Origin: Phaeosaccion multiseriatum
Taxonomy: Eukaryota; Protista; Ochrophyta, other classes
DNA: 64,000 nt
Direction of reading: 5' to 3'
Assembly: GCA_965112735.1 (NCBI GenBank)
Contig: OZ218954.1
Coordinates: 2,604,001 to 2,668,000, forward strand
The notes under the pieces are model-generated. The model was not told the DNA's origin. It ran no database searches and was given only the letters and a program-made list of their open reading frames with translations. The translations under genes were made by a program, and so were the position numbers. Positions 1 through 64,000 of this stretch are shown here, one piece after another. Within the stretch, counting starts at the first letter, position 1, and the number at the start of each line of letters is the position of its first letter.

Positions 1-1588
1 GTGTGCGTAACGAGGTTGTAAGGCTGGAACGGACTGCTCGCCAGGAAGTCCTCGACGGCCAGGCACAGCTCCTTCATGACAGGAGGCACATGCGGACAGT
101 CTGTCGGCCTCCCAACTCTCAGGCAGCCGTCTTCGAAGGCACCCTGCCGAAACCCCACCACGGGTTTCCCTGAGCGAGAGGAGGGGGGTGCTTGTTGACG
201 CTGGGCAGGGCGGGCGAAAGAGAAATGTTGGGAACTCCTGAAGGGCTCACCTTGCTCGTCCTTGGCAATGCTAAACTCACACTTGTTCCGATACCCCTCT
301 TTCCTAAAGGAAAGCAAAGGTTATGCGTGTCAGTCTTCCTCGGCCTCGGATTGTAGATAAAAAAAAGGGTAACAAAAGTAGAAGGAGGCCTCACTTGGGG
401 GCCGCGAGAATGGGGTCCATTTGAAAGGCCAGCTCCTTGCCTCCACTTGCGGCCAGCCATTCCGGGATAGTCAGCGCCTTGATCTTATCCTCGCTCTGAA
501 AGCACATCAGTTGCAAAATAGAGGAATGGGCTCTAGTCTGGTTTCATCCCTGGCTCACAGTAAAAGGTTTCACCCACCAGTTTCTCCTTCGGCGCCGATT
601 TCTTTCGCTTAATCATTTCCTTCTTGATGAGATTTTGCATCTTGAGTAGGCTCTCGTTGAGCATTGCTTTCTCCTTCTGGGCCTTCAAGGGTTTTAGGCA
701 CGAGATACAGACATGAGAAGAAACAGAAGCACCTCTAGACCGTCCTTCCCCCCCCCCCTCGCTGTACTCACCAGCTGATCTTCATAGCTCATGTGAAACC
801 ATGGGCAAGTCTGACACAAGAAACGCACAGCAGTAGGTCATAAGAAACACTCAAGATCAACTTATTTCCGTGCGGGAGAGGAGCTTACCGCCTCCACGAC
901 GCCCTTGACCTCCCTGGGCTTCTTAGTCACGGCTCTGGGGTCGTCTTCATCGCTCCTTCCCCTTTTGGTCATGAGCATCAAAGCTTCCTCCCTTGTAGTG
1001 GGGCGGCCACTCCTAGTCACCTGGTTGTGCCAAGAGAGAAGGCTCAATACACGATATAGGCGGCCCTTGCCTCCCTCCTCCACGCACCGTTATAGGGCGC
1101 CCCTTGCACACCCACTTCTTCAGGAGCTGCAGCGCCTTGTCGGCCTCGTCTGTGTCCTTGAAGGTTAGGAGGGCCATGGACCGCTTCGGAATCTTCGTCA
1201 CCTTGTGCACAGAAAAGCCGAGCCCCTGCTGCGCCAAGCTGCGCTCTACGTCACGCCGCCCCAAGTACTTGTTGAAGCCGCAGGCCACAAGCTTGGGCCT
1301 CTCAGTATTGTCCACCCCGAGGGAAGCTCCCTCCATCTCTCCTAACCCTTCTGGCTCTTCCGTATTTGCGGCCGCGGCTGGAGCAGCCCCCACAGCGACG
1401 GAAGATCCCTCCCCAGATCCGGGTTCTTCCGGCTCTTCCGTATTTGCGGCCGCGGCTGGAGCACCCCCCACAGCGACGGAAGATCCCTCCCCAGATCCGG
1501 GTTCTTCTGCAACATCGCCCCCCGCTGGAGCAGCGGCAACAACATTGGCCCCCGTTGGAGCAGCGGCGGTAGTAGGAGAAGTATCCAT
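1..1588 (-). CDS. TRMT2A: tRNA (uracil-5-)-methyltransferase TRMT2A-like, 5' part of a multi-exon gene; 3' end lies outside the window
   Basis: RRM-like segment (LVACGFNKYLGRRDV...MALLTFKD), then spliced exons give CPWFHMSYEDQL and YRNKCEFSI, matching the TRMT2A 'PLWxxPYxEQL' and 'YRNKCEF' motifs. Start could also be the ATG at 1615 or 1669. Confidence 0.85.
1353..1507 (-). repeat. In-frame 78-bp tandem duplication (2 copies) in the TRMT2A N-terminus
   Basis: EEPGSGEGSSVAVG(G/A)APAAAANTEEP occurs twice; units start at 1353 and 1431 and are near identical. Confidence 0.95.
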
Positions 1589-1722
1589 ACTGCCCCTGGT
1601 GAGAATGGCGCCCATATAAGAGGGGGGAGAGAGAATGAAGGGGGTGCGGATTACAACTCGCCTACTCATCACAAATGGCTTCTCTCTCTCTCATTTTCTC
1701 TTCATAGATGGCACTTAATAAA

Positions 1723-1765
<43 letters not shown>

Positions 1766-2120
1766 ATGAAGCGCTTTTCCCCGCTGTTCGGGGAAAGCTG
1801 GAGGTGGAGGCAGAGAGGAAGAGGGTAGCACTATTCCACATGGGACCAGCCAGCGCGAGGGGGAGAGGCCGATGGAAATGAATAGGCTCGGTGGAGGCGA
1901 GGGGAGAGACAACCACCACCACAATCTCACCAGCAGCAGCAGCAGACGCGGACATGAGACATGCATTCATTTCCTGGTGCAGGCACGAAGTAATGAAGGT
2001 GGTGCAGGCACGAAGTAAGTCTATGGTCATTCTTCTCCTCCCGCTTGGTTGCGCGAAACGGCGGCATCTGGATGCGAGATGCGACGCTGATATACCCATG
2101 GGTCTCATCGCTCGACCCTG

Positions 2121-2330
2121 ACCTGCTACCTGCTACCTGCTACCGGCGGCGTCAGCGGGCCTACTACCTGCTACCGCCGCATCAACCGGCTTCGACCTGC
2201 TACCGGCCGGCGTCATCGCGTCAGTCGGCCTGCTCGGCCGGCTCCTGACATGCTTTCCTCTTTGGGGGGGTTGCTTCTGCATCAGCCGGCCTGCTGCCTG
2301 TCAGCCGGCCCGCAAGTAGCATGCTACCGA
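2121..2330. repeat. Degenerate array of (CTACCTG)n plus GCCGGCGTCAGCCGGC-like core; member of the dispersed GCCGGC family
   Basis: About three units such as acctgctacctgctacctgctaccggcggcgtcagcgggc, plus tcagccggcc at about 2282 and 2301 and the palindrome gtagcatgctac. Confidence 0.7.
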
Positions 2331-2776
2331 AAATAAGGAGGTAGCACGTCAGGGATCGATCACCTGCCCGAGGTTTCGGCCTCTCAGACACTCGTCTCCA
2401 GTCACCAGAAGAAAGGGGAGAAGAGCATACAGAAGAGCTACTGCAGCAGTAAAGCATATGTGCAGGACATGCATGTAATGGAATGGAACGCTTGCTTCAA
2501 CCCCCCCCCCCTCCCCCACGCCTCCTTCATTCGCTGGCGACCTTTCCTTTCATTTATAATTCTATTTATTCTTGCAGCTGCTGCTGGCTCCTAATGGCCT
2601 GACGTTGCAAGTCATTCGCGACTGACACTGGGTCGGACAGACGCGAGAGCTTGAAATATGGTCCATATCCCCTACATTTAGGGACGAGTGGCGACGCTAT
2701 CTCCGCAGCGTGTAAAGAAGGAAAGTGAACCACTTGGAAGGATAAACAACGCCGGAATATCTCTTCTTCTTCTAGG

Positions 2777-3928
2777 CTACACCATGTTGACTACGGCAGG
2801 CAGCTGCATCATCTCTCCCGTGCGCAGACTGACAATGTAGTAGTAAAAGAAGTCTCCCATGATAGCGATGTGCACAAACTGTGTCAGCAGCACGAAGGGC
2901 CCCACCATGGAGCTATTGGTTGCGCCTGTGGTGCGGTTTAGGGGTTGGGGGAGGGGGTGGATGTTAGGGGGGGTGAACAGACTGATTTTCCACCTCTCTG
3001 CGCCAAGAGAAGGGGAAGGCTCTTCTTACCTGAGAGTTCATGGTACGAGTAGGCCCAGAAGATCATGTCCAATACCCTGGAGAAGCCCAGGGCAAAGACG
3101 CTGTGCCCAATGAGCACCTCCACCACACCCTTGGCCTGCTTCTGGAACATGTACAGCTGGGGGACAATGGCACAGGACTCCAGGTACATGGACAGCGCCC
3201 ATGCCGTGTCGGTCACAAATTCGCGGTTCAGAGAAGGGTGCAAGATCAAGGCGAGGAGGAAGCACGGCACCACGAGCCACAAAATGCCGAGGTGGTGAGG
3301 AACATGAAGGACACCAAAGTTGTCGTAGTCTCGCTGGTAGGACCGAGCGTATTTCGTCTCAATGAGCAGTAGACAACTGAGGGCCAGCCCCAAGGATAGC
3401 CCCTCAGCAATGTGGTACACAAAATCGCCACTCTTGTCATATGGGAGGTAGCCCTCGTGCCGAAGAATCGAAGCGAGACGGAACATAAACACCAGCGAAT
3501 ACATTTGGAGCGTCTTCTTGCTCACGCCCTTGGCGTGCTTCTTCACAAACATCCTCACAAAGAGGACACTGAAGCCAAATGTCCGCGTAAAGGCAGCGAA
3601 GGTCATGAGGAAGGAAAAATCTCCGTCGCTGCAAAGCGTAAAGATGCTGCCCACAACGAGGAAGAACACGGCCCACAGCCCAATCGTCTTGTTCATCTTG
3701 CGGACCATCTCCAGCGTCCTGCAAGGCAAGAAAGCAGAATGGAGGAGGGCCGGGTCAAGTTAGACTTCCAGGACATAGGGGGGGCTATGTAGGTGAGTTT
3801 CGCAGGTGCTTGGCCGTTCAAGGAGCGTGTTCGCTACGTGCTCTTTGGCCTCGCCAGGAACACAACACCACTTACGGCCGTGGGGACGCCAAGTAGCGGG
3901 GGGACGTATTGGCGCTTGGGGAATTCAT
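2777..3928 (-). CDS. ERD2: ER lumen protein-retaining (KDEL) receptor family protein, 3 exons
   Basis: Motifs GVSKKTLQMYSLVFMFRL, SMYLESCAIVPQL and MGDFFYYY; multiple TM segments; GT-AG introns at about 3875-3720 and 3029-2926 restore the frame. Confidence 0.9.
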
Positions 3929-4300
3929 GATGCCCGTATCGCCAAGCACCGCGGGATTGTGGTTTGTGCGAGCAAAGCCCGGCTGTGCCCCCCCCGCTGG
4001 AAGTTTCAGTGCGAGTTTCAGTGCTACAACTGGCGTCGTTCCGTCGTGAAATCGTGTGAAACGATAAAACGATTTTTTTTATTTTTTTCTCTTTCTTTTC
4101 CCCTTTTCCTACAGTTGTACTGTACTAAAGAGAAAAAGAGAATCGTAAGTCGGAGGAAAATAGAGAAACGGGTTAAAGTTAGTTGGATGATAGTTACAGG
4201 GGTGTTGAGGCCACTGCCATCGCTCTCCGACCTCTTTTCCACAGAATGGTGTCTCGTGAAGCCAGCCTGATCGTCCTTGGCGGCGCTTCCAATGGGCGCA

Positions 4301-5479
4301 TCACGTTGCGTCTGCTGTTTGAAATTGCTGAAGGACTTGGCTGGCTCTGACATTGGTGGAAGACTGGACTACGCTAAAGAGGGACGTTTCGTCGGCCAAG
4401 GCTGCCTCCCCTCTCCAAGGCAAGTCTTGGGCAAACCACACGTTGTGCCCCATCAACGTGACCTCGTGCTGCGGCTCGTGAAGATGCTTGAACATTCGAA
4501 AGTGCCGCAGCGCTGAACGGTAGAGCGTATACTCACTCCACCAAAGCTGCTGCTGCTCCGGCTGCTGTTGCTGTCCCCAATTCGTAAGGAGCCACTCCAT
4601 GGCATTCTCTCCGTGCACCTCCCGTAACCTGGCCAGGACCAAGAAAGCCCCACACTGGCTGAGCACGGCCGGGGTCACACCGAACCCTCCTAATGTGCCC
4701 TGCGGCGCCATGCCCAAGACAGCCTCAGACGAAGCCCACCACGCCGAGTGCACTTCTCTGCTCTCGTCCACGAAAGTAGCCTTGTTTTCAGAGCTCAAGA
4801 AGTCAGATGTGGTCAGGTTCATCTTGGTGCAAACCACGTCTGCATCCAGGGTGACGTAGAACTCTGTTCGCACGACAGTCGATACGAGCAGTTTCAAAGC
4901 CATCTGCACTGCGTACCCTTCCCACACCAAAGAGGAAGTGTCGTCTTCGTGACGCCTTTGCTGCACGGGCAGCAGGGTTCTTTCTCGGACCACTCGGACT
5001 GGGAGTCGTTGTGTCTTGCAATCGCCTTCTTCACTGTGGAACAGCAGAAGCTGCTCAAAAACAGGAGCCTGTGCGTCAGGCACCACAACAATGAGCTCTT
5101 CGAATACGGCATTCTGTCCACCATTAGCGAAGCCTTCGCCTCGGGCAGACAGTGCGCGCTCCAGCGAATAGAGGAGAACAGCGGCGCGGTCCAAATCGTC
5201 CAACACCAACGTCAGCACTGCCGTCAGTTTCTGCACTGGTCGCACAGGAGCCGGTTCGAGCGCAGTAACCACGACTGGGATCGGTGCGCTGGAAGCCGTG
5301 ATGGTACCTCGTCCCTCGACGTCATCCGCGTCCATCAAGTGCGCCGTAAGCCATGCCTGCCCAACCTCCGCGATGGGAACGTAGACGGAAGATTGCTCGT
5401 CTGCCGAGAAGCATCCCGCAAGAGTCCCATTGACCCGTGCGCACACTCTGATCGGCAGCAGCAGCATAACGTAACCCAT
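4301..5479 (-). CDS. Putative GT-A fold nucleotide-diphospho-sugar transferase (DUF6492-like); long single exon, start uncertain
   Basis: 398-aa ORF with 'GYAVQMALKL...EFYVTLDADVV' (DxD motif), TPAVLS and WSEYTLY; hydrophobic N-terminus. Confidence 0.65.
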   Translation of the reverse strand: MGYVMLLLPIRVCARVNGTLAGCFSADEQSSVYVPIAEVGQAWLTAHLMDADDVEGRGTITASSAPIPVVVTALEPAPVRPVQKLTAVLTLVLDDLDRAAVLLYSLERALSARGEGFANGGQNAVFEELIVVVPDAQAPVFEQLLLFHSEEGDCKTQRLPVRVVRERTLLPVQQRRHEDDTSSLVWEGYAVQMALKLLVSTVVRTEFYVTLDADVVCTKMNLTTSDFLSSENKATFVDESREVHSAWWASSEAVLGMAPQGTLGGFGVTPAVLSQCGAFLVLARLREVHGENAMEWLLTNWGQQQQPEQQQLWWSEYTLYRSALRHFRMFKHLHEPQHEVTLMGHNVWFAQDLPWRGEAALADETSLFSVVQSSTNVRASQVLQQFQTADAT

Positions 5480-5839
5480 CGGTGGTAGCAGCAGCAAGAG
5501 CAGCAGCAGCAGTAGGAGTTTGTATCAACGGAGGGGGAGACAGGGGCAACACTTCTTTCACCCGTGGCCCTCTCTCACCTCTCACCTCTCTTCGCGTTTT
5601 GCACCGCCACTGTGAATGGCACAAGAGCACGAACTTCGGCAGCGTCATGGCCAAACACTTGCCAGGGTAACGGACTAATCACATTCACGGACAAGACATT
5701 CATCCCTACTTGAGCCCATCACAGGAGGGACGCACAACCGCTGTGTTGGGAGGCTAAACCCTTCTTATGGCAATGGCCCTGACCTAAACATTTTCTCCCC
5801 TCTCCTTTCCTGCTCTTCCTCTATCTCACTCTCTCTACG

Positions 5840-5886
<47 letters not shown>

Positions 5887-5929
5887 CTCTCTCAGGCCCT
5901 GGGTGATCGGCCCTGTGGGCAAAAGCAAG

Positions 5930-6499
5930 ATGCCGGGCACGTCCTCTGCTGATTCGACCTGCACGAACGAGTACTGCAATTATGGGTGGGGTGAGATCCT
6001 GACCCATTTGGATCCGTACGGATGGGCCAATATGGGGATAGGTTTTGCGCTTGGATTGTCCATTGTTGGCGCTGCTTGGGGCATTTTCCTGACGGGCAGC
6101 AGTATTGTCGGGGCGGCGGTGAAGGCGCCTCGTATCCGGAGTAAGAACCTGGTGAGCGTCATTTTTTGCGAGGCGACTGCAATTTACGGAGTCATCATGG
6201 CCATCATTCTTCTCAACAAGATCCAGGAGCCGAGCGATGACATGTCCAACTACGACTGGAGTCAAGCGTACTTTGCTGCTTATGCGCTCTTTATGGGCGG
6301 TTTAGGGGTGGGCCTCACAAATCTGGCCAGCGGTATTTCCGTGGGTGTGGCAGGGAGCAGCTGTGCTTTGGCAGACGGACAGGATGGGTCACTGTTCGTC
6401 AAGATTCTCATTGTGGAAATCTTTGCCTCTGCCTTGGGAATTTTTGGCATCATTGTGGGCATCATTCAGAGTAACTCGGCGCAGTTTCCGGAGGCGTAA
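5930..6499 (+). CDS. ATP6V0B: V-type ATPase 21 kDa proteolipid subunit c''
   Basis: GAAWGIFLTGSSIVGAAVKAPRIRSKNLVSVIFCEATAIYG and LFVKILIVEIFASALGIFG are hallmark VMA16/ATP6V0B motifs. Confidence 0.97.
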   Translation: MPGTSSADSTCTNEYCNYGWGEILTHLDPYGWANMGIGFALGLSIVGAAWGIFLTGSSIVGAAVKAPRIRSKNLVSVIFCEATAIYGVIMAIILLNKIQEPSDDMSNYDWSQAYFAAYALFMGGLGVGLTNLASGISVGVAGSSCALADGQDGSLFVKILIVEIFASALGIFGIIVGIIQSNSAQFPEA

Positions 6500-6542
6500 A
6501 AAGCTCTCTTTCCTTCCTCTGTACAGTACATTACTAACAGCT

Positions 6543-8600
6543 CTATTGCAGAGTAGCAGCGGCATGGGAGGCTTTGGGTGCCGCGGGGGACATGAGATAG
6601 TCCGAGTATTTGAATCGCAGGTGAGCCCACAGCAATGCGAATACACCAGCCACTCCGGACACGACCACGCCTCCGGTGGTCCGATGTTGTGATGGCGCAA
6701 AGGTTATCCAGCCTGTCAGTCCCATCACCACTAGAAAGAAGGTGACGCCCCATCGGAAGTAGGAAAAGGACTTGTGCCACTCCGAGTCACCCCTGACGCG
6801 GTGTTGATTCCGAACCTCGTCCTCCCGATGGGACTTGTACAAGAGAATGTTGCCAAAGGTGGCCGTCAACATGGCAATCAGCGAGCAACCAACCTGAGTA
6901 GAGAGAGCGCAAGAAGAACCAGTACGTAAGAGGCAGGAGGGCAAACCACGTGCAAGCGTGCCAGCTTGGAACATCGCCACAAGAGCGTACCGTCAAAGAC
7001 GTGGCCAGCCCGTAAAGAATGACAATGGAAAGCTCCAGATCCTTGGGGATTTGCACCTCCACCATGGCCACCATAGCAAATCCGGCTATGAGGGCAGATA
7101 GGCTCGACACTTGCTGAAACTCCGCGCCCCGAACATCGACTTTTCGTCTTTCGTTGTCCTGTCTCCTCCACTGCATCTGCACCTCCATGTGAGAAGCCTC
7201 TTTCTGCATGGCGACTTCCTCCTTTTCAAACAGCTGCAGCTCCCGCTGGCGCCATGCCATGTCCTCTAGGCGGCATTTTTGGTTCCACGTCAGCTCAGAG
7301 ACCTATGAAAGAGCAAAGAGCAAAGAGAGACGGGGGGGAGGAGTAGAAGGATGAAGAAGAGGAGGAGAGTTGTAGGAAGAGGAGGAGGAGGGGGGGTAGG
7401 AGAAAGGGGAGGAGGACGAGGAGCAGCAGCAGCAGGAGGAGGAGGAAGAAGGATTGGAAGTGGTCCATTGAAAGAGGAGGAAGAGGAGGAGGAGGAGGAG
7501 GAGGAGGAGGAGGAGGAGGAGGAGGAGGGAGAGGAGGAGGAGGAGGAGGGATTGGAAGTGGTGGAGGAGGAGGAGAAGGAGGAGGAGGAGGAGGAGGAAG
7601 AGGAGGAGAAGGAGGAAGAGGAGGAGGAGAAGCGGGAGGAGCATTGGGGGTGGGGGACTGGAGGAGGAGGAGGAGGAGGCTAAGGAAGAGGAGGAGGAGG
7701 AGGAGGAGGAGGAGGAGGAGCAGAAGGAGGAGGAGGAGGAGGAGGAGGAGGAGGAGAAGGAGGAGAAGCAGGAGAAGCAGGAGGAGGAGGAGGAGGAGGA
7801 GGAGGAGGAGGAGGAGGAAGGTGAGGGGGAGGAAGAGGGTAAAGAGGAGGAGGAGGGAGGAAGGGGAGGAGGAGGAGGGAGGAAGGGGAGGAGGAGGAGG
7901 AGGAGGAGGAGGAGGAGGAGGAGGAGGGGGAGAGAAGGAGGATTGATAGTGGGGGATTGGAGGATTGGGTGTGGGGGATTGAAGGAGGGGGAGGAGGGGT
8001 AGGAGGAGCAGAGGAGGATTGGTAGTGGGTGGTTGGAGGATATGGTGTGTGTGGGATTGAAGAAGAAGAAGAAGAAGAAGAAGAAGAAGAAGAAGGAGGA
8101 GGAGGAGGAGGAGGAGGAGGAGGAGGAGGAGGAGGAGGAGGAGGAGGAGGAGGAGGAGGAGGAGGAGGAGGAGGAGGAGGAGGAGGAGGAGGAGGAGGAG
8201 GAGGAGGAGGAGGAGGAGGAGGAGGAGGAGGAGGAGGAGGAGGAGGAGGAGGAGGAGGAGGAGGAGGAGGAGGAGGAGGAGGAGGAGGAGGAGGAGGAGG
8301 AGGAGGAGGAGGAGGAGGAGGAGGAGGAGGAGGAGGAGGAGGAGGAGGAGGAGGAGGAGGAGGAGGAGGAGGAGGAGGAGGAGGAGGAGGAGGAGGAGGA
8401 GGAGGAGGAGGAGGAGGAGGAGGAGGAGGAGGAGGAGGAGGAGGAGGAGGAGGAGAAGAAGAAGAAGAAGAAGAAGGAGAAGGACACAGCAACAGAGGAT
8501 AAAAAGGAGGTGGGGACTTCCTTTGTAACACTCGATAGTAGTGGGGAAGTGAAGGGCGGCTTACCTGAGTGCCTGTCCCAATGGCGCTCAAGAACTCCAT
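6543..8600 (-). CDS. ORAI: Orai-family (CRAC) calcium channel, 3 exons (8600-8565, 7302-6991, 6893-6543)
   Basis: TM1 SALIAGFAMVAMVEVQ is nearly identical to Orai1 SALLSGFAMVAMVEVQ (E106 filter); four TM segments; phase-0 GT-AG introns join the exons in frame. Confidence 0.9.
7330..8480 (+). repeat. Polypurine tract: degenerate (GGA)n, then perfect (GGA)120 at 8095-8454 flanked by (GAA)n; fills Orai intron 1
   Basis: Directly visible simple repeat between the predicted donor (8564) and acceptor (7303). Confidence 0.97.
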
Positions 8601-8816
8601 ACCTGCCGACGCAGTTTAAAGCCTTCGCGCGCGTGCTTGGCTACTTTGATCGAAGCATAGTTTATTGAGGTGATGGGGAAAAGGGGTAGAGCTACCACAT
8701 CATCTAGCCCCCCCTTCCGCTGCTCGTTCGCTATGGTGGCCCGGCCGCCCTCTTTTCTCACTGACATATTGTATTTCCAACACTGGGCTTGCTCCCTGCA
8801 CAGACGCTCGCTCCCG

Positions 8817-10751
8817 ATGAAGCCACGACGCAAGAAGGTGGCCGAGGGCAAGGGTGAGGAGGGAAAGATGGGCGAGGAGGGCAAGGGCAAGGGTGCGGGC
8901 AAGGGTGGGACCGGCAAGCCCTCGCCAGCGCTCGTCTCTGATGCTCGCTTCGCGGCCATCCACAGCGACGCAACCTTCGGGTCGACGAGGAAGCAAGATC
9001 GGCGAGTGAAGCTAGACAAGAGATTTGGTCACGTCTTGACAGATGAGCGCTTCAGTGTATCGGGGGGGAAAGTGGACAAGTACGGCCGTGATCTGAGGGG
9101 GGCGGGGTCGGAAGGGAAGCAACGCCAGAAGGAGGACCTTCGAGAATTTTACAGCGTGGAAGAAGATGAGCCAGAGGAGACAGCAGATGACGATAGGGAA
9201 GAGAGTAGACAAGACTACCTCACCCGTCTCTCGCGGGGTGAGGTGAGTGCGGAGGGGTCCTCTTCGTCTTCCTCCGACTCGGAAGAGAGCGAGGATGATG
9301 GTGTTGGTGGGGGAGGGGGGGAGGAGGAGGAGGAAGAGGTGCCGCTCGGGGAGGCGACTACACGGGTGGCCCTGTTGAACTGCGACTGGGAGCATCTGAA
9401 GGCTGCTGATCTGATGGTTCTTGGCAACTCCTTTTGTCCCGCGACGCAACCCATCAAGCAAGTGTCCATCTACTGGTCCGACTATGGCTTGGAAAGGTCT
9501 GCAGAGGAGGATCGTTTCGGGCCTGTGGGTATTTTTGATGGCCGCAAAGCCTCAGACAAGGGTGGAGAAGGGGAAGCTCAAAGTGAGACGCAGGATGAAG
9601 TGGGGGAAGTCCGCGAGGGGCATGTCGTGGCGAGAAAGGGCCCGGGTATCGTCATGGAGGCTTCTTCATCGATGGACGGTTTTGACGCGGAAAAGCTGCG
9701 CGCGTACGAGCTACAAAAGGCCAAGTACTGCTTTGCTGTGGTGGATTGTCTGACCCTTGATGCAGCAGAGGTACTGTATAAGGAACTGGATGGGATGGAG
9801 TTTGAAAGGAGCTCTGTAGCCCTGGACCTGCGGTTCATCCCGAATGACGTGACCTTTACCGGGCGAAAACTGAAGGACTCGTGCAAGGCCATTCCTTCGA
9901 ATTATGAGCCCTCCCAATTCATCTGCAAGGCTCTGCAGCACACCAAAGTCGAGTGCACTTGGGATGAGGCGGCGGATGATCGCACCTCCCTCCTTACTCA
10001 GCATCACAGGTGGGCAGAGGTGGACGAAGACGCATTCCAAAGCTACCTGGCGAGCTCTTCGTCGTCGTCAGGAGAAGAATCGGAAGACGAGCGATCTGGC
10101 AAGCAGAAGGATGCAGGGCGTATGCGAAGGCTGCTGCTTGGGGATGATGTGGAGGAGGAGGAGGAGGACGAGGAGGAGGAGGAGGAGGAGGAGATGTTGC
10201 CCACAGCAGGAGCAGCAGCGGCCGGCCCAGCACACACAGCAGATGATGGAGACAAGGTTGTTTCTGCGGTCGTGCATAGCGAGGACAAGAAGCGGAATAC
10301 CAAGGAGGGAGGCCGGAAGAGTAGAAAGAGCAAGCAAAAAGAAGCTCTCGCGAAATCGGTAGAGTCGGATAGTGACGAGGATACTCGTGACTACGATATG
10401 CGGGGCCTGGCTAGACAAGACAAAATGAAAGGAAAGAAGCTCAAGGGCAAGAGAAAGATGAAGGAGGAGAAGCGGGGAAAGGTCGCGGGGCAGAACTTTC
10501 AGGTGGATGTGGGCGACGAACGCTTTGCGGCCATGCTGGAAGGCAAGGAGGGTTTCGGAGTTGATCGCACTCACAAAGCCTTCAAGGAGACGTCAGGAAT
10601 GCAGGACTTGCTCACGGAGAAAAGAAGGAGGAGGAAGCGTGCGCGGGCAGAGGTGTCGAAGGACGAAACCACCACCGGCGCAGCATCATCGGGGTCATCA
10701 TCGGCTCTGAATCTCCTTGTGAAGAAGCTCAACTCTCAAAACAAAGCATGA
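8817..10751 (+). CDS. ESF1: Pre-rRNA processing protein ESF1
   Basis: DARFAAIHSDATF, VDKYGR, TRVALLNCDWEHLKAADL, KLRAYEL, DGMEFERS, LDLRFIP and C-terminal DERF (NUC153-like) motifs; intronless. Confidence 0.95.
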   Translation: MKPRRKKVAEGKGEEGKMGEEGKGKGAGKGGTGKPSPALVSDARFAAIHSDATFGSTRKQDRRVKLDKRFGHVLTDERFSVSGGKVDKYGRDLRGAGSEGKQRQKEDLREFYSVEEDEPEETADDDREESRQDYLTRLSRGEVSAEGSSSSSSDSEESEDDGVGGGGGEEEEEEVPLGEATTRVALLNCDWEHLKAADLMVLGNSFCPATQPIKQVSIYWSDYGLERSAEEDRFGPVGIFDGRKASDKGGEGEAQSETQDEVGEVREGHVVARKGPGIVMEASSSMDGFDAEKLRAYELQKAKYCFAVVDCLTLDAAEVLYKELDGMEFERSSVALDLRFIPNDVTFTGRKLKDSCKAIPSNYEPSQFICKALQHTKVECTWDEAADDRTSLLTQHHRWAEVDEDAFQSYLASSSSSSGEESEDERSGKQKDAGRMRRLLLGDDVEEEEEDEEEEEEEEMLPTAGAAAAGPAHTADDGDKVVSAVVHSEDKKRNTKEGGRKSRKSKQKEALAKSVESDSDEDTRDYDMRGLARQDKMKGKKLKGKRKMKEEKRGKVAGQNFQVDVGDERFAAMLEGKEGFGVDRTHKAFKETSGMQDLLTEKRRRRKRARAEVSKDETTTGAASSGSSSALNLLVKKLNSQNKA

Positions 10752-10821
10752 GATTGTACAGCAGGCTATCCCTTTATTTTTTTATTATTAACACCCCCGC
10801 TCTACCTATTCAATTCTGTTC

Positions 10822-12609
10822 TTACTCCCTCAACAAAGATACTTTGATGACCGTCTGTCCAACCTGAATGACGTCGCCATCGTGCACAAGCACGCGCCTT
10901 TTGGGTATGACGGGCTGCCCATTCACCGTGCTGCCATTCTCACTTCCTTTGTCTGTGACGCGCAGTGCGGGAGGCGGTGGTGGTGATTTGGTAGGAGGCT
11001 TCTTCCCTACGGAGCTGCCACGTTTCCGTTTTCGTTCGGCGCAGGGAATCCTGATGGCCTCGACTGCCAGATGCTCCAGGCTGGTCTCGGCGTCGGATTT
11101 CAGGCCGAGGTGAGCCGATCCCCGACCTAATAATACTTCGCCCATGTCCCATCTGACCTCCAGCTCGTGCTTCTTCCTCCTGCCTGGTGGGGATGCTGTG
11201 AGCAAAAAGCCCACAACCTCCGCACCACTCCCCACCTCGCTGTCCGATGCGTCAGACGCGAGGACTGGTACTCGCTGCCGACGCATCCTCGTTGGAGCCG
11301 CTTCCTCAGAAGGTATGGGTTTGCCCCCTCCCGCTGCTTCTGGGGCGCCTTTTGCTGTCGCTGCCCGTCGCGTCCGCCCCTTCTTTGGCACCCCCTCTTC
11401 TTTGGCCCCTCCTTCTGCTGCTGCAGCTCCTGCCCGTCGACGAGGTTTTGCGGCGCCTTTCATCTTCTGTAACAGCTGCTGAAAGACCTTGTACTCAGGC
11501 TCGGCGTCAAATGGCGTGTCTCTAGCAAGCTTGATGAACTGTGCGAGGGTCGACCACTCTCCACAGATGTTCTCTACACTTGCCTTCCTCTTTACGGCCA
11601 AAGACTCGCTTGCGCTCTTCGCATCGGACCAAGGAAGATTACCTCCTCTCAACCAGCTGGCTAAGATGTAGCCTAGCGCCTCGATATCATCACTTCTTCC
11701 GCCGCTGGACCCTTGGTGACAGCTGAGCGAGAGGTACTCAGGGGTACCGTTGGGAGCTCCGCCCGTCCTCAGCTCCTTGTGCTTGCCTCCAGCACTCACC
11801 CAGCGCTCACAGAGACCTAAGACCACGGGGGGGGGGAGGAGACTGGATTTCAGCTGCCGTCCCAGCTGACCTCCTCCTCTTCCTTCTTGGTTGCTTACCA
11901 AAGTCGATCAGGTGGACCTGCCCCGCCTTCTCCGAACCAGGGAGACCCAACATAAAGTTCTCTGGCTGAGCAAGGTTTTGGGCGAGAGAAAGGCGCATTT
12001 ACAAACACGCGAGAGAAGGCTTGGTCGTGTGTTTGGACTCACCTTTACGTCAACAAACACTGTCTTGTGATCCTGGTGCAACACCCTCAACGCCTCCAGA
12101 GCTTGTATGCCGTAATCCCTCACCGAGTCCACGCCCCAGCTCTTGCCATCCGCCTCAAACCTCTGAGTCAAGTCGCTCCCAAGCCGTTCCATGATGAGGT
12201 AGCGCACGCCCTCATCTTCCCCGTAGCCCCCGAACGGCACGAATGGCACGCTGGGGTGGTCTCGGAGACCCCCATTGTAGCACACGTACTCATAGTACAC
12301 TGTGTCGGCAAGCTTTTCCTGTTCACTCCTCTTCTTCTTCTTCTTGTTGTTGTTCTGCGTCGCCTTTTGTGGCAGTGAACACACCTTGGCGACAAGCGGG
12401 ACTTGCGCCCCTTTGTCGAATTTACTCGGGGCCAGGTCTTCTACTTCGAAAACTTCCGCACACGCCCCGTGCCCAAGCAGCCTACCTAACTTCCACCGCT
12501 TCTTGAGGGTCTTCCCCGACATGTGGGAAAGCGCCATAGCTTCTTCTCCACGAGAGGGAAGAGGGGGAAGACCGCCCGTTTGGATTTTTGCGATGGCAGT
12601 GGATGACAT
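10822..12609 (-). CDS. CK1/VRK-family protein kinase with C-terminal FHA domain, 3 exons
   Basis: LGHGACAEVF, VAK, YLIMERLG, DVKPENFM, LIDFG, GTPEYLS, DDIEALGY, LPW; FHA motifs LGRGS, SLEH, DKGSENGSTVNG, HDGDVIQVG. Confidence 0.88.
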
Positions 12610-12652
12610 CTTGGCGCGCAAATTGTTTCATGCCTATGCTCGGTGGTGGCCT

Positions 12653-15105
12653 ATGCGCCTGAGCATCAGGTGGCTCCTTCCCACAAAACCGCTGCTGCTA
12701 ATTCTTTTGCTGCGGCTCTTCCTTGTTGCTAATCTTCTGGGAAGGTGCACCTGTCTGCAATACTCTCTCCACGCGGCCGGCTCAGGTGCTGTATACCATG
12801 CCCTCCCCCCTCCTCCTCTGCCGGGCAATAGAACGGCTGAATGCATATATTTGGGAAACACCAGCATCAGCAGTAGCAGTAGCAGCAACACCACCGCCAC
12901 CACCGTCACCACCACCCTTGAAGGAAGCGCCGTAGCAAAGCCAGCCAAGCGAGAATCGGTGGTGAAGAAGGAAGGGCAAGAGCTCTTAACACGGGTGTTC
13001 AATCTAGGGCTGAGGGCGAGCAATGGATTGTGCAGGACGGTCAATGTCACTGGGGGGGTGGCAGGGATCATTGCGGGGAGCAGTCTCCGGCTTATGGGGG
13101 GGATGCTTCAGGTGAGAGACGCTGGGACAGACGCAGCAAGATGCCCCTTGCCCTCCTGACCGACCTGAATCCTTTCCAAACGTGTAGGATGTCTCCTCTG
13201 GGATGGATATGGCGCACAGCGCGAACCCGGTGACTGTGCCTTTTTTTAGCAAGGGTTGGACTAAGCTCATCGAAAGTCTCAAGAAGTCCGGGGACGTCAT
13301 TTACAGTGTGAGTGGCTTGGCGCTCTTCAAGGAGGGCGTGTGCGTCGCCCACTACCCCTGAATCACCCTGCTTCTGCCGCTCCTGTGTGCGTGTGTTTCT
13401 TTTCTTTTCAAAGGCTGGCGTTGCTGCGGAAAGTGCTACGGTGGACGCCACTCAAGTGGCGGAGGACCACCTTCGCTTCTTTGCGAGAGGGGTACTGGAG
13501 AATGCAGAGGATACGACCAAGTACTTGCTGCGCCTAGACGATGAGTACATGGATGGGGAGTACTTTAACGACGTGGACGAAAAGTGCGTACAAGGAAGGG
13601 AGCGGACTTTTATTATTTGGCCCAAATCGACCTTCTCCTCCTTCTCCAACACCCCCCCGCCCCCACTCTGGCCCCCAAAACGGCAGGATAGTAGAGTACG
13701 TGGTGGACTTGATCTCCGCGGGTGAGGAGGAGCAAGCACCCGACCGGGTTGCACGTCCTCGCAGAATCTCGGGAGTGCGGGCCTTGAGAGCTGCGGCAAA
13801 GCGCGCACTCGCTCGGTCTGGAAACATGCCCACCATGGGCTTGCAGAGCCTCCTGGCTTGCGGAACGTGCCTTGTGGTGGGCGGACTAGGCAGCAAACGC
13901 CCTCTGCTTTACAAAGGAATCACACTTGTCATCTCAAGGTACTACTTTCGGTTTATGGAGCACGCATATCAGGACTGCGTGAAGGACCGCATGCTCGCGG
14001 ATATCAAGTTCGAGGCGGTGACCCGCCGACAGGCCGGCATCCCCGAACGGGCGCGTTGGTTCAACAATGGGGTCGAGGAGGTGTGTTCCCTTTCCCCCCT
14101 ACAGTGAGAAGACCTTGAGCGTTGTTCCCTGCTACTTAAAATCCCTATCCTCCCTTCTGGATCGAAATGCCCCGACTTTCAGGTGTGGAACCCCATACTG
14201 ACGAGGGCGCTGTCGGGACTGATTCTGCGTAGGACAAACATTGCGTTGGACGAACGCCTGCCACCGGATGGGATGAAGCCTGAGGTTAAGAGTTTCAGTA
14301 TGGGGACCAAGGCCCCCGTCGTCCGCTACGCGCTAATCCAAAACTATGGCATGGCCTTGGCGCGAGCCGCATCCAATGCGAGCGGTAACGCAGTCTTGGA
14401 GGCCTTTCTCGAATACGGAGCGAAGCCCAACGCCACGACTGACAACATGTTTTACGCGGAGTTGGGCATCGATCTACAAAGCGAAAAGTCGAAAATGGTG
14501 GTCAAGATTGGCCTCCCCAAGGCGGTGAAGCAGAGACAACACTGGTGGAACATCAAGGGCTACAGCCCGTCGTATAAAATCAAGGTCCGTCTGCCCCCCT
14601 CCATCCATGAATGCGTCAAGACATTTGAATATCCCGAATTGTGCCTTGTCGCTTGCAGGCCGGAGACATGTCCGTGCAAGCAAAAATTGCACTTGCGTTG
14701 CGGTTCGAGGACTCCCCGCCCTACGCACACGAATTGTGGCTGTGCTTTGTTGAGCCACCGCGCCTTCACATGAGTGTAGAGGCGCTGAGCGGGGTTGATG
14801 TTGCTAGCGTACCTGTTGCCAGGCGCCAGCTGCAAAAGGCGCTGTTTGGGGCATTGGCGCCTCTCACCCAGCCCAGACACATACATTGGAGACGGAGAAG
14901 CCAAGAAGAGAGGATCGCCCTAGGCATTCTAAAACAAGACCCAGCCGTTGCGCCGCTTTCCACACGGCAGCGATTGCCACGAGGCACGCGCCTCATGTTT
15001 TGGAGAAGGCGGCGGTGGCAGCAGCAGCCTGCTCTTCATCCTCCGCCTATTCCTCCTCATCCTCCTCCTCCTCCTCCTACTCCTCCTCCTCCTTTAAACA
15101 AATAG
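12653..15105 (+). CDS. Multi-exon SMP-domain (synaptotagmin-like lipid transfer) membrane protein with N-terminal signal peptide
   Basis: Hydrophobic N-terminus; spliced ERARWFNNGVEEVWNP...KSFSMGTKAPVV and LWLCFVEPPRL...DVASVP resemble an SMP domain. Exon structure approximate. Confidence 0.6.
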
Positions 15106-15205
15106 ATCTTTATGTACAGCGTATTCCGCTTTCAGTTCCAGCTGCTCGTCCTCTTCCTCGCATACAACTTAAAGTGGCTCTCTTATTGCAAACTGTTTCC
15201 CACCT

Positions 15206-15950
15206 TCAGTCAGAGGGCTTGCATCTCCACGAGAGGCCCTCGTCGCGCAGGAAGTCCTCTATATCCTTGGGGAACTCGCCCACCACCTCCACTGCGTATA
15301 GTCCTGGTTTGCAGTTCGCTGATGCGGGGAGGGAGGACGGACCAAAATTAGATAGGTGGCGCTGCTTTGTGCACGCGTATTGACCACCAACCCTCACTTA
15401 CCCATCATGTACCACTTGGCTACCCAGCTTTCCCCTGGGTCAGTCAAGGCGACAAGCCCCCCGTAGTAGGCTGAGGTGCAGTCATTCACGCGCTCCGGGT
15501 CTTCCTTCATCCGCAGAAAGTCGCAGTTCTCGCATCCACCTCCATAGAACTGGATTTGTGTGCATGTGTATGGGTGTATAGGATGGGTAAGTCTGTGTTT
15601 CTGTAACGGCATTGTCACTACTCCCTATAACTGGTCCTCCTTACTCCCTTTTCCTCCCCTCGTCTCCGTCGTTCTGACCCCTTTTCGCTCTCTTGTCTCT
15701 GCCTCCCTCCCTTCCTGGCAGGTTGGCAGTCTCTCAAGTCGTGTGAGGTGGTGGCAGGGGGTGTGCGCGATCGAGATGGAGCTGTCCAAGATACCAAAAC
15801 AACCAACTCTCTCACCTGCTCTATAGACTTTACCAACGCGCAGCGTTTACAAGCCCGTAGTCCCTTCAGCTCTCCAGGAATGTCTGCCGTGGGAGCCTCT
15901 TGCAGGTCCTCCTCGTCATCCAAATTGTGATCGTCCTCAATGTCGCTCAT
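15206..15950 (-). CDS. SPT4: Transcription elongation factor SPT4, 3 exons
   Basis: LRACKRCALVKSIEQ|FYGGGCENCDFL...CTSAYYGGLVALTDPGESWVAKW...PGLYAVEVVG; four zinc-binding Cys. Confidence 0.97.
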
Positions 15951-16029
15951 CCTACCTCTTGCAGGGCACGCACAGAGGGCAAAAAGGTCAGATTCGCCTG
16001 CTATGCATCCCAACAGAGGGAGAGGTTCA

Positions 16030-16536
16030 CACCATAGAGAGAAAGAGAGAGAGCGACACATACACAGAGAGAGAGCGACACACAGAGATAGGGAGAGAGA
16101 TGGAGACAAGAGACAGAGACAGGGAGCGACGGAGAGGCAAAGAGAGAGAGAGTGAGAGAGACAAAGCAGAAAAAGGAGGGAGAGTGAGAGAGACAAGGCA
16201 GAGAGAGAGCAGAGACAGATAGAGACAGAGAGGGGAGAGCGAGGGAGAAAAAGAAAGAAAAAGAGACGGAGAGAGAGACAGAGGGATAGAGAGAGAGCGA
16301 TACACAGCGAGAGAAGAGAGGGATAGCGACATACACAGAGGGAGATACAGAGAGAGAGGAGAAGAGAAGGGGGGCGGAGGGGAAGAGACAGAAAGAGATA
16401 GACAGGCAGAGAGGGGAGAGGGAGAAAGCAAAAGAGAGAAGAGACAGAGAAGGGAGGGGAGAGAGAAAGAGAGAGAGCACAGATAGAGAGAGCTAGACAG
16501 AGAGAGAGGGATAGAGAGAGAGAGCGAGAGAGAGCG

Positions 16537-16586
<50 letters not shown>

Positions 16587-16755
16587 CGACACACAGAGAG
16601 AGGAGGGAAGGAGAGCGACAGAGGGGAGAAAGAGAGAGAGATGGAGAGAGAGCCACACATCCACCAACCCTCCACACACACATCCGCCTCCTCACTCAAC
16701 CCCCCTCCCCACCCACCCATCCAGCCACACGCACACACACACACACACACACACC
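16030..16755 (+). repeat. Degenerate (GA)n and (CA)n microsatellite tract, probably inside a 5'-UTR intron of SPT4
   Basis: Purine-rich GA/GACA repeats; minus-strand donor GTGAGT near 16766. Confidence 0.85.
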
Positions 16756-16878
16756 TCCTCACTCACGCTGCTTCGGAAGTCACCGAGGGGCAGCCATCAC
16801 AGCCATTTGTGAGTCGCCTTGGTTTCTTCCATCAATTTTGCCTTTCCCCCCCGCCTCTGACACACTATTCGCGGCGCG

Positions 16879-18256
16879 ATGCTTACTGTGGGACGATGCC
16901 TACTGGGCGCTTCCGCGCTCTATGCGACGGTGGTGACGGGCTTCAGTGTGAGGCCCTTGGTCATGAGCAGCAGCGGAAACAGCCCCAAGGTCGGATCTTC
17001 TAACACTGCTCCATGCGCTTCCCTTTGAATTAGACTAGAAGGAAGATCCCTTTGTATAGAAGAGGGTCGGGTATAGGGGGTGTGGTGGCTTGTCCATCAA
17101 GCATTGGGAAAACAGAGTAGAGGGCGAGCAGTGGGGGCAGGCGAGGGGGAGTAGGCGACCTGAATCTATTCCCTCGCCTTCTTCGGCACCGTCCTCCTGG
17201 CCTTGTCTAATCTTTCCAGCTTTCCCCTCCTTTTCTGTTTTCACAGCTGTGGTACCCGACGAATAGCGTGCAACAAATTCCAATGGGAAGCGGGAGGAGC
17301 GGCAGCAACGTTATTAGTGGCAGCGGCATAGTGAATCCCTTTATGATGCCATCACCAGATGACCCCCCCGAGGTCGATCCCCGACGCAGAGATCCTGACA
17401 AGCCAAATGAACAACCTCCAGTGCGCATGCCGATGGTTGATGTCGGAGGCAAGCAGATGGACGTCATCTCCAACTTGCTGTCGAATAGGATTTTACTCCT
17501 GGGGCAGCAGGTGAATGACGAGGTCGCGAACGTTCTGGTGGCTCAATTGATGTACTTGGCTAACGAGGATCCCGACAAGGATATCACGATATATATCAAC
17601 TCGCCCGGAGGCAGCATCTCTTCGGGCATGGCGATCTATGACACGATGCAATACGTGCCATGTGATGTTGCGACCGTGTGCTACGGAATGGCCGCTTCCA
17701 TGGGATCCTTTCTCTTGGGTGCGGGGGCCAAGGGGAAGCGGAAGTCGCTGCCCAATGCACGCATCATGATCCATCAACCCCTGGGTGGTGCGCAAGGGCA
17801 GGCTGCGGACATCGAGATTCAGGTACTTGCGCTGCTCTCTTGTTGCTGCTGTTGTCGGTGGTTTGAACGCCTGCCTGAGCCTCTTTGGAAAGAAGAATAG
17901 AAGGAGGAGTGGCAAGGCCAAAACCGTCCTTATCACACTGCCTTTGATTGAGCCTAAATTGTACCCCGAGGGTGGAAGGAGTAATGGGAGAGTGACAAAG
18001 CTATAGGAACGGGCTACTCCTTACAGACTCCTCTCTTCTGACCCCCCCACAGGCCAAGGAGATCTTGTTCATTCGAGAATTACTGAACGGATACATGGCC
18101 GACTTTAGCGGCCAGCCCAAGTCCAAGATTGAGGAGGACTGCGACCGTGACTTCTTCATGACTCCGGAGGAGGCAAAGGACTACGGCATCATCGACGAAG
18201 TGATTACCACCAAGACATCGCACATTAAGAAGCCGCAAATGCCCTCCATCTACTAG
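16879..18256 (+). CDS. clpP: Nuclear-encoded, probably plastid-targeted ATP-dependent Clp protease proteolytic subunit, 3 exons
   Basis: Signal peptide ending VTG-FS; YINSPGG, AASMG (Ser), IMIHQP (His), DRDF (Asp); introns 16990-17247 and 17823-18052. Confidence 0.95.
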
Positions 18257-18588
18257 AGAGACATTTTACTGAAAGGGGCGAGGGGGGTGAGGCAGCAAAG
18301 ACGGCGCAACATATGGGGCTCTACGGCCAAAAGGGCGAAGTCTTACAACCTTGTCGACAGACTTAGAACGAACGACGACGTAGAGAGTGGGCATTGGGGA
18401 TGTTGGGAAGGCCTAAAAAAAGATTGTCCTTCATGGCATGACACATGACGTTAGGGCGCTTGTCTCTGTAGTGCGAAAGCTTGAAAGCTTGGTCAGCAAC
18501 GGGTTCTACCCCAATTAATGCGCGTGAGTCTTACTACTTGTCTAAGCAGCTGAGTCGCTTTTACACCCTGGACAGGATTAGACGCTTA

Positions 18589-18624
18589 TGATTATGGCCG
18601 GCGCCAGCTGATCAGCCGGCCGGC
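18589..18624. repeat. Solo unit of the GCCGGC-core family
   Basis: tgattatggccggcgccagc (18589-18608) is identical to 61350-61369. Confidence 0.8.
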
Positions 18625-19104
18625 TTTCAGCTTCCGACCGCTGCACCAAAGCTACTTTGTCCTGCCCGTGTGGGGGGTCAGACCGCCAGCCTGGCGACGT
18701 AGGGAGGAGCATCACCGGGCTCTCTCCTCCTCCTCCTCCTCCTCCTCCTCCTCCTCCTCCTCCACTGGTACGCCTGCTGGCACACGGCACTCGCGCTTTT
18801 TCCTCCAGACACAATCCCTCTCTCTCTCTCTCTCGCCCTGCTCACTCTTCTTCTCTCCCCACTTGCTGGTGTACAGCTCTCCCCTTGCTCTCTCGCCCCC
18901 CCACGCTCTTCCCCTTCGTTTCCTCTCCCGCGCTTCTCCTTCAACACTTCGACACTCGGAGTCGATGAGGGCTACATTATGTAAGGGTTGAAGCGGGACA
19001 AAGAAGCCCAGAAATCAAGAGAACATATAGAAAGCTTTATAGAAATCTTGTGCGCTTGCTGCCGAGTCGCCTACCGTCAAGGCTAACACCTACTGCCTAA
19101 ATCT

Positions 19105-20967
19105 TTACCCCTTTTTCCGCTGCCGGCGTCTGCCGCCCAGGTCATCGTTGTCAGCATAGCCGGCTTCGGGGTCGGAGTCATAGAGCTTGCTCTCGCCCGT
19201 CTCTCCTCCAAGCAGGTCGTCAATGGTTCCGACTGGCGTGGGATCAGTACGGTCCAGCTCCATTCTGTTGGCTCGTCTGCCCCCGCCTCTCTTGCCCTCC
19301 TCCTCCTCTCGCTCCTTCTCCTGTGCAAAGCCCCCATCGGCGCCTTTCTCGTGTCCTCCTTCTCCACTCGATGATGCCGCCTTGCTCCCCGAGTGATTAC
19401 TGTCCATGGCACCATTGGACCCAGCGCTCCTGCTGGTGCCAGAGTTGTGGGAGGCCTTTCCCCGGCACACGGTTTTGTGGTGTTTGAAACCGAACTGGGG
19501 CACGACCTCAAGACAAGTGTAGCAACGGCTCTGCGCCTGCAGGGAGTGGAGCTCGGGAGGAAGAGGGGGTTTGGGCAGCCTGCCTCGGATTGGCCTTGCC
19601 CCTCCCCCCCACCCCAGTGGGGGGGGGAAGTCGCCCATTCTGGGCCCCCCGTTGCCTCTGCTGTCCATCCTCGGAGGCATCCCCCGCATGTCCCCCCCCA
19701 TCATGTCATGCCTGCCTCCTCCAAAGTCTCCATAGCCTCCTCCTCCACCGTATCCACCTCGTCCACCAATCCTTTCCCTCCCGTGGCGGTCGTAGTCAGC
19801 TGCCGCAGCGGCGGCGGCAAAACCATCCTGCTCAAACCTGCCGCCCCGATCGGCAAGGTCCCTACGATCTCGGTCGCGTGAGCCTCCCATACGGCTATTT
19901 CTATCCAACGGCGGGGCTCTCAACCCTCGTGGTTGCTGCATTCTGTACCCGTCTCCGCCTCCCCCTCTGCTGTCCTGCGGGAAGGTCGCGGACTCCATCC
20001 ATCCCCTCTCTCCCCTGCCGTACTGGGATGAAGGCATCGAACCAGAGTCTCGCTGTCTGTGGCTGCCATCCTTGTGCCTGTCCGCGTCTCGTCGCTCCCT
20101 GCTTCCCGTATCTCTACTGTCACGCCTGCTGCTCCCATTCTCACTGCTTCCCCTACTGGGTTTAAGCCTCTTCCTCGACGACCTCTCTCCCGAATGGTCC
20201 CTGTCCTCGCTGCCCTCCCGCCGCTTTCGACTTCCGTGCGAGCGGGAAGTGTCCCGGGAATCCACTCTGCTAGGCTCTTCGCCGCCCCCACCATCTTCTT
20301 TCCCCTTCCCCGACACACCAAACAAGCCTCCACCATCGAAGTCGTCGCGCTTCAGGAGGAGCTTCACTGGGACATTGTGGGAGTTGGTCCATCCCCGAGA
20401 CTCGATGTCCAGCATAGCACACACCGCGTCTCGAGGGTGTGCGAAGCGAACATCAAGAACGTGATTCGCGAGGCACCACCCGACCACCTGGTAGTCCCCT
20501 ATTCGGTCGCAAGACTGACGAATCTTTTTCGTGAGACCCTGATTGTCCACGTCAAGCACCCGGACATAGGTCAGATTGCTCTCCAGAGCTTCCGCTGCCG
20601 AGATTGGCGGCAAGTTGGTGGGGCCAACGTCTTTGGGCTGGAAGCCCTGCCCTGATGAAGCGTCCCCTTTCTGACTGTGCTCGTCCTCCTCTTCTCGATG
20701 CAGCTGGGCCTGCCCCTCCTCCTGCCTCTCCTGCTGCTTCTTCCCACGCGACTGCGGCGGCGACTTGGGGCTTTGCTCTCGCGCAGCTTCCCGGTCTCTC
20801 CCGGCCTCCTCCTCCTCCACGGCCCCCGCCGCCGCCGCCTGCTCCCCCCCCTCCCCCCCCTCCACCTGCTGCTGGTGCACAGGCGCGGTATCACCCTCCT
20901 GCTCCTGCTGCCGCTGCGCCTGCATCTGGTCCTCCTCCGCCTCCTTCTGGTGCTTCGCGTTCTCCAT
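19105..20967 (-). CDS. Low-complexity putative RNA-binding protein: Q/E-rich N-terminus, RRM-like domain, RS/RD and RGG regions, C2HC zinc-finger-like motif
   Basis: 620-aa ORF; YVRVLDV...LDVRFAHPRDAVCAM RRM-like pattern; CYTCLEVVPQFGFKHHKTVC. Confidence 0.65.
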   Translation of the reverse strand: MENAKHQKEAEEDQMQAQRQQEQEGDTAPVHQQQVEGGEGGEQAAAAGAVEEEEAGRDREAAREQSPKSPPQSRGKKQQERQEEGQAQLHREEEDEHSQKGDASSGQGFQPKDVGPTNLPPISAAEALESNLTYVRVLDVDNQGLTKKIRQSCDRIGDYQVVGWCLANHVLDVRFAHPRDAVCAMLDIESRGWTNSHNVPVKLLLKRDDFDGGGLFGVSGKGKEDGGGGEEPSRVDSRDTSRSHGSRKRREGSEDRDHSGERSSRKRLKPSRGSSENGSSRRDSRDTGSRERRDADRHKDGSHRQRDSGSMPSSQYGRGERGWMESATFPQDSRGGGGDGYRMQQPRGLRAPPLDRNSRMGGSRDRDRRDLADRGGRFEQDGFAAAAAAADYDRHGRERIGGRGGYGGGGGYGDFGGGRHDMMGGDMRGMPPRMDSRGNGGPRMGDFPPPLGWGGGARPIRGRLPKPPLPPELHSLQAQSRCYTCLEVVPQFGFKHHKTVCRGKASHNSGTSRSAGSNGAMDSNHSGSKAASSSGEGGHEKGADGGFAQEKEREEEEGKRGGGRRANRMELDRTDPTPVGTIDDLLGGETGESKLYDSDPEAGYADNDDLGGRRRQRKKG

Positions 20968-21088
20968 GATCGCGAAGCTGGTGGGAGGGGAGAAGTGGGG
21001 GGTGAGATCATGGATGGAGGCATACGGGAAAAATCCTTACCTCCCTCTCCCCCCCCCCCTCTGTCTGCCGCTGTGTCTGCCCGTGCCA

Positions 21089-23275
21089 ATGACTCGAGCC
21101 CGAGCACTGTATGTCACAGTGTGCGCCCAACTCGTGTCCTTCATAGTCGGGCTGCGACCCACCTCTCCAGAGTTCCTAGCCCAACTGGATACCAATGCGG
21201 CGGCCACAACAGGATATCTGGGTGCCCAAGAGGGCGGGAAGCGCACGCTGGTGCTGCTCGACACGTACCTCACAAAAACAACACATAGCATGTACTTTGA
21301 CCAGCTTGAGCGGAGACACCATCAATTGACCTTTCGGCTCCCAGCATCAGAAGACGTGCCCATCAGCCGCTTCGGAGAGGACTTGTTCGACAACATTCTC
21401 ATCTTCGCGCCAATGCTTGGAGAGGGGTCGGGGGGGGCAGGCTCACTCAGCGCACACGACGTCATGGACTTTGTGCAGAACGGAGGTAACGCACTTGGCC
21501 TAGCACAGTTGTTCACGTTGCACCTCCAACCCGCGCGCGCGCTCCCTGTCTATCTCTCCTGGTGCAGGTAACGTCATTGTGGCGGCAGACGTCGAGACTG
21601 GCAAGACAGTCCGACACTTGGCAGCTCTGTCTGGGATAGACTTGGATCAGTCAGGGTCCTCTGTCATTGACCATTTGCATTTTGTGGAGGGCTACCAAGA
21701 GGCTGCCGCCCATACGGTGATAAAAGTGAGTGGAGCTTTGAGCTATTGAACAAGCACGAACCACCTCCCCTCACACACCCTCCCCCCCCCCGGCCTCCCT
21801 GCTGCTGCTGTGACACTATAATCACTGAAGGCAAATGCGGCTTGCCTCGCTTGCCCAAATATTATGGGGGCTGCAGCCCGCAGTGACAAGCCCATCCTCT
21901 TCCAAGGCCTAGGGCACGCTATCGATGACGACAACATCCTCACGGCCAAGGTACTTACTCACTAAATGTTTTGCTCTATATTCTCTTGATGGATTGCATT
22001 CTGAAGAACATGCTGCTTGTTTGCTTCACCTTCCTTCGCACCCTGCAGGTGCTGACTGGATTTGCTTCAACATACTCTGCCCCAGCATCCACCCCCATTG
22101 GCAAGTTTCCGGAAAACGCTGGGAAGGACACACTTCTGGTCACGGCCGTCCAAGCGAGAAACAATGCACGCATTCTTTTCTCCGGATCCCTCTCCATGTT
22201 TAGCAACCGGTGAGCCTCCACAAGCCTCGCCCGCCCCCCCCCCCCCGTCCCCCCATTTTCTCTCACAAGCCTTCCCCCTCTGTCTTTGCTGCCACAGCTT
22301 CTTTTCTTCAGACGAGACGGGCAACGCCGTGTTTTGCGAAGAGGTGAGGAGAGCATGTGAGCAGCAAGGGGAGAGAGTGTGTTCTCATCTTTCTGCAACA
22401 TCAACAGGTTACCAAGTGGGCTCTCGCCGAGCGAGGCATGCTCCGAGCCCACCACGTGTCTCACATTCGCGACGATGGCACTGCAGCAGAGCTCCTGCTT
22501 CGGCAAAAGAACCGTAGGGATCTTCCCTTCTCTCTGTTCCCAGAACCCGAGATTGCCAAGAACTCGCAGGTTTGTGGTCTTTCCCAAGAGGACCCCGCCC
22601 AGCGCACAAGCCCACCTGTCTACCCTGTTATCTCTGTATGTGCTCTTTATGGCGGGCAGGTGTACCGCGTCAAGGACAATGTGACCTATGCCGTTATCAT
22701 CGAGGAGTATGATCAAAGCAAGGGGGGTTGGCTTCCCTTTGCGGCCGACGACGTACAGATGGAGGTAAGACAAGTATGAAGCCTCCGGTGCCCTATCCCC
22801 CCGCTGCTCGCTCCTTTTGCTGGTATCTTGACCCGCTCCTCGCTCCTGCTGCTGCTACTCCCCTCCAGTTCGTCATGCTGGACCCTTACGAGAGAATCAC
22901 TCTCCGCAACGATCCTTCGACGGGCCTTTTCTCTACAACCTTCACTGCACCCGACGTATACGGGATATTCAAGTTCAGAGTCATGTACCGCAGGGTAGGA
23001 TACAGCTCGCTCCTCTTCTCCACACAAGTCTCCATTCGGCCATACAAGGTACGACCCAAGTTCCTCCCTCTGCAGCAAGTCTTGCTCCTCTTCGTGCCTG
23101 TGGTGCTCAACCTGTCTCTCCCCCCTCTCTCGCTCGTGTTCAGCACAACGAGTACGAGCGCTTCATCGAGTCAGCCTTTCCGTACTATGCCAGCACCTTC
23201 AGCATGATGGCTGGCTTCTTCTTGTTCACCCTGTGGTTCCTGTACACGGACGAGAAAAAGCAGAAAGAGAGTTAA
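21089..23275 (+). CDS. DDOST: Oligosaccharyltransferase 48 kDa subunit, multi-exon
   Basis: TLVLLD...[65 protein letters not shown]; C-terminal TM followed by a KKQKES tail. Confidence 0.96.
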
Positions 23276-23375
23276 GGGTGCCAGGGGCCCGCTGTTCTAT
23301 GTGTATCATCATCGGCAGTATTGTAGAGGGAAAGCCATCGGACGAGAGAAAGATGGCGGCTCCCCGTTTACATAT

Positions 23376-23472
23376 TTCAACCCCTGATACACTATCGTCC
23401 ACATTCTTGATAGCGGATAGCGCGCCGGCTGGCGCCGGCAATAGCGGATAGGATAGTGTATCAGGGGTTGAA
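23376..23472. mobile_element. 97-bp MITE-like hairpin element with 21-bp perfect terminal inverted repeats (copy 1)
   Basis: TTCAACCCCTGATACACTATC (23376-23396) / GATAGTGTATCAGGGGTTGAA (23452-23472); homologous copy at 54560-54680; no clear TSD. Confidence 0.75.
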
Positions 23473-23614
23473 CAATAGAATCGATAATCGCCCCAAAATG
23501 GGCGAAACAAAGATTGATAAAAGTTCCCATTGACATAAAACATTTCCAGGGGGGTCTGGGCTTTTGTGGTGCCACAGGAAAAAGCCGCCCTTTCAGAGTA
23601 GGAGAAGGAGGAGA

Positions 23615-24537
23615 AGTGAGTGCATGTGGAGGAAGGGAGGGTGGATATGCGTCGACCGGCTAGACCCCCTTGTCTTTGAGCTTTCTCCCGATTACAGCAG
23701 CCGAAAGATGATGTGAAGAGCGAGAGCCAAAGCCCCCCCCCCCCTCACTTGCTCCTCAGTCCTGCTGTGGCTCGCTTTATGCCCCCCCCCCTCCCCTCCT
23801 CTTTTCTCAATCCTTGGCACCGCTTTGTCTCGCTCTGCTCTTGGCTCCTACAGTGAAGCAGAACCCGAATGTGGCGTCCTCCCGGCGCAAGAGCCGGAAG
23901 GCTCACTTCGGTGCGCACTCCACTCAGCGCAGGCTCTTGATGTCCGCTCCTCTCTCCAAGGAGTTGCAAGCCAAGTACAACGTAAGTATGGACTGATCCT
24001 GCAGCGGGTGGGGTGTGGTCGGCACTGTGTAACTCAGGTCGGGACGCGCGACGTGGACACTCCAAAAGAGAGAAGAGAGGTTATGTATCTATTATTCACG
24101 TTCTCCACTGTGCCTTCCTGCTGCTGCTATGCTCGGTCAGGTTCGGTCATTGCCTGTGAGGCAGGGTGATGAGGTCATGGTTGTGCGTGGGTTCTTCAAG
24201 ACTCGCGAGGGCAAAGTCAACGAGTGCTACAGGAAGAAGATGGTGCTTCACATCGAGAGACTGACGAGGGAAAAGGCCAATGGTAAGACGGCTCAAGTGG
24301 AGAAGCGCCACCGCTATGATATGTCGTCTCCCCAGAATGGCACAAACCCTCAACTCTTTACTCGTCGTGCTGTTGTCAGGTGCCACGGTGAACGTTGGTG
24401 TCCACCCCTCCAAGTGCGTGATTACCAAAATCAAGCTTGATAAGGACCGCAAGGAGCTCTTGGAGCGAAAGGACAGGAGCACGGGGGGCAGCAAAGCCAG
24501 CGGTGAACAGGACGTGAACATGGCGGGCGTGGACTAA
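23615..24537 (+). CDS. RPL26: 60S ribosomal protein L26 (uL24), 4 exons; start codon predicted to be split A|TG by intron 23616-23853
   Basis: [32 protein letters not shown]|[35 protein letters not shown]. Confidence 0.97.
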
Positions 24538-24697
24538 GTGTGTTCCTTGGTGCTTGGTTGCAGGTTGGACTAAGCGCAGTCGAAGCAAGAGCTCATTCTC
24601 CTCGGCGCTGGAGTAATATATGAATGGCGTGCTCCACTGTTGGCTTTCTCTTTGCTCTTTTGCAGCGAAGGGAGCTCCTACATGATTTCCACAATCC

Positions 24698-26456
24698 TTA
24701 GTTGTTTGGTTTCGACGAGACACTAACACCCGCGAGCAAGTCCGCCAGCTCTTCCACCTGCTCCTCTCGTTGCTCTCCTTCACCCCCCGCCCCGCTCGAC
24801 TCCTCTTGCCCCTCTGCGCCTGCTTCCTCGTCTTCGACGTCTTCGTCGTCGTCATCGTCTTCAAAGTCGGGGTCGTTGTCGTCCATATCGCCCAACACAC
24901 TTTGCATACCGTACGACTCCAACACCCTATTGATCATGGCGAGCCCTTCCTCACTCAACCCGTTTGCATTGAGCTCCAAGCATTCCAGCGACTCGAGACC
25001 CTTGACAGCCTTGACTACAGCGACGGCACCTCGAGTCCCAATCTCGTTTTGGGAGAGCTGAACTTTGCGCAGTTTTGTCAAACCCCGCACACATCGTGCC
25101 ACCTGTCCGGAGTTGGAAGCGAGAGGGCAATGGAGTTTAGCAAAGGGCCCCTGAGGGAAGCGCTGCGGGGTTCCATCTCTCTCACCTTCAGGGCCCCCGA
25201 CGTTTTGATTTCGTTCTCCTCCAGCCCGAGATATGTAAGCTTGCTCTTAGTCGCCACGCATCTACACACTGAATCGATGGCCTCCTTGGAAATGTCGTTC
25301 CCAGAGAGATCGAGCTCCGTCAAGCAATTCGATTGCACTTTCATCAGCGCCTCAGCCACTGCAATCACTCCGTCCTGGCCAAGTGTGGTGTGTGTGGAGA
25401 GAGGGAGGGAGGGAGTAGGCACAACACGTTCAGGTTACCCATCACCAGACAGAGGAGGTGGGCGTTTTCCGACCTGCCTCACCTCTAGGCCTCCGTCCCT
25501 CAAACTGAGCGAGACAAGCTGTTCCTGGCTCTCCAGTGCAGTCGCCAGCATCTCGCCCCCCTCTTCTCCAAAGGTGTTGTCCGCAAGGTCCAGCTTCGTC
25601 AGCCTCCCGCACTGCACGGCCGGGCAGCGTGTCAAGGCCTCCGCCACAGCCAACGACCCTGGAGTACCCGCTCTAGTTCCACTGAAGCGCAGATCGGTGA
25701 GGTCGCAGCTATGTGCCAGAACATCTGCGACTGCTCGAGCCCCCCCGTCGCCGCTCATATTGTTGTAAAAGTGAAGGCGCCTCAACGAGTCCACTGACGC
25801 AACAATGTCTCGCACGGCCTCCATCGCAGACGCTGATAGCCCGTCGTTGCAAAAGGCCAAAGACAGAAGCCCACTTTGATTCTCCAACGCTCCGCGACAA
25901 GCATTTACACCCTTCTCTCCCATGGCGTTGTCCGACAAGTCAATGTGCTGCAAGGCCCGGCCTGCCACGGACTGACAAATCGTCTCCAAGACTTGAAGCG
26001 CAATGTCTTCGTGCCGACCGGCAATCATGTCACTAAAGTCCACCTCAACAAGAGAGGAGCACTCCTGCGCTCAAACCGACGAAAGATAGGCAGCAAAAGC
26101 TACCCAGTGTGAGAGAAAGAGAGAGAGAGATTTAGACATCCGAACTCGGTTACCTTCAAAGCGGCGGCCACTACTTCCGCAGCTTCCACATCGTAGCTCT
26201 TGTTCGACAGCCGGACCTTCGTCAGAGTGCTGAGCTCCCTCCCCTCCAACGCCTTTTCCAGCAGGCTTCGGGCCCCGTCCGCCCCCACCAGCTCCCGCTT
26301 GCCGTCATCCAGGTCCAGCAGGAAGGGGTCGCCCTAAGCCACGAGTTTCAGCAATGCAGAGGGAGAGCACGCAGCTCGAGTCAGCACATGTTAAGGGGAT
26401 GCACGCACTCATATCTCCACACGCCTCACCGCTTCAAAGCCAGAGAAGGACGCCAT
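24698..26456 (-). CDS. RANGAP1: Ran GTPase-activating protein (LRR domain plus acidic tail), multi-exon
   Basis: LSNKSY, DFSDMIAGR (RanGAP 'SDxFxGR'-type motif), DLSDNAMGEKG, LRRs and a D/E-rich C-terminus. Confidence 0.92.
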
Positions 26457-26548
26457 CTCTTTAAGGGAATCTTAATAAATCTTTGCTCCCCTCTGTTGCC
26501 ATCCTTGCTCGAAAAATGCAAACGTAACCGCATCTACACGCAAAGAGG

Positions 26549-27439
26549 ATGTTCGAGGATGTCGTGAAGGGTGTGCTGGCCGATGACTGGGCCTTTCTAA
26601 AATGCACAGCCTTGTGGAGTGCTTTGTGGCTCGTCATCATAGCTCTTCCCCCAGGGATGATGGACAAGGTGCGAGAGGTGCTTGAGGAAGAAGCGAGTGA
26701 GAGGAACCTGACATTTGTGTTTTGCCTCCCCCCCCTTTCTCCAGACGTCTGTAATGAGGCTGAGTGGCGTGCACGGCCTCACCTGCTCAGTCTACTCTGT
26801 GTGCACGCTCGTCTATGAGTGGGACCCCGGGCCGTGCGCAGCGGCAACAATTAGTTTTTTTCTGGTCGACATGTTGGTTATGCTGAAGAGGGACAGCGCG
26901 GAGCCGGTGAAGAAGAGAGAATCTTCTTTGCGGAAAGTCGAATACGCGCATCACATCATCGGCATATTCTTCGGCGTTTATATCACGTACAACCAGCACA
27001 ATTTGTGTACGGGGGAGATGGGTGGAAACCTCTACACCTACGCCCAGACCAATGAGCTCAGCACGCCGCTTTTCGCTCTGTATCGGCTGACCAACAATCC
27101 TCTTGTGGGAGGTGGCTTCGCTTTGGCGTTTTTCCTTTGTCGCATCGTGTTCAACTTTTCAGTGTTTGTGCCCTACGCGTGGCGGTCGTGCAATCGCTTG
27201 CCCTTCTTCTTGATCATCCCTCTCTACCAGGGTATGCAGGTGAGAGAGAGAGAGTGTGTGTGTGAGAGAGAGAGAAAAGTCTTATACGTCATATTGTGGA
27301 AATCGTCCCCCGTTCTTCCTTGCTTACACTCCTCCCACCGCACCCCCTCCCCCCCAATAAAAAGTGTTTCTGGATGTGGTTGATTGTTGCGAGAGCGCTC
27401 AAAGCCAGGAAGACCAAGTCGGTCGAAAAGATTGCTTGA
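26549..27439 (+). CDS. TLC (TRAM/LAG1/CLN8) domain membrane protein, 3 exons
   Basis: FFLVDM, YAHH, ELSTP, FALAFFLCRI and final FWMWLI motifs typical of TLC proteins. Confidence 0.85.
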
Positions 27440-27558
27440 GCGGCGGCTCTTCAACATGTTCGCTCTTGGGCGGGCCATACATCCTTCTAGCCCAACATCC
27501 CCCCCCACCCCTGGGCGCAGAGTTCAACCGACGGGAGCCGCCAAGTAGGTTATTGGCG

Positions 27559-29924
27559 TCATCGCCAAGGCTTCACTCCCAGCTGCACCCGTGTTGCATC
27601 CATGATTTCCATCACCGCAATGGACTCTTCTGGAGTAAATTGCGGACAATATGTCAGACCTGCCCGGATGCAGCGGTGGACGGCCTGCGCTTCGTACTGG
27701 AAGCCAGTGCTATTCGGGTAGTTGAATTCTCCCGTGTCCTGGAGGAGAGGGGGGGGGCGACAGAGAGATTCGCCAGGGAACAGCAACAGCGAAAGGGAGG
27801 GTCAGCGGGAGCGAGAGGGGCCGGGGGCAGCTCTGAAACCTCTCACCATGACGGCTTGGGGAAGAGGGGGGAGAGGGGCCTCAAAGGCTTGCGCTGAGAC
27901 GTTCGCTCTCCCGGGCAGCTTGGTGTGCACTTCCATGGAGGTGGGACAGTGCCCAGGGCCCAGAATCTTAATCCTGCCCTTGGTCCCGATGTACAGAGTC
28001 TCCTCGGGCGTCTCTCCCATCAAGTTGTAGGTGATGTGCCCAATGCCCGTGCTTCCGTACAGGGTGCTGATGCTGGCGGCCATGTCTACGCCTGCGAGAT
28101 GGAGATGGAACAAAAATGGTGTGTTTGTTTCCCGTGTCAGGAGTGAGGGATGCCCCCTTGGCTACATTAAGGCAATAAATAGCCCTCACCTGTTGTGTCG
28201 TCCTTTATTCCCACGGCTGTAGTCTGAGACGGTTGGACTCCCTTAAAGCCGAGCTGGGCGGCAGCAATAGGGTAAGGTGCTACATAGAGCAAACCGCCTC
28301 CTCCAAGCTTGTGGGAATACATCTGCGCGCATGGGTGTGGGGAAGGGGTGAACCTGACGAAGAATATTGCACACCCTCGGCCCACCCTTCCCTTACCTGG
28401 TGGTCTGGGTACTCCGCAACATCTGTGGCGTTGAAGCCAAAGTCAGAGTGCACAGCAACCACGTCCCCAATTTGGCCACTGCGAATGGTAATGATTAGGT
28501 CGCTGTATAGTATTCTAGAGAAGTCGCGCTCGGCCAACCAACCGTTTGTCTCCTCACCTTTCCATCAACTCCCGCGCCTTCTCCACTGTGGGAAAGAAGC
28601 GCGTCCACATGCCCTCCATAATGAAAACACCCTGGTGGTAGGCAGGTCATGAGGTGCGGCACAATGTCAGCAACACTTTCGTTCCTGTTCGAGGTATGTC
28701 TGACTTCATGAACACACACACCACACGCAGAAAATATACAGTGCTCATTCATTTCCAACACAGATCTCAGTTAGGGTGCGACTTCGTCAGCGGCGACACT
28801 AAGACTGTTTCCATGGCACCTGCAGAGGCAGGCACCATCTTAGGGACCTGTGCCCCCCACCAACTTGGGGTAGAGCGTCGATGGTCGGGTAAGGGTTAGG
28901 TTTCAGGTTAGGGACAGCCCCTCTTTGGCCGCTCAATTTTCCAAGTAGGCCTAGGCCCAGCGGCCTTCTAGGCGGCCTAGCTCTAGCCCTAGCCCTAGGC
29001 TGACCTGCGGCCCTACCTAGGCCGGCCAATTCTACAGAAGAGCCCTTGGCCGCTAGGCGTGCATGGACCCAAATAACATGTCCACCCCACACACACAAAC
29101 ACACACACACACACGGACCTTGGCTTTGGCAGCGCTCACAAGCTCCCTCGTGTCTTCGACAGAACAAGTCATGGGCTTCTCCACCAACACGTGCTTTCCC
29201 GCATTGATGGCTGCAAGCGCCGAGTCCTGAACAAGCGGGGCAGACAGATGAACGATCCAAGCGAGAAATGAGAGAGGGGGGAGGGAGAGGGAGAGAGAGG
29301 GAGAGACAGAGGGAGGGACGTTTGTTCAGTGGCGAGGTGGGGGGAAGTCGACAGCTATTAAGAGTGGAGTTGAGAAGGGGCTCTGGTTTACACGCTAACA
29401 AGAAAGGAGAGAGAAAGCCCCACCCAACAGCCCGTGTGTGGTGTATGTGTTCTACCTTGTGATAGGGATGGAGCATGGCCACGTAGCAGATCTCCACTTC
29501 AGGGTCGTCCGCCACTTCCTTGTAGCTGCCGTAGCGTCCTCGGATACCTGGAGCAGACGGGAACGCCCCTCACTTTAGCGAGCATGAAAACAGAATCGGT
29601 GGCAAACCCAAAACCGAGTCAAGGCCTTGAACACACCCCTTCTACAACTTAAGTCGGTGGGGCGCACAAGGTCCTACGGGTGTAGGAGTGTATAGGCCCT
29701 AAGATAGTATCAACGACAACAACTAGTGTCTTTACTGGTCTTGCTTGTTGTAATTTGGGTGTGACTCGGTGCTTACCATGCTTATCAGCAAACTCGTTGG
29801 ATCTATTGATGTCTCTGCAGCCAACAGCGCTGACTACCCCAGCCGAGGGCACAGACTTAAGCGCTTGAACGAAGTCATGGCAGACCCGACCTGCCCCCAT
29901 GATGCCCCAGCGCAAAGGCGGCAT
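27559..29924 (-). CDS. DHDH: Gfo/Idh/MocA oxidoreductase (dihydrodiol/D-xylose dehydrogenase-like), multi-exon
   Basis: LRWGIMGAGRV, YGSYKEVADDPEVEICYV, GKHVLVEKP, MEGMWTRFFP, LGGGGLL, GFQYEA, IMDATRVQLGV. Confidence 0.9.
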
Positions 29925-30610
29925 CTCTGCATGTTGTGATCCCGTGGCGCCGATCTATGGACGAGGAGGAGGAGGAGGAGCGGGAGGAGGAGGAGGAGGA
30001 GCGGGAGGAGGAGGAGAAGTAAAAAGCGTGGATAGATGCACTCATTTGGTTCACTATCATTCGCACCCCCTCCATCCCTCGACCCCTCTCACGCGCATGT
30101 GACAAGCAGACACACACACACCCCACGCTTCTTCCTATGACTCCCCCTTTCTCTTCTCTTCTTTCTCGAGCTTTGTTGTACAATCTGCAGGAGCATGGAG
30201 ACGGAAAGGGACGCAAATGGGGAGCAGTCGCTACTCACCCTTAAATCCAAGGGTTCAGTGGGAGTGAGGGTCATGGGGAATGGAGGGAAAGTAAAGGGTA
30301 GACTTCTTCTTTTTCTGAAGGGGGGGCGGGAACTTGGAGTGGTGGTGCTTCATCATTTCGATTGCCATTTGATTTTTTTTTTTTTTCCCTTGTTGTTGTT
30401 GCTTGTTGCTTGCTGCGGTCTTTTGTTTCCAGCATGGCCGAGTGGATGATCTTCTCAACGCCATGCGAGTCTCAAATTCCCCTTCGTCCGTCGCTCTCGC
30501 GCTGAAGCACGTCCCGGGACGACTCTGCTGTGGGGAGGAGTGTGGATGCCAAGGTTCAACGAGCGTGGGGATAAGAGGGAGGAGTGTGGGGACAGAGGGA
30601 AGACAGCAGA

Positions 30611-31990
30611 ATGTTTATCCTTCTCTACCTACTGCTGGCTGTCTTCCCTCTGTATTTTGTTGTCTCCCTTCCGGAAGACGCGGGGCTCCGTTCGATGCTG
30701 GCATCAGTGGATGCGGTGTACGTGCTCAACTTGGACAGAAGCCCCGACCGTCTGGCCCGTATCGGGCAGCAGCTGTCAAGGCTAGGGGTGGCTTCTTTTC
30801 GGCGCGTGCGGGCAGTGGACGGCTCGCTTCTGTCGTCCACTCCCAACCCCACGGCAGGCGTGCTGACCTACCACTTCGGCGGGCTCTCCATTCGGACGTG
30901 GGACGTCGAGGAGCTCGAGGGCTTGGAAGCCGATGAGGGGCCCCATGCAGAGAGAGTGGCCATCACCATGTCTCACTTAAAGGCTGTATGCCAGGCCTAT
31001 CGTCATAATCATAATCGAGTAATAGTGCTCGAGGATGACGTGAGTTTGGCGGGAGGCAGTGAAGCAATGGGCGCGGGTGATGTGCAGGCCGTCCTGGATG
31101 CCCTGCCCGAGGGGTGGGAGGTTCTTCAGCTGTCGACAAACATCGCCTCTCCAGCTGTAGCGCAGCAGCTTGGTGGTTTGTGGAAGACAGGGCACTTGGC
31201 CATGAAGAGGGACCCTTGTGGATCTCACTGGGTGCAGTGGGGTGCGTATGCCTACATTGTAAGCAGGGAGGGTATGCGCACCCTTTTGCAAAGATACTGG
31301 CCGGAAGCCCTCTCCGTCGGGCCCGAATTTGTGTGCGACGAGCAACACGACGAGCAAGGCGGGGAGGCCACTGCCATTGGTTTGAGGGGCTCATTCGACT
31401 TGACGGCGACGTCCAACTTCTTTGCAGATTATCTGCTCTACCGCCTGCCGAATGTGTATGTCATGACACGTCCTGCCATCTTACCGCCGCGAGATTTTAG
31501 TCCAACACACGAGCAGAAGGGAAGGACAGTAAGGCTGGTGGACAGAGCTCGTGCTCTGCACTTGAGCACCTTTACTGAAGCAGAGCAGCAGCAGCAGCAG
31601 CGGCAGCAGTGCTCCTCCATCGTATTCTCCGGGGAACGTGGTTGCAAGCGCCACTTTATTGGGAGCTCGCCGACACCCTACATATTCCGTGGAAACGATG
31701 CTTGCGAAACGGTGCTTGGGGGGGAATATACTCGCAACTCCGCCAAGTGTGCCTTCCTCACGGCCAGCTTGTGGGACTTTTCAAGACTCTGTGAGGTGCA
31801 GGGGGGGCAGGAGGACGAGGCATGCGATACTTGCATGGTGCTGTCTGGCTTTTACCAGCTAGTTGAGGTGTGTGAGAGTACGGGTGGCGCGGCCCAATAC
31901 TGCCGAGACACTATTGGACATCAGGACGGCGCATGCGCTCGATTACAAGAAATGTGGCCAGGTTTCATTTCGTTACGGGTCGATGAGTAA
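30611..31990 (+). CDS. Glycosyltransferase family 25-like protein with N-terminal membrane anchor and Cys-rich C-terminus; intronless
   Basis: VYVLNLDRSPDR, RVRAVDG, SHLKA, IVLEDD and AYAYIVSREG are GT25 signature motifs. Confidence 0.85.
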   Translation: MFILLYLLLAVFPLYFVVSLPEDAGLRSMLASVDAVYVLNLDRSPDRLARIGQQLSRLGVASFRRVRAVDGSLLSSTPNPTAGVLTYHFGGLSIRTWDVEELEGLEADEGPHAERVAITMSHLKAVCQAYRHNHNRVIVLEDDVSLAGGSEAMGAGDVQAVLDALPEGWEVLQLSTNIASPAVAQQLGGLWKTGHLAMKRDPCGSHWVQWGAYAYIVSREGMRTLLQRYWPEALSVGPEFVCDEQHDEQGGEATAIGLRGSFDLTATSNFFADYLLYRLPNVYVMTRPAILPPRDFSPTHEQKGRTVRLVDRARALHLSTFTEAEQQQQQRQQCSSIVFSGERGCKRHFIGSSPTPYIFRGNDACETVLGGEYTRNSAKCAFLTASLWDFSRLCEVQGGQEDEACDTCMVLSGFYQLVEVCESTGGAAQYCRDTIGHQDGACARLQEMWPGFISLRVDE

Positions 31991-33654
31991 GGGAGGAGGC
32001 GGGGGCCTTCTTCCCTCCGGATTGCCTGCCTTGCCAATAGCGATGGCGGCGTGTTGTTGTCCAAAGGCTAACCGCGATGGGCGAGTCAGAAGGATTTGAT
32101 GACGAAAGCCCACAGCCACGTCCGTCAGAACAGGGCGATCGCCACCTTCCCCTGCGGAGGTGACCCCAGGCACCACATGGGGGGCCACGGTAACGTCATT
32201 GCTGCCGAGTGTAAGCTTGAGCAGGGACCCGTCGCTGCGCAGCAAGAGAGGGTCGGTGAAGACTGTGTCTACGAGCCTCGCTGAGGACCACCCAAAGCCC
32301 GCGGCTCCAGTCACTTCTAGGGGCTCCGTGTGCATGACCTTGGGGTGTCCGTCCTTGGCTAGACCCGCCATCCAGAGCAAATCGTCTTGCGTGCGTATCA
32401 CCGTACAGTGAGACGAGCACACCACTTCCGTTGCAGGGCTTTCCGTTCCTACGGAAAAAGGCTCCGGCAGCAAGAGATCTTGGTGGCTTAGCTGAGCAGC
32501 ACCAAAGACGAGAACGGAAATCAAGCAACAAACAACAGCAGCATCAGCATCACTGTCAGCGTCAGCTCTCCCACACCGCAAAACCGACGCAAAAAGACCA
32601 CGGTGCTTTCGCCTGACGTATCATCAGAACCATCGAGTGCTAATGTGAGGCGACACGCGACCCTTTACTTACCGTTTTGCCGATCTTCTTCTTCTCCTTG
32701 AGTAGGCTAGACTGCATCCTACCCCACCGGTACACGAGACCGTCATCGCACACCGCCGCGCTGTGGTTCTGCCCACTTGAGATGGCTAGTGCCTTGACCC
32801 CCGCAGGTAATTCCACACGCCCAGGAGGGTTGAAGTCCAGCGTTCTGCCATTGCCACATTGTCCCGCCATCCCTTTACCCCATGCAAAGACTTGGCCGTC
32901 GTCCGTAAGAGCCACGGTGTGCTGGAAACCGAGGGCCACGTCCACCACGCGCTGGTCCCACAGCTCCGGCCCGCCGGACCTCACCGCCAGGTAGATGTGG
33001 TCTGCTTCTCCGACGCCGCATTGCCCGAATCGATTCTGTCCAAACATAAAGAGCTGGCCACATTCGCTCACCACTGCTGTCACCGCGGCCCCGCACCTGA
33101 CTTTGGTTAGCACCTTGAGCACACCCTCGGGTATTTCTTCCACCGGAGGCATACCCACAGGTTTCCCGGCGTAGGCCTCAATCGGTGCCGCACCGACGTC
33201 CATCACCACTGGTTGCGGAATAATGTACTTGTCTGCCAACAAGCCAAGCCGGTTAATGACCTGCGCTGCAAAGGGCCACATCTTTTCGATGTTCTGCATC
33301 CGCAAAACGTTCTTTAAATCCACTGGCCTGTTGGGCATATACACATGGACGGGCTGGATCAGCGTTCGTTGCTTCTGGGCAAGCAAGAGTTTTCAGACAC
33401 ACGCACCTTCCCCAAAGGACAAGTTTCCCGCAGTCTGTCAGGCAGGCTGAGTGGCCCCAGCCCGCTGCCGCTGAGACAATGTTCTCATTCTGTAGCGCCC
33501 CTACCAACGTGGCTTCTGGCTTGTCAGCAAAGTCCGCGTGGCCAAGACAGCCGAGGAGACCCTGCCCCTGTGTGTAGACGTGATACTGTCTTTTCCGACA
33601 ACGCCCCCTCCAAGAACTACATTGCGCCTTGGCCAAGCGGAATACATTGCGCAT
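31973..33654 (-). CDS. RCC1-repeat protein with mitochondrial-like presequence (RCC1L-like), multi-exon
   Basis: Repeated RCC1 motifs (AAGWGHSACLTDCGKLVLWG, FGQNRFGQCG, ALGFQHTVALTDDGQVFAWG); Arg-rich N-terminus. Confidence 0.85.
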
Positions 33655-33742
33655 ATCGCGGCTATTTGGAAGGAAGGAAGTGATGTTCGCGTGTTGGTGA
33701 TTCAGTATGGCACCAAAAGGTGAAAAGGTGCACTTTTCTTCT

Positions 33743-33790
<48 letters not shown>

Positions 33791-33976
33791 CTCTGCGAAA
33801 GCAGAAGCTCTGTGGGCAGTTACATCGCTGTAGAGCAAACCTTTGCGCCCTGAAGGGACAGGAGAGGAAGCAGTGTGGTGAGAGAAGGGAGGAGGGAGAA
33901 GGGGAAGGTAAAGAAAAAGAAGAGGAAAAGAGAAGGTTAAGGTGTCCTCATGGATTGGTAAAGCAAAGACGACAGG

Positions 33977-35440
33977 ATGGCGTACGACTCGCAACGACGA
34001 GACGAGCTTTTGGCTGAGGCCCGCCGCCAGCGAATGGCGTGGGTCGAGGAGGCCAGGTATATAGTAATGGCGAGCGAGGGCGAGGAAGGAACAGCAGTAG
34101 CCGCAGAGGAAGGGGGGGAGACTGCTCTGCAGCAAGCTTTCCCGGGGGCCGTGACGCTGGTGGATATTCTCTCTCGCGTGGTGGGCGATATGCAAGACGG
34201 GGAAGCGCGGCTCGGCGGACAGAAAGCGGCAATACGAGCGACGCTATCGTCGCTGCTACGGCCGTACAGGGTGCGTGAGAAGGGGTGGGTACAGGAGAAG
34301 TTGGCCCCATCACACGCCGTGCTTACGTTGCACGCTCTTGGACAGATTGCTGATGTGGATTTGTCGGACGACCAGCCCATTCCGGGCTACGCTCCTCCGC
34401 CTCCTTTCCAGGGAGGGGGGGGGCGAGGTGGAGAGGCCCATCCGCCGCGGCCTCTTTCCACGGTTAGCAGTGCGCATGCCTACGGAATCTTCCTAGACAA
34501 GCTGAAGCACCCCTTGGGGGCTGATGTGGTTAAGACGCTGCAGCAGTTCATCACCTCTTTCAAGGTAAGGTGGGTGAGAAGGGCGTCTTTTATTCCGCTG
34601 GCGGACTGCAGCGTAATCATGCCCTTTCCCCCTTTGTGCTGCTGATGCCCAGCAGAATAGTGCAGGGCAGGGCGCTGAGCTAAAGTCGGCGGCTGCCATG
34701 GGGGGCATGCTGCAGGCCTTTCTGCGCAGAGTGGAAATGTCCATGCGAGACAGCGCCCTTTGGAGCAACGAAACGGAGCAACAATGGTGAGGAGTGTGTT
34801 TGGATCAAAGTACCATATGCGCTTACATAGGAAAGACAGACCTCGATGAACTCATGCCCCCCCCGCTATGAACCGTCTCAAAGGGCCGACACGTTGGAGT
34901 CCTTGGAGCGATTTGTCGTCCACAAAGTCTACGACAGGTGAGTGAGGTGGAGTACATTGAATAGGGGAAGAGTGCCACCAGGTGGTGTCTTAGCGCGACC
35001 TTCCGCTGCTCTGCTACCCCGTCTGCAGAGCCTTTGCCTTGAGCGCAGACGATCGAAAGGACCAGGCCTTACACAATCGTCTCCACTCCCTGTCCTTCCT
35101 CACCTTTGAGCACCTGGACATTGCCTCGATCGCCAAGGTAAGAGCGTGATAAAAATTGTTTCGCTACTCGATGCATGGACGGGGAAGTGCACCTTTAACA
35201 GCGCCTTTTTGCCAACCCCTCGTACATGGCAGGCAAGGGATGGGGGTGCAGAGGTGGACTGGTCGGCGGCAGAGGCAGAGCTGCACCGAATGTGCGAAAT
35301 GCGCTGCCCAGGGGACAAGCTGGCAAGTGTGCTCAGGTGCGGACCAAGACTGGTGTGTGTGCTGAGCTGAGCTGGACTTGCATGGAGACATTTCCCACTC
35401 ATCGTTGTCTTCGAAGTAGATGGAAGTAGAGCGTGTCTCA

Positions 35441-35479
<39 letters not shown>

Positions 35480-36347
35480 TTGTTGTTGTTGTTGTTGTTG
35501 TGTGTTGTTTGTTGTGTGTTGTTTGTTGTTTCGGTTTATGCAAAGTGCAGATGCACGAAGCTCATGACGGCGCTCCTCATGGCTTGTGCGGACAAAGGGA
35601 GTGGAGGGATGCCCGGAGCTGACGAGTTTCTCCCTGCCCTCATTCTGGTGGTCAAGAGAAGCAATCCTTCGCGGCTATTTAGCAATCTCATGTTCGTGCA
35701 GGACTTTAGAGATCCCTCCAAGCTCACCACAGGCGAGGCTGGCTACGCCTTTACGCAGGTGAGTCTCTAGGAACACACATCCGCTCCTTGGCCTCTGGCG
35801 CTGCTATCCTTAATCTTTCTTCTGTGGTATTTATTCCCCTTCTCTTGGTCCTCACCAATAGCTCATGAGCGCGGTGCACTTCTTGGAAGAAGCAGACTCC
35901 AGCGCTCTAACGATATCTGCGGAGGACTTCGAGAGGGGCCTCCAGCAGGTTGGTCTGTGGCTGCACACAGCACCATTGCAGTGTCTCATTTGTCTTGGCC
36001 CTCACTCATCTCGCTATCTTTCACCACCTTGTCGCCCTTTGTCACAGTCCCGCCAGAACGCACGGAAGGGCCTACACGCTCATCAGGAGCTGGTGGCCAA
36101 GGCAGAGGCTCGCCAGCAGGCCCTCCACGAGCAGAGCGCAGCAGCAGCGGGGCCGATATCAGGGCTCCAGGATGAAAGGAACAGCCATCTCGACCTTTCT
36201 GGAAAGGACAGTGGGTGTAAACGGGTGGAGCAAAGGAGCCAACCCACGCCACTATGGCCTCCAGGGGGCGTTGCTGCTGCTGCTGCTGCCAAATCACTCA
36301 CTGCGCGCGAGGTCAGCAGCCTACGAAGAAGACCCTTCGTAAGGTAA
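33977..36347 (+). CDS. VPS9: VPS9-domain Rab5 guanine nucleotide exchange factor, multi-exon
   Basis: FLDKLKHP, CPGDKL, GADEFLPALILVV, LFSNLMFV, GEAGYAFTQLMSAVHFLE. Confidence 0.92.
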
Positions 36348-36512
36348 CAGCCCCCAGCAGCACGAGTCTCTTGAACCTGCCACAAGGTTGGGGTGAAAGT
36401 AAGCATCCACCGTGCATAGAGCGTGGACCATTGTATGTCGTGTAAGTAAAATGAGAACACGGTTTCCCGGAGTAGATACAATTGTCCCTTGGCTGGGAAG
36501 GAGAAGCCTCCA

Positions 36513-37941
36513 CTATTTTCCTCCCCCCTCCGTTGCATCCTTCATGGCGCCTCGCAAGTACTCGACTGCGTATTCCTTCAGCCAGGAGCTCTGCAGCGCA
36601 TCGGTCATGCCCCACATCATGGCCGCCGCCACGCCTCCATCCGGAGGCCCCGCGTCTTTGACCGCCTGTGCCAGGACAGGGACGAGAAGGCGGCTGACGC
36701 CGCTGTCCGCACAGGCAAACACCCACGCAGTGAGGGGCACTGCGGAGTCGAGGGTGGCCGGATGTGCAGCCAAGTACCTGCACGAAGAGGAGTGTGTCGG
36801 AGGTTACGCAAAAGAGCCGCCGCACTCGCTTCACAGAGAAACACATGTCTCACCTCGCCAGCCAGGCCGCCTGCTCATCCATCCAGGGATTGTCCCGCAA
36901 GAGCCAGTCTCTGTTCCACGCGGCTAGCCACAGCAGCTGGTCCTCTGTGCCGGGCTGGTGCAGGTGGTCAAAGAGGAGGTGTCGCGCAGACCGGAGCACC
37001 TCCTCGTCGCTGACCACAGACCCGACAAGCTGACCGGCCTTGGCCGGCAGGTTCGCGTCCTCTAAAAGCTCGTGCAGGAGTGTGGTGGCAAAGGACACGT
37101 TGTCTACACGCAGGCGTTCTAGTTCCTCTCCTGCAGCCTCCGCGAGCTGCTTTCTCATGTACTCCTGCACGGAGAGGACCGACCAAAAGTTCCAGCATTG
37201 TTTAGAGATGCCCGAGCGCTATGGTACCGGGGGAGTCATTTCTCACCTGCAAACCCTGGAGTCCCTCCTTCAACAAAATAGATCTGCGAAGCAAAAGAAT
37301 ATGCATCCACAGTCGATTCAGGCGAGTGGCAACGTTCGTTGCCTGGAGAGATGTCCGGGTACTGCGCCTGCGGCACTATACGCCTCACATAATCAGCAGC
37401 AGAGACTCACCGAATCTCGTCGCCGTGCTCCTCATCAATCGCGTATTCCTGTATCATGTCTGACACGATGTCCCGAGATGCTCGGAAGGTGCCCTGCCTC
37501 TGCACAGACGCTCGGCGCTTCTCTGCCACCTGCTTGCCCTCCAGCCCACCTTCGTCCCCAGCACCCTTCTCCTGATTCTCCTCGGGGCCTTGCTGCTGAC
37601 CATGGGCAGCACGCAGCAGGCAAAGCCCCTGGCTTGGGAAACAGTGGTCTTGGGCGGCGCAAAGATCGCGCCGATCCCACCCACTCAGCGTTTGACAAGG
37701 CACTCTCCCCATTCCTTCCTCAGCTACTTTCAGGTACTGCTGTTGCGGGTGCCGCTTCTCTTGCTTCTCCTGCTTCTCCTGCCGCTTCTCCTCCTCCTCC
37801 TCCTCCTCCTCCTGCTCAGAGGGTTCGTCCGCCTCCTCTCCCACACAACATGTAAACTGGCTTGTTGTGGCAGCTGCGAAAACCAATGACACTGTGGTGG
37901 CCACCGTAGGACGTAAAAGTCGATACCGCGAGAACAGCACC
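36513..37941 (-). CDS. Hypothetical multi-exon protein, possibly with an organellar presequence
   Basis: Several ORF blocks join in frame through GT-AG introns (MVLFSRYRLLR... ...EYMRKQL... ...YLAAHP...GGK*); no family recognised. Confidence 0.55.
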
Positions 37942-37973
37942 ATCGCCCTTGGAGTTACATGAGAGAGAGAGAA

Positions 37974-38030
<57 letters not shown>

Positions 38031-38162
38031 GAGAGAAAGAGGGAGAGAGAAAAAGAAAAAAAGGGAAAGGACCAAGTCAAGGAATTGGATCACCAACACG
38101 CGCACATTAGCCCTCCCTCCGTCCTTCTTCTCTCTCCCTCCACCCACGCACCGCTCTTAATT

Positions 38163-40624
38163 ATGACTTGCCCCACCGTCCGGTTCGGACGAACTGAGCT
38201 GAATATTCCAGTTATTACCGTGGGTTAGTTGCAAAGCCAGAAGAGAGAAGGGAGGGGGGGAGGATGTGGAAGGGGAGGGGAGAAGAGATGGTGGAGAAGA
38301 CCTCACGTCCCTGTTCTCGTCTTTGGTCCTGTTTGCTGACTAGGTGGGATGAGGCAGCAGCAAACCTGGCGAGTGCCCGAGGGCATGACTCTCGAAGATG
38401 TGAAGGATGAGGTGAAGGAAAACTTTCAGGGGATAGTTGATCGAGCGATGGAGATCGGAATGAACCACTTTGAGACAGCGTCTGGTTACGGCAGCAGTGA
38501 GATGCAGTTTGGAGAAGCCTTGAAGAAGTACCCGCGGGAATCTTTCATCCTCCAGGTCTGGAACGTCATGCAAGGCCCGCCCGCCACATTAAGAGCACTT
38601 ACCACCTCCCTCCCTCTCGTCGTTGTTGTGCAGACAAAAGTCGCGGCCAAACAAGATGCGCAAGAGTTCAGGACGTACGTTGTCTTTGCTTCCCGCGCCA
38701 CGCCTCATCAACCTCACTGCCCCCTCCCCCCCTTTTCCACCTTTGGCTCTAGGCTTCTGGAACAGTCGTTTTCCAGGCTGCAGACAAGCTACCTGGATTT
38801 GTTTGCGTTCCATGGCATCAACAAACCTGAGATGGTAAGACCGGGGGGAGGGAGGGTTCGCGTTGTCTTTCTTTTCGTTGGCCGTCCCACACCCCTCCAC
38901 AGATTTCCTTCGCTCATACTCTCTCCGCCTGTCCGTCACTCTGGCACAGCTGGATTGGATTCTGAAGGAGGGGGGCTGCCTTGAAGTGGTGGAGGAATAT
39001 CGATCCGCGGGAAAGATCCGGCACGTGGGCTTCTCCACCCACGCGTACACAGAGCTCATTGTGTCGTGCATAGAAACTGGAAAGTTCGATTACGGTGCGT
39101 TCACGTGGTGCTGCGTCTTGTTGCCTTGCCTTGCCCTCACGCACGCACTCCTTGTTCGTTTCCTTCACCTTGTTCTTCAGTCAACCTCCACTACCACCAA
39201 ATTGGGAGCTACACTGCCTCTGGGACGGACCAGAACGGGACTGACGAGCGGCACAGCGGGTAGTGTTGATGCTGAGATTGCTTGACTAGCCCCTCCGCCC
39301 CCCCGGCACCTCTTGTTTAAGCCCTTTCTCTCTCGCCCATGTTTCTCGTTCAGTAATCTCTCGGCTGTTGAGGCAGCCTCTAAGCAAGACATGGGGGTGT
39401 TTATCATCAGGTAAGTTGGAAGCGCGGAGGATTGGCATGCTTCAGGCTCTGTCTAAGAGGCGCTTTCTCCACAGCCCCAATGATAAAGGAGGAATGCTCT
39501 ACAAGCCCCCAAACAAGTTAGTTGAGGCGACGGCTCCGGAAGGGGTGAGCCCCATGGCGTTTAACATGCTTTGGCTGCTGAGCCACGATCCCCCGATCCA
39601 TACGCTCTCCGTGGGAGCAGCGCGACCGACAGATCTAGACGAGCCGCTGCAGACGGTAGGGCGCTTGGAGGGGGCGAGCGAAATAGTGGGGCCTATTGAG
39701 AAGAGGCTACGAGCCATGATGGTGGATGCCAATGGGGAAGAGTGGCTCCGCACCTGGTGGAAGGGCTTGCCTGGGGTTTTTGAGAATCCCAGTGGGGTGT
39801 TTGTCCCTCACATCGTGTGGCTGCACACATTGCTAAGAGGGTACGGGATGTTCGACTTCTGCAAGGCCCGTTATGCGACCCTCTTAGGTGAGTGACTGAC
39901 TCCGACTGACTGACGGACTGACGGACTGGCTGACTGGCTGACTGACTGGCTCACTCACTCACTCACTCACTCACTCACTCACTCACTCACTCACTCACTC
40001 ACTCACTCACTCACTCACTCACTCACTCACTCACTCACTTACGCACTCACTCACTCACTCACTCACTAACTCACTCGCCAACTCACTCACTCACTTACTC
40101 TCACTCGCTCACTCACTTCGCTAACTCACCGACTGACTGACTCACTAAGTCACTCACTTCGCTCACTCACTCACTCACTCACTCACTGATTGACAGACAG
40201 ACTGACCCACTCACTCAATCACTCACTCACTCACTCCGCTCACTCATCGACTCACTCCACTCAGTTACTCCCTCACCCAATCGCTCACTCACTCACCCCA
40301 CGCACTCACTCCCTCACCCACTCGCTCACTTACTCATTCTCATACGCACTCACCCACTCTCTCACTTGCTCACTGACTCACCGACCGACCGACTGACTGA
40401 CTCACTGACTCACTGACTCACTAATTCACTGACTCCACCCACTCAATGACTCACTCACCACTCCCTCCCTCCCTCACTCACTCACTCAGTCACTCACTCA
40501 CTCACTCAGTCACTCTCACTCACTCACTCACTCACTCAAGCACTCACTCCACTCACTCACTCCCACATCCACTTGCTCACTCTCTCAGCTCACTCACTCT
40601 CTCAGCTCACCCTCTTGCTCACTC

Positions 40625-40655
<31 letters not shown>

Positions 40656-41012
40656 GACTGGACAGGGAACGTGAAGCAATGGAAGGCAACAGAGTCGAGG
40701 GAGGAGAGGCTCGCGGCATGGAGCTATACACCCGGACTGCCCTTTCTGGACGAGGACGGCGTCAGGGCAGCCGTGTCCACAGAACTGGATGCTTGCCCAC
40801 ACAAGGAAAAGGTGCTCTCTATTTTGAGCGAAATGCACGATTTGCTCGCGGGGGAGGAGAAGGAGGAGAGGCCAGAGGAGTGGAAGGTAAGTCAACTTCT
40901 CATCCTTGCTGGAGACACGCTACTAACCATTTTGCAAATCTGTGTCACGTCTTTTCAGCCGGCGTACGATATGCAACCCTGGATTCCGTTCCCCGAGCGC
41001 CCAGCGGTCTAA
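38163..41012 (+). CDS. Aldo/keto reductase (bacterial/cyanobacterial-type), multi-exon
   Basis: RFGRTELNIPVITVGGMR, NHFETASGYG, QTK, YLDLFAFHG, GKIRHVGFSTH, ISPNDKGG. Confidence 0.9.
39893..40660 (+). repeat. (ACTC)n/(ACTG)n tetranucleotide tract filling an intron of the aldo/keto reductase gene
   Basis: Visible repeat between donor GTGAGT near 39888 and acceptor CAG near 40665. Confidence 0.95.
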
Positions 41013-41142
41013 ATGTCTCGCCCGGGGCACGGCTCTCCCTCCCATTCCCCAGTTACTCCGTCAAGGTTGCCGTGAGAAGGTGAAAGGGGTATATTTCTTA
41101 CATGGGATCTAACAAAATGCCCAAGCGAGGGCTGTGTATTTC

Positions 41143-42556
41143 TTACGTATTCATCGGGTCGAGGAAGTATCCTGCAGCGAGGGCTGCCAGCACAGCCACG
41201 GAGATGAAGGCTACTGAAATCTTGGCTGTGAGCTGGTCCTGCTCACTCTGCTTCTCCACCAAGCATTGGCACAGATCGCTTTTCCCGCCCTCCTTGTTGA
41301 TGTCAGACACGCGGTACACCCACGTTCCTTCTTCCACCTCGGGGTCTAGGAAGCTGTAGGAGCCCCCCTTCTCTCCCTTGGAGTTGAGAGGCGGGAAGTC
41401 TTTGTAGCTCGCCAACTCAATCCAGTCGTCGCTTTTGCCCTTACGCTGCGGAGGGGTAATGCACGTAAAGAGCACCGTATATTAGCACATTCCCCCAGAG
41501 AAATAAAGTACCACACACACGCCTCACCCTTGAAATGACGAATCCAAGGTTGTCCGTCTCGTCTCCGGTCTTCCACTTGAGCTCAATCCCATCCCCCACA
41601 ACCTTTGTCCGGAGTCCAAGCCCAGATAGCTCCATCTGGGAGAGAGAGACAACCGCGGTTAGCTGTTTAAGCCCTCCCCCGGCTTCATAGGCACTCTTCC
41701 CAAAAGTACCTGTTGGGGGTCCAAAGCCAAGGACCCTTGCGCGTTCTTCACCCTGGCGGCCTCTGCCATTCGGCGCCTTTCCATGGACTCTTCCACCTTT
41801 GGGGATACGCAGAGGGAGAGGGGAGCGTTAGTGCACTTACTTCCAACGACTTTCCACGAGGGAATAAGGGCACAGACCGGGTCCTGTTGGCCTGCTCTCC
41901 TACGAGCACGCCCCCCCCTGTACTCCTCAGCGTTTTCGTACCTTTTTTACGTTCTCCGGGCTAAACTGGTCCACCATCCACGGCGCGTAGGCTCGTCCTT
42001 CCTTAGTAAACATCCACGTAGGCATGTCTTTCCTGTCCTTATTGTCACCGTCGCTGTCCTGGGCCTCTGCCATACGGAGCACGCTTGATGCCTGTCTCGA
42101 TGCATGTTGCTGCACAGGAGTTGCAAACATGTGAGGCAGTGCGTTGGCAACAGTGTGCGCATGGCAGGCAGCAAGAAGGTGAGAGAGGCGAGCGCTGGCG
42201 AGCGAACTCGATGAAGAGGCGAAAGACAAGCGCTGGAAGCGAAGTCCATGAAGAGACGCTACACGGGATACACATTGGTGCAACACAGTGTGAATTGCTC
42301 ACATGGCAATCCCATAGCCCAATAGGAACGCTGATAACACATCCCAATGGGGACGCCGACAGATCAGGCACACACATCCAGCACAGAATCAGAGTCACCG
42401 CTGACGTACCCGGAACCTGGCTGCTCCTCTGCTGCTCCTGCTGCTCCTGTTTGGGAGGGAGGTCAGAGAACCTGCATTGGGGTTGGGCACAAAAGCATCC
42501 ACCAGAAGCGAGGCCGTGCTGGCGAAGAGCAGAGCGAGAAGAAGAGAGCGCTCCAT
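41143..42556 (-). CDS. Plastid-targeted protein with Fn3/Ig-like domain and C-terminal TM helix, multi-exon
   Basis: Signal peptide ending VDA-FVP; IELKWKTGDETDNLGFVISR...YSFLD...VYRVSD; hydrophobic tail ending YFLDP. Confidence 0.7.
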
Positions 42557-42784
42557 TTTCAATAAGTGGCAACGCTGACTCGGACTCGCCAACTGTGACA
42601 AACCAAATGAGGACAGTAGAATCCAAAGGGGGATGAGCCCACTCCCATCCCTCGATACTCGGCTCCTGAGAGAGTGAGAGGCAATCAGTCAGCGCGGAGT
42701 AGAGCCAGCAACTATTATAAGGACTGCAGGCACTTGCCCAAAACCAAACCACCCTACATGTAGGCCGAGGGAGATGGTGGGCCC

Positions 42785-45770
42785 ATGGAGTTTGCTCAGA
42801 GGCCTCACCAGTGTGTCACAATTTGGAGGCTTCGCACGCTGTACGCAAGAGAGATCGACTGGAAGCGTCGAGTATGGAGTCAGATAGGTACGAGGAGGGG
42901 GGGTGGGACAATAATCTTCCACCTAGTAGCCGCTAACGCCTCTTCAACCCCCTTTTTTCCGTTTGCACACGTTGCAGTGTCTTTATGGAAGCTCCAGCGC
43001 GCTTTGCGGGTGTGGAAGGCGCGGAGATGTGCGCGCGGTAGGCAACGTGGGCTGTTAGCAAGGGCGGATGCCTTGTTTTCTGCCAGAGGGAAGGCAGAGG
43101 CTTGCCGCAAATGGCGCCACTGGCGTAGGAATCGCAAACCCAGGACGACGCACGTGGTTTTGAGAAGAGCAGTCTTGCAGGAGTGGCGCTGGGTGGCTGG
43201 CAGCGAGGTACTCGCCAGGCGGGCTATCCAGAGACGGCGTCAGACAGTTCTGTTGCCACTAGCGCTGTCCACTTGGCGTGAGAGAGTGTCGGCCAGATGC
43301 AAGGAGAAGGCTGTGCGCCTAGAATGCTTTTTTTACCATGCCTTTCGCTATTCGTTTTCCGGGCTTGCACTTTGGCGCAGACGTGTAGAGGACCAAAAGT
43401 TCCTCTCCTTGCTGCTCTGCCGAGGTGATGCACATCATCTGGCGCGTTCTCCGTGGTTGGGGCGCTGGAAGAAGCGGGTCGCTTCTACTCGTCATCAGAG
43501 GGCGCTCGGGGCTGGTGGAAGGAGATGCTTTCTCCTAAGGGGGCTGCGGCAATGGTCTCTGCAGTGCCGTGCTTTACGGGGGCGGAGAGAAGAGCAGCGG
43601 ATTTCGCGGCTTGGTGTATCGCTTCGACGGTGGCGTGTACACGCTAGGCACAAGGCGGCGGAACGGTTGGAGCATGCACGGATGGCATTCTTGGGATGGA
43701 AACGCCTTTGCGATACGAAAAGGGCGTTTTGGCACGTAGCGACGCCGCGAAACTTACTCATCAAGGAATCGTGCCTCCTGCTGTGGCGGGATCTTTGCCT
43801 ACACGGCCAATTACACTCGGAGGCCAGCGCCACCGTGGCGTCGACCGCCGCTTGGCTGACAAAGCAGCGAGCCATGCGACATTGGTGTTTGTTGTGCCAG
43901 AGCATGCGGCGTGCCAGGAGAGCGAACCTGCGTCGAGCAGTCCGTCGATTTGCATTGTACACTGAAGGGCGAGAAGGGAGACTTCGCTGCAGGGCACTGT
44001 CGTCCGCGGCTCATGAGCACTTTGGAGGAAGGTCAAAGCAAGCGGCCTTCAGGCGGTGGCGGCAGCAGGGAGCAGCTCTCCAGCGAGCCTCTTTCCCCCT
44101 GCTGGGACGTCGGGGCGTGCAGGAGTTTCGCCTGTGGAGAGAACAGGCGGTAGACGGGCGGGAAAGGAGAGAGGCGCGTAAGAGAGCTTTGGCGAGGCAA
44201 AGGCAGGTCCTGTTGACCCACACGTTCGGTCTCTGGAGAGTGGCGCTCAGCAGACGCAACAGCCTCATACAGTACGCCGTCTTGACGAGCTGGCGCGAAT
44301 GGCTGTCGACCAAGTCCAGGGTGAGATGTCTTCGCTGTGCATACGTACGGCTCTCCCTTGTTCTTTGGCTTACACTTCCATCCATATTTCTCTCGTATCT
44401 AGGTATTGGCCCAGGCGCGCAGTGACCGTCAACGAGCGTTGCTGGCGCAATGCTTTAACCAATTGCGCAAGCACTGTTCTGTACACGCGGCCTTTTCGCA
44501 CTGGGTCTCCTGCATACGGGCCACAACCCAGGCTCGAGCGTCCTGCAGCAGACGGTGTCTACAAGCACTGTCTGTTTGCGCCAAGGAGCGAAAGCAAGCG
44601 AGGCTGGCTGGCCGCGCTGTAGCCATGCGCGCTTTTGCGGCACCCGCCTTGATGGTGTGGAAGGGCCTCACGTTCAGCCAGACGAGAAGCAAGGCAGTGG
44701 GTACGGCGCAGTGGCGCCTTGGAGCGACGGTGTCTATCAGAGCAACCATGTCAGCAAAATTGGCTTTGCAAATGTTTTCGGGGCGACGCTACGCGCTGGC
44801 GTTGCGGCAGTGGCGCAGTCATGTGGACGCCAGTGTCGAGCAGCGCCGACGAGTGCTGCGTCTCCGCCAAGCACAGGGCGGGGCGGCTCGGCAATGTCGA
44901 CGCAGAGAATTGGCCTGGCTGCGCCAAGCCTTTCAGACTCTGCGCTGCATCGCTCGCGAGGCAGCAGGGGTCCAGGTGGACGCATCACGTTACTTTGAGA
45001 GGATGCAGCTCAGCCGAGGGCTCGTCGCGCTGCGGAGATTGCAGGCAAGGCGTCGATTGCACACCAGGCGCCGAAGGTGCCGCAGAGCTTTTGGGGTGTG
45101 GCGGACGCGCTGGAGGTGCTTAAAGGCTTTTCGCGCTTGGAGTGCTGCGTCGCAGACAGCCAGACACAGGAGGGAAAGTGAGAGGATGCAGTCGGTCTTG
45201 TCCAGCGCTTTTGTCCAGTGGAGAGCGCGGGTAATGCCGGGAGGGAGCGCCGATTCAGAGGGGGAAGGCACCGACGGGGAGTTGCTGCTTCAGAAAGGGA
45301 ACCCCGAGTGGGCCGTCTGTATGCCACCACAACGAGTGCTGTCCCGCGCCATTTGGAAATGGAGAGAGCGTGTGCGAACAACTCGCGTGTGTAGGCACCA
45401 GGTAGACAGAGCTGTCCACCTCTGGGCCCATCAAGGCGTGAGCCGGTGCCTCCACCGCTGGATCCTCACCACCAGCATTTGGCGAGAGTACGCTCGCGCG
45501 CAGCGCTGGGGAGAGCAAAGGTTGCTTGCTTTTGCTTGGGCCAAGCTGAGGGCACGCACAACCGGTGCCAAACAGGTTGATGTGGACGCATTTCGCCAGC
45601 ACCACGTTTTGCGGAAGGTGCTGTTTGCATGGAGCTGCTATGCCTTCTGCAACAGCAGCAGCAGCACGGGGCGAGGGGAGAAACACAGGGAGCAGTTTGG
45701 CAGAAGTGCCTCCCAGCACACCCCTCGAGGACAGTCACAGCCCAGGTCACTCAGACACACAGCGACATGA
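42785..45770 (+). CDS. Sfi1-like Arg/Trp-repeat protein (putative centrin-binding); start uncertain
   Basis: Two long ORFs joined by a phase-0 intron (44321-44402); periodic (L/F)xxWR motifs resemble Sfi1 repeats. Confidence 0.6.
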
Positions 45771-46023
45771 CGACACGTTTCAGTGCAGTGCTGCCGTGTA
45801 ATGAGCGAAGAAAGTTACCCCCCAAACTCTTTGAAACTGTTGTTGTGTGGCCTGGAACTATTATTGCGGCCTCCTTAAGTCCCCCACAGCGAGAATGGGT
45901 GTCTCTTCTTCGCTTCTCAGGCCCTCGAAGGAGAGACGCCAAGCCAAGCCATTTGGGGGGGGGGGGGGGGGGGGGGAATTCTCCGTCCTTCTCCCATTTA
46001 TACAGTGAATCCTGGGGAGCAAA

Positions 46024-46618
46024 CTACTTCATATTGGGCTCCTTCGCAGTGTCAAAGCCCTCGTCGAATTCGTCCACTTCCTCCCCCTTTTCGCGTTGTG
46101 TCTGCAGCAGCTCCACAGCCTCCCAGGTCCTATACGCATAGTAGGTATCAATGACCTTGAGCTCGTCGTGGCACATGTCTATGAGCTCCTCCAGTTGGCC
46201 CAAATTGATCTCATCCTCAATCTTCTCCTCGTCCTCCACATCCTGAGCCACCTTTAGACGATACCCGTAGATTGTCTCCACCGTTTTCCGGTATGCCGTA
46301 TGCGCGGGAATGATCTAAACAGCAGTAGACGCAGCCGCATAGCAGGAGGAGCAAGAGGAACAGAGGGGGGTTGGGGGCGGGCAACGAACGAGCATACACA
46401 ACATCATGCGGAAAGGTGAGCCGCCCTTCAGCCTGGATCCTTCGGTGCCGTGGCTCTACCACGCCGCTGCTACTGCCCTATTTCCGTACCTGCACGCGCT
46501 CGAGCACCCTCTTGGACATGTCAATCAGGTTTTTACGACCATTGGGATCCACTTCTAGTCCAACGATGCCCGTAGAGGTCTTCGTCACCGCTTGGCGCAA
46601 AATCCGGGCAGCAAACAT
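46024..46618 (-). CDS. NDUFA5: NADH dehydrogenase (complex I) 1 alpha subcomplex subunit 5, 2 exons
   Basis: KTSTGIVGLEVDP...IPAHTAYRKTVETI...IEDEINLGQLEELI. Confidence 0.95.
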
Positions 46619-46836
46619 GGCTGTCCTCTGCGCAGCAGCAGCCGCGGCGGATGCAAGTAGTGGCTGCGGAGGATACTATCCTCCTTTACCCCTGCTGTTA
46701 TTGTTTTGCCTGTTCGCTCTCCTCCTTCCTTTGTTGCCTTGCGGTCAATAGCGCAGCTTTTAACACTCCAAGGCATGGTATTTCCCAGGGGGCTCAACCC
46801 CCCCCCCCTCCTCCTCTCTAGTCCCTTGGTGTTAAT

Positions 46837-47579
46837 ATGGCTACCGTGGTAAAGGTAGACTTTAGTAACGCGAAACACGCAGAAGATCTCGTGAGGCTTC
46901 TGGATACCTACGCTCAGGATCCGACGGGCGGGGGAAGGGCTTTGCCGGAGGAGGTGAAGAGCACTTTGGTGGACAAGCTTCAGGCAGTGCCCACCGCTCT
47001 TAGCTATCTTGCTTATGAGGGCGAAGAAGCAGTAGGGCTGGCGAACTGCTTCCAGGGTTTTAGTACATTTGAGGCCAAGCCGACTCTAGCCGTCCATGGT
47101 GAGTTGATTAATGTCACCTGCGCCCTTTGAAGAACTGAAGGTGGATGTGGTGGAGGGAGAAGTCTACCTACTCCGCGCACCAAAGGCTGTGCGGACCTGC
47201 TCGTGCGGGCGCGATGGTTCCCGCGCTATGGAACTGCTCCTCTCTTCCCGTTCCACCCAGCTCATGAGCTCAATCATCCAGTCTCTAACTTCGTGCTTTC
47301 CCTCCAACCATGTGTTTTCCGCTCTCAGATATATTTGTCTGCGTCGCGTCGCGGGGGAAGGGTGTCTGCCGATCGCTAATGGCGGCAGTGGAGGAGGAGG
47401 GGAAAACGCTGGGATGCTGTAGGGTAACGATGGAGATATTGTCGGCCCAGCGGCCAGCCGTAGGCTTGGGTCTGTCCCAATTTCTTTTGGCAGGTCGAAC
47501 ACCCATTCCAGTAGGCTTCAGCAAGTTCTTGCTCAATCAGGGCTTTGGGGGGGCCATTCACATGGACAAGGCTTTATGA
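46837..47579 (+). CDS. GNAT family acetyltransferase of bacterial type, 2 exons (intron 47099-47328)
   Basis: LLDTYAQDPTGGG, GLANCFQGFSTF, VHDIFV..SRGKGV (acetyl-CoA motif A), GCCRVTMEIL. Confidence 0.88.
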
Positions 47580-47586
47580 CAAATTC

Positions 47587-48411
47587 TTATACACAATTTA
47601 CAGCAGCTCGTGCCAGTGCGAAGAATCGCTCTTCCTCCAATAGCTTGTCTGCCTTCATCAGGGTCTTGAGCAAGTTGCACACTTGTTCAGCGCTTCCCTT
47701 CTCGGAGGACGCCAACTCTTGTCGTAGAATGACGGCCCTCTGCCGCAGGCGCCGCGCGTCACCTTCCTTGGCGGAAAAGTCCCTCGTGAGATACGGAATG
47801 GCCACTTTCGCCCCCACCAGGTGCTCCGAATGCTCGCCCTTTTGATTCATGACGTAGAGTTCCACAGTCTCCTTGTTTCGGGCGCCCCTCTCGTACGACC
47901 GCTCAATCAATCGAATGAGGCCCATCGCCCGCAGCGTGTCCAGCACCATCTTCACCTTGGCCTTGGACAGCTTGGGCAAGCGGTGGGTCACTTCCTGCAG
48001 GGTGAGCGGCGACACTTGTAACCATTCCAGTATGCGCTTCGTTGCGTTCTGCACTCCTGGTGTCTTCTTCATCAGCTCCACAGACGGGACTTTGTCCTTT
48101 TGCTTGGAAACAGCAGCAGCTGCTGCAGGCTTTTGGCAAAGCGGGGAAGCCGCAGGCGCCCTTTCCGAAACAAGGTCCGGGCCTTGTGCTCCTGCCGGGG
48201 CGGCATGATTGCTCAACGAGACATCAGCCACAGCCGTAGCAGCAGCCGCCGAGTGTCCCTCTCCGACTGACTCTCCCCCATGTCCCATTGAAGAAGGCGC
48301 TTCATTCCTCTGCACTTCCCCATCGCCCTGGCCTTCTCCATACAATTGATACCCGGCGAAAGAAGTCTTCTTCCGCTGCCTCTTTGGGGTGCTGCGCTCT
48401 TCACCAATCAT
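47587..48411 (-). CDS. Hypothetical protein with putative winged-helix domain
   Basis: 274-aa ORF with an NLS-like N-terminus and ILEWL..SPLTLQEV...KVKMVLDTLRAMGLI wHTH-like pattern. Confidence 0.55.
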   Translation of the reverse strand: MIGEERSTPKRQRKKTSFAGYQLYGEGQGDGEVQRNEAPSSMGHGGESVGEGHSAAAATAVADVSLSNHAAPAGAQGPDLVSERAPAASPLCQKPAAAAAVSKQKDKVPSVELMKKTPGVQNATKRILEWLQVSPLTLQEVTHRLPKLSKAKVKMVLDTLRAMGLIRLIERSYERGARNKETVELYVMNQKGEHSEHLVGAKVAIPYLTRDFSAKEGDARRLRQRAVILRQELASSEKGSAEQVCNLLKTLMKADKLLEEERFFALARAAVNCV

Positions 48412-48542
48412 CAGTGTGAGTGATGTGGGTAGGTCTTAAGCCGAATGTCCACAATCCACACACCCCACCACGCAGATGTGGACAGTACAGGCGAAAAGTA
48501 GTAAGGCAATGAAAGGTCTCGCTTGAAAGTGGAACGTGCTCG

Positions 48543-49734
48543 ATGGCCGCCGCCTCGGCGGATGCTGGTCCAACGTATGCATGGGGTCTCGATCCAACCT
48601 TCTGGGCACACATGAAGCTCACAAATGAGCATGTGCTCAGGCTGGGGGAAGGAGCTCACGCTTTGAACGGCCGGCCTGTGCACCGAGTTTTTGTCGTGGG
48701 AACCGTGGTGGCCAGGGTGATTGGGTCCGTCCGTAGGGGCACGGAGAAGTATGGTAAGTGCTTTTAGGCCGCATATTGTTTCTCTTCTTGGTCTGTTTCT
48801 CATGTAAGACCCTACATCGTGCTCTCTGCGCCTTGATTGACACCTTCAAGTTAAGCACCTTCTGGATGACGGAACGGGCTTGCTGACATGCACCACGTGG
48901 GACAAGGAACGCGAGTCCTCTGGGCGGGAGAGTGCGGCCTTTGGTCTCGGATACGGCGTGGCTGTAGCTGGCAGACTGTCGCACTACAAGGGCGTCGTGG
49001 AGGTCAACGTGGAGAGCATTCGACTCGCTCGGCCCAATGAGGAGCAGCTTCACTGGTTGTCGCTCTCGTCGCTGGGTCGAGAGTACTATGCCCAAACCTT
49101 TGACGGGGTCAAGTACGTGGACGAGGCGGTTCTGGCAAAGAGCATCAAGGGGAATTTGGCGCAAGAGTGCAGCTGCGGCTGCGACTACGGCAGGACGCTG
49201 GTATACTGTAAGTGTCTCGCGTCCCCCGTGGACGTGGATGACGGCCAGTTTGCCTTTCGGGATGCCATCTTACGTAAACTTATTACACTGGAGGACAGTG
49301 TTGCCGAGCTTCCAATCAGTACAGCGCTGGAGGATGTTTCGAAAAGTGCAATCAGCTTTTCCTTCCAGAATATTTGCTCCGACCCTAGCCTTATTGCCGT
49401 CGCGGAGAGTGTCTTGGAGGGAGTTTCGAGCGCGCGCACTGCTGCTGTCACGTCCGAGAGAGTGAAAAGTTTGTTTCGGAAAGTGATTAAAGCCTTTCGG
49501 GAAGACGGCATTGTCTACTTGAAGAATAACGAGGACGACGTGTACCAGTTCGTGTCTCGGCGCCGCGTGCTAGAGCCTGCTATTCGCAGGCTTTGCAGAG
49601 AAATGAACCTCCGCCTTGACTATGGGGACCGCATCGTGCGCGAGCTTCAGAAGGGGCTCTCAATAACGCGCCACGTGTCGGGGGGGCGAATACGAACGAC
49701 CCTGCTCTACATGCGAGAATCCGCCAAAGAGTAG
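48543..49734 (+). CDS. STN1: CST complex subunit STN1 (OB-fold), 2 exons (intron 48754-48850)
   Basis: WGLDPTFWAHMKL (human STN1 has WGLDPVFLAFAKL), VFVVGTVV, LDDGTGLLTCTTW, PNEEQLHW. Confidence 0.88.
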
Positions 49735-50109
49735 TTCCGGCTGCTTCAGAAACCCAGCAGGCAAGATTGAGCGAGAGATGGAACTACTCTCGGCTCATGA
49801 AGGAGAGCAGTTGCTGCCTCTTCTCTCGCCATGTATATGACCTCAGCCAGAGTGGTACCTGCCTTTCCCCAATCAGGTGGGGGGGGGGAGGGACGGCTTG
49901 CGGCGTATGTAAATATCAGTGTACAAGACCCCTAGTATTACTCTCTTTCCCATGGTCTTGGGTCTGCTTCACGCGTCTCTCCCAACCTACTCAGTCCCCT
50001 GTCGGCTGCCTCATCATCAGAAGAAGAACAAGAACAAGAACAAAAAAGGAAATGTATGTATCTTAGATGACTAGTCCAAGGCGTGTTCTCCTCGACGTTG
50101 CGCTGTGTG

Positions 50110-50751
50110 TTAGAGGAAAACGCGCAGGGAGCTGACTACATGATCTCTGCAGACGGGACAGCGGTGCGATCCTTTTGAAATACGGTCCGCGCACGAGGCG
50201 TGGAAAGGCCCGTGACCGCAAGGGACGAGCACATAGGGTTGATGAGCAGTTTCCAGGCAGATCGGGCACGTACGGCACTGGTGAGCTTTCCCCTCCGCCG
50301 CCTGCTCCTCCTCTCCATCATTCCCTGTCCCAAAAACCGCTCCTCCCTCCTCCTGCTGTTGCTCCTCCTGGGAACAGGGCTCTGCGTGCTGAGCCTCACG
50401 ACAGCCGTGGCGGCTTTGCCGCTGATGCTCTTGCTGCTGATGGGAGAGCATGAGAAGCTTCACCTGGGTCAAGCTGGAATGAAAGGCTTGGCGGCAAACG
50501 TCCGCACCAAAGATCTTTAGCACCTGCTCCTTGAGCCTCGTAAGCACGTGGACACTCTTCTGTACCCCGAGGCGCTGCAGATTCAGCACCACAGCCCGAA
50601 GAGCATTTCTTTGCGAGGCGCTTTCGGCTTGACTGGTGAGGTACACCACCACCCCAAACACAAACTCTCGAAACCACCTCTTCTTCACATCGGCAGGCGC
50701 CTTTCGAGCACACCCTGCCCGCCTTTGCATTTCCTCGTGACACCCAGGCTG

Positions 50752-50786
<35 letters not shown>

Positions 50787-51080
50787 TCCGAAAGTTCGCA
50801 GCCTCAGCGATGATGCTCCGCGATCGGCGCCGGTGCAAGTGCCCCCCCCCCCTTTGGGTCCCCACGCTCACCATTCCCTCTCCTCCCTCGCACTCTTCTC
50901 CCGCTCCGCTGTCCCGTCCTCTATTGAGTCTTCACAGCTCTCGCACGATGAGATGGCTTCAAAGTCTATGAATTTCTGGGCTGTGTCTTCTCTCTCTTTG
51001 AGCTTGTTTTGTTTACCAAACAAATCCTCGGCCCTTTTTCTCTCCCGTCCAGTTGGATTTTTAGCGCCGAAATTAAACAA
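50110..51080 (-). CDS. C3HC4 RING finger protein; 5' structure uncertain
   Basis: C-terminal CPICLE...VLVPCGH...CADRI...CPVCR; polyQ tract; upstream exon 51080-50872. Confidence 0.75.
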
Positions 51081-51229
51081 CTGGGCCTCGATTTTCGGCG
51101 CGGGGAAAAGACCAATAAGTCAACAAGCCGAAAAGAGGCCAAGGGCAACAAGGCATTGGCGGCCCTGAGACGCGCCCCTTTGTAGGGATCAGTCCTCCTC
51201 TCTAGCCCGCAGACCGGTATAGCACAAGG

Positions 51230-51996
51230 ATGGGTGTCGGGCAAAGGAAGAGCAAGGGGGGGAAAGGAGGCCACAAAGCGAAGAACAAGGTGCGGTGGGG
51301 CTGGGGGGCGGGGACCACGCCTTGCGCGGCCGTCACTCACCATTCACTCTCTTCCCGCCCTTTCCAACACATCAGGATTATAAGAAGAGCTCTTGCACGA
51401 AGAACAGGAGAATGGATGTGGACCAGGTGCAGGACATGCTGGAGAAGGAGCAGGAGACCAAGACGACAACCACCTTCGAGTTCGACGATGACCTACCAGG
51501 GTGCGTTGAAGGCCTTTTTCCTGTGGTGCTCTACCTCTCTGTCTCTCTTTATTTCTCACTCTCAGTCTCTCAGTCTCTCACTCTCTCTGTCTCTCTCTGT
51601 TTGCCTCTCTCTCTCCCGCTGTCTCCTTTCTGTTTCCCTCTCTCTCTGTCTCTGTCTGCCCCCCACTCTCTCTCTGTCTCTCTCTCACCGCCCGATGAAC
51701 ACCCTCTCACGGCGCAGAGGGGGGCAGTTCTACTGCACCCCATGTGCAGAGCATCACATCGACCTACATTCCCTCAAAAAACATTCCAAAAGCAAGAGAC
51801 ACAAGCGAAGGTGAGCACGCACAGGTGAAGCTTGTTGCATTGCATGGAACCTAGCAGGTTAACACCCCTTGGATCTCCTCCTATGCACAGATTAAAAGAC
51901 GTTGCCCAAGAAAAGTACACTCAACTGGAGGCAGATAGGGCAGCAGGAAAAACGAAAGAAGTCTACAAGGCTGCTCATCCGGCTAAGGAAGGATAA
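51230..51996 (+). CDS. ZNF593: Zinc finger protein 593 / Bud20 (60S biogenesis), 4 exons
   Basis: MDVDQVQD, FDDDLPGGGQFYCTPC, HSKSKRHKRRLK, YTQLEADRAAG. Confidence 0.93.
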
Positions 51997-52428
51997 GTGT
52001 ATGGTAGCCTGTGCGTCCATACTCGCGTGATGGCATGCGAGGCACAGCAGGGCAGCAGAGGACCCTCCTAGCGGAATGGGGGGAGGCAGGGGGGGGGGGG
52101 CTTATTTGCCACTGGCGCCGGCTCGTCTTCTTGCCTGTTTCGCTGAAGCTTGGCCTGACGGCCACTCGGTGGGGGGATGTTCGCGGACCAGCTGCTCGGA
52201 GTGCAAAGAAGCCAAGAGACAGCGAACCTAGGCCTATGCCACGTGCACACGCTCTCGAAACCCGCTTGCGACAGCCGCTGGGCCGATGTTGGCCACACAG
52301 ACCCGCGTGGACCGAGACGCAAGCGGCACCACACGCCCCTCTGGTGTTCTGGCGGCCTCCCTGTGGGGCCACACAGAACCCCAAAATCCCTTTTCACTCC
52401 GAACCCTCCACATTCCTTCCTTTGGCCG

Positions 52429-52463
<35 letters not shown>

Positions 52464-52683
52464 AGCTTCGAGACGGCCACCACTGCACAAAGAATATATG
52501 GGGGTAGGTGGCTTTGTATAGATATATAGATCATGCCCCTTGTGGCTTGTTGATAACAGTGTTCTTCCGCGGTAAAAAAAATGAGCAACGTATTGAATAT
52601 TCCACAAGCCCCCGCCGCGTTCATCCCCCCAGTCTTTGTAAGGGCGGGAGTCGGTCCCATATAAACATATAAACTCCTCTGGG

Positions 52684-52858
52684 ACTAGGGTCACATGAGT
52701 GAGAGATTTGAGTGTTGTCAGCAGCGCACATGGGCCATTGACATGTGTAAGCAATACCTGAGCAAGATGCAGGCCGTGGTTCATGATCGTTTACGACTGA
52801 AAATACGGATAACTTAGTCGAGTGAGGCCAGCTGCTATTGCCTGTCTGTGACCCTAGT
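52684..52858. other. 175-bp segment bounded by 12-bp perfect inverted repeats (MITE or structured RNA candidate)
   Basis: ACTAGGGTCACA (52684-52695) / TGTGACCCTAGT (52847-52858). Confidence 0.45.
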
Positions 52859-52888
52859 TCTTGTGTGTGAGTGATATGAGCCAACCCA

Positions 52889-54236
52889 GGGAGGGAGGGA
52901 GGGAGGGAGGGAGGGAGGGAGGGAGGGAGGGAGGGAGGGAGGGAGGGAGGGAGGGAGGGAGGGAGGGAGGGAGGGAGGGAGGGAGGGAGGGAGGGAGGGA
53001 GGGAGGGAGGGAGGGAGGGAGGGAGGGAGGGAGGGAGGGAGGGAGGGAGGGAGGGAGGGAGGGAGGGAGGGAGGGAGGGAGGGAGGGAGGGAGGGAGGGA
53101 GGGAGGGAGGGAGGGAGGGAGGGAGGGAGGGAGGGAGGGAGGGAGGGAGGGAGGGAGGGAGGGAGGGAGGGAGGGAGGGAGGGAGGGAGGGAGGGAGGGA
53201 GGGAGGGAGGGAGGGAGGGAGGGAGGGAGGGAGGGAGGGAGGGAGGGAGGGAGGGAGGGAGGGAGGGAGGGAGGGAGGGAGGGAGGGAGGGAGGGAGGGA
53301 GGGAGGGAGGGAGGGAGGGAGGGAGGGAGGGAGGGAGGGAGGGAGGGAGGGAGGGAGGGAGGGAGGGAGGGAGGGAGGGAGGGAGGGAGGGAGGGAGGGA
53401 GGGAGGGAGGGAGGGAGGGAGGGAGGGAGGGAGGGAGGGAGGGAGGGAGGGAGGGAGGGAGGGAGGGAGGGAGGGAGGGAGGGAGGGAGGGAGGGAGGGA
53501 GGGAGGGAGGGAGGGAGGGAGGGAGGGAGGGAGGGAGGGAGGGAGGGAGGGAGGGAGGGAGGGAGGGAGGGAGGGAGGGAGGGAGGGAGGGAGGGAGGGA
53601 GGGAGGGAGGGAGGGAGGGAGGGAGGGAGGGAGGGAGGGAGGGAGGGAGGGAGGGAGGGAGGGAGGGAGGGAGGGAGGGAGGGAGGGAGGGAGGGAGGGA
53701 GGGAGGGAGGGAGGGAGGGAGGGAGGGAGGGAGGGAGGGAGGGAGGGAGGGAGGGAGGGAGGGAGGGAGGGAGGGAGGGAGGGAGGGAGGGAGGGAGGGA
53801 GGGAGGGAGGGAGGGAGGGAGGGAGGGAGGGAGGGAGGGAGGGAGGGAGGGAGGGAGGGAGGGAGGGAGGGAGGGAGGGAGGGAGGGAGGGAGGGAGGGA
53901 GGGAGGGAGGGAGGGAGGGAGGGAGGGAGGGAGGGAGGGAGGGAGGGAGGGAGGGAGGGAGGGAGGGAGGGAGGGAGGGAGGGAGGGAGGGAGGGAGGGA
54001 GGGAGGGAGGGAGGGAGGGAGGGAGGGAGGGAGGGAGGGAGGGAGGGAGGGAGGGAGGGAGGGAGGGAGGGAGGGAGGGAGGGAGGGAGGGAGGGAGGGA
54101 GGGAGGGAGGGAGGGAGGGAGGGAGGGAGGGAGGGAGGGAGGGAGGGAGGGAGGGAGGGAGGGAGGGAGGGAGGGAGGGAGGGAGGGAGGGAGGGAGGGA
54201 GGGAGGGAGGGAGGGAGGGAGGGAGGGAGGGAGGGA
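52889..54236 (+). repeat. Perfect (GGGA)n tract, 1348 bp (337 units)
   Basis: Directly visible; no interruptions seen. Confidence 0.98.
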
Positions 54237-54559
54237 CGCAGACATAGCTAAGCATTTCCATTTAGTTTTTAAAGTCTTGCCGTCAAAGCTCTTCGAGCCT
54301 AAGACGCAAAGGCGTTTCGTCGACACGAATGCCCATATGCCTGTCAATAGTAGGCTGCCCCCATCCTGCTGAGGTGGGGGGGCAACGGCCGGTACGGGGG
54401 GAGGGGCAATAGCGGATAGCTAGTCGGCCCGCGCCCGGCGATAGCTTACAGCGTGTCGGCTGACGCGGCGAGCTCAACAACCCAGAGAGAGATATAGTCC
54501 AGAGAGAGGTGGGGGGGCGAGTAAGTCAATGATTTCTTCCCATCCCTCCTCTCTCCTCC

Positions 54560-54680
54560 TTCAACCCCTGATGCACTATCGCCCACATTCTCGATAGCTA
54601 TCCGATAGCGGATAGCGGATCGGCTGGCGCCGGCGCCAGCCGGCACGCTGCGCCACGCGGATAGTGCATCAGGGGTTGAA
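54560..54680. mobile_element. 121-bp MITE-like hairpin element with 21-bp perfect TIRs (copy 2)
   Basis: TTCAACCCCTGATGCACTATC / GATAGTGCATCAGGGGTTGAA; interior homologous to 23376-23472 and containing the palindrome cggctggcgccggcgccagccg. Confidence 0.75.
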
Positions 54681-54754
54681 AAAACAAATTTCGATTTCTT
54701 AAGTCAATTAATGCCCCCTGGCCGAAGTGAATGTATTAAAAAAGGAGAGGAGCT

Positions 54755-55925
54755 ATGTCCAGCAAGAGGAAAGAGGCGGAGCCCCAGAGTCACAAAAACC
54801 GGAAGAGGAAAAGGCAGCGGCATGAAAAGAAGGAGTCTCGCCAGCAGGACTCGCAGCTGAAGGAGCCTCGCCAGCAGGAGGGAAAGCAGCAGAAGGGGCT
54901 TCGCCAGCATCCGACGGAGCCTCGTCAGGAGCAGCAGCAGCTGTCCCCCTTTTCGCTTTCAGCTGCTTCGTCCTATTCCAGACCGCAAAAAGGAATGTCT
55001 AAACTGCAGGAGAAGATGAGAAGGAAGCTGGAGGGCGGGCAGTTTCGTATGATCAACGAGCGCCTGTACACGTCGTCCAGCAGAGAGTCCGTGGAGGTGT
55101 TCAAGAAAGAACCCCAGCTGTTTGATGTGGTGCGTGTGAATCATCTGGTGGGTGTCCACGCTGTCCTCCTTGATTAATGTGTGTCTCTACCCCGCCCACC
55201 ATGCAGTATCATCGTGGCTTCCGGGAGCAAGTGGGCAAGTGGCCCGTGCATCCGCTGGATGTAATTATTGAATGGCTGCGCCGGCGTCCAAAAGCAGTAA
55301 TAGCGGACTTCGGATGTGGAGAAGCGAGGCTGGCGGCGTCGATAAAAAACAAGGTAACGGTAATGAGCATCACCTCTTAACCCTCCTAAAAGACTGATAG
55401 AAACAACACGCTGTTCCCACCACAGTGCCACTCCTTCGACCTGTGCTCTCCGAACGAGCTCGTCACAGCGTGCGACATGGCGAACGTGCCCCTCCCGGAC
55501 GGAGTCGTGGACGTGGCGGTGTTCTGCTTGTCTCTCATGGGGACGAATATGGCCGACTTTTTGCGCGAGGCGTTTAGAGTCCTGAAAGTCGGGGGGACTG
55601 TAAAGGTAAGGACGGGGGCAGAAAGGCCACAAACTAGTCCGCAGTACGAACCAAGGAAATGATGAGGACGACGCAATGACGACACCCACTCCCTCATGTC
55701 CAGGTGGCGGAGGTTAGGAGCCGCTTCGAAGGAGACAGTCCCGAGAGCACTTTGGAGCGCTTCTTGGAGTTGATGCAGACTCTGGGCTTTCGGCAGGTCC
55801 AAGTAGACAGGAAGAACAGAATGTTTGTCATGATGGAGTTTGTCAAGACTGCGCACAAGTTACCACCCGTGGGGAAAGGTGACCTGACCTTCTCCGCAAA
55901 GGCATGCACCTATAAAAAGAGATAA
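54755..55925 (+). CDS. RRP8: Ribosomal RNA-processing protein 8 (rRNA m1A methyltransferase), 4 exons
   Basis: [71 protein letters not shown]. Confidence 0.97.
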
Positions 55926-55944
55926 CGTGTGTATAAAGAGCTCA

Positions 55945-56763
55945 TCAGGCGCTAAGTTTTTCTGATGTGTGTGGGGCCACGGGGAGTCCAAATTCGTCCG
56001 TAGCTACCGCCGATTGACTGGGAGCGGCAGGCACGCCTGACGGTTCCAGCGGCAAGGTGGTGGGCTGCAGATATGCCGGAGCCTCGTCCTCTCCCAGCTC
56101 CTCTAGACCCTCTAATTCGTCGTCTAGGCCCGCCAGCTCTGCCTCCAGGTCATCCTCGTCGAGGTCGTCCGGTGTGGCGTAGGATTGGCTCAAAATCTCG
56201 TTGACTGCGAGTGAGGGAGTGAGTGGGTACGTCGTGAGTGAGAGAGTATACATAGGGAAGGGGAGAAGGTCAAGTCCCCCGCCATAAATAACTTGCACAA
56301 CCTCTGGGCGCCAAGTCAAAAAGCAGCACCTACCTTCATTCATGTCTTCCATCATGTCCGCCAAGTCGAACGCTACATCTTCCACCTCGTTGATATTGAT
56401 CTTCTTGGTCTCCACCTTGAGCTGCTTGTTGGCCGCCTTCATGGCTGCCACTGTGGTTTGCGTGTCTTTGATTGAGTCGATAGCGAAACTCGTTTGCTCA
56501 ACGTTAAACTGCTGTCCCTGCATCTGGTCTCTCTGCTGCTCGTACATCTTTTTCCGCTTCAGCGCCTCCATGGCTCGTCTCTTGATGTTATTCGCGGCCG
56601 CTCCCTTCGTCTTCTTCAGCGCGTTCTTGTACTTGATCAGCTCCAAATCCAGGGTCCTGATTTTTGCGTCGATCGCCTTCACCCTCTCGTCAATCCTTCC
56701 TCCCGCTTCACCGAGAGTTGGCGCCGGACCCTCCACCTTCTTTGCTCCAAAAATCCTCTTCAT
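55945..56763 (-). CDS. CHMP5: ESCRT-III charged multivesicular body protein 5 (Vps60), 2 exons
   Basis: MKRIFG, LKRKKMYEQQRD, FNVEQ, DTQTTVAAMK, SYATPDDLDEDDLEAEL, DEFGLP. Confidence 0.95.
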   Translation of the reverse strand: MKRIFGAKKVEGPAPTLGEAGGRIDERVKAIDAKIRTLDLELIKYKNALKKTKGAAANNIKRRAMEALKRKKMYEQQRDQMQGQQFNVEQTSFAIDSIKDTQTTVAAMKAANKQLKVETKKININEVEDVAFDLADMMEDMNEGRCCFLTWRPEVVQVIYGGGLDLLPFPMYTLSLTTYPLTPSLAVNEILSQSYATPDDLDEDDLEAELAGLDDELEGLEELGEDEAPAYLQPTTLPLEPSGVPAAPSQSAVATDEFGLPVAPHTSEKLSA

Positions 56764-57005
56764 CGCCTCTTCTTTGTAGTTACCCCCCAAGCTGTGGAAT
56801 AGTCCTCAAGGAGACGCCCCCCCCTCTATAGCTCGCTCGGAATCAATCGACTTTACAAATGAGTGTTGTGCCGATGCTTTTAAGTGACTCTTTTGTTCTT
56901 TTGGAAGAGAGGTTAATTTTCCCGAAGTAGGCTGGGTTGGGTTTCTTTTTTCCTTGGGATGCCCAAGAACGTTCAAATTCGCAGCACATATTAAATTGAG
57001 GGAAA

Positions 57006-58166
57006 ATGAAGTTCTTCCTCCTTCAAGCGGCCTTGTGCCTCTCCCTTGCTCAATGCTTCTCTCCCTCGCTTGCGCCTAAAGGCTGTGGGTTCAGTGCGCG
57101 AGGTCGAGGAGTTGCAGCCGCTCCAGCAGCAGTCGGGCTTGCTGCAGGTGCAGGCAATTTGGCGCGAGGATGGCCCACCTCCACAACGACTCTTAAGATG
57201 GCGGCAGAGAAGTTTGATACCATAGTCATCCCACCGGATTTCAAACTTGGTGCGGGATTCATTTTGGGGGGGGCTGCTGTCGCTGGAGGGCTGCACAACA
57301 CTGGGGTGGGCTTGCCTCTGCTCGTCATCGGCGCGTTCCTGACCCTTCAGGTGCAGTAGCCTTTCTGAACGTCCTGCGGTGCTGTACTTTGTGGAGTCAG
57401 GTGCACCAGTTGGGGCCCACGCGCTCCTTTCCTATCTGCAGTGGGGGCACAAAACGGGAAGGGAGGGAGTTTTCCATGATCCTGGGGCAAAACAGTGTAG
57501 TTTCCGCTGTTTGGGTTTCGGTTCGGGGTCGTGGCTGCTTACCGGTACCCTCATTGCTACAATTGCTACAGCACTAAGCTATCGCTTCGGGCGGGAAATA
57601 ACTCCCCAAGCTTCCCCGTGGGCCAACTCGCTCATTGCCCTTCCCTCGCAGGCAACCAGAGTGCGCTTCGAGTTTGATGATACGAGTATGGAGGTGAAGC
57701 TCGGGGGAGGAAACGCGGATGGAGAACTTCAAGACAGCGGGGAGAACTTTGCTGTGGGAGGCGCCAACCGCTGGCGGTATGACACATTCACCAAGTGGCG
57801 GGTGAGTAAGGTCTGGTGCCAACATTTTCCCGCGGAAAAGCCAGCTCACTGCGTGTCGATTGTCTCACTCTCATATATATGTTTAGGTGCTACCCTTCCG
57901 GGCTCTGCCCATTCTGGTCTACTTTTCAGAGGTACGATCTATATATATATATATGTATGTATAGCCGGGTCTTTGGAATACATTCAGCACGCACAACCTC
58001 CCCGAAAATAATGCCTCGCTCCTGCCTCTCTGCGTGCTCCCAACACAAACATGACCAGACGCAAACGGCTCCACAGGGCCAGCCTCACTTTTTCCCGTTC
58101 ATCATGGACCCAGGTCTCTTGATAAAGACACTGGAGGAGCGAGTGCCTAAAAGTGCCAGCGACTAG
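57006..58166 (+). CDS. Plastid-targeted DUF3119-family membrane protein, multi-exon
   Basis: Signal peptide ending AQC-FSP; FLTLQATRVRFEFDD, ENFAVGGANRW, PILVYF.ETQT, HFFP. Confidence 0.85.
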
Positions 58167-58275
58167 GTTCAAGACGGAAGGGGACAGGAGGGGAGAGTTC
58201 CCCACATTGTTAGATCATCTTAGGTATATAATCGCAGGCCTATTGAATTGTACAGCACCAACCCGCCTCGCAAGT

Positions 58276-58895
58276 CTATTGAATTGTACAGCACCCCCCG
58301 CCCCCCCCTTCCGCTCCTCTCGTCGTCCCCACTCGCTTGTCCACCGCACCCCCGTCGTCCTGGGAAGCCGAAGTACTTTGTGCGGGTCTCACGCTACAGT
58401 TGAATGGCGTAGGGCACGTCTTCAAGATGGGTATCTGATCAAGTGAAATGAATGTGTGTGTTCAACGCGATTCTGTGGTGGACTTTCCTCTTGATTCCAG
58501 GACTTACCTTTGCCTCCTCCAATGTCAGAGAGTCTTTCAAACACTCGGTGCCCATGCAAATGAGCCTCAGATGGGAGAGGTCCTGGGCTGGCGCAACACC
58601 TGAGGGACGCGGTGCAGCGAAAACAAGGCATAAGCAAGAAGTCGCTGGCGGTGGCTCGTCTTTGTTCCGCTTCTCCACCTCGTGGGTCTCACCTTCTGGC
58701 CAACTGGAGCAAAGCCTTTGCTTGAGCGCGCTGACTGTTTCACTTCTGTCTACATCATCGAATTCCAGAGTCACCCCTTCATAGTTCGCTGTATTTCATG
58801 GACACAGAGCGAGACAAAGGGGACATAAGATGGCTTCTTCTCCCGCTGGTTGCCCCTCCAGAGCGGACTTACCGAAAACAAACTTTACTTTCATC
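58276..58895 (-). CDS. UBL3: Membrane-anchored ubiquitin-fold protein (UBL3/MUB-like), 4 exons, C-terminal CCTIQ CAAX box
   Basis: MKVKFVF...TVSALKQRLCSSWP...LRLICMG..LKD; last exon reads ...GGGGGCCTIQ*. Confidence 0.82.
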
Positions 58896-59171
58896 GATTG
58901 GTGCCACAACTGCAGCTCCTGCTCTGGGCCCGAGCGAGCATCAGTAGCAGCACACTCCTTAGGAAGGGGGGGTGTTTTGCGGCGGTGGGTGGATCTCGAG
59001 GAAGGAGGCGCCCGCCCCGTCGTCGTCGCCAAAATTGATTACCAACTCGGCAATTTGTTACTTCATTTCTAGTCTTCGATTGTTCCCCGCGGGCCTGTTG
59101 CCCTGGGCCCGCTAGTTGCGCGCTGTCGGCTCTTACCGCGCTTCTCTGTCTCACGGGTGCTGACCCGAGAA

Positions 59172-61139
59172 ATGTTTTCCTCGCCGTATGGGTCAGGGAT
59201 TCCAGTGAACCCATACCAAGCTGCAGCAGCGGGAACAAGCAGCAACCATTTTAGCAGTGGCAGCTCTAGCAGGCGGAAGTGGCAAGGACGGATTGCTCTT
59301 TGCCTTGTCGTGTTCGCTGGTGTCCTTGTGCTTAAGCTGGGGGAGCAGTTTTTGTATAGGGACTTTCGCAGTGCTGGCGAACAAGAGTCCTTCGTAACGC
59401 CGAAGAATGGGGGGGGGGAACAACTCAAGCCAGCTTTTGGTGTGGTGGCGGATCTGCCCTCCATGCCACGCTCATCGGATGACGTGCATGTGATATTTTC
59501 CACCGACTGCTCGCCATATCAAGACTATCAGTCCACCTTGCTTTTCCACTCCGCCGAACTCGTGGGGCAGAGCGGCCCAGTCACACGCATCGCGAGTGGC
59601 TGCTCGGAGGAGGATGAGGCCGCGCTCAGAGAAAAGATGAGTGCAATGCCGGAGAATTTCCGGGTGCACTTTACACCTGACTTTAGCTCGGACCCGTTGA
59701 CTGGGGCAACGTACTACTTTTACAACAAGCCGAACGGCGTGGCCCACTTCTTGAGCAATGCGAGTCCCCCGGTCTCGGAAGCTGTGATTGCCCTCGTTGA
59801 CCCAGACCAAATCCTTCTCCGGAAGATCGAAGCTTCAGTTGGCAATGATATGGGCTGGTGAGTGCTTGTTGTTGTTCTCCTTGCAAGGAAAGTGAATAGC
59901 TGAGTCTCCAACCTTCGTTCTGACGTGAGTTCGCTTCCTCTCTCGCCTTTCGGCAGGAAATCGACCTACTCCGCCGAGTTCTTGACCTCGGCAGGCGACT
60001 GGGTGAGGGAGGGCTTTCCGACGGGGGCTCCGTACGGTCTCGGTGGTAAATGGACGACGTGGGCCGATTTGAGCAGCATCTTGGACGCCGTGCCGGAGAC
60101 TCGGGGGGGGGGCAGCCCAGCCCTGACCTACTCCATTCCAGAAGCGACACAGTTTTTCGCCGTGGGCCCTCCCTACCTGATGCATTCCAGGGACTGGGTC
60201 CGGCTGATCAAACTATGGGTGGCTCTTGCGCCGTACGTCAACCAGGGGCACCCAGGCATCTTGGCGGAGATGTACGGCTTTTGCGTCGCAGCGGTACGTA
60301 CAGCCAGGTTTGTCGTCTCTGGTCCCAAAGACGAAGACAGGCACAGTACTGATTGATTCCCGTCCACGCCGCCCTCCGCCACACCACAGGCACATTTGAG
60401 ACTGGAGCACCGCATCGGGGACACCTACATGATCAGCCAGCCCGGAGCGCCGGACGAGGGGTGGCGTCTCATTGAGCCCATGGGACGAGATGTTTGCCCT
60501 GTCGACATTGCGACGCAGTCGAAGCCAAATTTTCCAGTGGTCTTCCATTACTGCCAGGTATGTGGGCTTACTTCAATACACAGCTCTGGCCACCGGCAAG
60601 CAACAGAACTGAGCACAATATATTCTCCTCCTACTCGTACTCCCCCCCCCCCCCCGCCAAAACAGAGCTGGCGCGTAGCCGCGTTTTCCTTTTTGAAGCG
60701 GCACGAGAGTCTGCACGCTTTCTTCAGCTGCTCGGCCCCCGCCTGGGAGGAGCCGCCAAGTAACATCTTGGATCTTCCCATGGCCGCGGCACGGGTGCAC
60801 CCCAAGCACCGGGGGGGCGGGCCACTGGAGGTGGTGACCGACGAAGAGCGCAAGCTCCAGCAGGTGACTGAGATTATGCGTTTCCTCTCACCAGAGACTT
60901 AGCATGCACACCAACCAACTCTTTCCTCCCCCCCATCTCCTTCCTCCGAACAGGCGTTTGGCACGTGTCTAATGCTCAGGTACCTGAACAGCGCACAACG
61001 CGCCTATCAGGAGCGATTCTGTGGTGGCAACCGCCAGGCGGAGAACGGCTCAAAAAGATTCTCGGACCTGATTCCGAGCGATCTCGACGAGGAGCGGCTG
61101 ACTAGGCTGTACAAAGAAGCGGGGCTGTCGTACAGTTAA
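59172..61139 (+). CDS. Peptidyl-serine alpha-galactosyltransferase / hydroxyproline O-arabinosyltransferase-like type II membrane glycosyltransferase, multi-exon
   Basis: TM anchor; HVIFSTDCSPYQDYQ, VTRIASGC, YNKPNG, VDPDQ (DxD), GPPYLMH, LAEMYG, HYCQ. Confidence 0.85.
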
Positions 61140-61283
61140 AGCATCTCATACATGTACAGCGTCTTGTGTGATTCCCCCCCGTTGTTTTAGGATGCGGCGG
61201 CCGCTGACCACCCGGCCTAGAACTTTCACAATCCTCGTTTACTGTGCAGGCACCACCGCAGTCGGCCCTGGAAGAGGTTATCA

Positions 61284-61477
61284 GATTACTGATTACGGCC
61301 GGCGCAGCCGGCCTGATTACTGATTATGGCGCCAGCCGGGCCTGATTACTGATTATGGCCGGCGCCAGCCGGGTCTGATTACTGATTATGACCGGCGCCA
61401 GCCGGCCTGATTACTGATTATGACGGGCGCTAGCCGGCCTGATTACTGATTATTGGCGCCAGAGATTATGGTCGGCG
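61284..61477. repeat. Minisatellite of about 6 units of 29-33 bp (GATTACTGATTATGGCCGGCGCCAGCCGGCCT); GCCGGC-core family
   Basis: Units start at 61284, 61315, 61344, 61377, 61409 and 61441. Confidence 0.93.
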
Positions 61478-61620
61478 AATACTGTAACCTCCTCCAGGGC
61501 TCCAGGGCCGACCGCAGCTGGGCGAAGGAATGGAAAGGCGACTAAAAGTAAAGTTCCAAATCATTCGCCCCACAGTTTCGGAAATACAACACACATGGCA
61601 AGCCCCCAGCGGCAGCCGCC

Positions 61621-64000
61621 ATGATAAATAATCACCGCCAGGCGCGCCTGGATGCTCTCAAGCGTGTAGACTCTCGAATAGAGGCAATCGCAGCCTTTCA
61701 TGGCCCGGAGAGGGATAGCGGAGGGAGGAAGCGAAGCTCCAGCAGCGTGATTGTTTCGGCCACAGACGATGGGCCCCTCCCCAGCGCCCAGGAGAGTGGT
61801 GAAAGAAGGCACAGCGGCGCGGACATGGGCGACTCCGATCTGGGTAGTCAGTCCGAACAGCGGCAGCAGGACTTGGAAAAGACCATGTGGATTGTGCGGT
61901 ACTATCTTAAGCTGGGAAATTTCTGCCAGGTACGTGGAGATGAGGTGGTGCGCATTCCCCACCCCAAACAGGGTGGAGCAAGGTGTAACACACGAAAATC
62001 TTAATCCTTTGCTGTACACAGATGATTCTCGACGGGCGGGTGTTCAGTTCCCTGATAATTCTGTGCATCCTCTTGGCAGGGGTCTTGGTTGGCTTGCAGA
62101 CCTACCCCGATATTGGGGCCGCCCCTGTGATCACTGAGCTGGACAATATGATTCTCGGTATGTTTACCTTGGAGCTAGTGCTCAAGGTTATCTCCTTCGG
62201 GCTCAAGCCGTGGCAGTTCTTGCTGGGCTCGCAAAAGGCCTGGAACTTGTTTGACCTCTTTATTGTCATCATGTGCTTTGCCTACAATGTGGAGAATGGA
62301 TCGGTCGCTTTTCTCCGCCTACTGCGCCTAATGAGAGTTGCAAAGCTTGTGCGGGAGGTGCCCCAACTTCAGATGATCGTCATGGGCCTGGTCGGGGGCA
62401 TGCGGAGCATCCTCTACATTGTCATTCTCCTTTGCTTGGTGTTCTATATATACGCCATTGCGGGTATTTACTACTTTCGAGGTGAGCGGCCAGAGAGAGA
62501 GAGAGAGAGAGAGAGATATAGAGAGAGAGAGAGATAGAGAGGATCCAAAATATCCACTCATATCTCTCCTCTACCTTTACGTGCCTGCAGAGAACGACCC
62601 GTTCCACTTCGACACACTCCCGGTTGCCATGGTCACTCTCTTTCGGGCGGCAACGCTGGAGCAGTGGGCGGAAGTGATGTACATCAATATGTGGGGTTGC
62701 GACGTCTACACAGGGGACCTCTACATCAACAGTAACAGCTCTGCTGCAGCCACAAGTCCAGACATGCTCCTGTGTGATGCCCCTGCGGCCAACGCGTGGC
62801 TAAGTATCTTCTTTTGGATCACGTTCATTGTCATCTGCGCTCTTGTAATGCTGAGCCTCTTCGTCGGAGCCGTCACCATGTCCATGACCGAGGTGCGTGC
62901 GTTTGTGCTCTTCTCTGGCGCACCGTAAGCACCCCCCCCCCCCCCCCCTTAGCCACATCCCGTCGCTCCTCTCCCTTGCCTCCCGCAGAGTATGGCCATT
63001 ATGAAGAGCGAGAGGGAAGAGGCGAAGAGGGAGCGGCGTCTGAGAAAGGCGCAGCAGGAGGCTCAGGCCGCGCATGAGGAGAGGCGGCGGATCTTGAATG
63101 ACGTCGGTGAGTGACCGAGAAGGGAAAGAGCCAAAAACTTCTTTGGCGTGTCAGCAGACCTAATATATTATTATAATTACCAACCCCTACCGCACAGCTC
63201 GAGACATCGCAGCGGGCACGCACGACAGCACGCTCCAAGGCGCCATGAGCATGGAGATGACCGGTAAGGGCATGTGTGCAGCGGATCTAGACCGAAAGCT
63301 TGCTTCTTTTCCTCTTGCTGAATGGGAGTCTCCTCGTCTTTGTTTCTCCTCTTCTCAGCGCAACTCAAGTACAAAGCGCAGGCGGCCAAGGCGGCAGTGG
63401 ACAAGGAGGAGCTCACCAAGGACCAGCGGAAGATGCGGGTGCGAGGGCCTCAGGAGCAGAAACAATGGGCTTTGTCTGTCTTTCCCCACTCAAGTCAATG
63501 GTGTTGTTCTGTGTGTTTCTACCGGTCCTCAGACTTTGTTGGAGCGAGCATGGGGTGGACACGAACTATATCATGAAGACGAAGACATGAGCCACAAGGG
63601 CTGGAGGCAAAAGTACGCACGCCTGGCGGACTTCTGTGCGAATGTAAGTCTCTTCGGTTGGTGCGTGGAGCCTCGCTCTGTCTGAGCATCTCACCACTCG
63701 CGCCTCCCCCCCCCCCCTCCCCAACAAACCCCTCCACTGGCACTCGCAGTTGACAGAGAAGAGCGCGTTCAACAACATGATCACAGGATGCATTGTTATT
63801 GCGGCCATCACAGTAGGTGCGGCGACGTACGAGAGTGTAGACAACAGCTACTTTCTCCGGGCCTTCATGTGGGTGCTCGAGCACGTGATTCTGTGGGTCT
63901 TTACGCTGGAGATGGTCGTGCGCATCATTGCCGAGGAGTTCACGCCATGGTGAGTGTGCAGCTGGCGAGCTCGAGCCCGAGCCTGCCTCACTAGGGACGG
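61621..64000 (+). CDS. Multi-domain voltage-gated cation (Na/Ca) channel, 5' part; truncated by the window end
   Basis: Domain I: WNLFD, S4 FLRLLRLMRVAKLVR, pore FDTLPVAMVTLFRAATLEQW and S6. A linker follows, then S1-S2 of a second domain (FNNMITGCI...FTLEMVVRI). Confidence 0.9.

Follow-up and report, generated by a model that had tools for sequence, protein, structure and literature searches.

The order of eukaryotic genes is usually near-random in orientation, and in yeast about 50% of neighbouring genes overall lie on opposite strands. At single junctions, yeast and other compact genomes let two diverging genes share a nucleosome-free region and two converging genes a short termination zone (10.1101/2022.11.02.514956). 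Among published genomes of brown algae and sister classes, the proportion of opposite-strand pairs extends from 43% to about 61% (Phaeoexplorer Table S1). Ectocarpus and related brown algae reach up to about 60% (Cock et al., 2010, as cited in 10.1101/2024.02.19.579948), and there are 9328 opposite-strand versus 6387 same-strand pairs in Chordaria and 7364 versus 4722 in Pleurocladia. Divergent spacers of Ectocarpus and related brown algae are shorter than tandem ones, and in Ectocarpus the two genes at a spacer of less than 600 bp have a nucleosome-depleted region and histone-mark peaks in common (Bourdareau et al., 2021, PMC7784034). Tribonema minus has 10666 opposite-strand versus 6947 same-strand pairs (60.6%), the opposite-strand spacers being shorter, and no such bias is found in the sister taxa Chrysoparadoxa (49.8%), Schizocladia (42.9%), Heterosigma (48.9%) and Phaeothamnion (47.2%), so that the trait is patchy (Phaeoexplorer Table S1).

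Here a stretch of 64,000 nt from the nuclear genome of Phaeosaccion multiseriatum (OZ218954.1, positions 2,604,001-2,668,000 of the forward strand; the window), picked for its extreme look, was analysed. As judged from its sequence, the alga is a stramenopile of the brown-alga/xanthophyte group and belongs with the brown algae and their sister classes. The window resembles Ectocarpus and other brown algae in its excess of opposite-strand neighbours, in divergent spacers that are shorter than tandem ones and in the functional unrelatedness of partners, and it shares with Tribonema the opposite-strand excess and the shorter opposite-strand spacers. Unlike brown algae, in which about 56-61% of pairs genome-wide are on opposite strands, it reaches 85% with far shorter spacers, whereas a second sample of the same genome gave about 55%. 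The genomes also differ in size, with 67 Mb in P. multiseriatum versus about 200 Mb or more in brown algae. The short zones between its genes may work like the bidirectional promoters and termination zones of yeast.

Results

The window was re-annotated independently of earlier coordinates by combining a self-trained GHMM gene finder with Pfam scans of the single exons and inspection by eye. This gave 35 genes, and the stretch is compact and made up of conserved housekeeping genes. The leftmost gene codes for an RRM-like protein whose N-terminus is TRMT2A-like by eye (1..1336 and past the window start, minus strand; GHMM, 36.6 nats, no Pfam match) and is followed, also on the minus strand, by a KDEL (ER lumen protein retaining) receptor (2777..3708; PF00810, E=7.8e-34) and a single-exon DUF6492 protein (4301..5479; PF20102, E=4.4e-40). 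The V-ATPase proteolipid subunit c (5647..6499, plus; PF00137, E=9.3e-28), about 80% identical to the proteins of brown algae, Chrysoparadoxa and Phaeothamnion, precedes a two-exon Orai-like channel subunit (6543..7260, minus; PF07856 in both exon ORFs), the pre-rRNA processing protein ESF1 (8817..10751, plus; PF25121, E=8.4e-40, PF08159 and homologues) and a CK1-like kinase with a C-terminal FHA domain (10822..12522, minus; PF00498 at 27.3 bits, weak PF00069, 48.5 nats). Gene 8 (13203..14788, plus), a five-exon GHMM model of 54.4 nats, has no Pfam or PDB match. Then come Spt4 (15394..15947, minus; PF06093, E=7.7e-17, ORF 15397-15624), the ClpP protease (17283..18256, plus; PF00574 in two exons, E=8.1e-57 and 6.1e-16), an Arg/Ser/Gly-rich protein (18712..21144, minus; 643-codon ORF, 109.5 nats, no Pfam match) and the oligosaccharyltransferase subunit OST48 (21290..23275, plus; PF03345 and PF23358 in three exon ORFs).

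Ribosomal protein L26 (RPL26; 23850..24537, plus; PF16906, E=6.6e-13, and KOW), whose tiny first exon was not found, is followed by a RanGAP-like LRR protein (24698..26456, minus; PF13516 at 33 bits, 88.6 nats), a multi-pass membrane protein with no family match (26549..27439, plus; GHMM, 19.3 nats) and a Gfo/Idh/MocA oxidoreductase that is dihydrodiol dehydrogenase-like (DHDH; 27559..29569, minus; PF01408, E=6.2e-10, ORF 29056-29325). A family 25 glycosyltransferase (30695..31987, plus, with its 3' end at 31578 or 31987; PF01755 at 31.4 bits), an RCC1-repeat protein (31973..33800, minus; PF00415/PF13540, ORFs 32643-33392 and 33256-33819) and a VPS9-domain protein (33977..36342, plus; PF02204, E=8.7e-16) lie next to gene 20 (unk20; 36513..38107, minus; 30.3 and 49.7 nats), which has no family match and was merged into one gene on account of a low gene-start probability, although it might be two co-oriented ones. 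The aldo/keto reductase (AKR; 38349..41012, plus; PF00248 at 37.5 bits) has its last exons past a (CTCA)n-filled gap (TRF). It is followed by a secreted/TM-anchored protein with no family match (41143..42556, minus; GHMM, 27.6 nats), a Trp/Arg-repeat protein that by eye is like Sfi1 centrin-binding repeats (42785..45770, plus; codon use atypical, no GHMM model) and the complex I subunit NDUFA5 (46024..46618, minus; PF04716 at 39.3 bits, N-terminal exon read).

In the remaining part, a two-exon GNAT acetyltransferase (46837..47579, plus; PF00583 at 25.1 bits for a cut-off of 20.7, ORF 47289-47576, exon 1 by eye) faces gene 26 (47587..48072, minus, start perhaps at 48411; 36.9 nats), which has no Pfam or PDB match. 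An STN1-like OB-fold protein (48612..49734, plus; PF09170 at 25.3 bits, slightly under cut-off, 34.3 nats), a RING-finger protein (50113..50874, minus; PF13639 at 39.7 bits) and a ZNF593/Bud20-like zinc finger (51412..51814, plus; weak C2H2, 19.5 nats, the sole two PDB matches being ZNF593 with E=0.06 and Bud20 with E=0.098) precede an RRP8-type methyltransferase (54755..55925, plus; PF05148 at 43.3 bits) and a Snf7/ESCRT-III protein (55945..56763, minus; PF03357, E=3e-29). The right end holds a DUF3119-like membrane protein (57198..58166, plus; PF11317 at 22.1 bits, under cut-off, 5 nats), a ubiquitin-like (Rad60-SLD_2) protein with approximate ends (~58300..58900, minus; PF13881 at 29 bits for a cut-off of 23, ORF 58442-58795), a glycosyltransferase that is HPAT/SGT-like by eye (59463..61139, plus; GHMM, 41.9 nats, no Pfam match) and a multi-domain voltage-gated ion channel (61621..64000 and past the window end, plus; PF00520 in three exon ORFs).

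The strand switches at 29 of the 34 junctions (binomial P of at least 29 at a rate of 0.5, 1.9e-5). Alternation is strict over the 17 consecutive genes from RPL26 to ZNF593, and the co-oriented pairs are RRM protein>KDEL receptor, KDEL receptor>DUF6492, OST48>RPL26, ZNF593>RRP8 and HPAT-like>ion channel. The preliminary description had given the same totals, the same five pairs and the same 17-gene run, all of which were thus reproduced. Alternation in the window is therefore real and confirmed. All five tandem spacers were searched for a hidden opposite-strand gene and none was seen.

For comparison, 200 kb chosen arbitrarily on another contig (C1:3.0-3.2 Mb) were annotated, which brings the analysed sequence to two regions with 264 kb of 67 Mb, in an assembly of 67.1 Mb in 22 contigs. 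In this small sample about 30 of 55 junctions are switches (55%, CI 41-68%; p = 0.59 against 0.5), a rate distinct from that of the window (Fisher p = 0.003), and genes are spaced at about 3.6 kb per gene versus about 1.8 in the window. The C1 sample is atypical in that it carries an inverted duplication of 21 kb as well as repeated transposon-like ORFs; without one duplication arm, 25 of 46 junctions are switches. We consider it somewhat probable that the alternation of the window is a local, compaction-linked feature, at the upper end of the opposite-strand bias that brown algae show and not a rule of the whole genome. A less probable but still appreciable alternative is a uniform moderate bias of about 55-62%, as in Ectocarpales and Tribonema, with the window as the extreme tail of about 1,000 windows and no local regime. 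At rates of 0.6 and 0.65, P for at least 29 of 34 is 1.4e-3 and 7.7e-3, so that one to eight such windows would be expected among 1,094, and the unselected C1 with its confidence interval is compatible with such rates. However, at the C1 point estimate of 0.55 only about 0.2 such windows would be expected, and the difference in switch rate from C1, together with the different gene density and spacer length, points to real heterogeneity.

That nearly the entire gene space consists of alternating units with a bidirectional promoter and a shared terminator, with a switch rate of at least 75% and C1 as an atypical rearranged exception, appears unlikely. Whereas the count in the window and the duplication and transposon-like ORFs of C1 would suit such a rule, the C1 counts hold with and without the duplication arm and include runs of distinct, Pfam-confirmed co-oriented genes (calpain, EF-hand protein, GDPD, thioredoxin, IQ, RRM, PPR), no hidden opposite-strand genes were seen when the long tandem gaps of C1 were inspected, and the highest value published for a relative is about 61%. 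The earlier proposal that the genome is built from alternating units thus meets, in a small and atypical sample, a rate within the 50-60% range that had been set beforehand as speaking against it, and a whole-genome alternation rule is not supported so far.

A gene-calling artefact, in which the pattern would come from genes called on the wrong strand, co-oriented genes fused into one or small genes that do not exist, is highly improbable. The GHMM alone gave just 21-27 switches for 31-52 models, but this deficit arose because OST48, RCC1, VPS9, AKR and DHDH had been split, as is evident from Pfam domain order. The count of 29 of 34 depends on two small genes, GNAT (plus) and ubiquitin-like (minus), which the GHMM missed and which were added by hand; both, however, exceed the curated Pfam cut-off. 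They belong to the 23 of 35 genes with a match above cut-off, every one on the called strand and in agreement with the strand from independent coding statistics, and three more genes have weak matches. In the remaining nine genes, which have no family match, the strand was taken from long ORFs and coding statistics of at least 14 nats, except for the Sfi1-like gene, where it comes only from ORFs of 553 and 455 codons. Removal of all nine leaves 17 switches at 25 junctions, and splitting gene 20 and the AKR gene each in two gives 29 of 36.

Spacers were measured from CDS to CDS, with CDS ends that come from an improvised gene finder and are not transcript ends. In the window, the median is 434 nt for divergent (start-to-start) spacers (range 92-1556, 15 pairs) and 146 nt for convergent (stop-to-stop) ones (range 7-605, 14 pairs), and tandem spacers measure 481-2940 nt (5 pairs). 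All 17 junctions of less than 300 nt in the window are opposite-strand; pooled with C1 there are 21 opposite versus 3 tandem (Fisher p = 0.011), whereas C1 alone, with 4 versus 3, shows no opposite-strand enrichment. The ATG-to-ATG distance is at most 241 nt in 8 of the 15 divergent pairs and below 700 nt in 12, within the usual limit of <1 kb for bidirectional pairs, and both transcription start sites must fall within the spacer. At most 170 nt separate the stop codons in 9 of the 14 convergent pairs, which would leave no room for separate 3' UTRs and terminators of both genes, the tightest gaps being those of GNAT/gene 26 (7 nt), RRP8/Snf7 (19 nt) and V-ATPase c/Orai (43 nt). The short 5' spacers between head-to-head genes and the very short convergent 3' zones agree with the local architecture in the preliminary description, but its extension to the genome is so far not supported.

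When the divergent spacers of the window were searched for enriched motifs, none was found besides GA/GGA-rich simple sequence. Past the stop codons, TGTA[ACT] peaks at 0-50 nt in the window (14 occurrences in 33 genes) and more weakly in C1, both with small counts. The palindrome TGTACA, which in a short convergent zone was scored for both genes, was counted 6 times over 2.9 kb of convergent zones versus 0.26 per kb in genes, an approximately 8-fold excess that also comes from small counts.

The eight divergent pairs of at most 241 nt might suggest that head-to-head partners are retained for joint expression, but this is very improbable, as the partners are functionally unrelated (DUF6492/V-ATPase c, NDUFA5/GNAT, RanGAP/membrane protein), in line with what had been claimed earlier, the neighbours of ESF1 are not conserved on the short metagenomic contigs of distant relatives, and in Ectocarpus close divergent pairs have a common nucleosome-free region and yet are regulated independently (PMC7784034).

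Discussion

The gene order, strands and spacer lengths of the window are observed directly, and from them we infer shared promoters, overlapping 3' ends and an evolutionary cause for the local, compaction-linked alternation. Nearly all spacers are either a short 5' region between diverging genes or a very short 3' zone between converging ones. A tandem junction would have to accommodate a terminator and a promoter with an insulating gap between them, and none in the window is shorter than about 480 nt. At a head-to-head junction one nucleosome-free promoter region could serve both genes, and at a tail-to-tail junction the 3' ends could abut or overlap. Because tandem junctions would need more room than opposite-strand ones, an alternating order may persist in, or permit, the squeezing of a genome.

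The phenomenon as such has already been described in brown algae, and the novelty would lie in its local strength in a 64-kb window. It is a rather unlikely prospect that the gene-dense fraction or all of the genome alternates at 80% or more and that converging genes have a common palindromic 3'-end signal of the TGTACA type. If true, such alternation would lie far beyond the maximum of about 61% recorded in any relative and would make the alga the clearest case among eukaryotes in which to study the constraints that shared promoters and terminators put on gene order. The practical value is modest, in that algal engineering could draw on the compact bidirectional promoters and terminators. With 85% alternation and spacers down to 7-92 nt, the window is a natural test bed for one promoter region serving two genes, for the way in which converging transcripts finish in a space of a few dozen bases, and for the extra room that tandem genes need.

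Strand alternation in the window

Counting a switch wherever two adjacent genes lie on opposite strands, 29 of the 34 junctions between the 35 genes of the window (85%) are switches when the GNAT acetyltransferase and ubiquitin-like genes are included. Independent re-annotation reproduced the 29 switches of the preliminary description, the identical five co-oriented pairs that it implied and its strict alternation of 17 genes from RPL26 to ZNF593, and a further strictly alternating run comprises 10 genes from DUF6492 to OST48. Alternation in the window is confirmed as real because the binomial probability of at least 29 switches in 34 junctions at a rate of 0.5 is 1.9e-5, because 29 of 36 junctions are still switches (p = 1.6e-4) if gene 20, encoding an unknown protein, and the aldo/keto reductase gene are both split in two, and because 17 of 25 are left without the nine genes that have no family.

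The gene list was built de novo, independently of the coordinates of the preliminary description. A hidden-Markov gene finder (GHMM) covering both strands, which models starts, stops, three-periodic coding states and phased introns, was self-trained on the window and on 200 kb of C1, another contig of the same assembly; the splice signals it learned were donor GT[AG]AGT and acceptor CAG, with a median intron length of about 129 nt. Exon open reading frames (ORFs) were scanned against Pfam and draft proteins were also read by eye; searches with spliced models took each exon separately, and joined proteins served for this reading and in a single local tblastn. Raw GHMM output was rejected as a switch count because it broke genes up and overlooked small ones; at different gene-start penalties its value for the window ranged from 53 to 70%. 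Given this fragmentation, its use was limited to draft models and strand support. According to Pfam domain order, OST48, RCC1, VPS9, the Gfo/Idh/MocA oxidoreductase and RPL26 are one gene each despite several draft pieces.

Comparison with a second region of the genome

A single, blindly chosen region (C1:3000001-3200000) served as the comparison sample. The raw pipeline yielded 32–41 switches for 60–86 models, and after fragments had been merged by eye and with Pfam, 56 genes with 30 switches in 55 junctions (54.5%, CI 41–68%) were obtained, or 25 of 46 without one arm of a duplication. Co-oriented runs of this sample hold clearly different genes (calpain, EF-hand protein, GDPD, thioredoxin, IQ, RRM and PPR by Pfam), and inspection of its long tandem gaps for opposite-strand ORFs revealed none that was convincing. 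The sample is also looser, with about 3.6 kb per gene.

The alternation of the window is probably local and linked to compaction. A less likely reading, to which some weight must nevertheless be given, is that the window is the tail of a uniform switch rate of about 55–62%: it was picked for its alternation among 1,094 windows, and the per-window probability of at least 29 switches in 34 junctions is 1.4e-3 at a true rate of 0.6 and 7.7e-3 at 0.65, while the switch rates of window and C1 sample differ with a Fisher p of 0.003. A true genome-wide alternation rule is more doubtful still. The preliminary description had read the genome as built from bidirectional-promoter units with shared convergent 3' zones; this is partly supported, the alternating layout being right for the window (29/34) and its extension to the genome unsupported (30/55 in C1), and the C1 value, from a sample that is small and perhaps atypical, falls inside the range of 50–60% that speaks against the genome-wide extension.

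The C1 sample contains an inverted segmental duplication of 21.3 kb (C1:3009836-3031168 and C1:3087097-3108404; 96.7–98.4% identity), the arms of which lie about 56 kb apart and carry the same approximately nine genes in mirrored order; an extra partial copy of one duplicated gene is present at about C1:3085200-3086430. Each arm encodes a predicted protein of 183 amino acids (C1:3012794-3013502 and C1:3104765-3105473), the second half of which copies the C-terminal tail of a DEAD-box helicase (C1:3081806-3084765) and which probably represents a fragment of a gene that was copied together with the rest of the duplicated segment. A direct repeat of 3.7 kb with 99.6% identity (C1:3108944-3112615 and C1:3120455-3124128), each copy with a near-identical ORF of 887–888 codons, flanks a PPR-repeat gene and is probably a mobile element. 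At C1:3157441-3162873, one GHMM model combines, as read by eye, a D-3-phosphoglycerate dehydrogenase-like N-terminus with a phosphoserine aminotransferase-like C-terminus, two steps of serine synthesis, and represents either a fusion or adjacent co-oriented genes.

Support for individual genes and strands

For 23 of the 35 genes a Pfam match above the curated cut-off was found, and in every case its strand was that of the coding statistics. Three genes have weak matches only (STN1, DUF3119 and ZNF593); PDB sequence matches for the last were two only, ZNF593 and Bud20. Among the nine genes without a family, strand support is at least 14 nats in eight, and the ninth, a Trp/Arg-repeat gene resembling Sfi1, is based on its ORFs of 553 and 455 codons. 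A PDB sequence search with two of the nine (genes 8 and 26) gave no match. Two small genes above the Pfam cut-off had been missed by the GHMM, namely the GNAT acetyltransferase gene (+ strand, between NDUFA5 and gene 26, which encodes an unknown protein) and the ubiquitin-like gene (- strand, between DUF3119 and the HPAT-like gene), and both fall exactly between co-oriented neighbours; inspection of the window's five tandem spacers revealed no opposite-strand gene. That the alternation is an artefact of gene calling, a process which did miss these two genes, is very improbable given the agreement of strands.

The Sfi1-like gene (42764-45767, + strand) consists of two long, overlapping ORFs. 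Its product is rich in Arg, Trp and Leu with a recurring L-x-x-W-R/K and is by eye reminiscent of Sfi1 centrin-binding repeats; the Pfam scan gave no match, and the GHMM ignored the gene because of its highly atypical codon use.

Spacers, repeats and candidate 3'-end signals

Measured from CDS to CDS, the 15 divergent spacers (ATG to ATG) range from 92 to 1556 nt (median 434; 8 of at most 241 nt), the 14 convergent ones (stop to stop) from 7 to 605 nt (median 146; 9 of at most 170 nt) and the five tandem ones from 481 to 2940 nt (median 592; none under 481 nt). All 17 junctions shorter than 300 nt are opposite-strand, and the convergent minima are 7 nt (GNAT/gene 26), 19 nt (RRP8/Snf7), 43 nt (V-ATPase c/Orai) and 70 nt (ESF1/kinase). 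The 92-nt divergent spacer separates RanGAP from a membrane-protein gene, and the spacer upstream of OST48 measures 145 nt.

Within 0–50 nt after the stop codons of 33 genes, TGTA[ACT] occurs 14 times versus about 3 times per 50-nt bin elsewhere, a peak that is weaker in the C1 sample than in the window. In the window the palindrome TGTACA is, by small counts, about 8 times denser between converging stop codons than in genes; convergent zones containing it include 6500-6542, 10752-10821 and 58167-58299, often as TTGTACAGCA. These motifs are candidates, again from small counts, for a putative poly(A)/termination signal that could act on both strands.

Long purine-rich simple repeats occupy the two longest divergent spacers: (GGA)n with 374 copies (7337-8484) fills that of Orai/ESF1 and (AG)n with 314 copies (16036-16652) that of Spt4/ClpP, and thus purine tracts fill two long 'promoter' spacers. 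In the aldo/keto reductase model, the gap that precedes the final exons is filled by (CTCA)n with 176 copies (39950-40659), and the ZNF593/RRP8 tandem spacer contains 1.35 kb of (AGGG)n (52888-54236; 337 copies, 100% matches), which is G-rich on the + strand and has strong G-quadruplex-forming potential. The (GGA)n, (AG)n and (AGGG)n tracts are open in several frames, (AGGG)n in all six, but as simple sequence they were rejected as genes. Short tandem repeats lie just upstream of the gene 1 start codon in the gene 1/KDEL-receptor spacer (1348-1507; 78 nt × 2.1) and in the spacer ahead of the ion-channel gene (61284-61453; 32 nt × 5.4).

Affinity of the alga and organisation in its lineage

The window, C5:2604001-2668000, is eukaryotic, intron-bearing nuclear DNA with a GC content of about 56%, from an assembly of 67.1 Mb in 22 contigs; scans of the 64 kb for tRNA genes and Rfam families were negative. 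The V-ATPase c subunit shares about 80% identity with its counterparts in brown algae, Chrysoparadoxa and Phaeothamnion versus about 73% with those of Heterosigma and diatoms, and ESF1 is only about 44% identical to its best database matches, which are stramenopile sequences. Judged by these identities, the host is an alga that belongs to the brown-alga/xanthophyte group and has no close sequenced relative in the collections; nothing points to human DNA. Short metagenomic contigs with distant ESF1 relatives carry no homologues of the neighbouring genes of the window.

In brown algae, an excess of opposite-strand pairs is seen throughout the Fucophycideae/Dictyotales/Ishigeales clade, with values above 60% in Ectocarpales, and tandem spacers are longer than divergent ones (10.1101/2024.02.19.579948). 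Opposite-strand pairs amount to 59% in Chordaria, 61% in Pleurocladia and Tribonema, 50% in Chrysoparadoxa, 49% in Heterosigma and 43% in Schizocladia (Phaeoexplorer Table S1). Divergent pairs make up 61.7% of genes flanking TSS-adjacent spacers in Ectocarpus, with median spacers of 409 nt versus 2293 nt for tandem ones (PMC7784034). This type of organisation is therefore already known in the lineage, and the window stands out from it by the local strength of the bias (85%) and by very short spacers. Ectocarpus spacers below about 600 bp share one common nucleosome-depleted region, yet both genes are independently regulated (PMC7784034); co-regulation modules are a most unlikely explanation of the alternation.

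A probable link between alternation and compaction

Under the preferred reading of a local, compaction-linked alternation, a tandem junction would have to accommodate a terminator, insulation and a promoter, whereas head-to-head and tail-to-tail junctions could share or overlap such elements. Alternating order in tightly packed housekeeping regions may, because of this difference in the room required, be what survives or what allows packing. Promoter sharing, 3' overlap and this evolutionary cause are inferred.

What the first reader, a model, noticed from the sequence alone, without database searches (positions are those of the whole stretch)
2121..61477. Dispersed non-coding family (GCCGGCGYCAGCCGGC core plus variable 7-bp repeats) marks the head-to-tail gene junctions
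Seen: the same ~16-bp GC core occurs at 2121-2330, 18589-18624, 23376-23472, 54405-54475, 54560-54680 and 61284-61477. It is usually next to a 7-bp tandem repeat that differs by locus. In core orientation these are CTGCTAC at 2.1 kb, CTGATTA at 61.3 kb and CCGCTAT at 23.4 and 54.6 kb. The family appears as tandem arrays, a solo unit, or inside TIRs. Four of the five head-to-tail junctions (TRMT2A/ERD2, OST48/RPL26, BUD20/RRP8, glycosyltransferase/channel) carry it. Among the 29 strand-switch junctions I see it only in the unusually long ClpP/RNA-binding-gene spacer. Inference: this could be a boundary, terminator or promoter-replacement element used where the alternating arrangement breaks. 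Alternatively it is a mobile element tolerated only there, or one that caused the rearrangements. I do not recognise it as a described element.
Basis: partly seen in the sequence, partly recalled or inferred. Interest (0 to 1): 0.85.

Follow-up and report, generated by a model that had tools for sequence, protein, structure and literature searches.

The report
Mini-transposons fill head-to-tail gene seams
In this compact algal genome, where most neighbouring genes face in opposite directions, the repeat found at the few same-direction gene junctions is the inside of miniature DNA transposons that have settled between one gene's end and the next gene's promoter, most likely because insertions survive there and not because they form a new kind of boundary signal.

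Summary
The core occurs 7 times (0.1 expected); 29 of 34 junctions switch strand; 4 of 5 head-to-tail junctions carry the family, against 1 of 29 others (Fisher p=5e-4; p about 0.002-0.014 after length control; one window, post hoc).

The core is not a free-standing element. Four of six copies lie inside 97-250-bp units with terminal inverted repeats starting TC(G/A)(A/G)CCC(C)TG. The 61.3-kb unit has a perfect 6-bp target duplication. The other two copies are decayed remnants. These are MITEs of three sister subfamilies; the 7-mers are subfamily-specific internal repeats.

Best reading: promoter-proximal insertion, then loss from shared divergent promoters and tight convergent 3' ends. The duplicated target shows one junction predates its element; one head-to-tail junction has none. 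An insulator role, or a role in rearrangement (three intact copies lack target duplications), is not excluded.

The scan noted the same pattern before on other pieces of this genome, and its notes led me to the termini; their P-like partner transposase is unchecked.

The parts
2112..2359 (.). E1: MITE, CTGCTAC subfamily, 248 bp, about 20-bp imperfect TIRs (TCGACCCTGA... / ...TCAGGGATCGA), no target duplication; between the ERD2 stop (2777) and the TRMT2A-like start (1615)
   Evidence: (IR 2116-2134/2336-2354, 89%)
18562..18624 (+). E2: decayed left-end remnant of the CTGATTA subfamily (CCCTGG terminus relic, one 7-mer pair, one core) in the 848-bp convergent ClpP/RNA-binding-like spacer
   Evidence: 20/20 match to E6; terminal part aligns to E6 left end; 15 of 1000 shuffles as good
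23376..23472 (.). E3: MITE, CCGCTAT subfamily, 97 bp, perfect 21-bp TIR (TTCAACCCCTGATACACTATC), no target duplication; 100 bp after the OST48 stop, about 140 bp before the end of RPL26 exon 1
   Evidence: (hairpin z=-7.8)
54405..54475 (+). E4: decayed internal remnant of the CCGCTAT subfamily, no TIR found
   Evidence: 81% over 37 nt to E3; no stable hairpin
54560..54680 (.). E5: MITE, CCGCTAT subfamily, 121 bp, perfect 21-bp TIR with the same A/G change in both arms relative to E3, no target duplication; 74 bp before the RRP8 start
   Evidence: (z=-8.4)
61262..61511 (.). E6: MITE, CTGATTA subfamily, 250 bp, TIRs starting TCGGCCCTGG, internal array of about six 32-bp (7-mer, 7-mer, core) units
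61256..61261 (+). Left copy of the 6-bp target-site duplication CCGCAG of E6
   Evidence: chance about 0.003 after allowing 4 elements x 3 registers
61512..61517 (+). Right copy of the 6-bp target-site duplication CCGCAG of E6
3929..4300 (.). Head-to-tail junction DUF6492 to ERD2 (both minus strand) with no element: the counter-example
52684..52858 (.). Unrelated candidate MITE (perfect 12-bp IR ACTAGGGTCACA) in the same BUD20/RRP8 head-to-tail spacer
   Evidence: single copy in the window, so a candidate only

Best explanation
The family is a set of non-autonomous cut-and-paste transposons (MITEs) in at least three sister subfamilies. They share a TC(G/A)(A/G)CCC(C)TG terminus and a GC core and differ in a 7-bp internal repeat (shown). 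The 7-mer plus core units are probably subterminal transposase-binding repeats (inferred by analogy). A transposase encoded elsewhere inserts them just upstream of promoters with a 6-bp duplication (duplication shown once; transposase and targeting inferred). In a genome where about 85% of junctions are shared divergent promoters (median 242 bp ATG to ATG) or tight convergent 3' ends (median about 180 bp), an insertion there harms two genes and is lost. At a head-to-tail seam it falls between one gene's 3' end and the next gene's promoter and survives (inferred). The elements therefore mark the junctions as colonists.
For: TIRs on E1, E3, E5, E6 and nine ends sharing a terminal word. Perfect 6-bp duplication at E6, so that junction existed as continuous DNA before the insertion. 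Three different subfamilies, 1-6 cores, either orientation, two decayed relics. One head-to-tail junction is empty. E3, E5 and E6 end 74-142 bp before the next gene's start, and in the 2.76-kb BUD20/RRP8 spacer both copies sit in the last 350 bp. That spacer also holds an unrelated IR element and a 1.35-kb microsatellite. Occupied: 4/5 unpaired promoters versus 0/15 divergent spacers (p=0.001). Precedents: P-element and Tf1 insert at promoters (PMC10018349, PMC7175516); divergent pairs in Ectocarpus share one nucleosome-depleted region and tandem spacers are longer (10.1101/2020.03.09.980763).
Against: No transposase is in the window, so mobility and targeting are inferred. E1, E3 and E5 have no target duplication, although E3 and E5 keep perfect TIRs. 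Free space alone does not explain the pattern: two occupied seams are only 231-241 bp without the element, while 15 other spacers of 200-460 bp are empty (p=0.02), so strong targeting or positive retention is needed. Only 5-6 events in one window.
Confidence: 0.65

Rival explanations
1. The elements are MITEs by origin but are kept by selection as insulators or terminator aids at head-to-tail seams. A host protein binding the core or 7-mer arrays, or the hairpin itself, would stop read-through into the downstream promoter or damp its upstream antisense transcription.
For: 80% occupancy of very small targets. The core is shared across subfamilies whose TIRs and 7-mers differ. E3 and E5 form strong hairpins. 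A boundary model predicts the same seam position.
Against: ERD2/DUF6492 works without one. E6 arrived after its junction existed. E2 and E4 are decaying. A shared core is expected from common descent or transposase binding. No expression data.
Confidence: 0.15
2. The transposons created many of the head-to-tail junctions. An inversion between a copy in a convergent spacer and a copy in a divergent spacer, or an aberrant transposition, leaves two same-direction junctions, each with a copy lacking its matching target duplication, as BuT5 and Galileo did at Drosophila inversion breakpoints.
For: Three of four TIR-complete copies lack a target duplication. Flipping ERD2 alone, or the 17-gene block between E3 and E5, would restore perfect alternation. 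Precedent: exchanged duplications at BuT5 breakpoints (PMC3698922).
Against: No pair of flanks is exchanged among E1, E3, E5 and E6. E3 and E5 lie in direct, not inverted, orientation. E6 has an intact duplication. The second ERD2 junction has no element.
Confidence: 0.13
3. There is no orientation effect: the elements sit in the longest spacers, or unannotated opposite-strand transcripts turn these junctions into strand switches.
For: Head-to-tail spacers hold 32-41% of intergenic DNA. The one exception lies in the longest convergent spacer.
Against: Four distinct head-to-tail junctions occupied: p=0.002-0.014 under every length weighting tried; length-matched p=0.02. OST48/RPL26 and glycosyltransferase/channel leave no room for a gene. 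No Pfam hit or clear coding signal in the spacers.
Confidence: 0.07

Closest known systems
MITEs (non-autonomous TIR DNA transposons), e.g. the P-element-associated MITE BuT5 (PMC3698922)
   Same: Short, non-coding, TIR-bounded, target duplication, conserved ends with variable interior, several related subfamilies.
   Different: 6-bp duplication rather than 8-9 bp; TCG/TCA termini; interior built from 7-mer plus GC-core arrays; partner transposase not seen in this window.
Drosophila P element (PMC3698922, PMC10018349)
   Same: TIR cut-and-paste anatomy; promoter-proximal insertion is the behaviour inferred here.
   Different: The P superfamily makes 7-8-bp duplications (BuT5 8-9); here 6 bp. 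No gene-orientation filter was reported in the passages read.
Schizosaccharomyces pombe Tf1/Tf2 insertions (PMC7175516, PMC5371812)
   Same: Safe-haven placement 100-400 bp upstream of Pol II genes in a compact genome.
   Different: LTR retrotransposons; 93% of new insertions fall in tandem or divergent spacers, whereas here divergent spacers are empty (0/15).
Alternating gene order of Ectocarpus and other brown algae (10.1101/2020.03.09.980763; 10.1101/2024.02.19.579948)
   Same: Related lineage; short divergent spacers, longer tandem spacers.
   Different: About 60% alternation there versus 85% in this window; I found no report of a transposon family tied to tandem junctions (PMC12477816, section 7 and word searches).
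Dada transposons (PMC3706591)
   Same: 6-bp target duplication; a Dada family is listed in Ectocarpus (PMC12477816).
   Different: Dada lack TIRs and target small-RNA genes; these have TIRs and no tRNA or Rfam gene is in the window.

Membership tests
MITE | Short and without coding capacity | tested here: met
   97-250 bp; no Pfam hit or Rfam match
MITE | Terminal inverted repeats | tested here: met
   E3 and E5 21/21; E1 about 17/19; E6 15/16 plus 14/15. E2 and E4 are remnants.
MITE | Target-site duplication | tested here: inconclusive
   Perfect 6 bp at E6; absent at E1, E3, E5 in 4-9-bp registers
MITE | Dispersed multi-copy family | tested here: met
   Within the window only: CCGCTAT type x3, CTGATTA type x2, CTGCTAC type x1. 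Genome-wide counts could not be made.
MITE | Ends shared with an autonomous transposase-coding partner; empty sites | not testable with these tools
Only unchecked scan notes describe a partner.
P superfamily | 7-8-bp target duplication | tested here: not met
   6 bp at E6 versus 7-8 bp in PMC3698922; not filed as P
P superfamily | P-type transposase | not testable with these tools
   No transposase in the window
Dada | No TIRs; inserted in small-RNA genes | tested here: not met
   TIRs present; no tRNA or Rfam gene
CACTA/EnSpm | CACTA...TAGTG termini with 3-bp duplication (own knowledge) | tested here: not met
   CACTA/TAGTG lies inside the E3/E5 TIR; its flanks are inverted (ATA/TAT, ATG/CAT), not direct
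Chromatin boundary / terminator element | Blocks read-through or cross-regulation when present | not testable with these tools
   No RNA reads
Chromatin boundary / terminator element | Present wherever the function is needed | tested here: inconclusive
   4 of 5 head-to-tail junctions; one lacks it
Host promoter element | Motif also found in ordinary promoters | tested here: not met
   GCCGGC and CAGCCGG occur in 0 of 15 divergent spacers; no PWM hit above 9 bits there

The most novel reading that the evidence does not exclude
In an algal genome with near-strict strand alternation, MITEs of an unclassified 6-bp-duplication lineage are not only tolerated at head-to-tail seams but tied to their existence: they are retained as insulating spacers, or some copies generated the junctions by transposase-driven rearrangement. 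Gene-orientation breaks would then be made or stabilised by a transposon family.
Probability: 0.25. Interest if true: 0.75.

Novelty: new variant of a known kind. Interest (0 to 1): 0.45.

Why it matters
It turns a puzzling motif into a testable transposon-host arrangement. A genome with about 85% alternating genes separates three kinds of spacer cleanly, so it can show whether insertion targeting, purifying selection or co-option decides where transposons stay, and why compact genomes avoid head-to-tail neighbours. The MITE ends (TCG/TCA termini, 6-bp duplication, subfamily-specific 7-mer arrays around a shared core) fit none of the superfamilies tested here and may belong to an undescribed lineage. 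If the best reading holds, the mechanism is familiar (safe-haven colonisation) and the interest is moderate.

Tried and rejected
Search for other copies: metagenome contigs twice (TIR 21-mer; 7-mer plus core) and viral contigs once, all blank. Core absent from 13 kb of Chrysoparadoxa. The organism's own protein is not in the protein collection (best 80% identity, brown-algal relatives), so the genome could not be walked and no orthologous locus compared; Chrysoparadoxa has a different neighbour next to the V-ATPase gene. A hidden plus-strand gene at 3930-4300 was considered from splice-like signals and dropped: DUF6492 runs to 4301 and the coding score is at background; a non-coding transcript is not excluded. 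A single inversion between E3 and E5 was rejected (same orientation, no exchanged flanks). CACTA, Dada and P membership were rejected on tested features. Longer ends for E3/E5 using the TCGA 8-10 bp beyond the right TIR gave no convincing duplication by eye. Paper searches for a transposon family confined to tandem junctions, or for a 6-bp-duplication TIR lineage in algae, found nothing matching; two papers were not held.
Full report
Setting. The window is from a gene-dense eukaryote (56% GC, introns about 90 nt). Its V-ATPase proteolipid is closest to brown algae, Chrysoparadoxa and Phaeothamnion at about 80% identity, so it is a stramenopile alga near the brown-algal clade. The species itself is not in the collections I could reach.

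The motif is real. GCCGGCGYCAGCCGGC matches 7 times at up to 2 mismatches, against 0.10 expected. A PWM built from these sites gives eight hits above 17 bits, all in the listed loci. Outside them two hits exceed 12 bits, against 2.4 in shuffles, so no further copies hide in other spacers or introns.

A small HMM trained on the window, corrected by hand and checked exon by exon with Pfam (ERD2, OST48, RPL26, the BUD20-like zinc finger, RRP8, ion channel, DUF6492, Orai, RCC1, STN1, RING, NDUFA5), gives 35 genes. Several start codons are approximate. There are 15 divergent, 14 convergent and 5 head-to-tail junctions (alternation p=1.9e-5). Elements occupy 4/5, 1/14 and 0/15 (Fisher p=5.2e-4).

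Length control. The sharper statistic, four distinct head-to-tail junctions occupied, gives p=0.002-0.014 under all weightings. Among spacers of 200-460 bp, 2/3 head-to-tail and 0/15 others are occupied (p=0.02). Orientation therefore matters beyond length, with the caveat of 5-6 events, one window and a post hoc test.

What the elements are. E3 (23376-23472) and E5 (54560-54680) have perfect 21-bp TIRs that differ by the same base in both arms. I had taken these two for MITEs before consulting earlier notes. E1 runs 2112-2359 between TCGACCCTGA and its near-complement. E6 runs 61262-61511 between TCGGCCCTGG ends and is flanked on both sides by CCGCAG (chance about 0.003). E2 (18562-18624) is a worn left end of the E6 type and E4 a worn interior of the E3 type. 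All ends share TC(G/A)(A/G)CCC(C)TG and then continue into subfamily-specific sequence; in E1, E3 and E5 this includes a version of the subfamily's 7-mer. The core and 7-mers are thus the interior of MITEs from three sister subfamilies. That they are transposase-binding repeats is an inference by analogy with P-element sub-TIRs (PMC3698922).

Why at head-to-tail seams. Four points favour colonisation. First, the E6 duplication shows that the glycosyltransferase 3' region and the channel promoter were already joined when it landed. Second, DUF6492/ERD2 is a 372-bp head-to-tail junction with no element. Third, subfamily, core number and orientation all vary, and two copies are decaying. Fourth, the BUD20/RRP8 spacer also holds an unrelated 12-bp-IR unit and (AGGG)337. 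Position suggests promoter-side targeting: E3, E5 and E6 end 74-142 bp before the next gene (E1 about 500 bp), with AT-rich DNA left on the promoter side of E3 and E5 (64%). Promoter targeting is known for P elements (PMC10018349) and Tf1 (PMC7175516). But 30 of 35 promoters here are in divergent pairs and none is occupied, so loss of such insertions is also required. In Ectocarpus, close divergent pairs share one nucleosome-depleted region (10.1101/2020.03.09.980763), which makes that loss plausible. An unchecked note (s1-362995) reports a large transposon inside a bidirectional promoter elsewhere in this genome, which would fit targeting of both promoter types.

What remains open. E1, E3 and E5 lack target duplications, and E3 and E5 have flawless TIRs, so point decay is an unlikely cause. 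Flanking deletion, arm homogenisation or exchange during rearrangement could each explain it. No flanks are exchanged within the window, and E3 and E5 are in direct orientation, so no inversion is shown. Occupancy of 80% at seams as small as 231-241 bp is high and leaves room for positive retention as an insulator. The core is absent from ordinary promoters, which argues against promoter replacement by mimicry. Spliced genes were searched exon by exon; the joined step was left out.

Comparison and novelty. It works like a MITE and meets the size, TIR and multi-copy tests; the duplication test is met once in four, and the partner is untested. It is not filed under P (6 bp versus 7-8 bp), Dada (has TIRs, no small-RNA target) or CACTA. 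I found no paper describing a transposon family confined to tandem junctions; that search covers open-access text only. The scan has noted the same junction pattern and the same termini on other pieces of this genome. These are AI notes and were used as leads only.

Verdict. Observation confirmed; interpretation partly supported. New variant of a known kind: MITEs of an unclassified 6-bp-duplication lineage with an orientation-filtered safe-haven distribution (confidence 0.65). Insulator co-option 0.15, rearrangement role 0.13, length or annotation effect 0.07. Interest 0.45.

Noticed in passing
window 52684-52858: A second, unrelated MITE-like unit with a perfect 12-bp inverted repeat (ACTAGGGTCACA), next to a perfect (AGGG)337 run at 52888-54236 that may be an expansion or an assembly artefact.
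   Followed up: partly
convergent spacers, e.g. 6520, 10755, 15114, 18870: The palindrome TGTACA is in 6 of 13 convergent spacers (0.87 expected): a candidate two-way 3'-end signal shared by convergent genes.
   Followed up: partly
window 23615 and 23854-23855: The RPL26 start codon appears to be split by an intron (A | TG).
   Followed up: no
window 7337-8484, 16036-16652, 39889-40659: Very long microsatellite-filled introns ((GGA)374 in the Orai-like gene, (AG)n in SPT4, (CTCA)n in the aldo-keto reductase) in a genome whose introns are otherwise about 90 nt.
   Followed up: no
window 31973-31990, 47580-47586, 55926-55944: Convergent genes whose coding ends overlap by 18 bp or lie 7-19 bp apart, so their 3' UTRs must overlap the partner's CDS.
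   Followed up: no
just beyond 23472 and 54680: Both E3 and E5 have an A-rich 8-10-bp stretch and then TCGA beyond the right TIR; either a target preference or a longer true end.
   Followed up: partly
window 18712-18946, minus strand: Possible extra last exon of the RNA-binding-like gene (HMM; no Pfam hit). If real, the 'unusually long' ClpP spacer shrinks to about 455 bp.
   Followed up: partly
window 23546, 46784, 54715: CCCCCTGG (either strand) lies in three promoter regions (3 of 4 window occurrences) and resembles the MITE terminus.
   Followed up: no
window 1348-1507 and 58232-58302: Local tandem duplications: 78 bp x2 inside the TRMT2A-like CDS, and 36 bp x2 in a convergent spacer that duplicates the TGTACA signal.
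   Followed up: no
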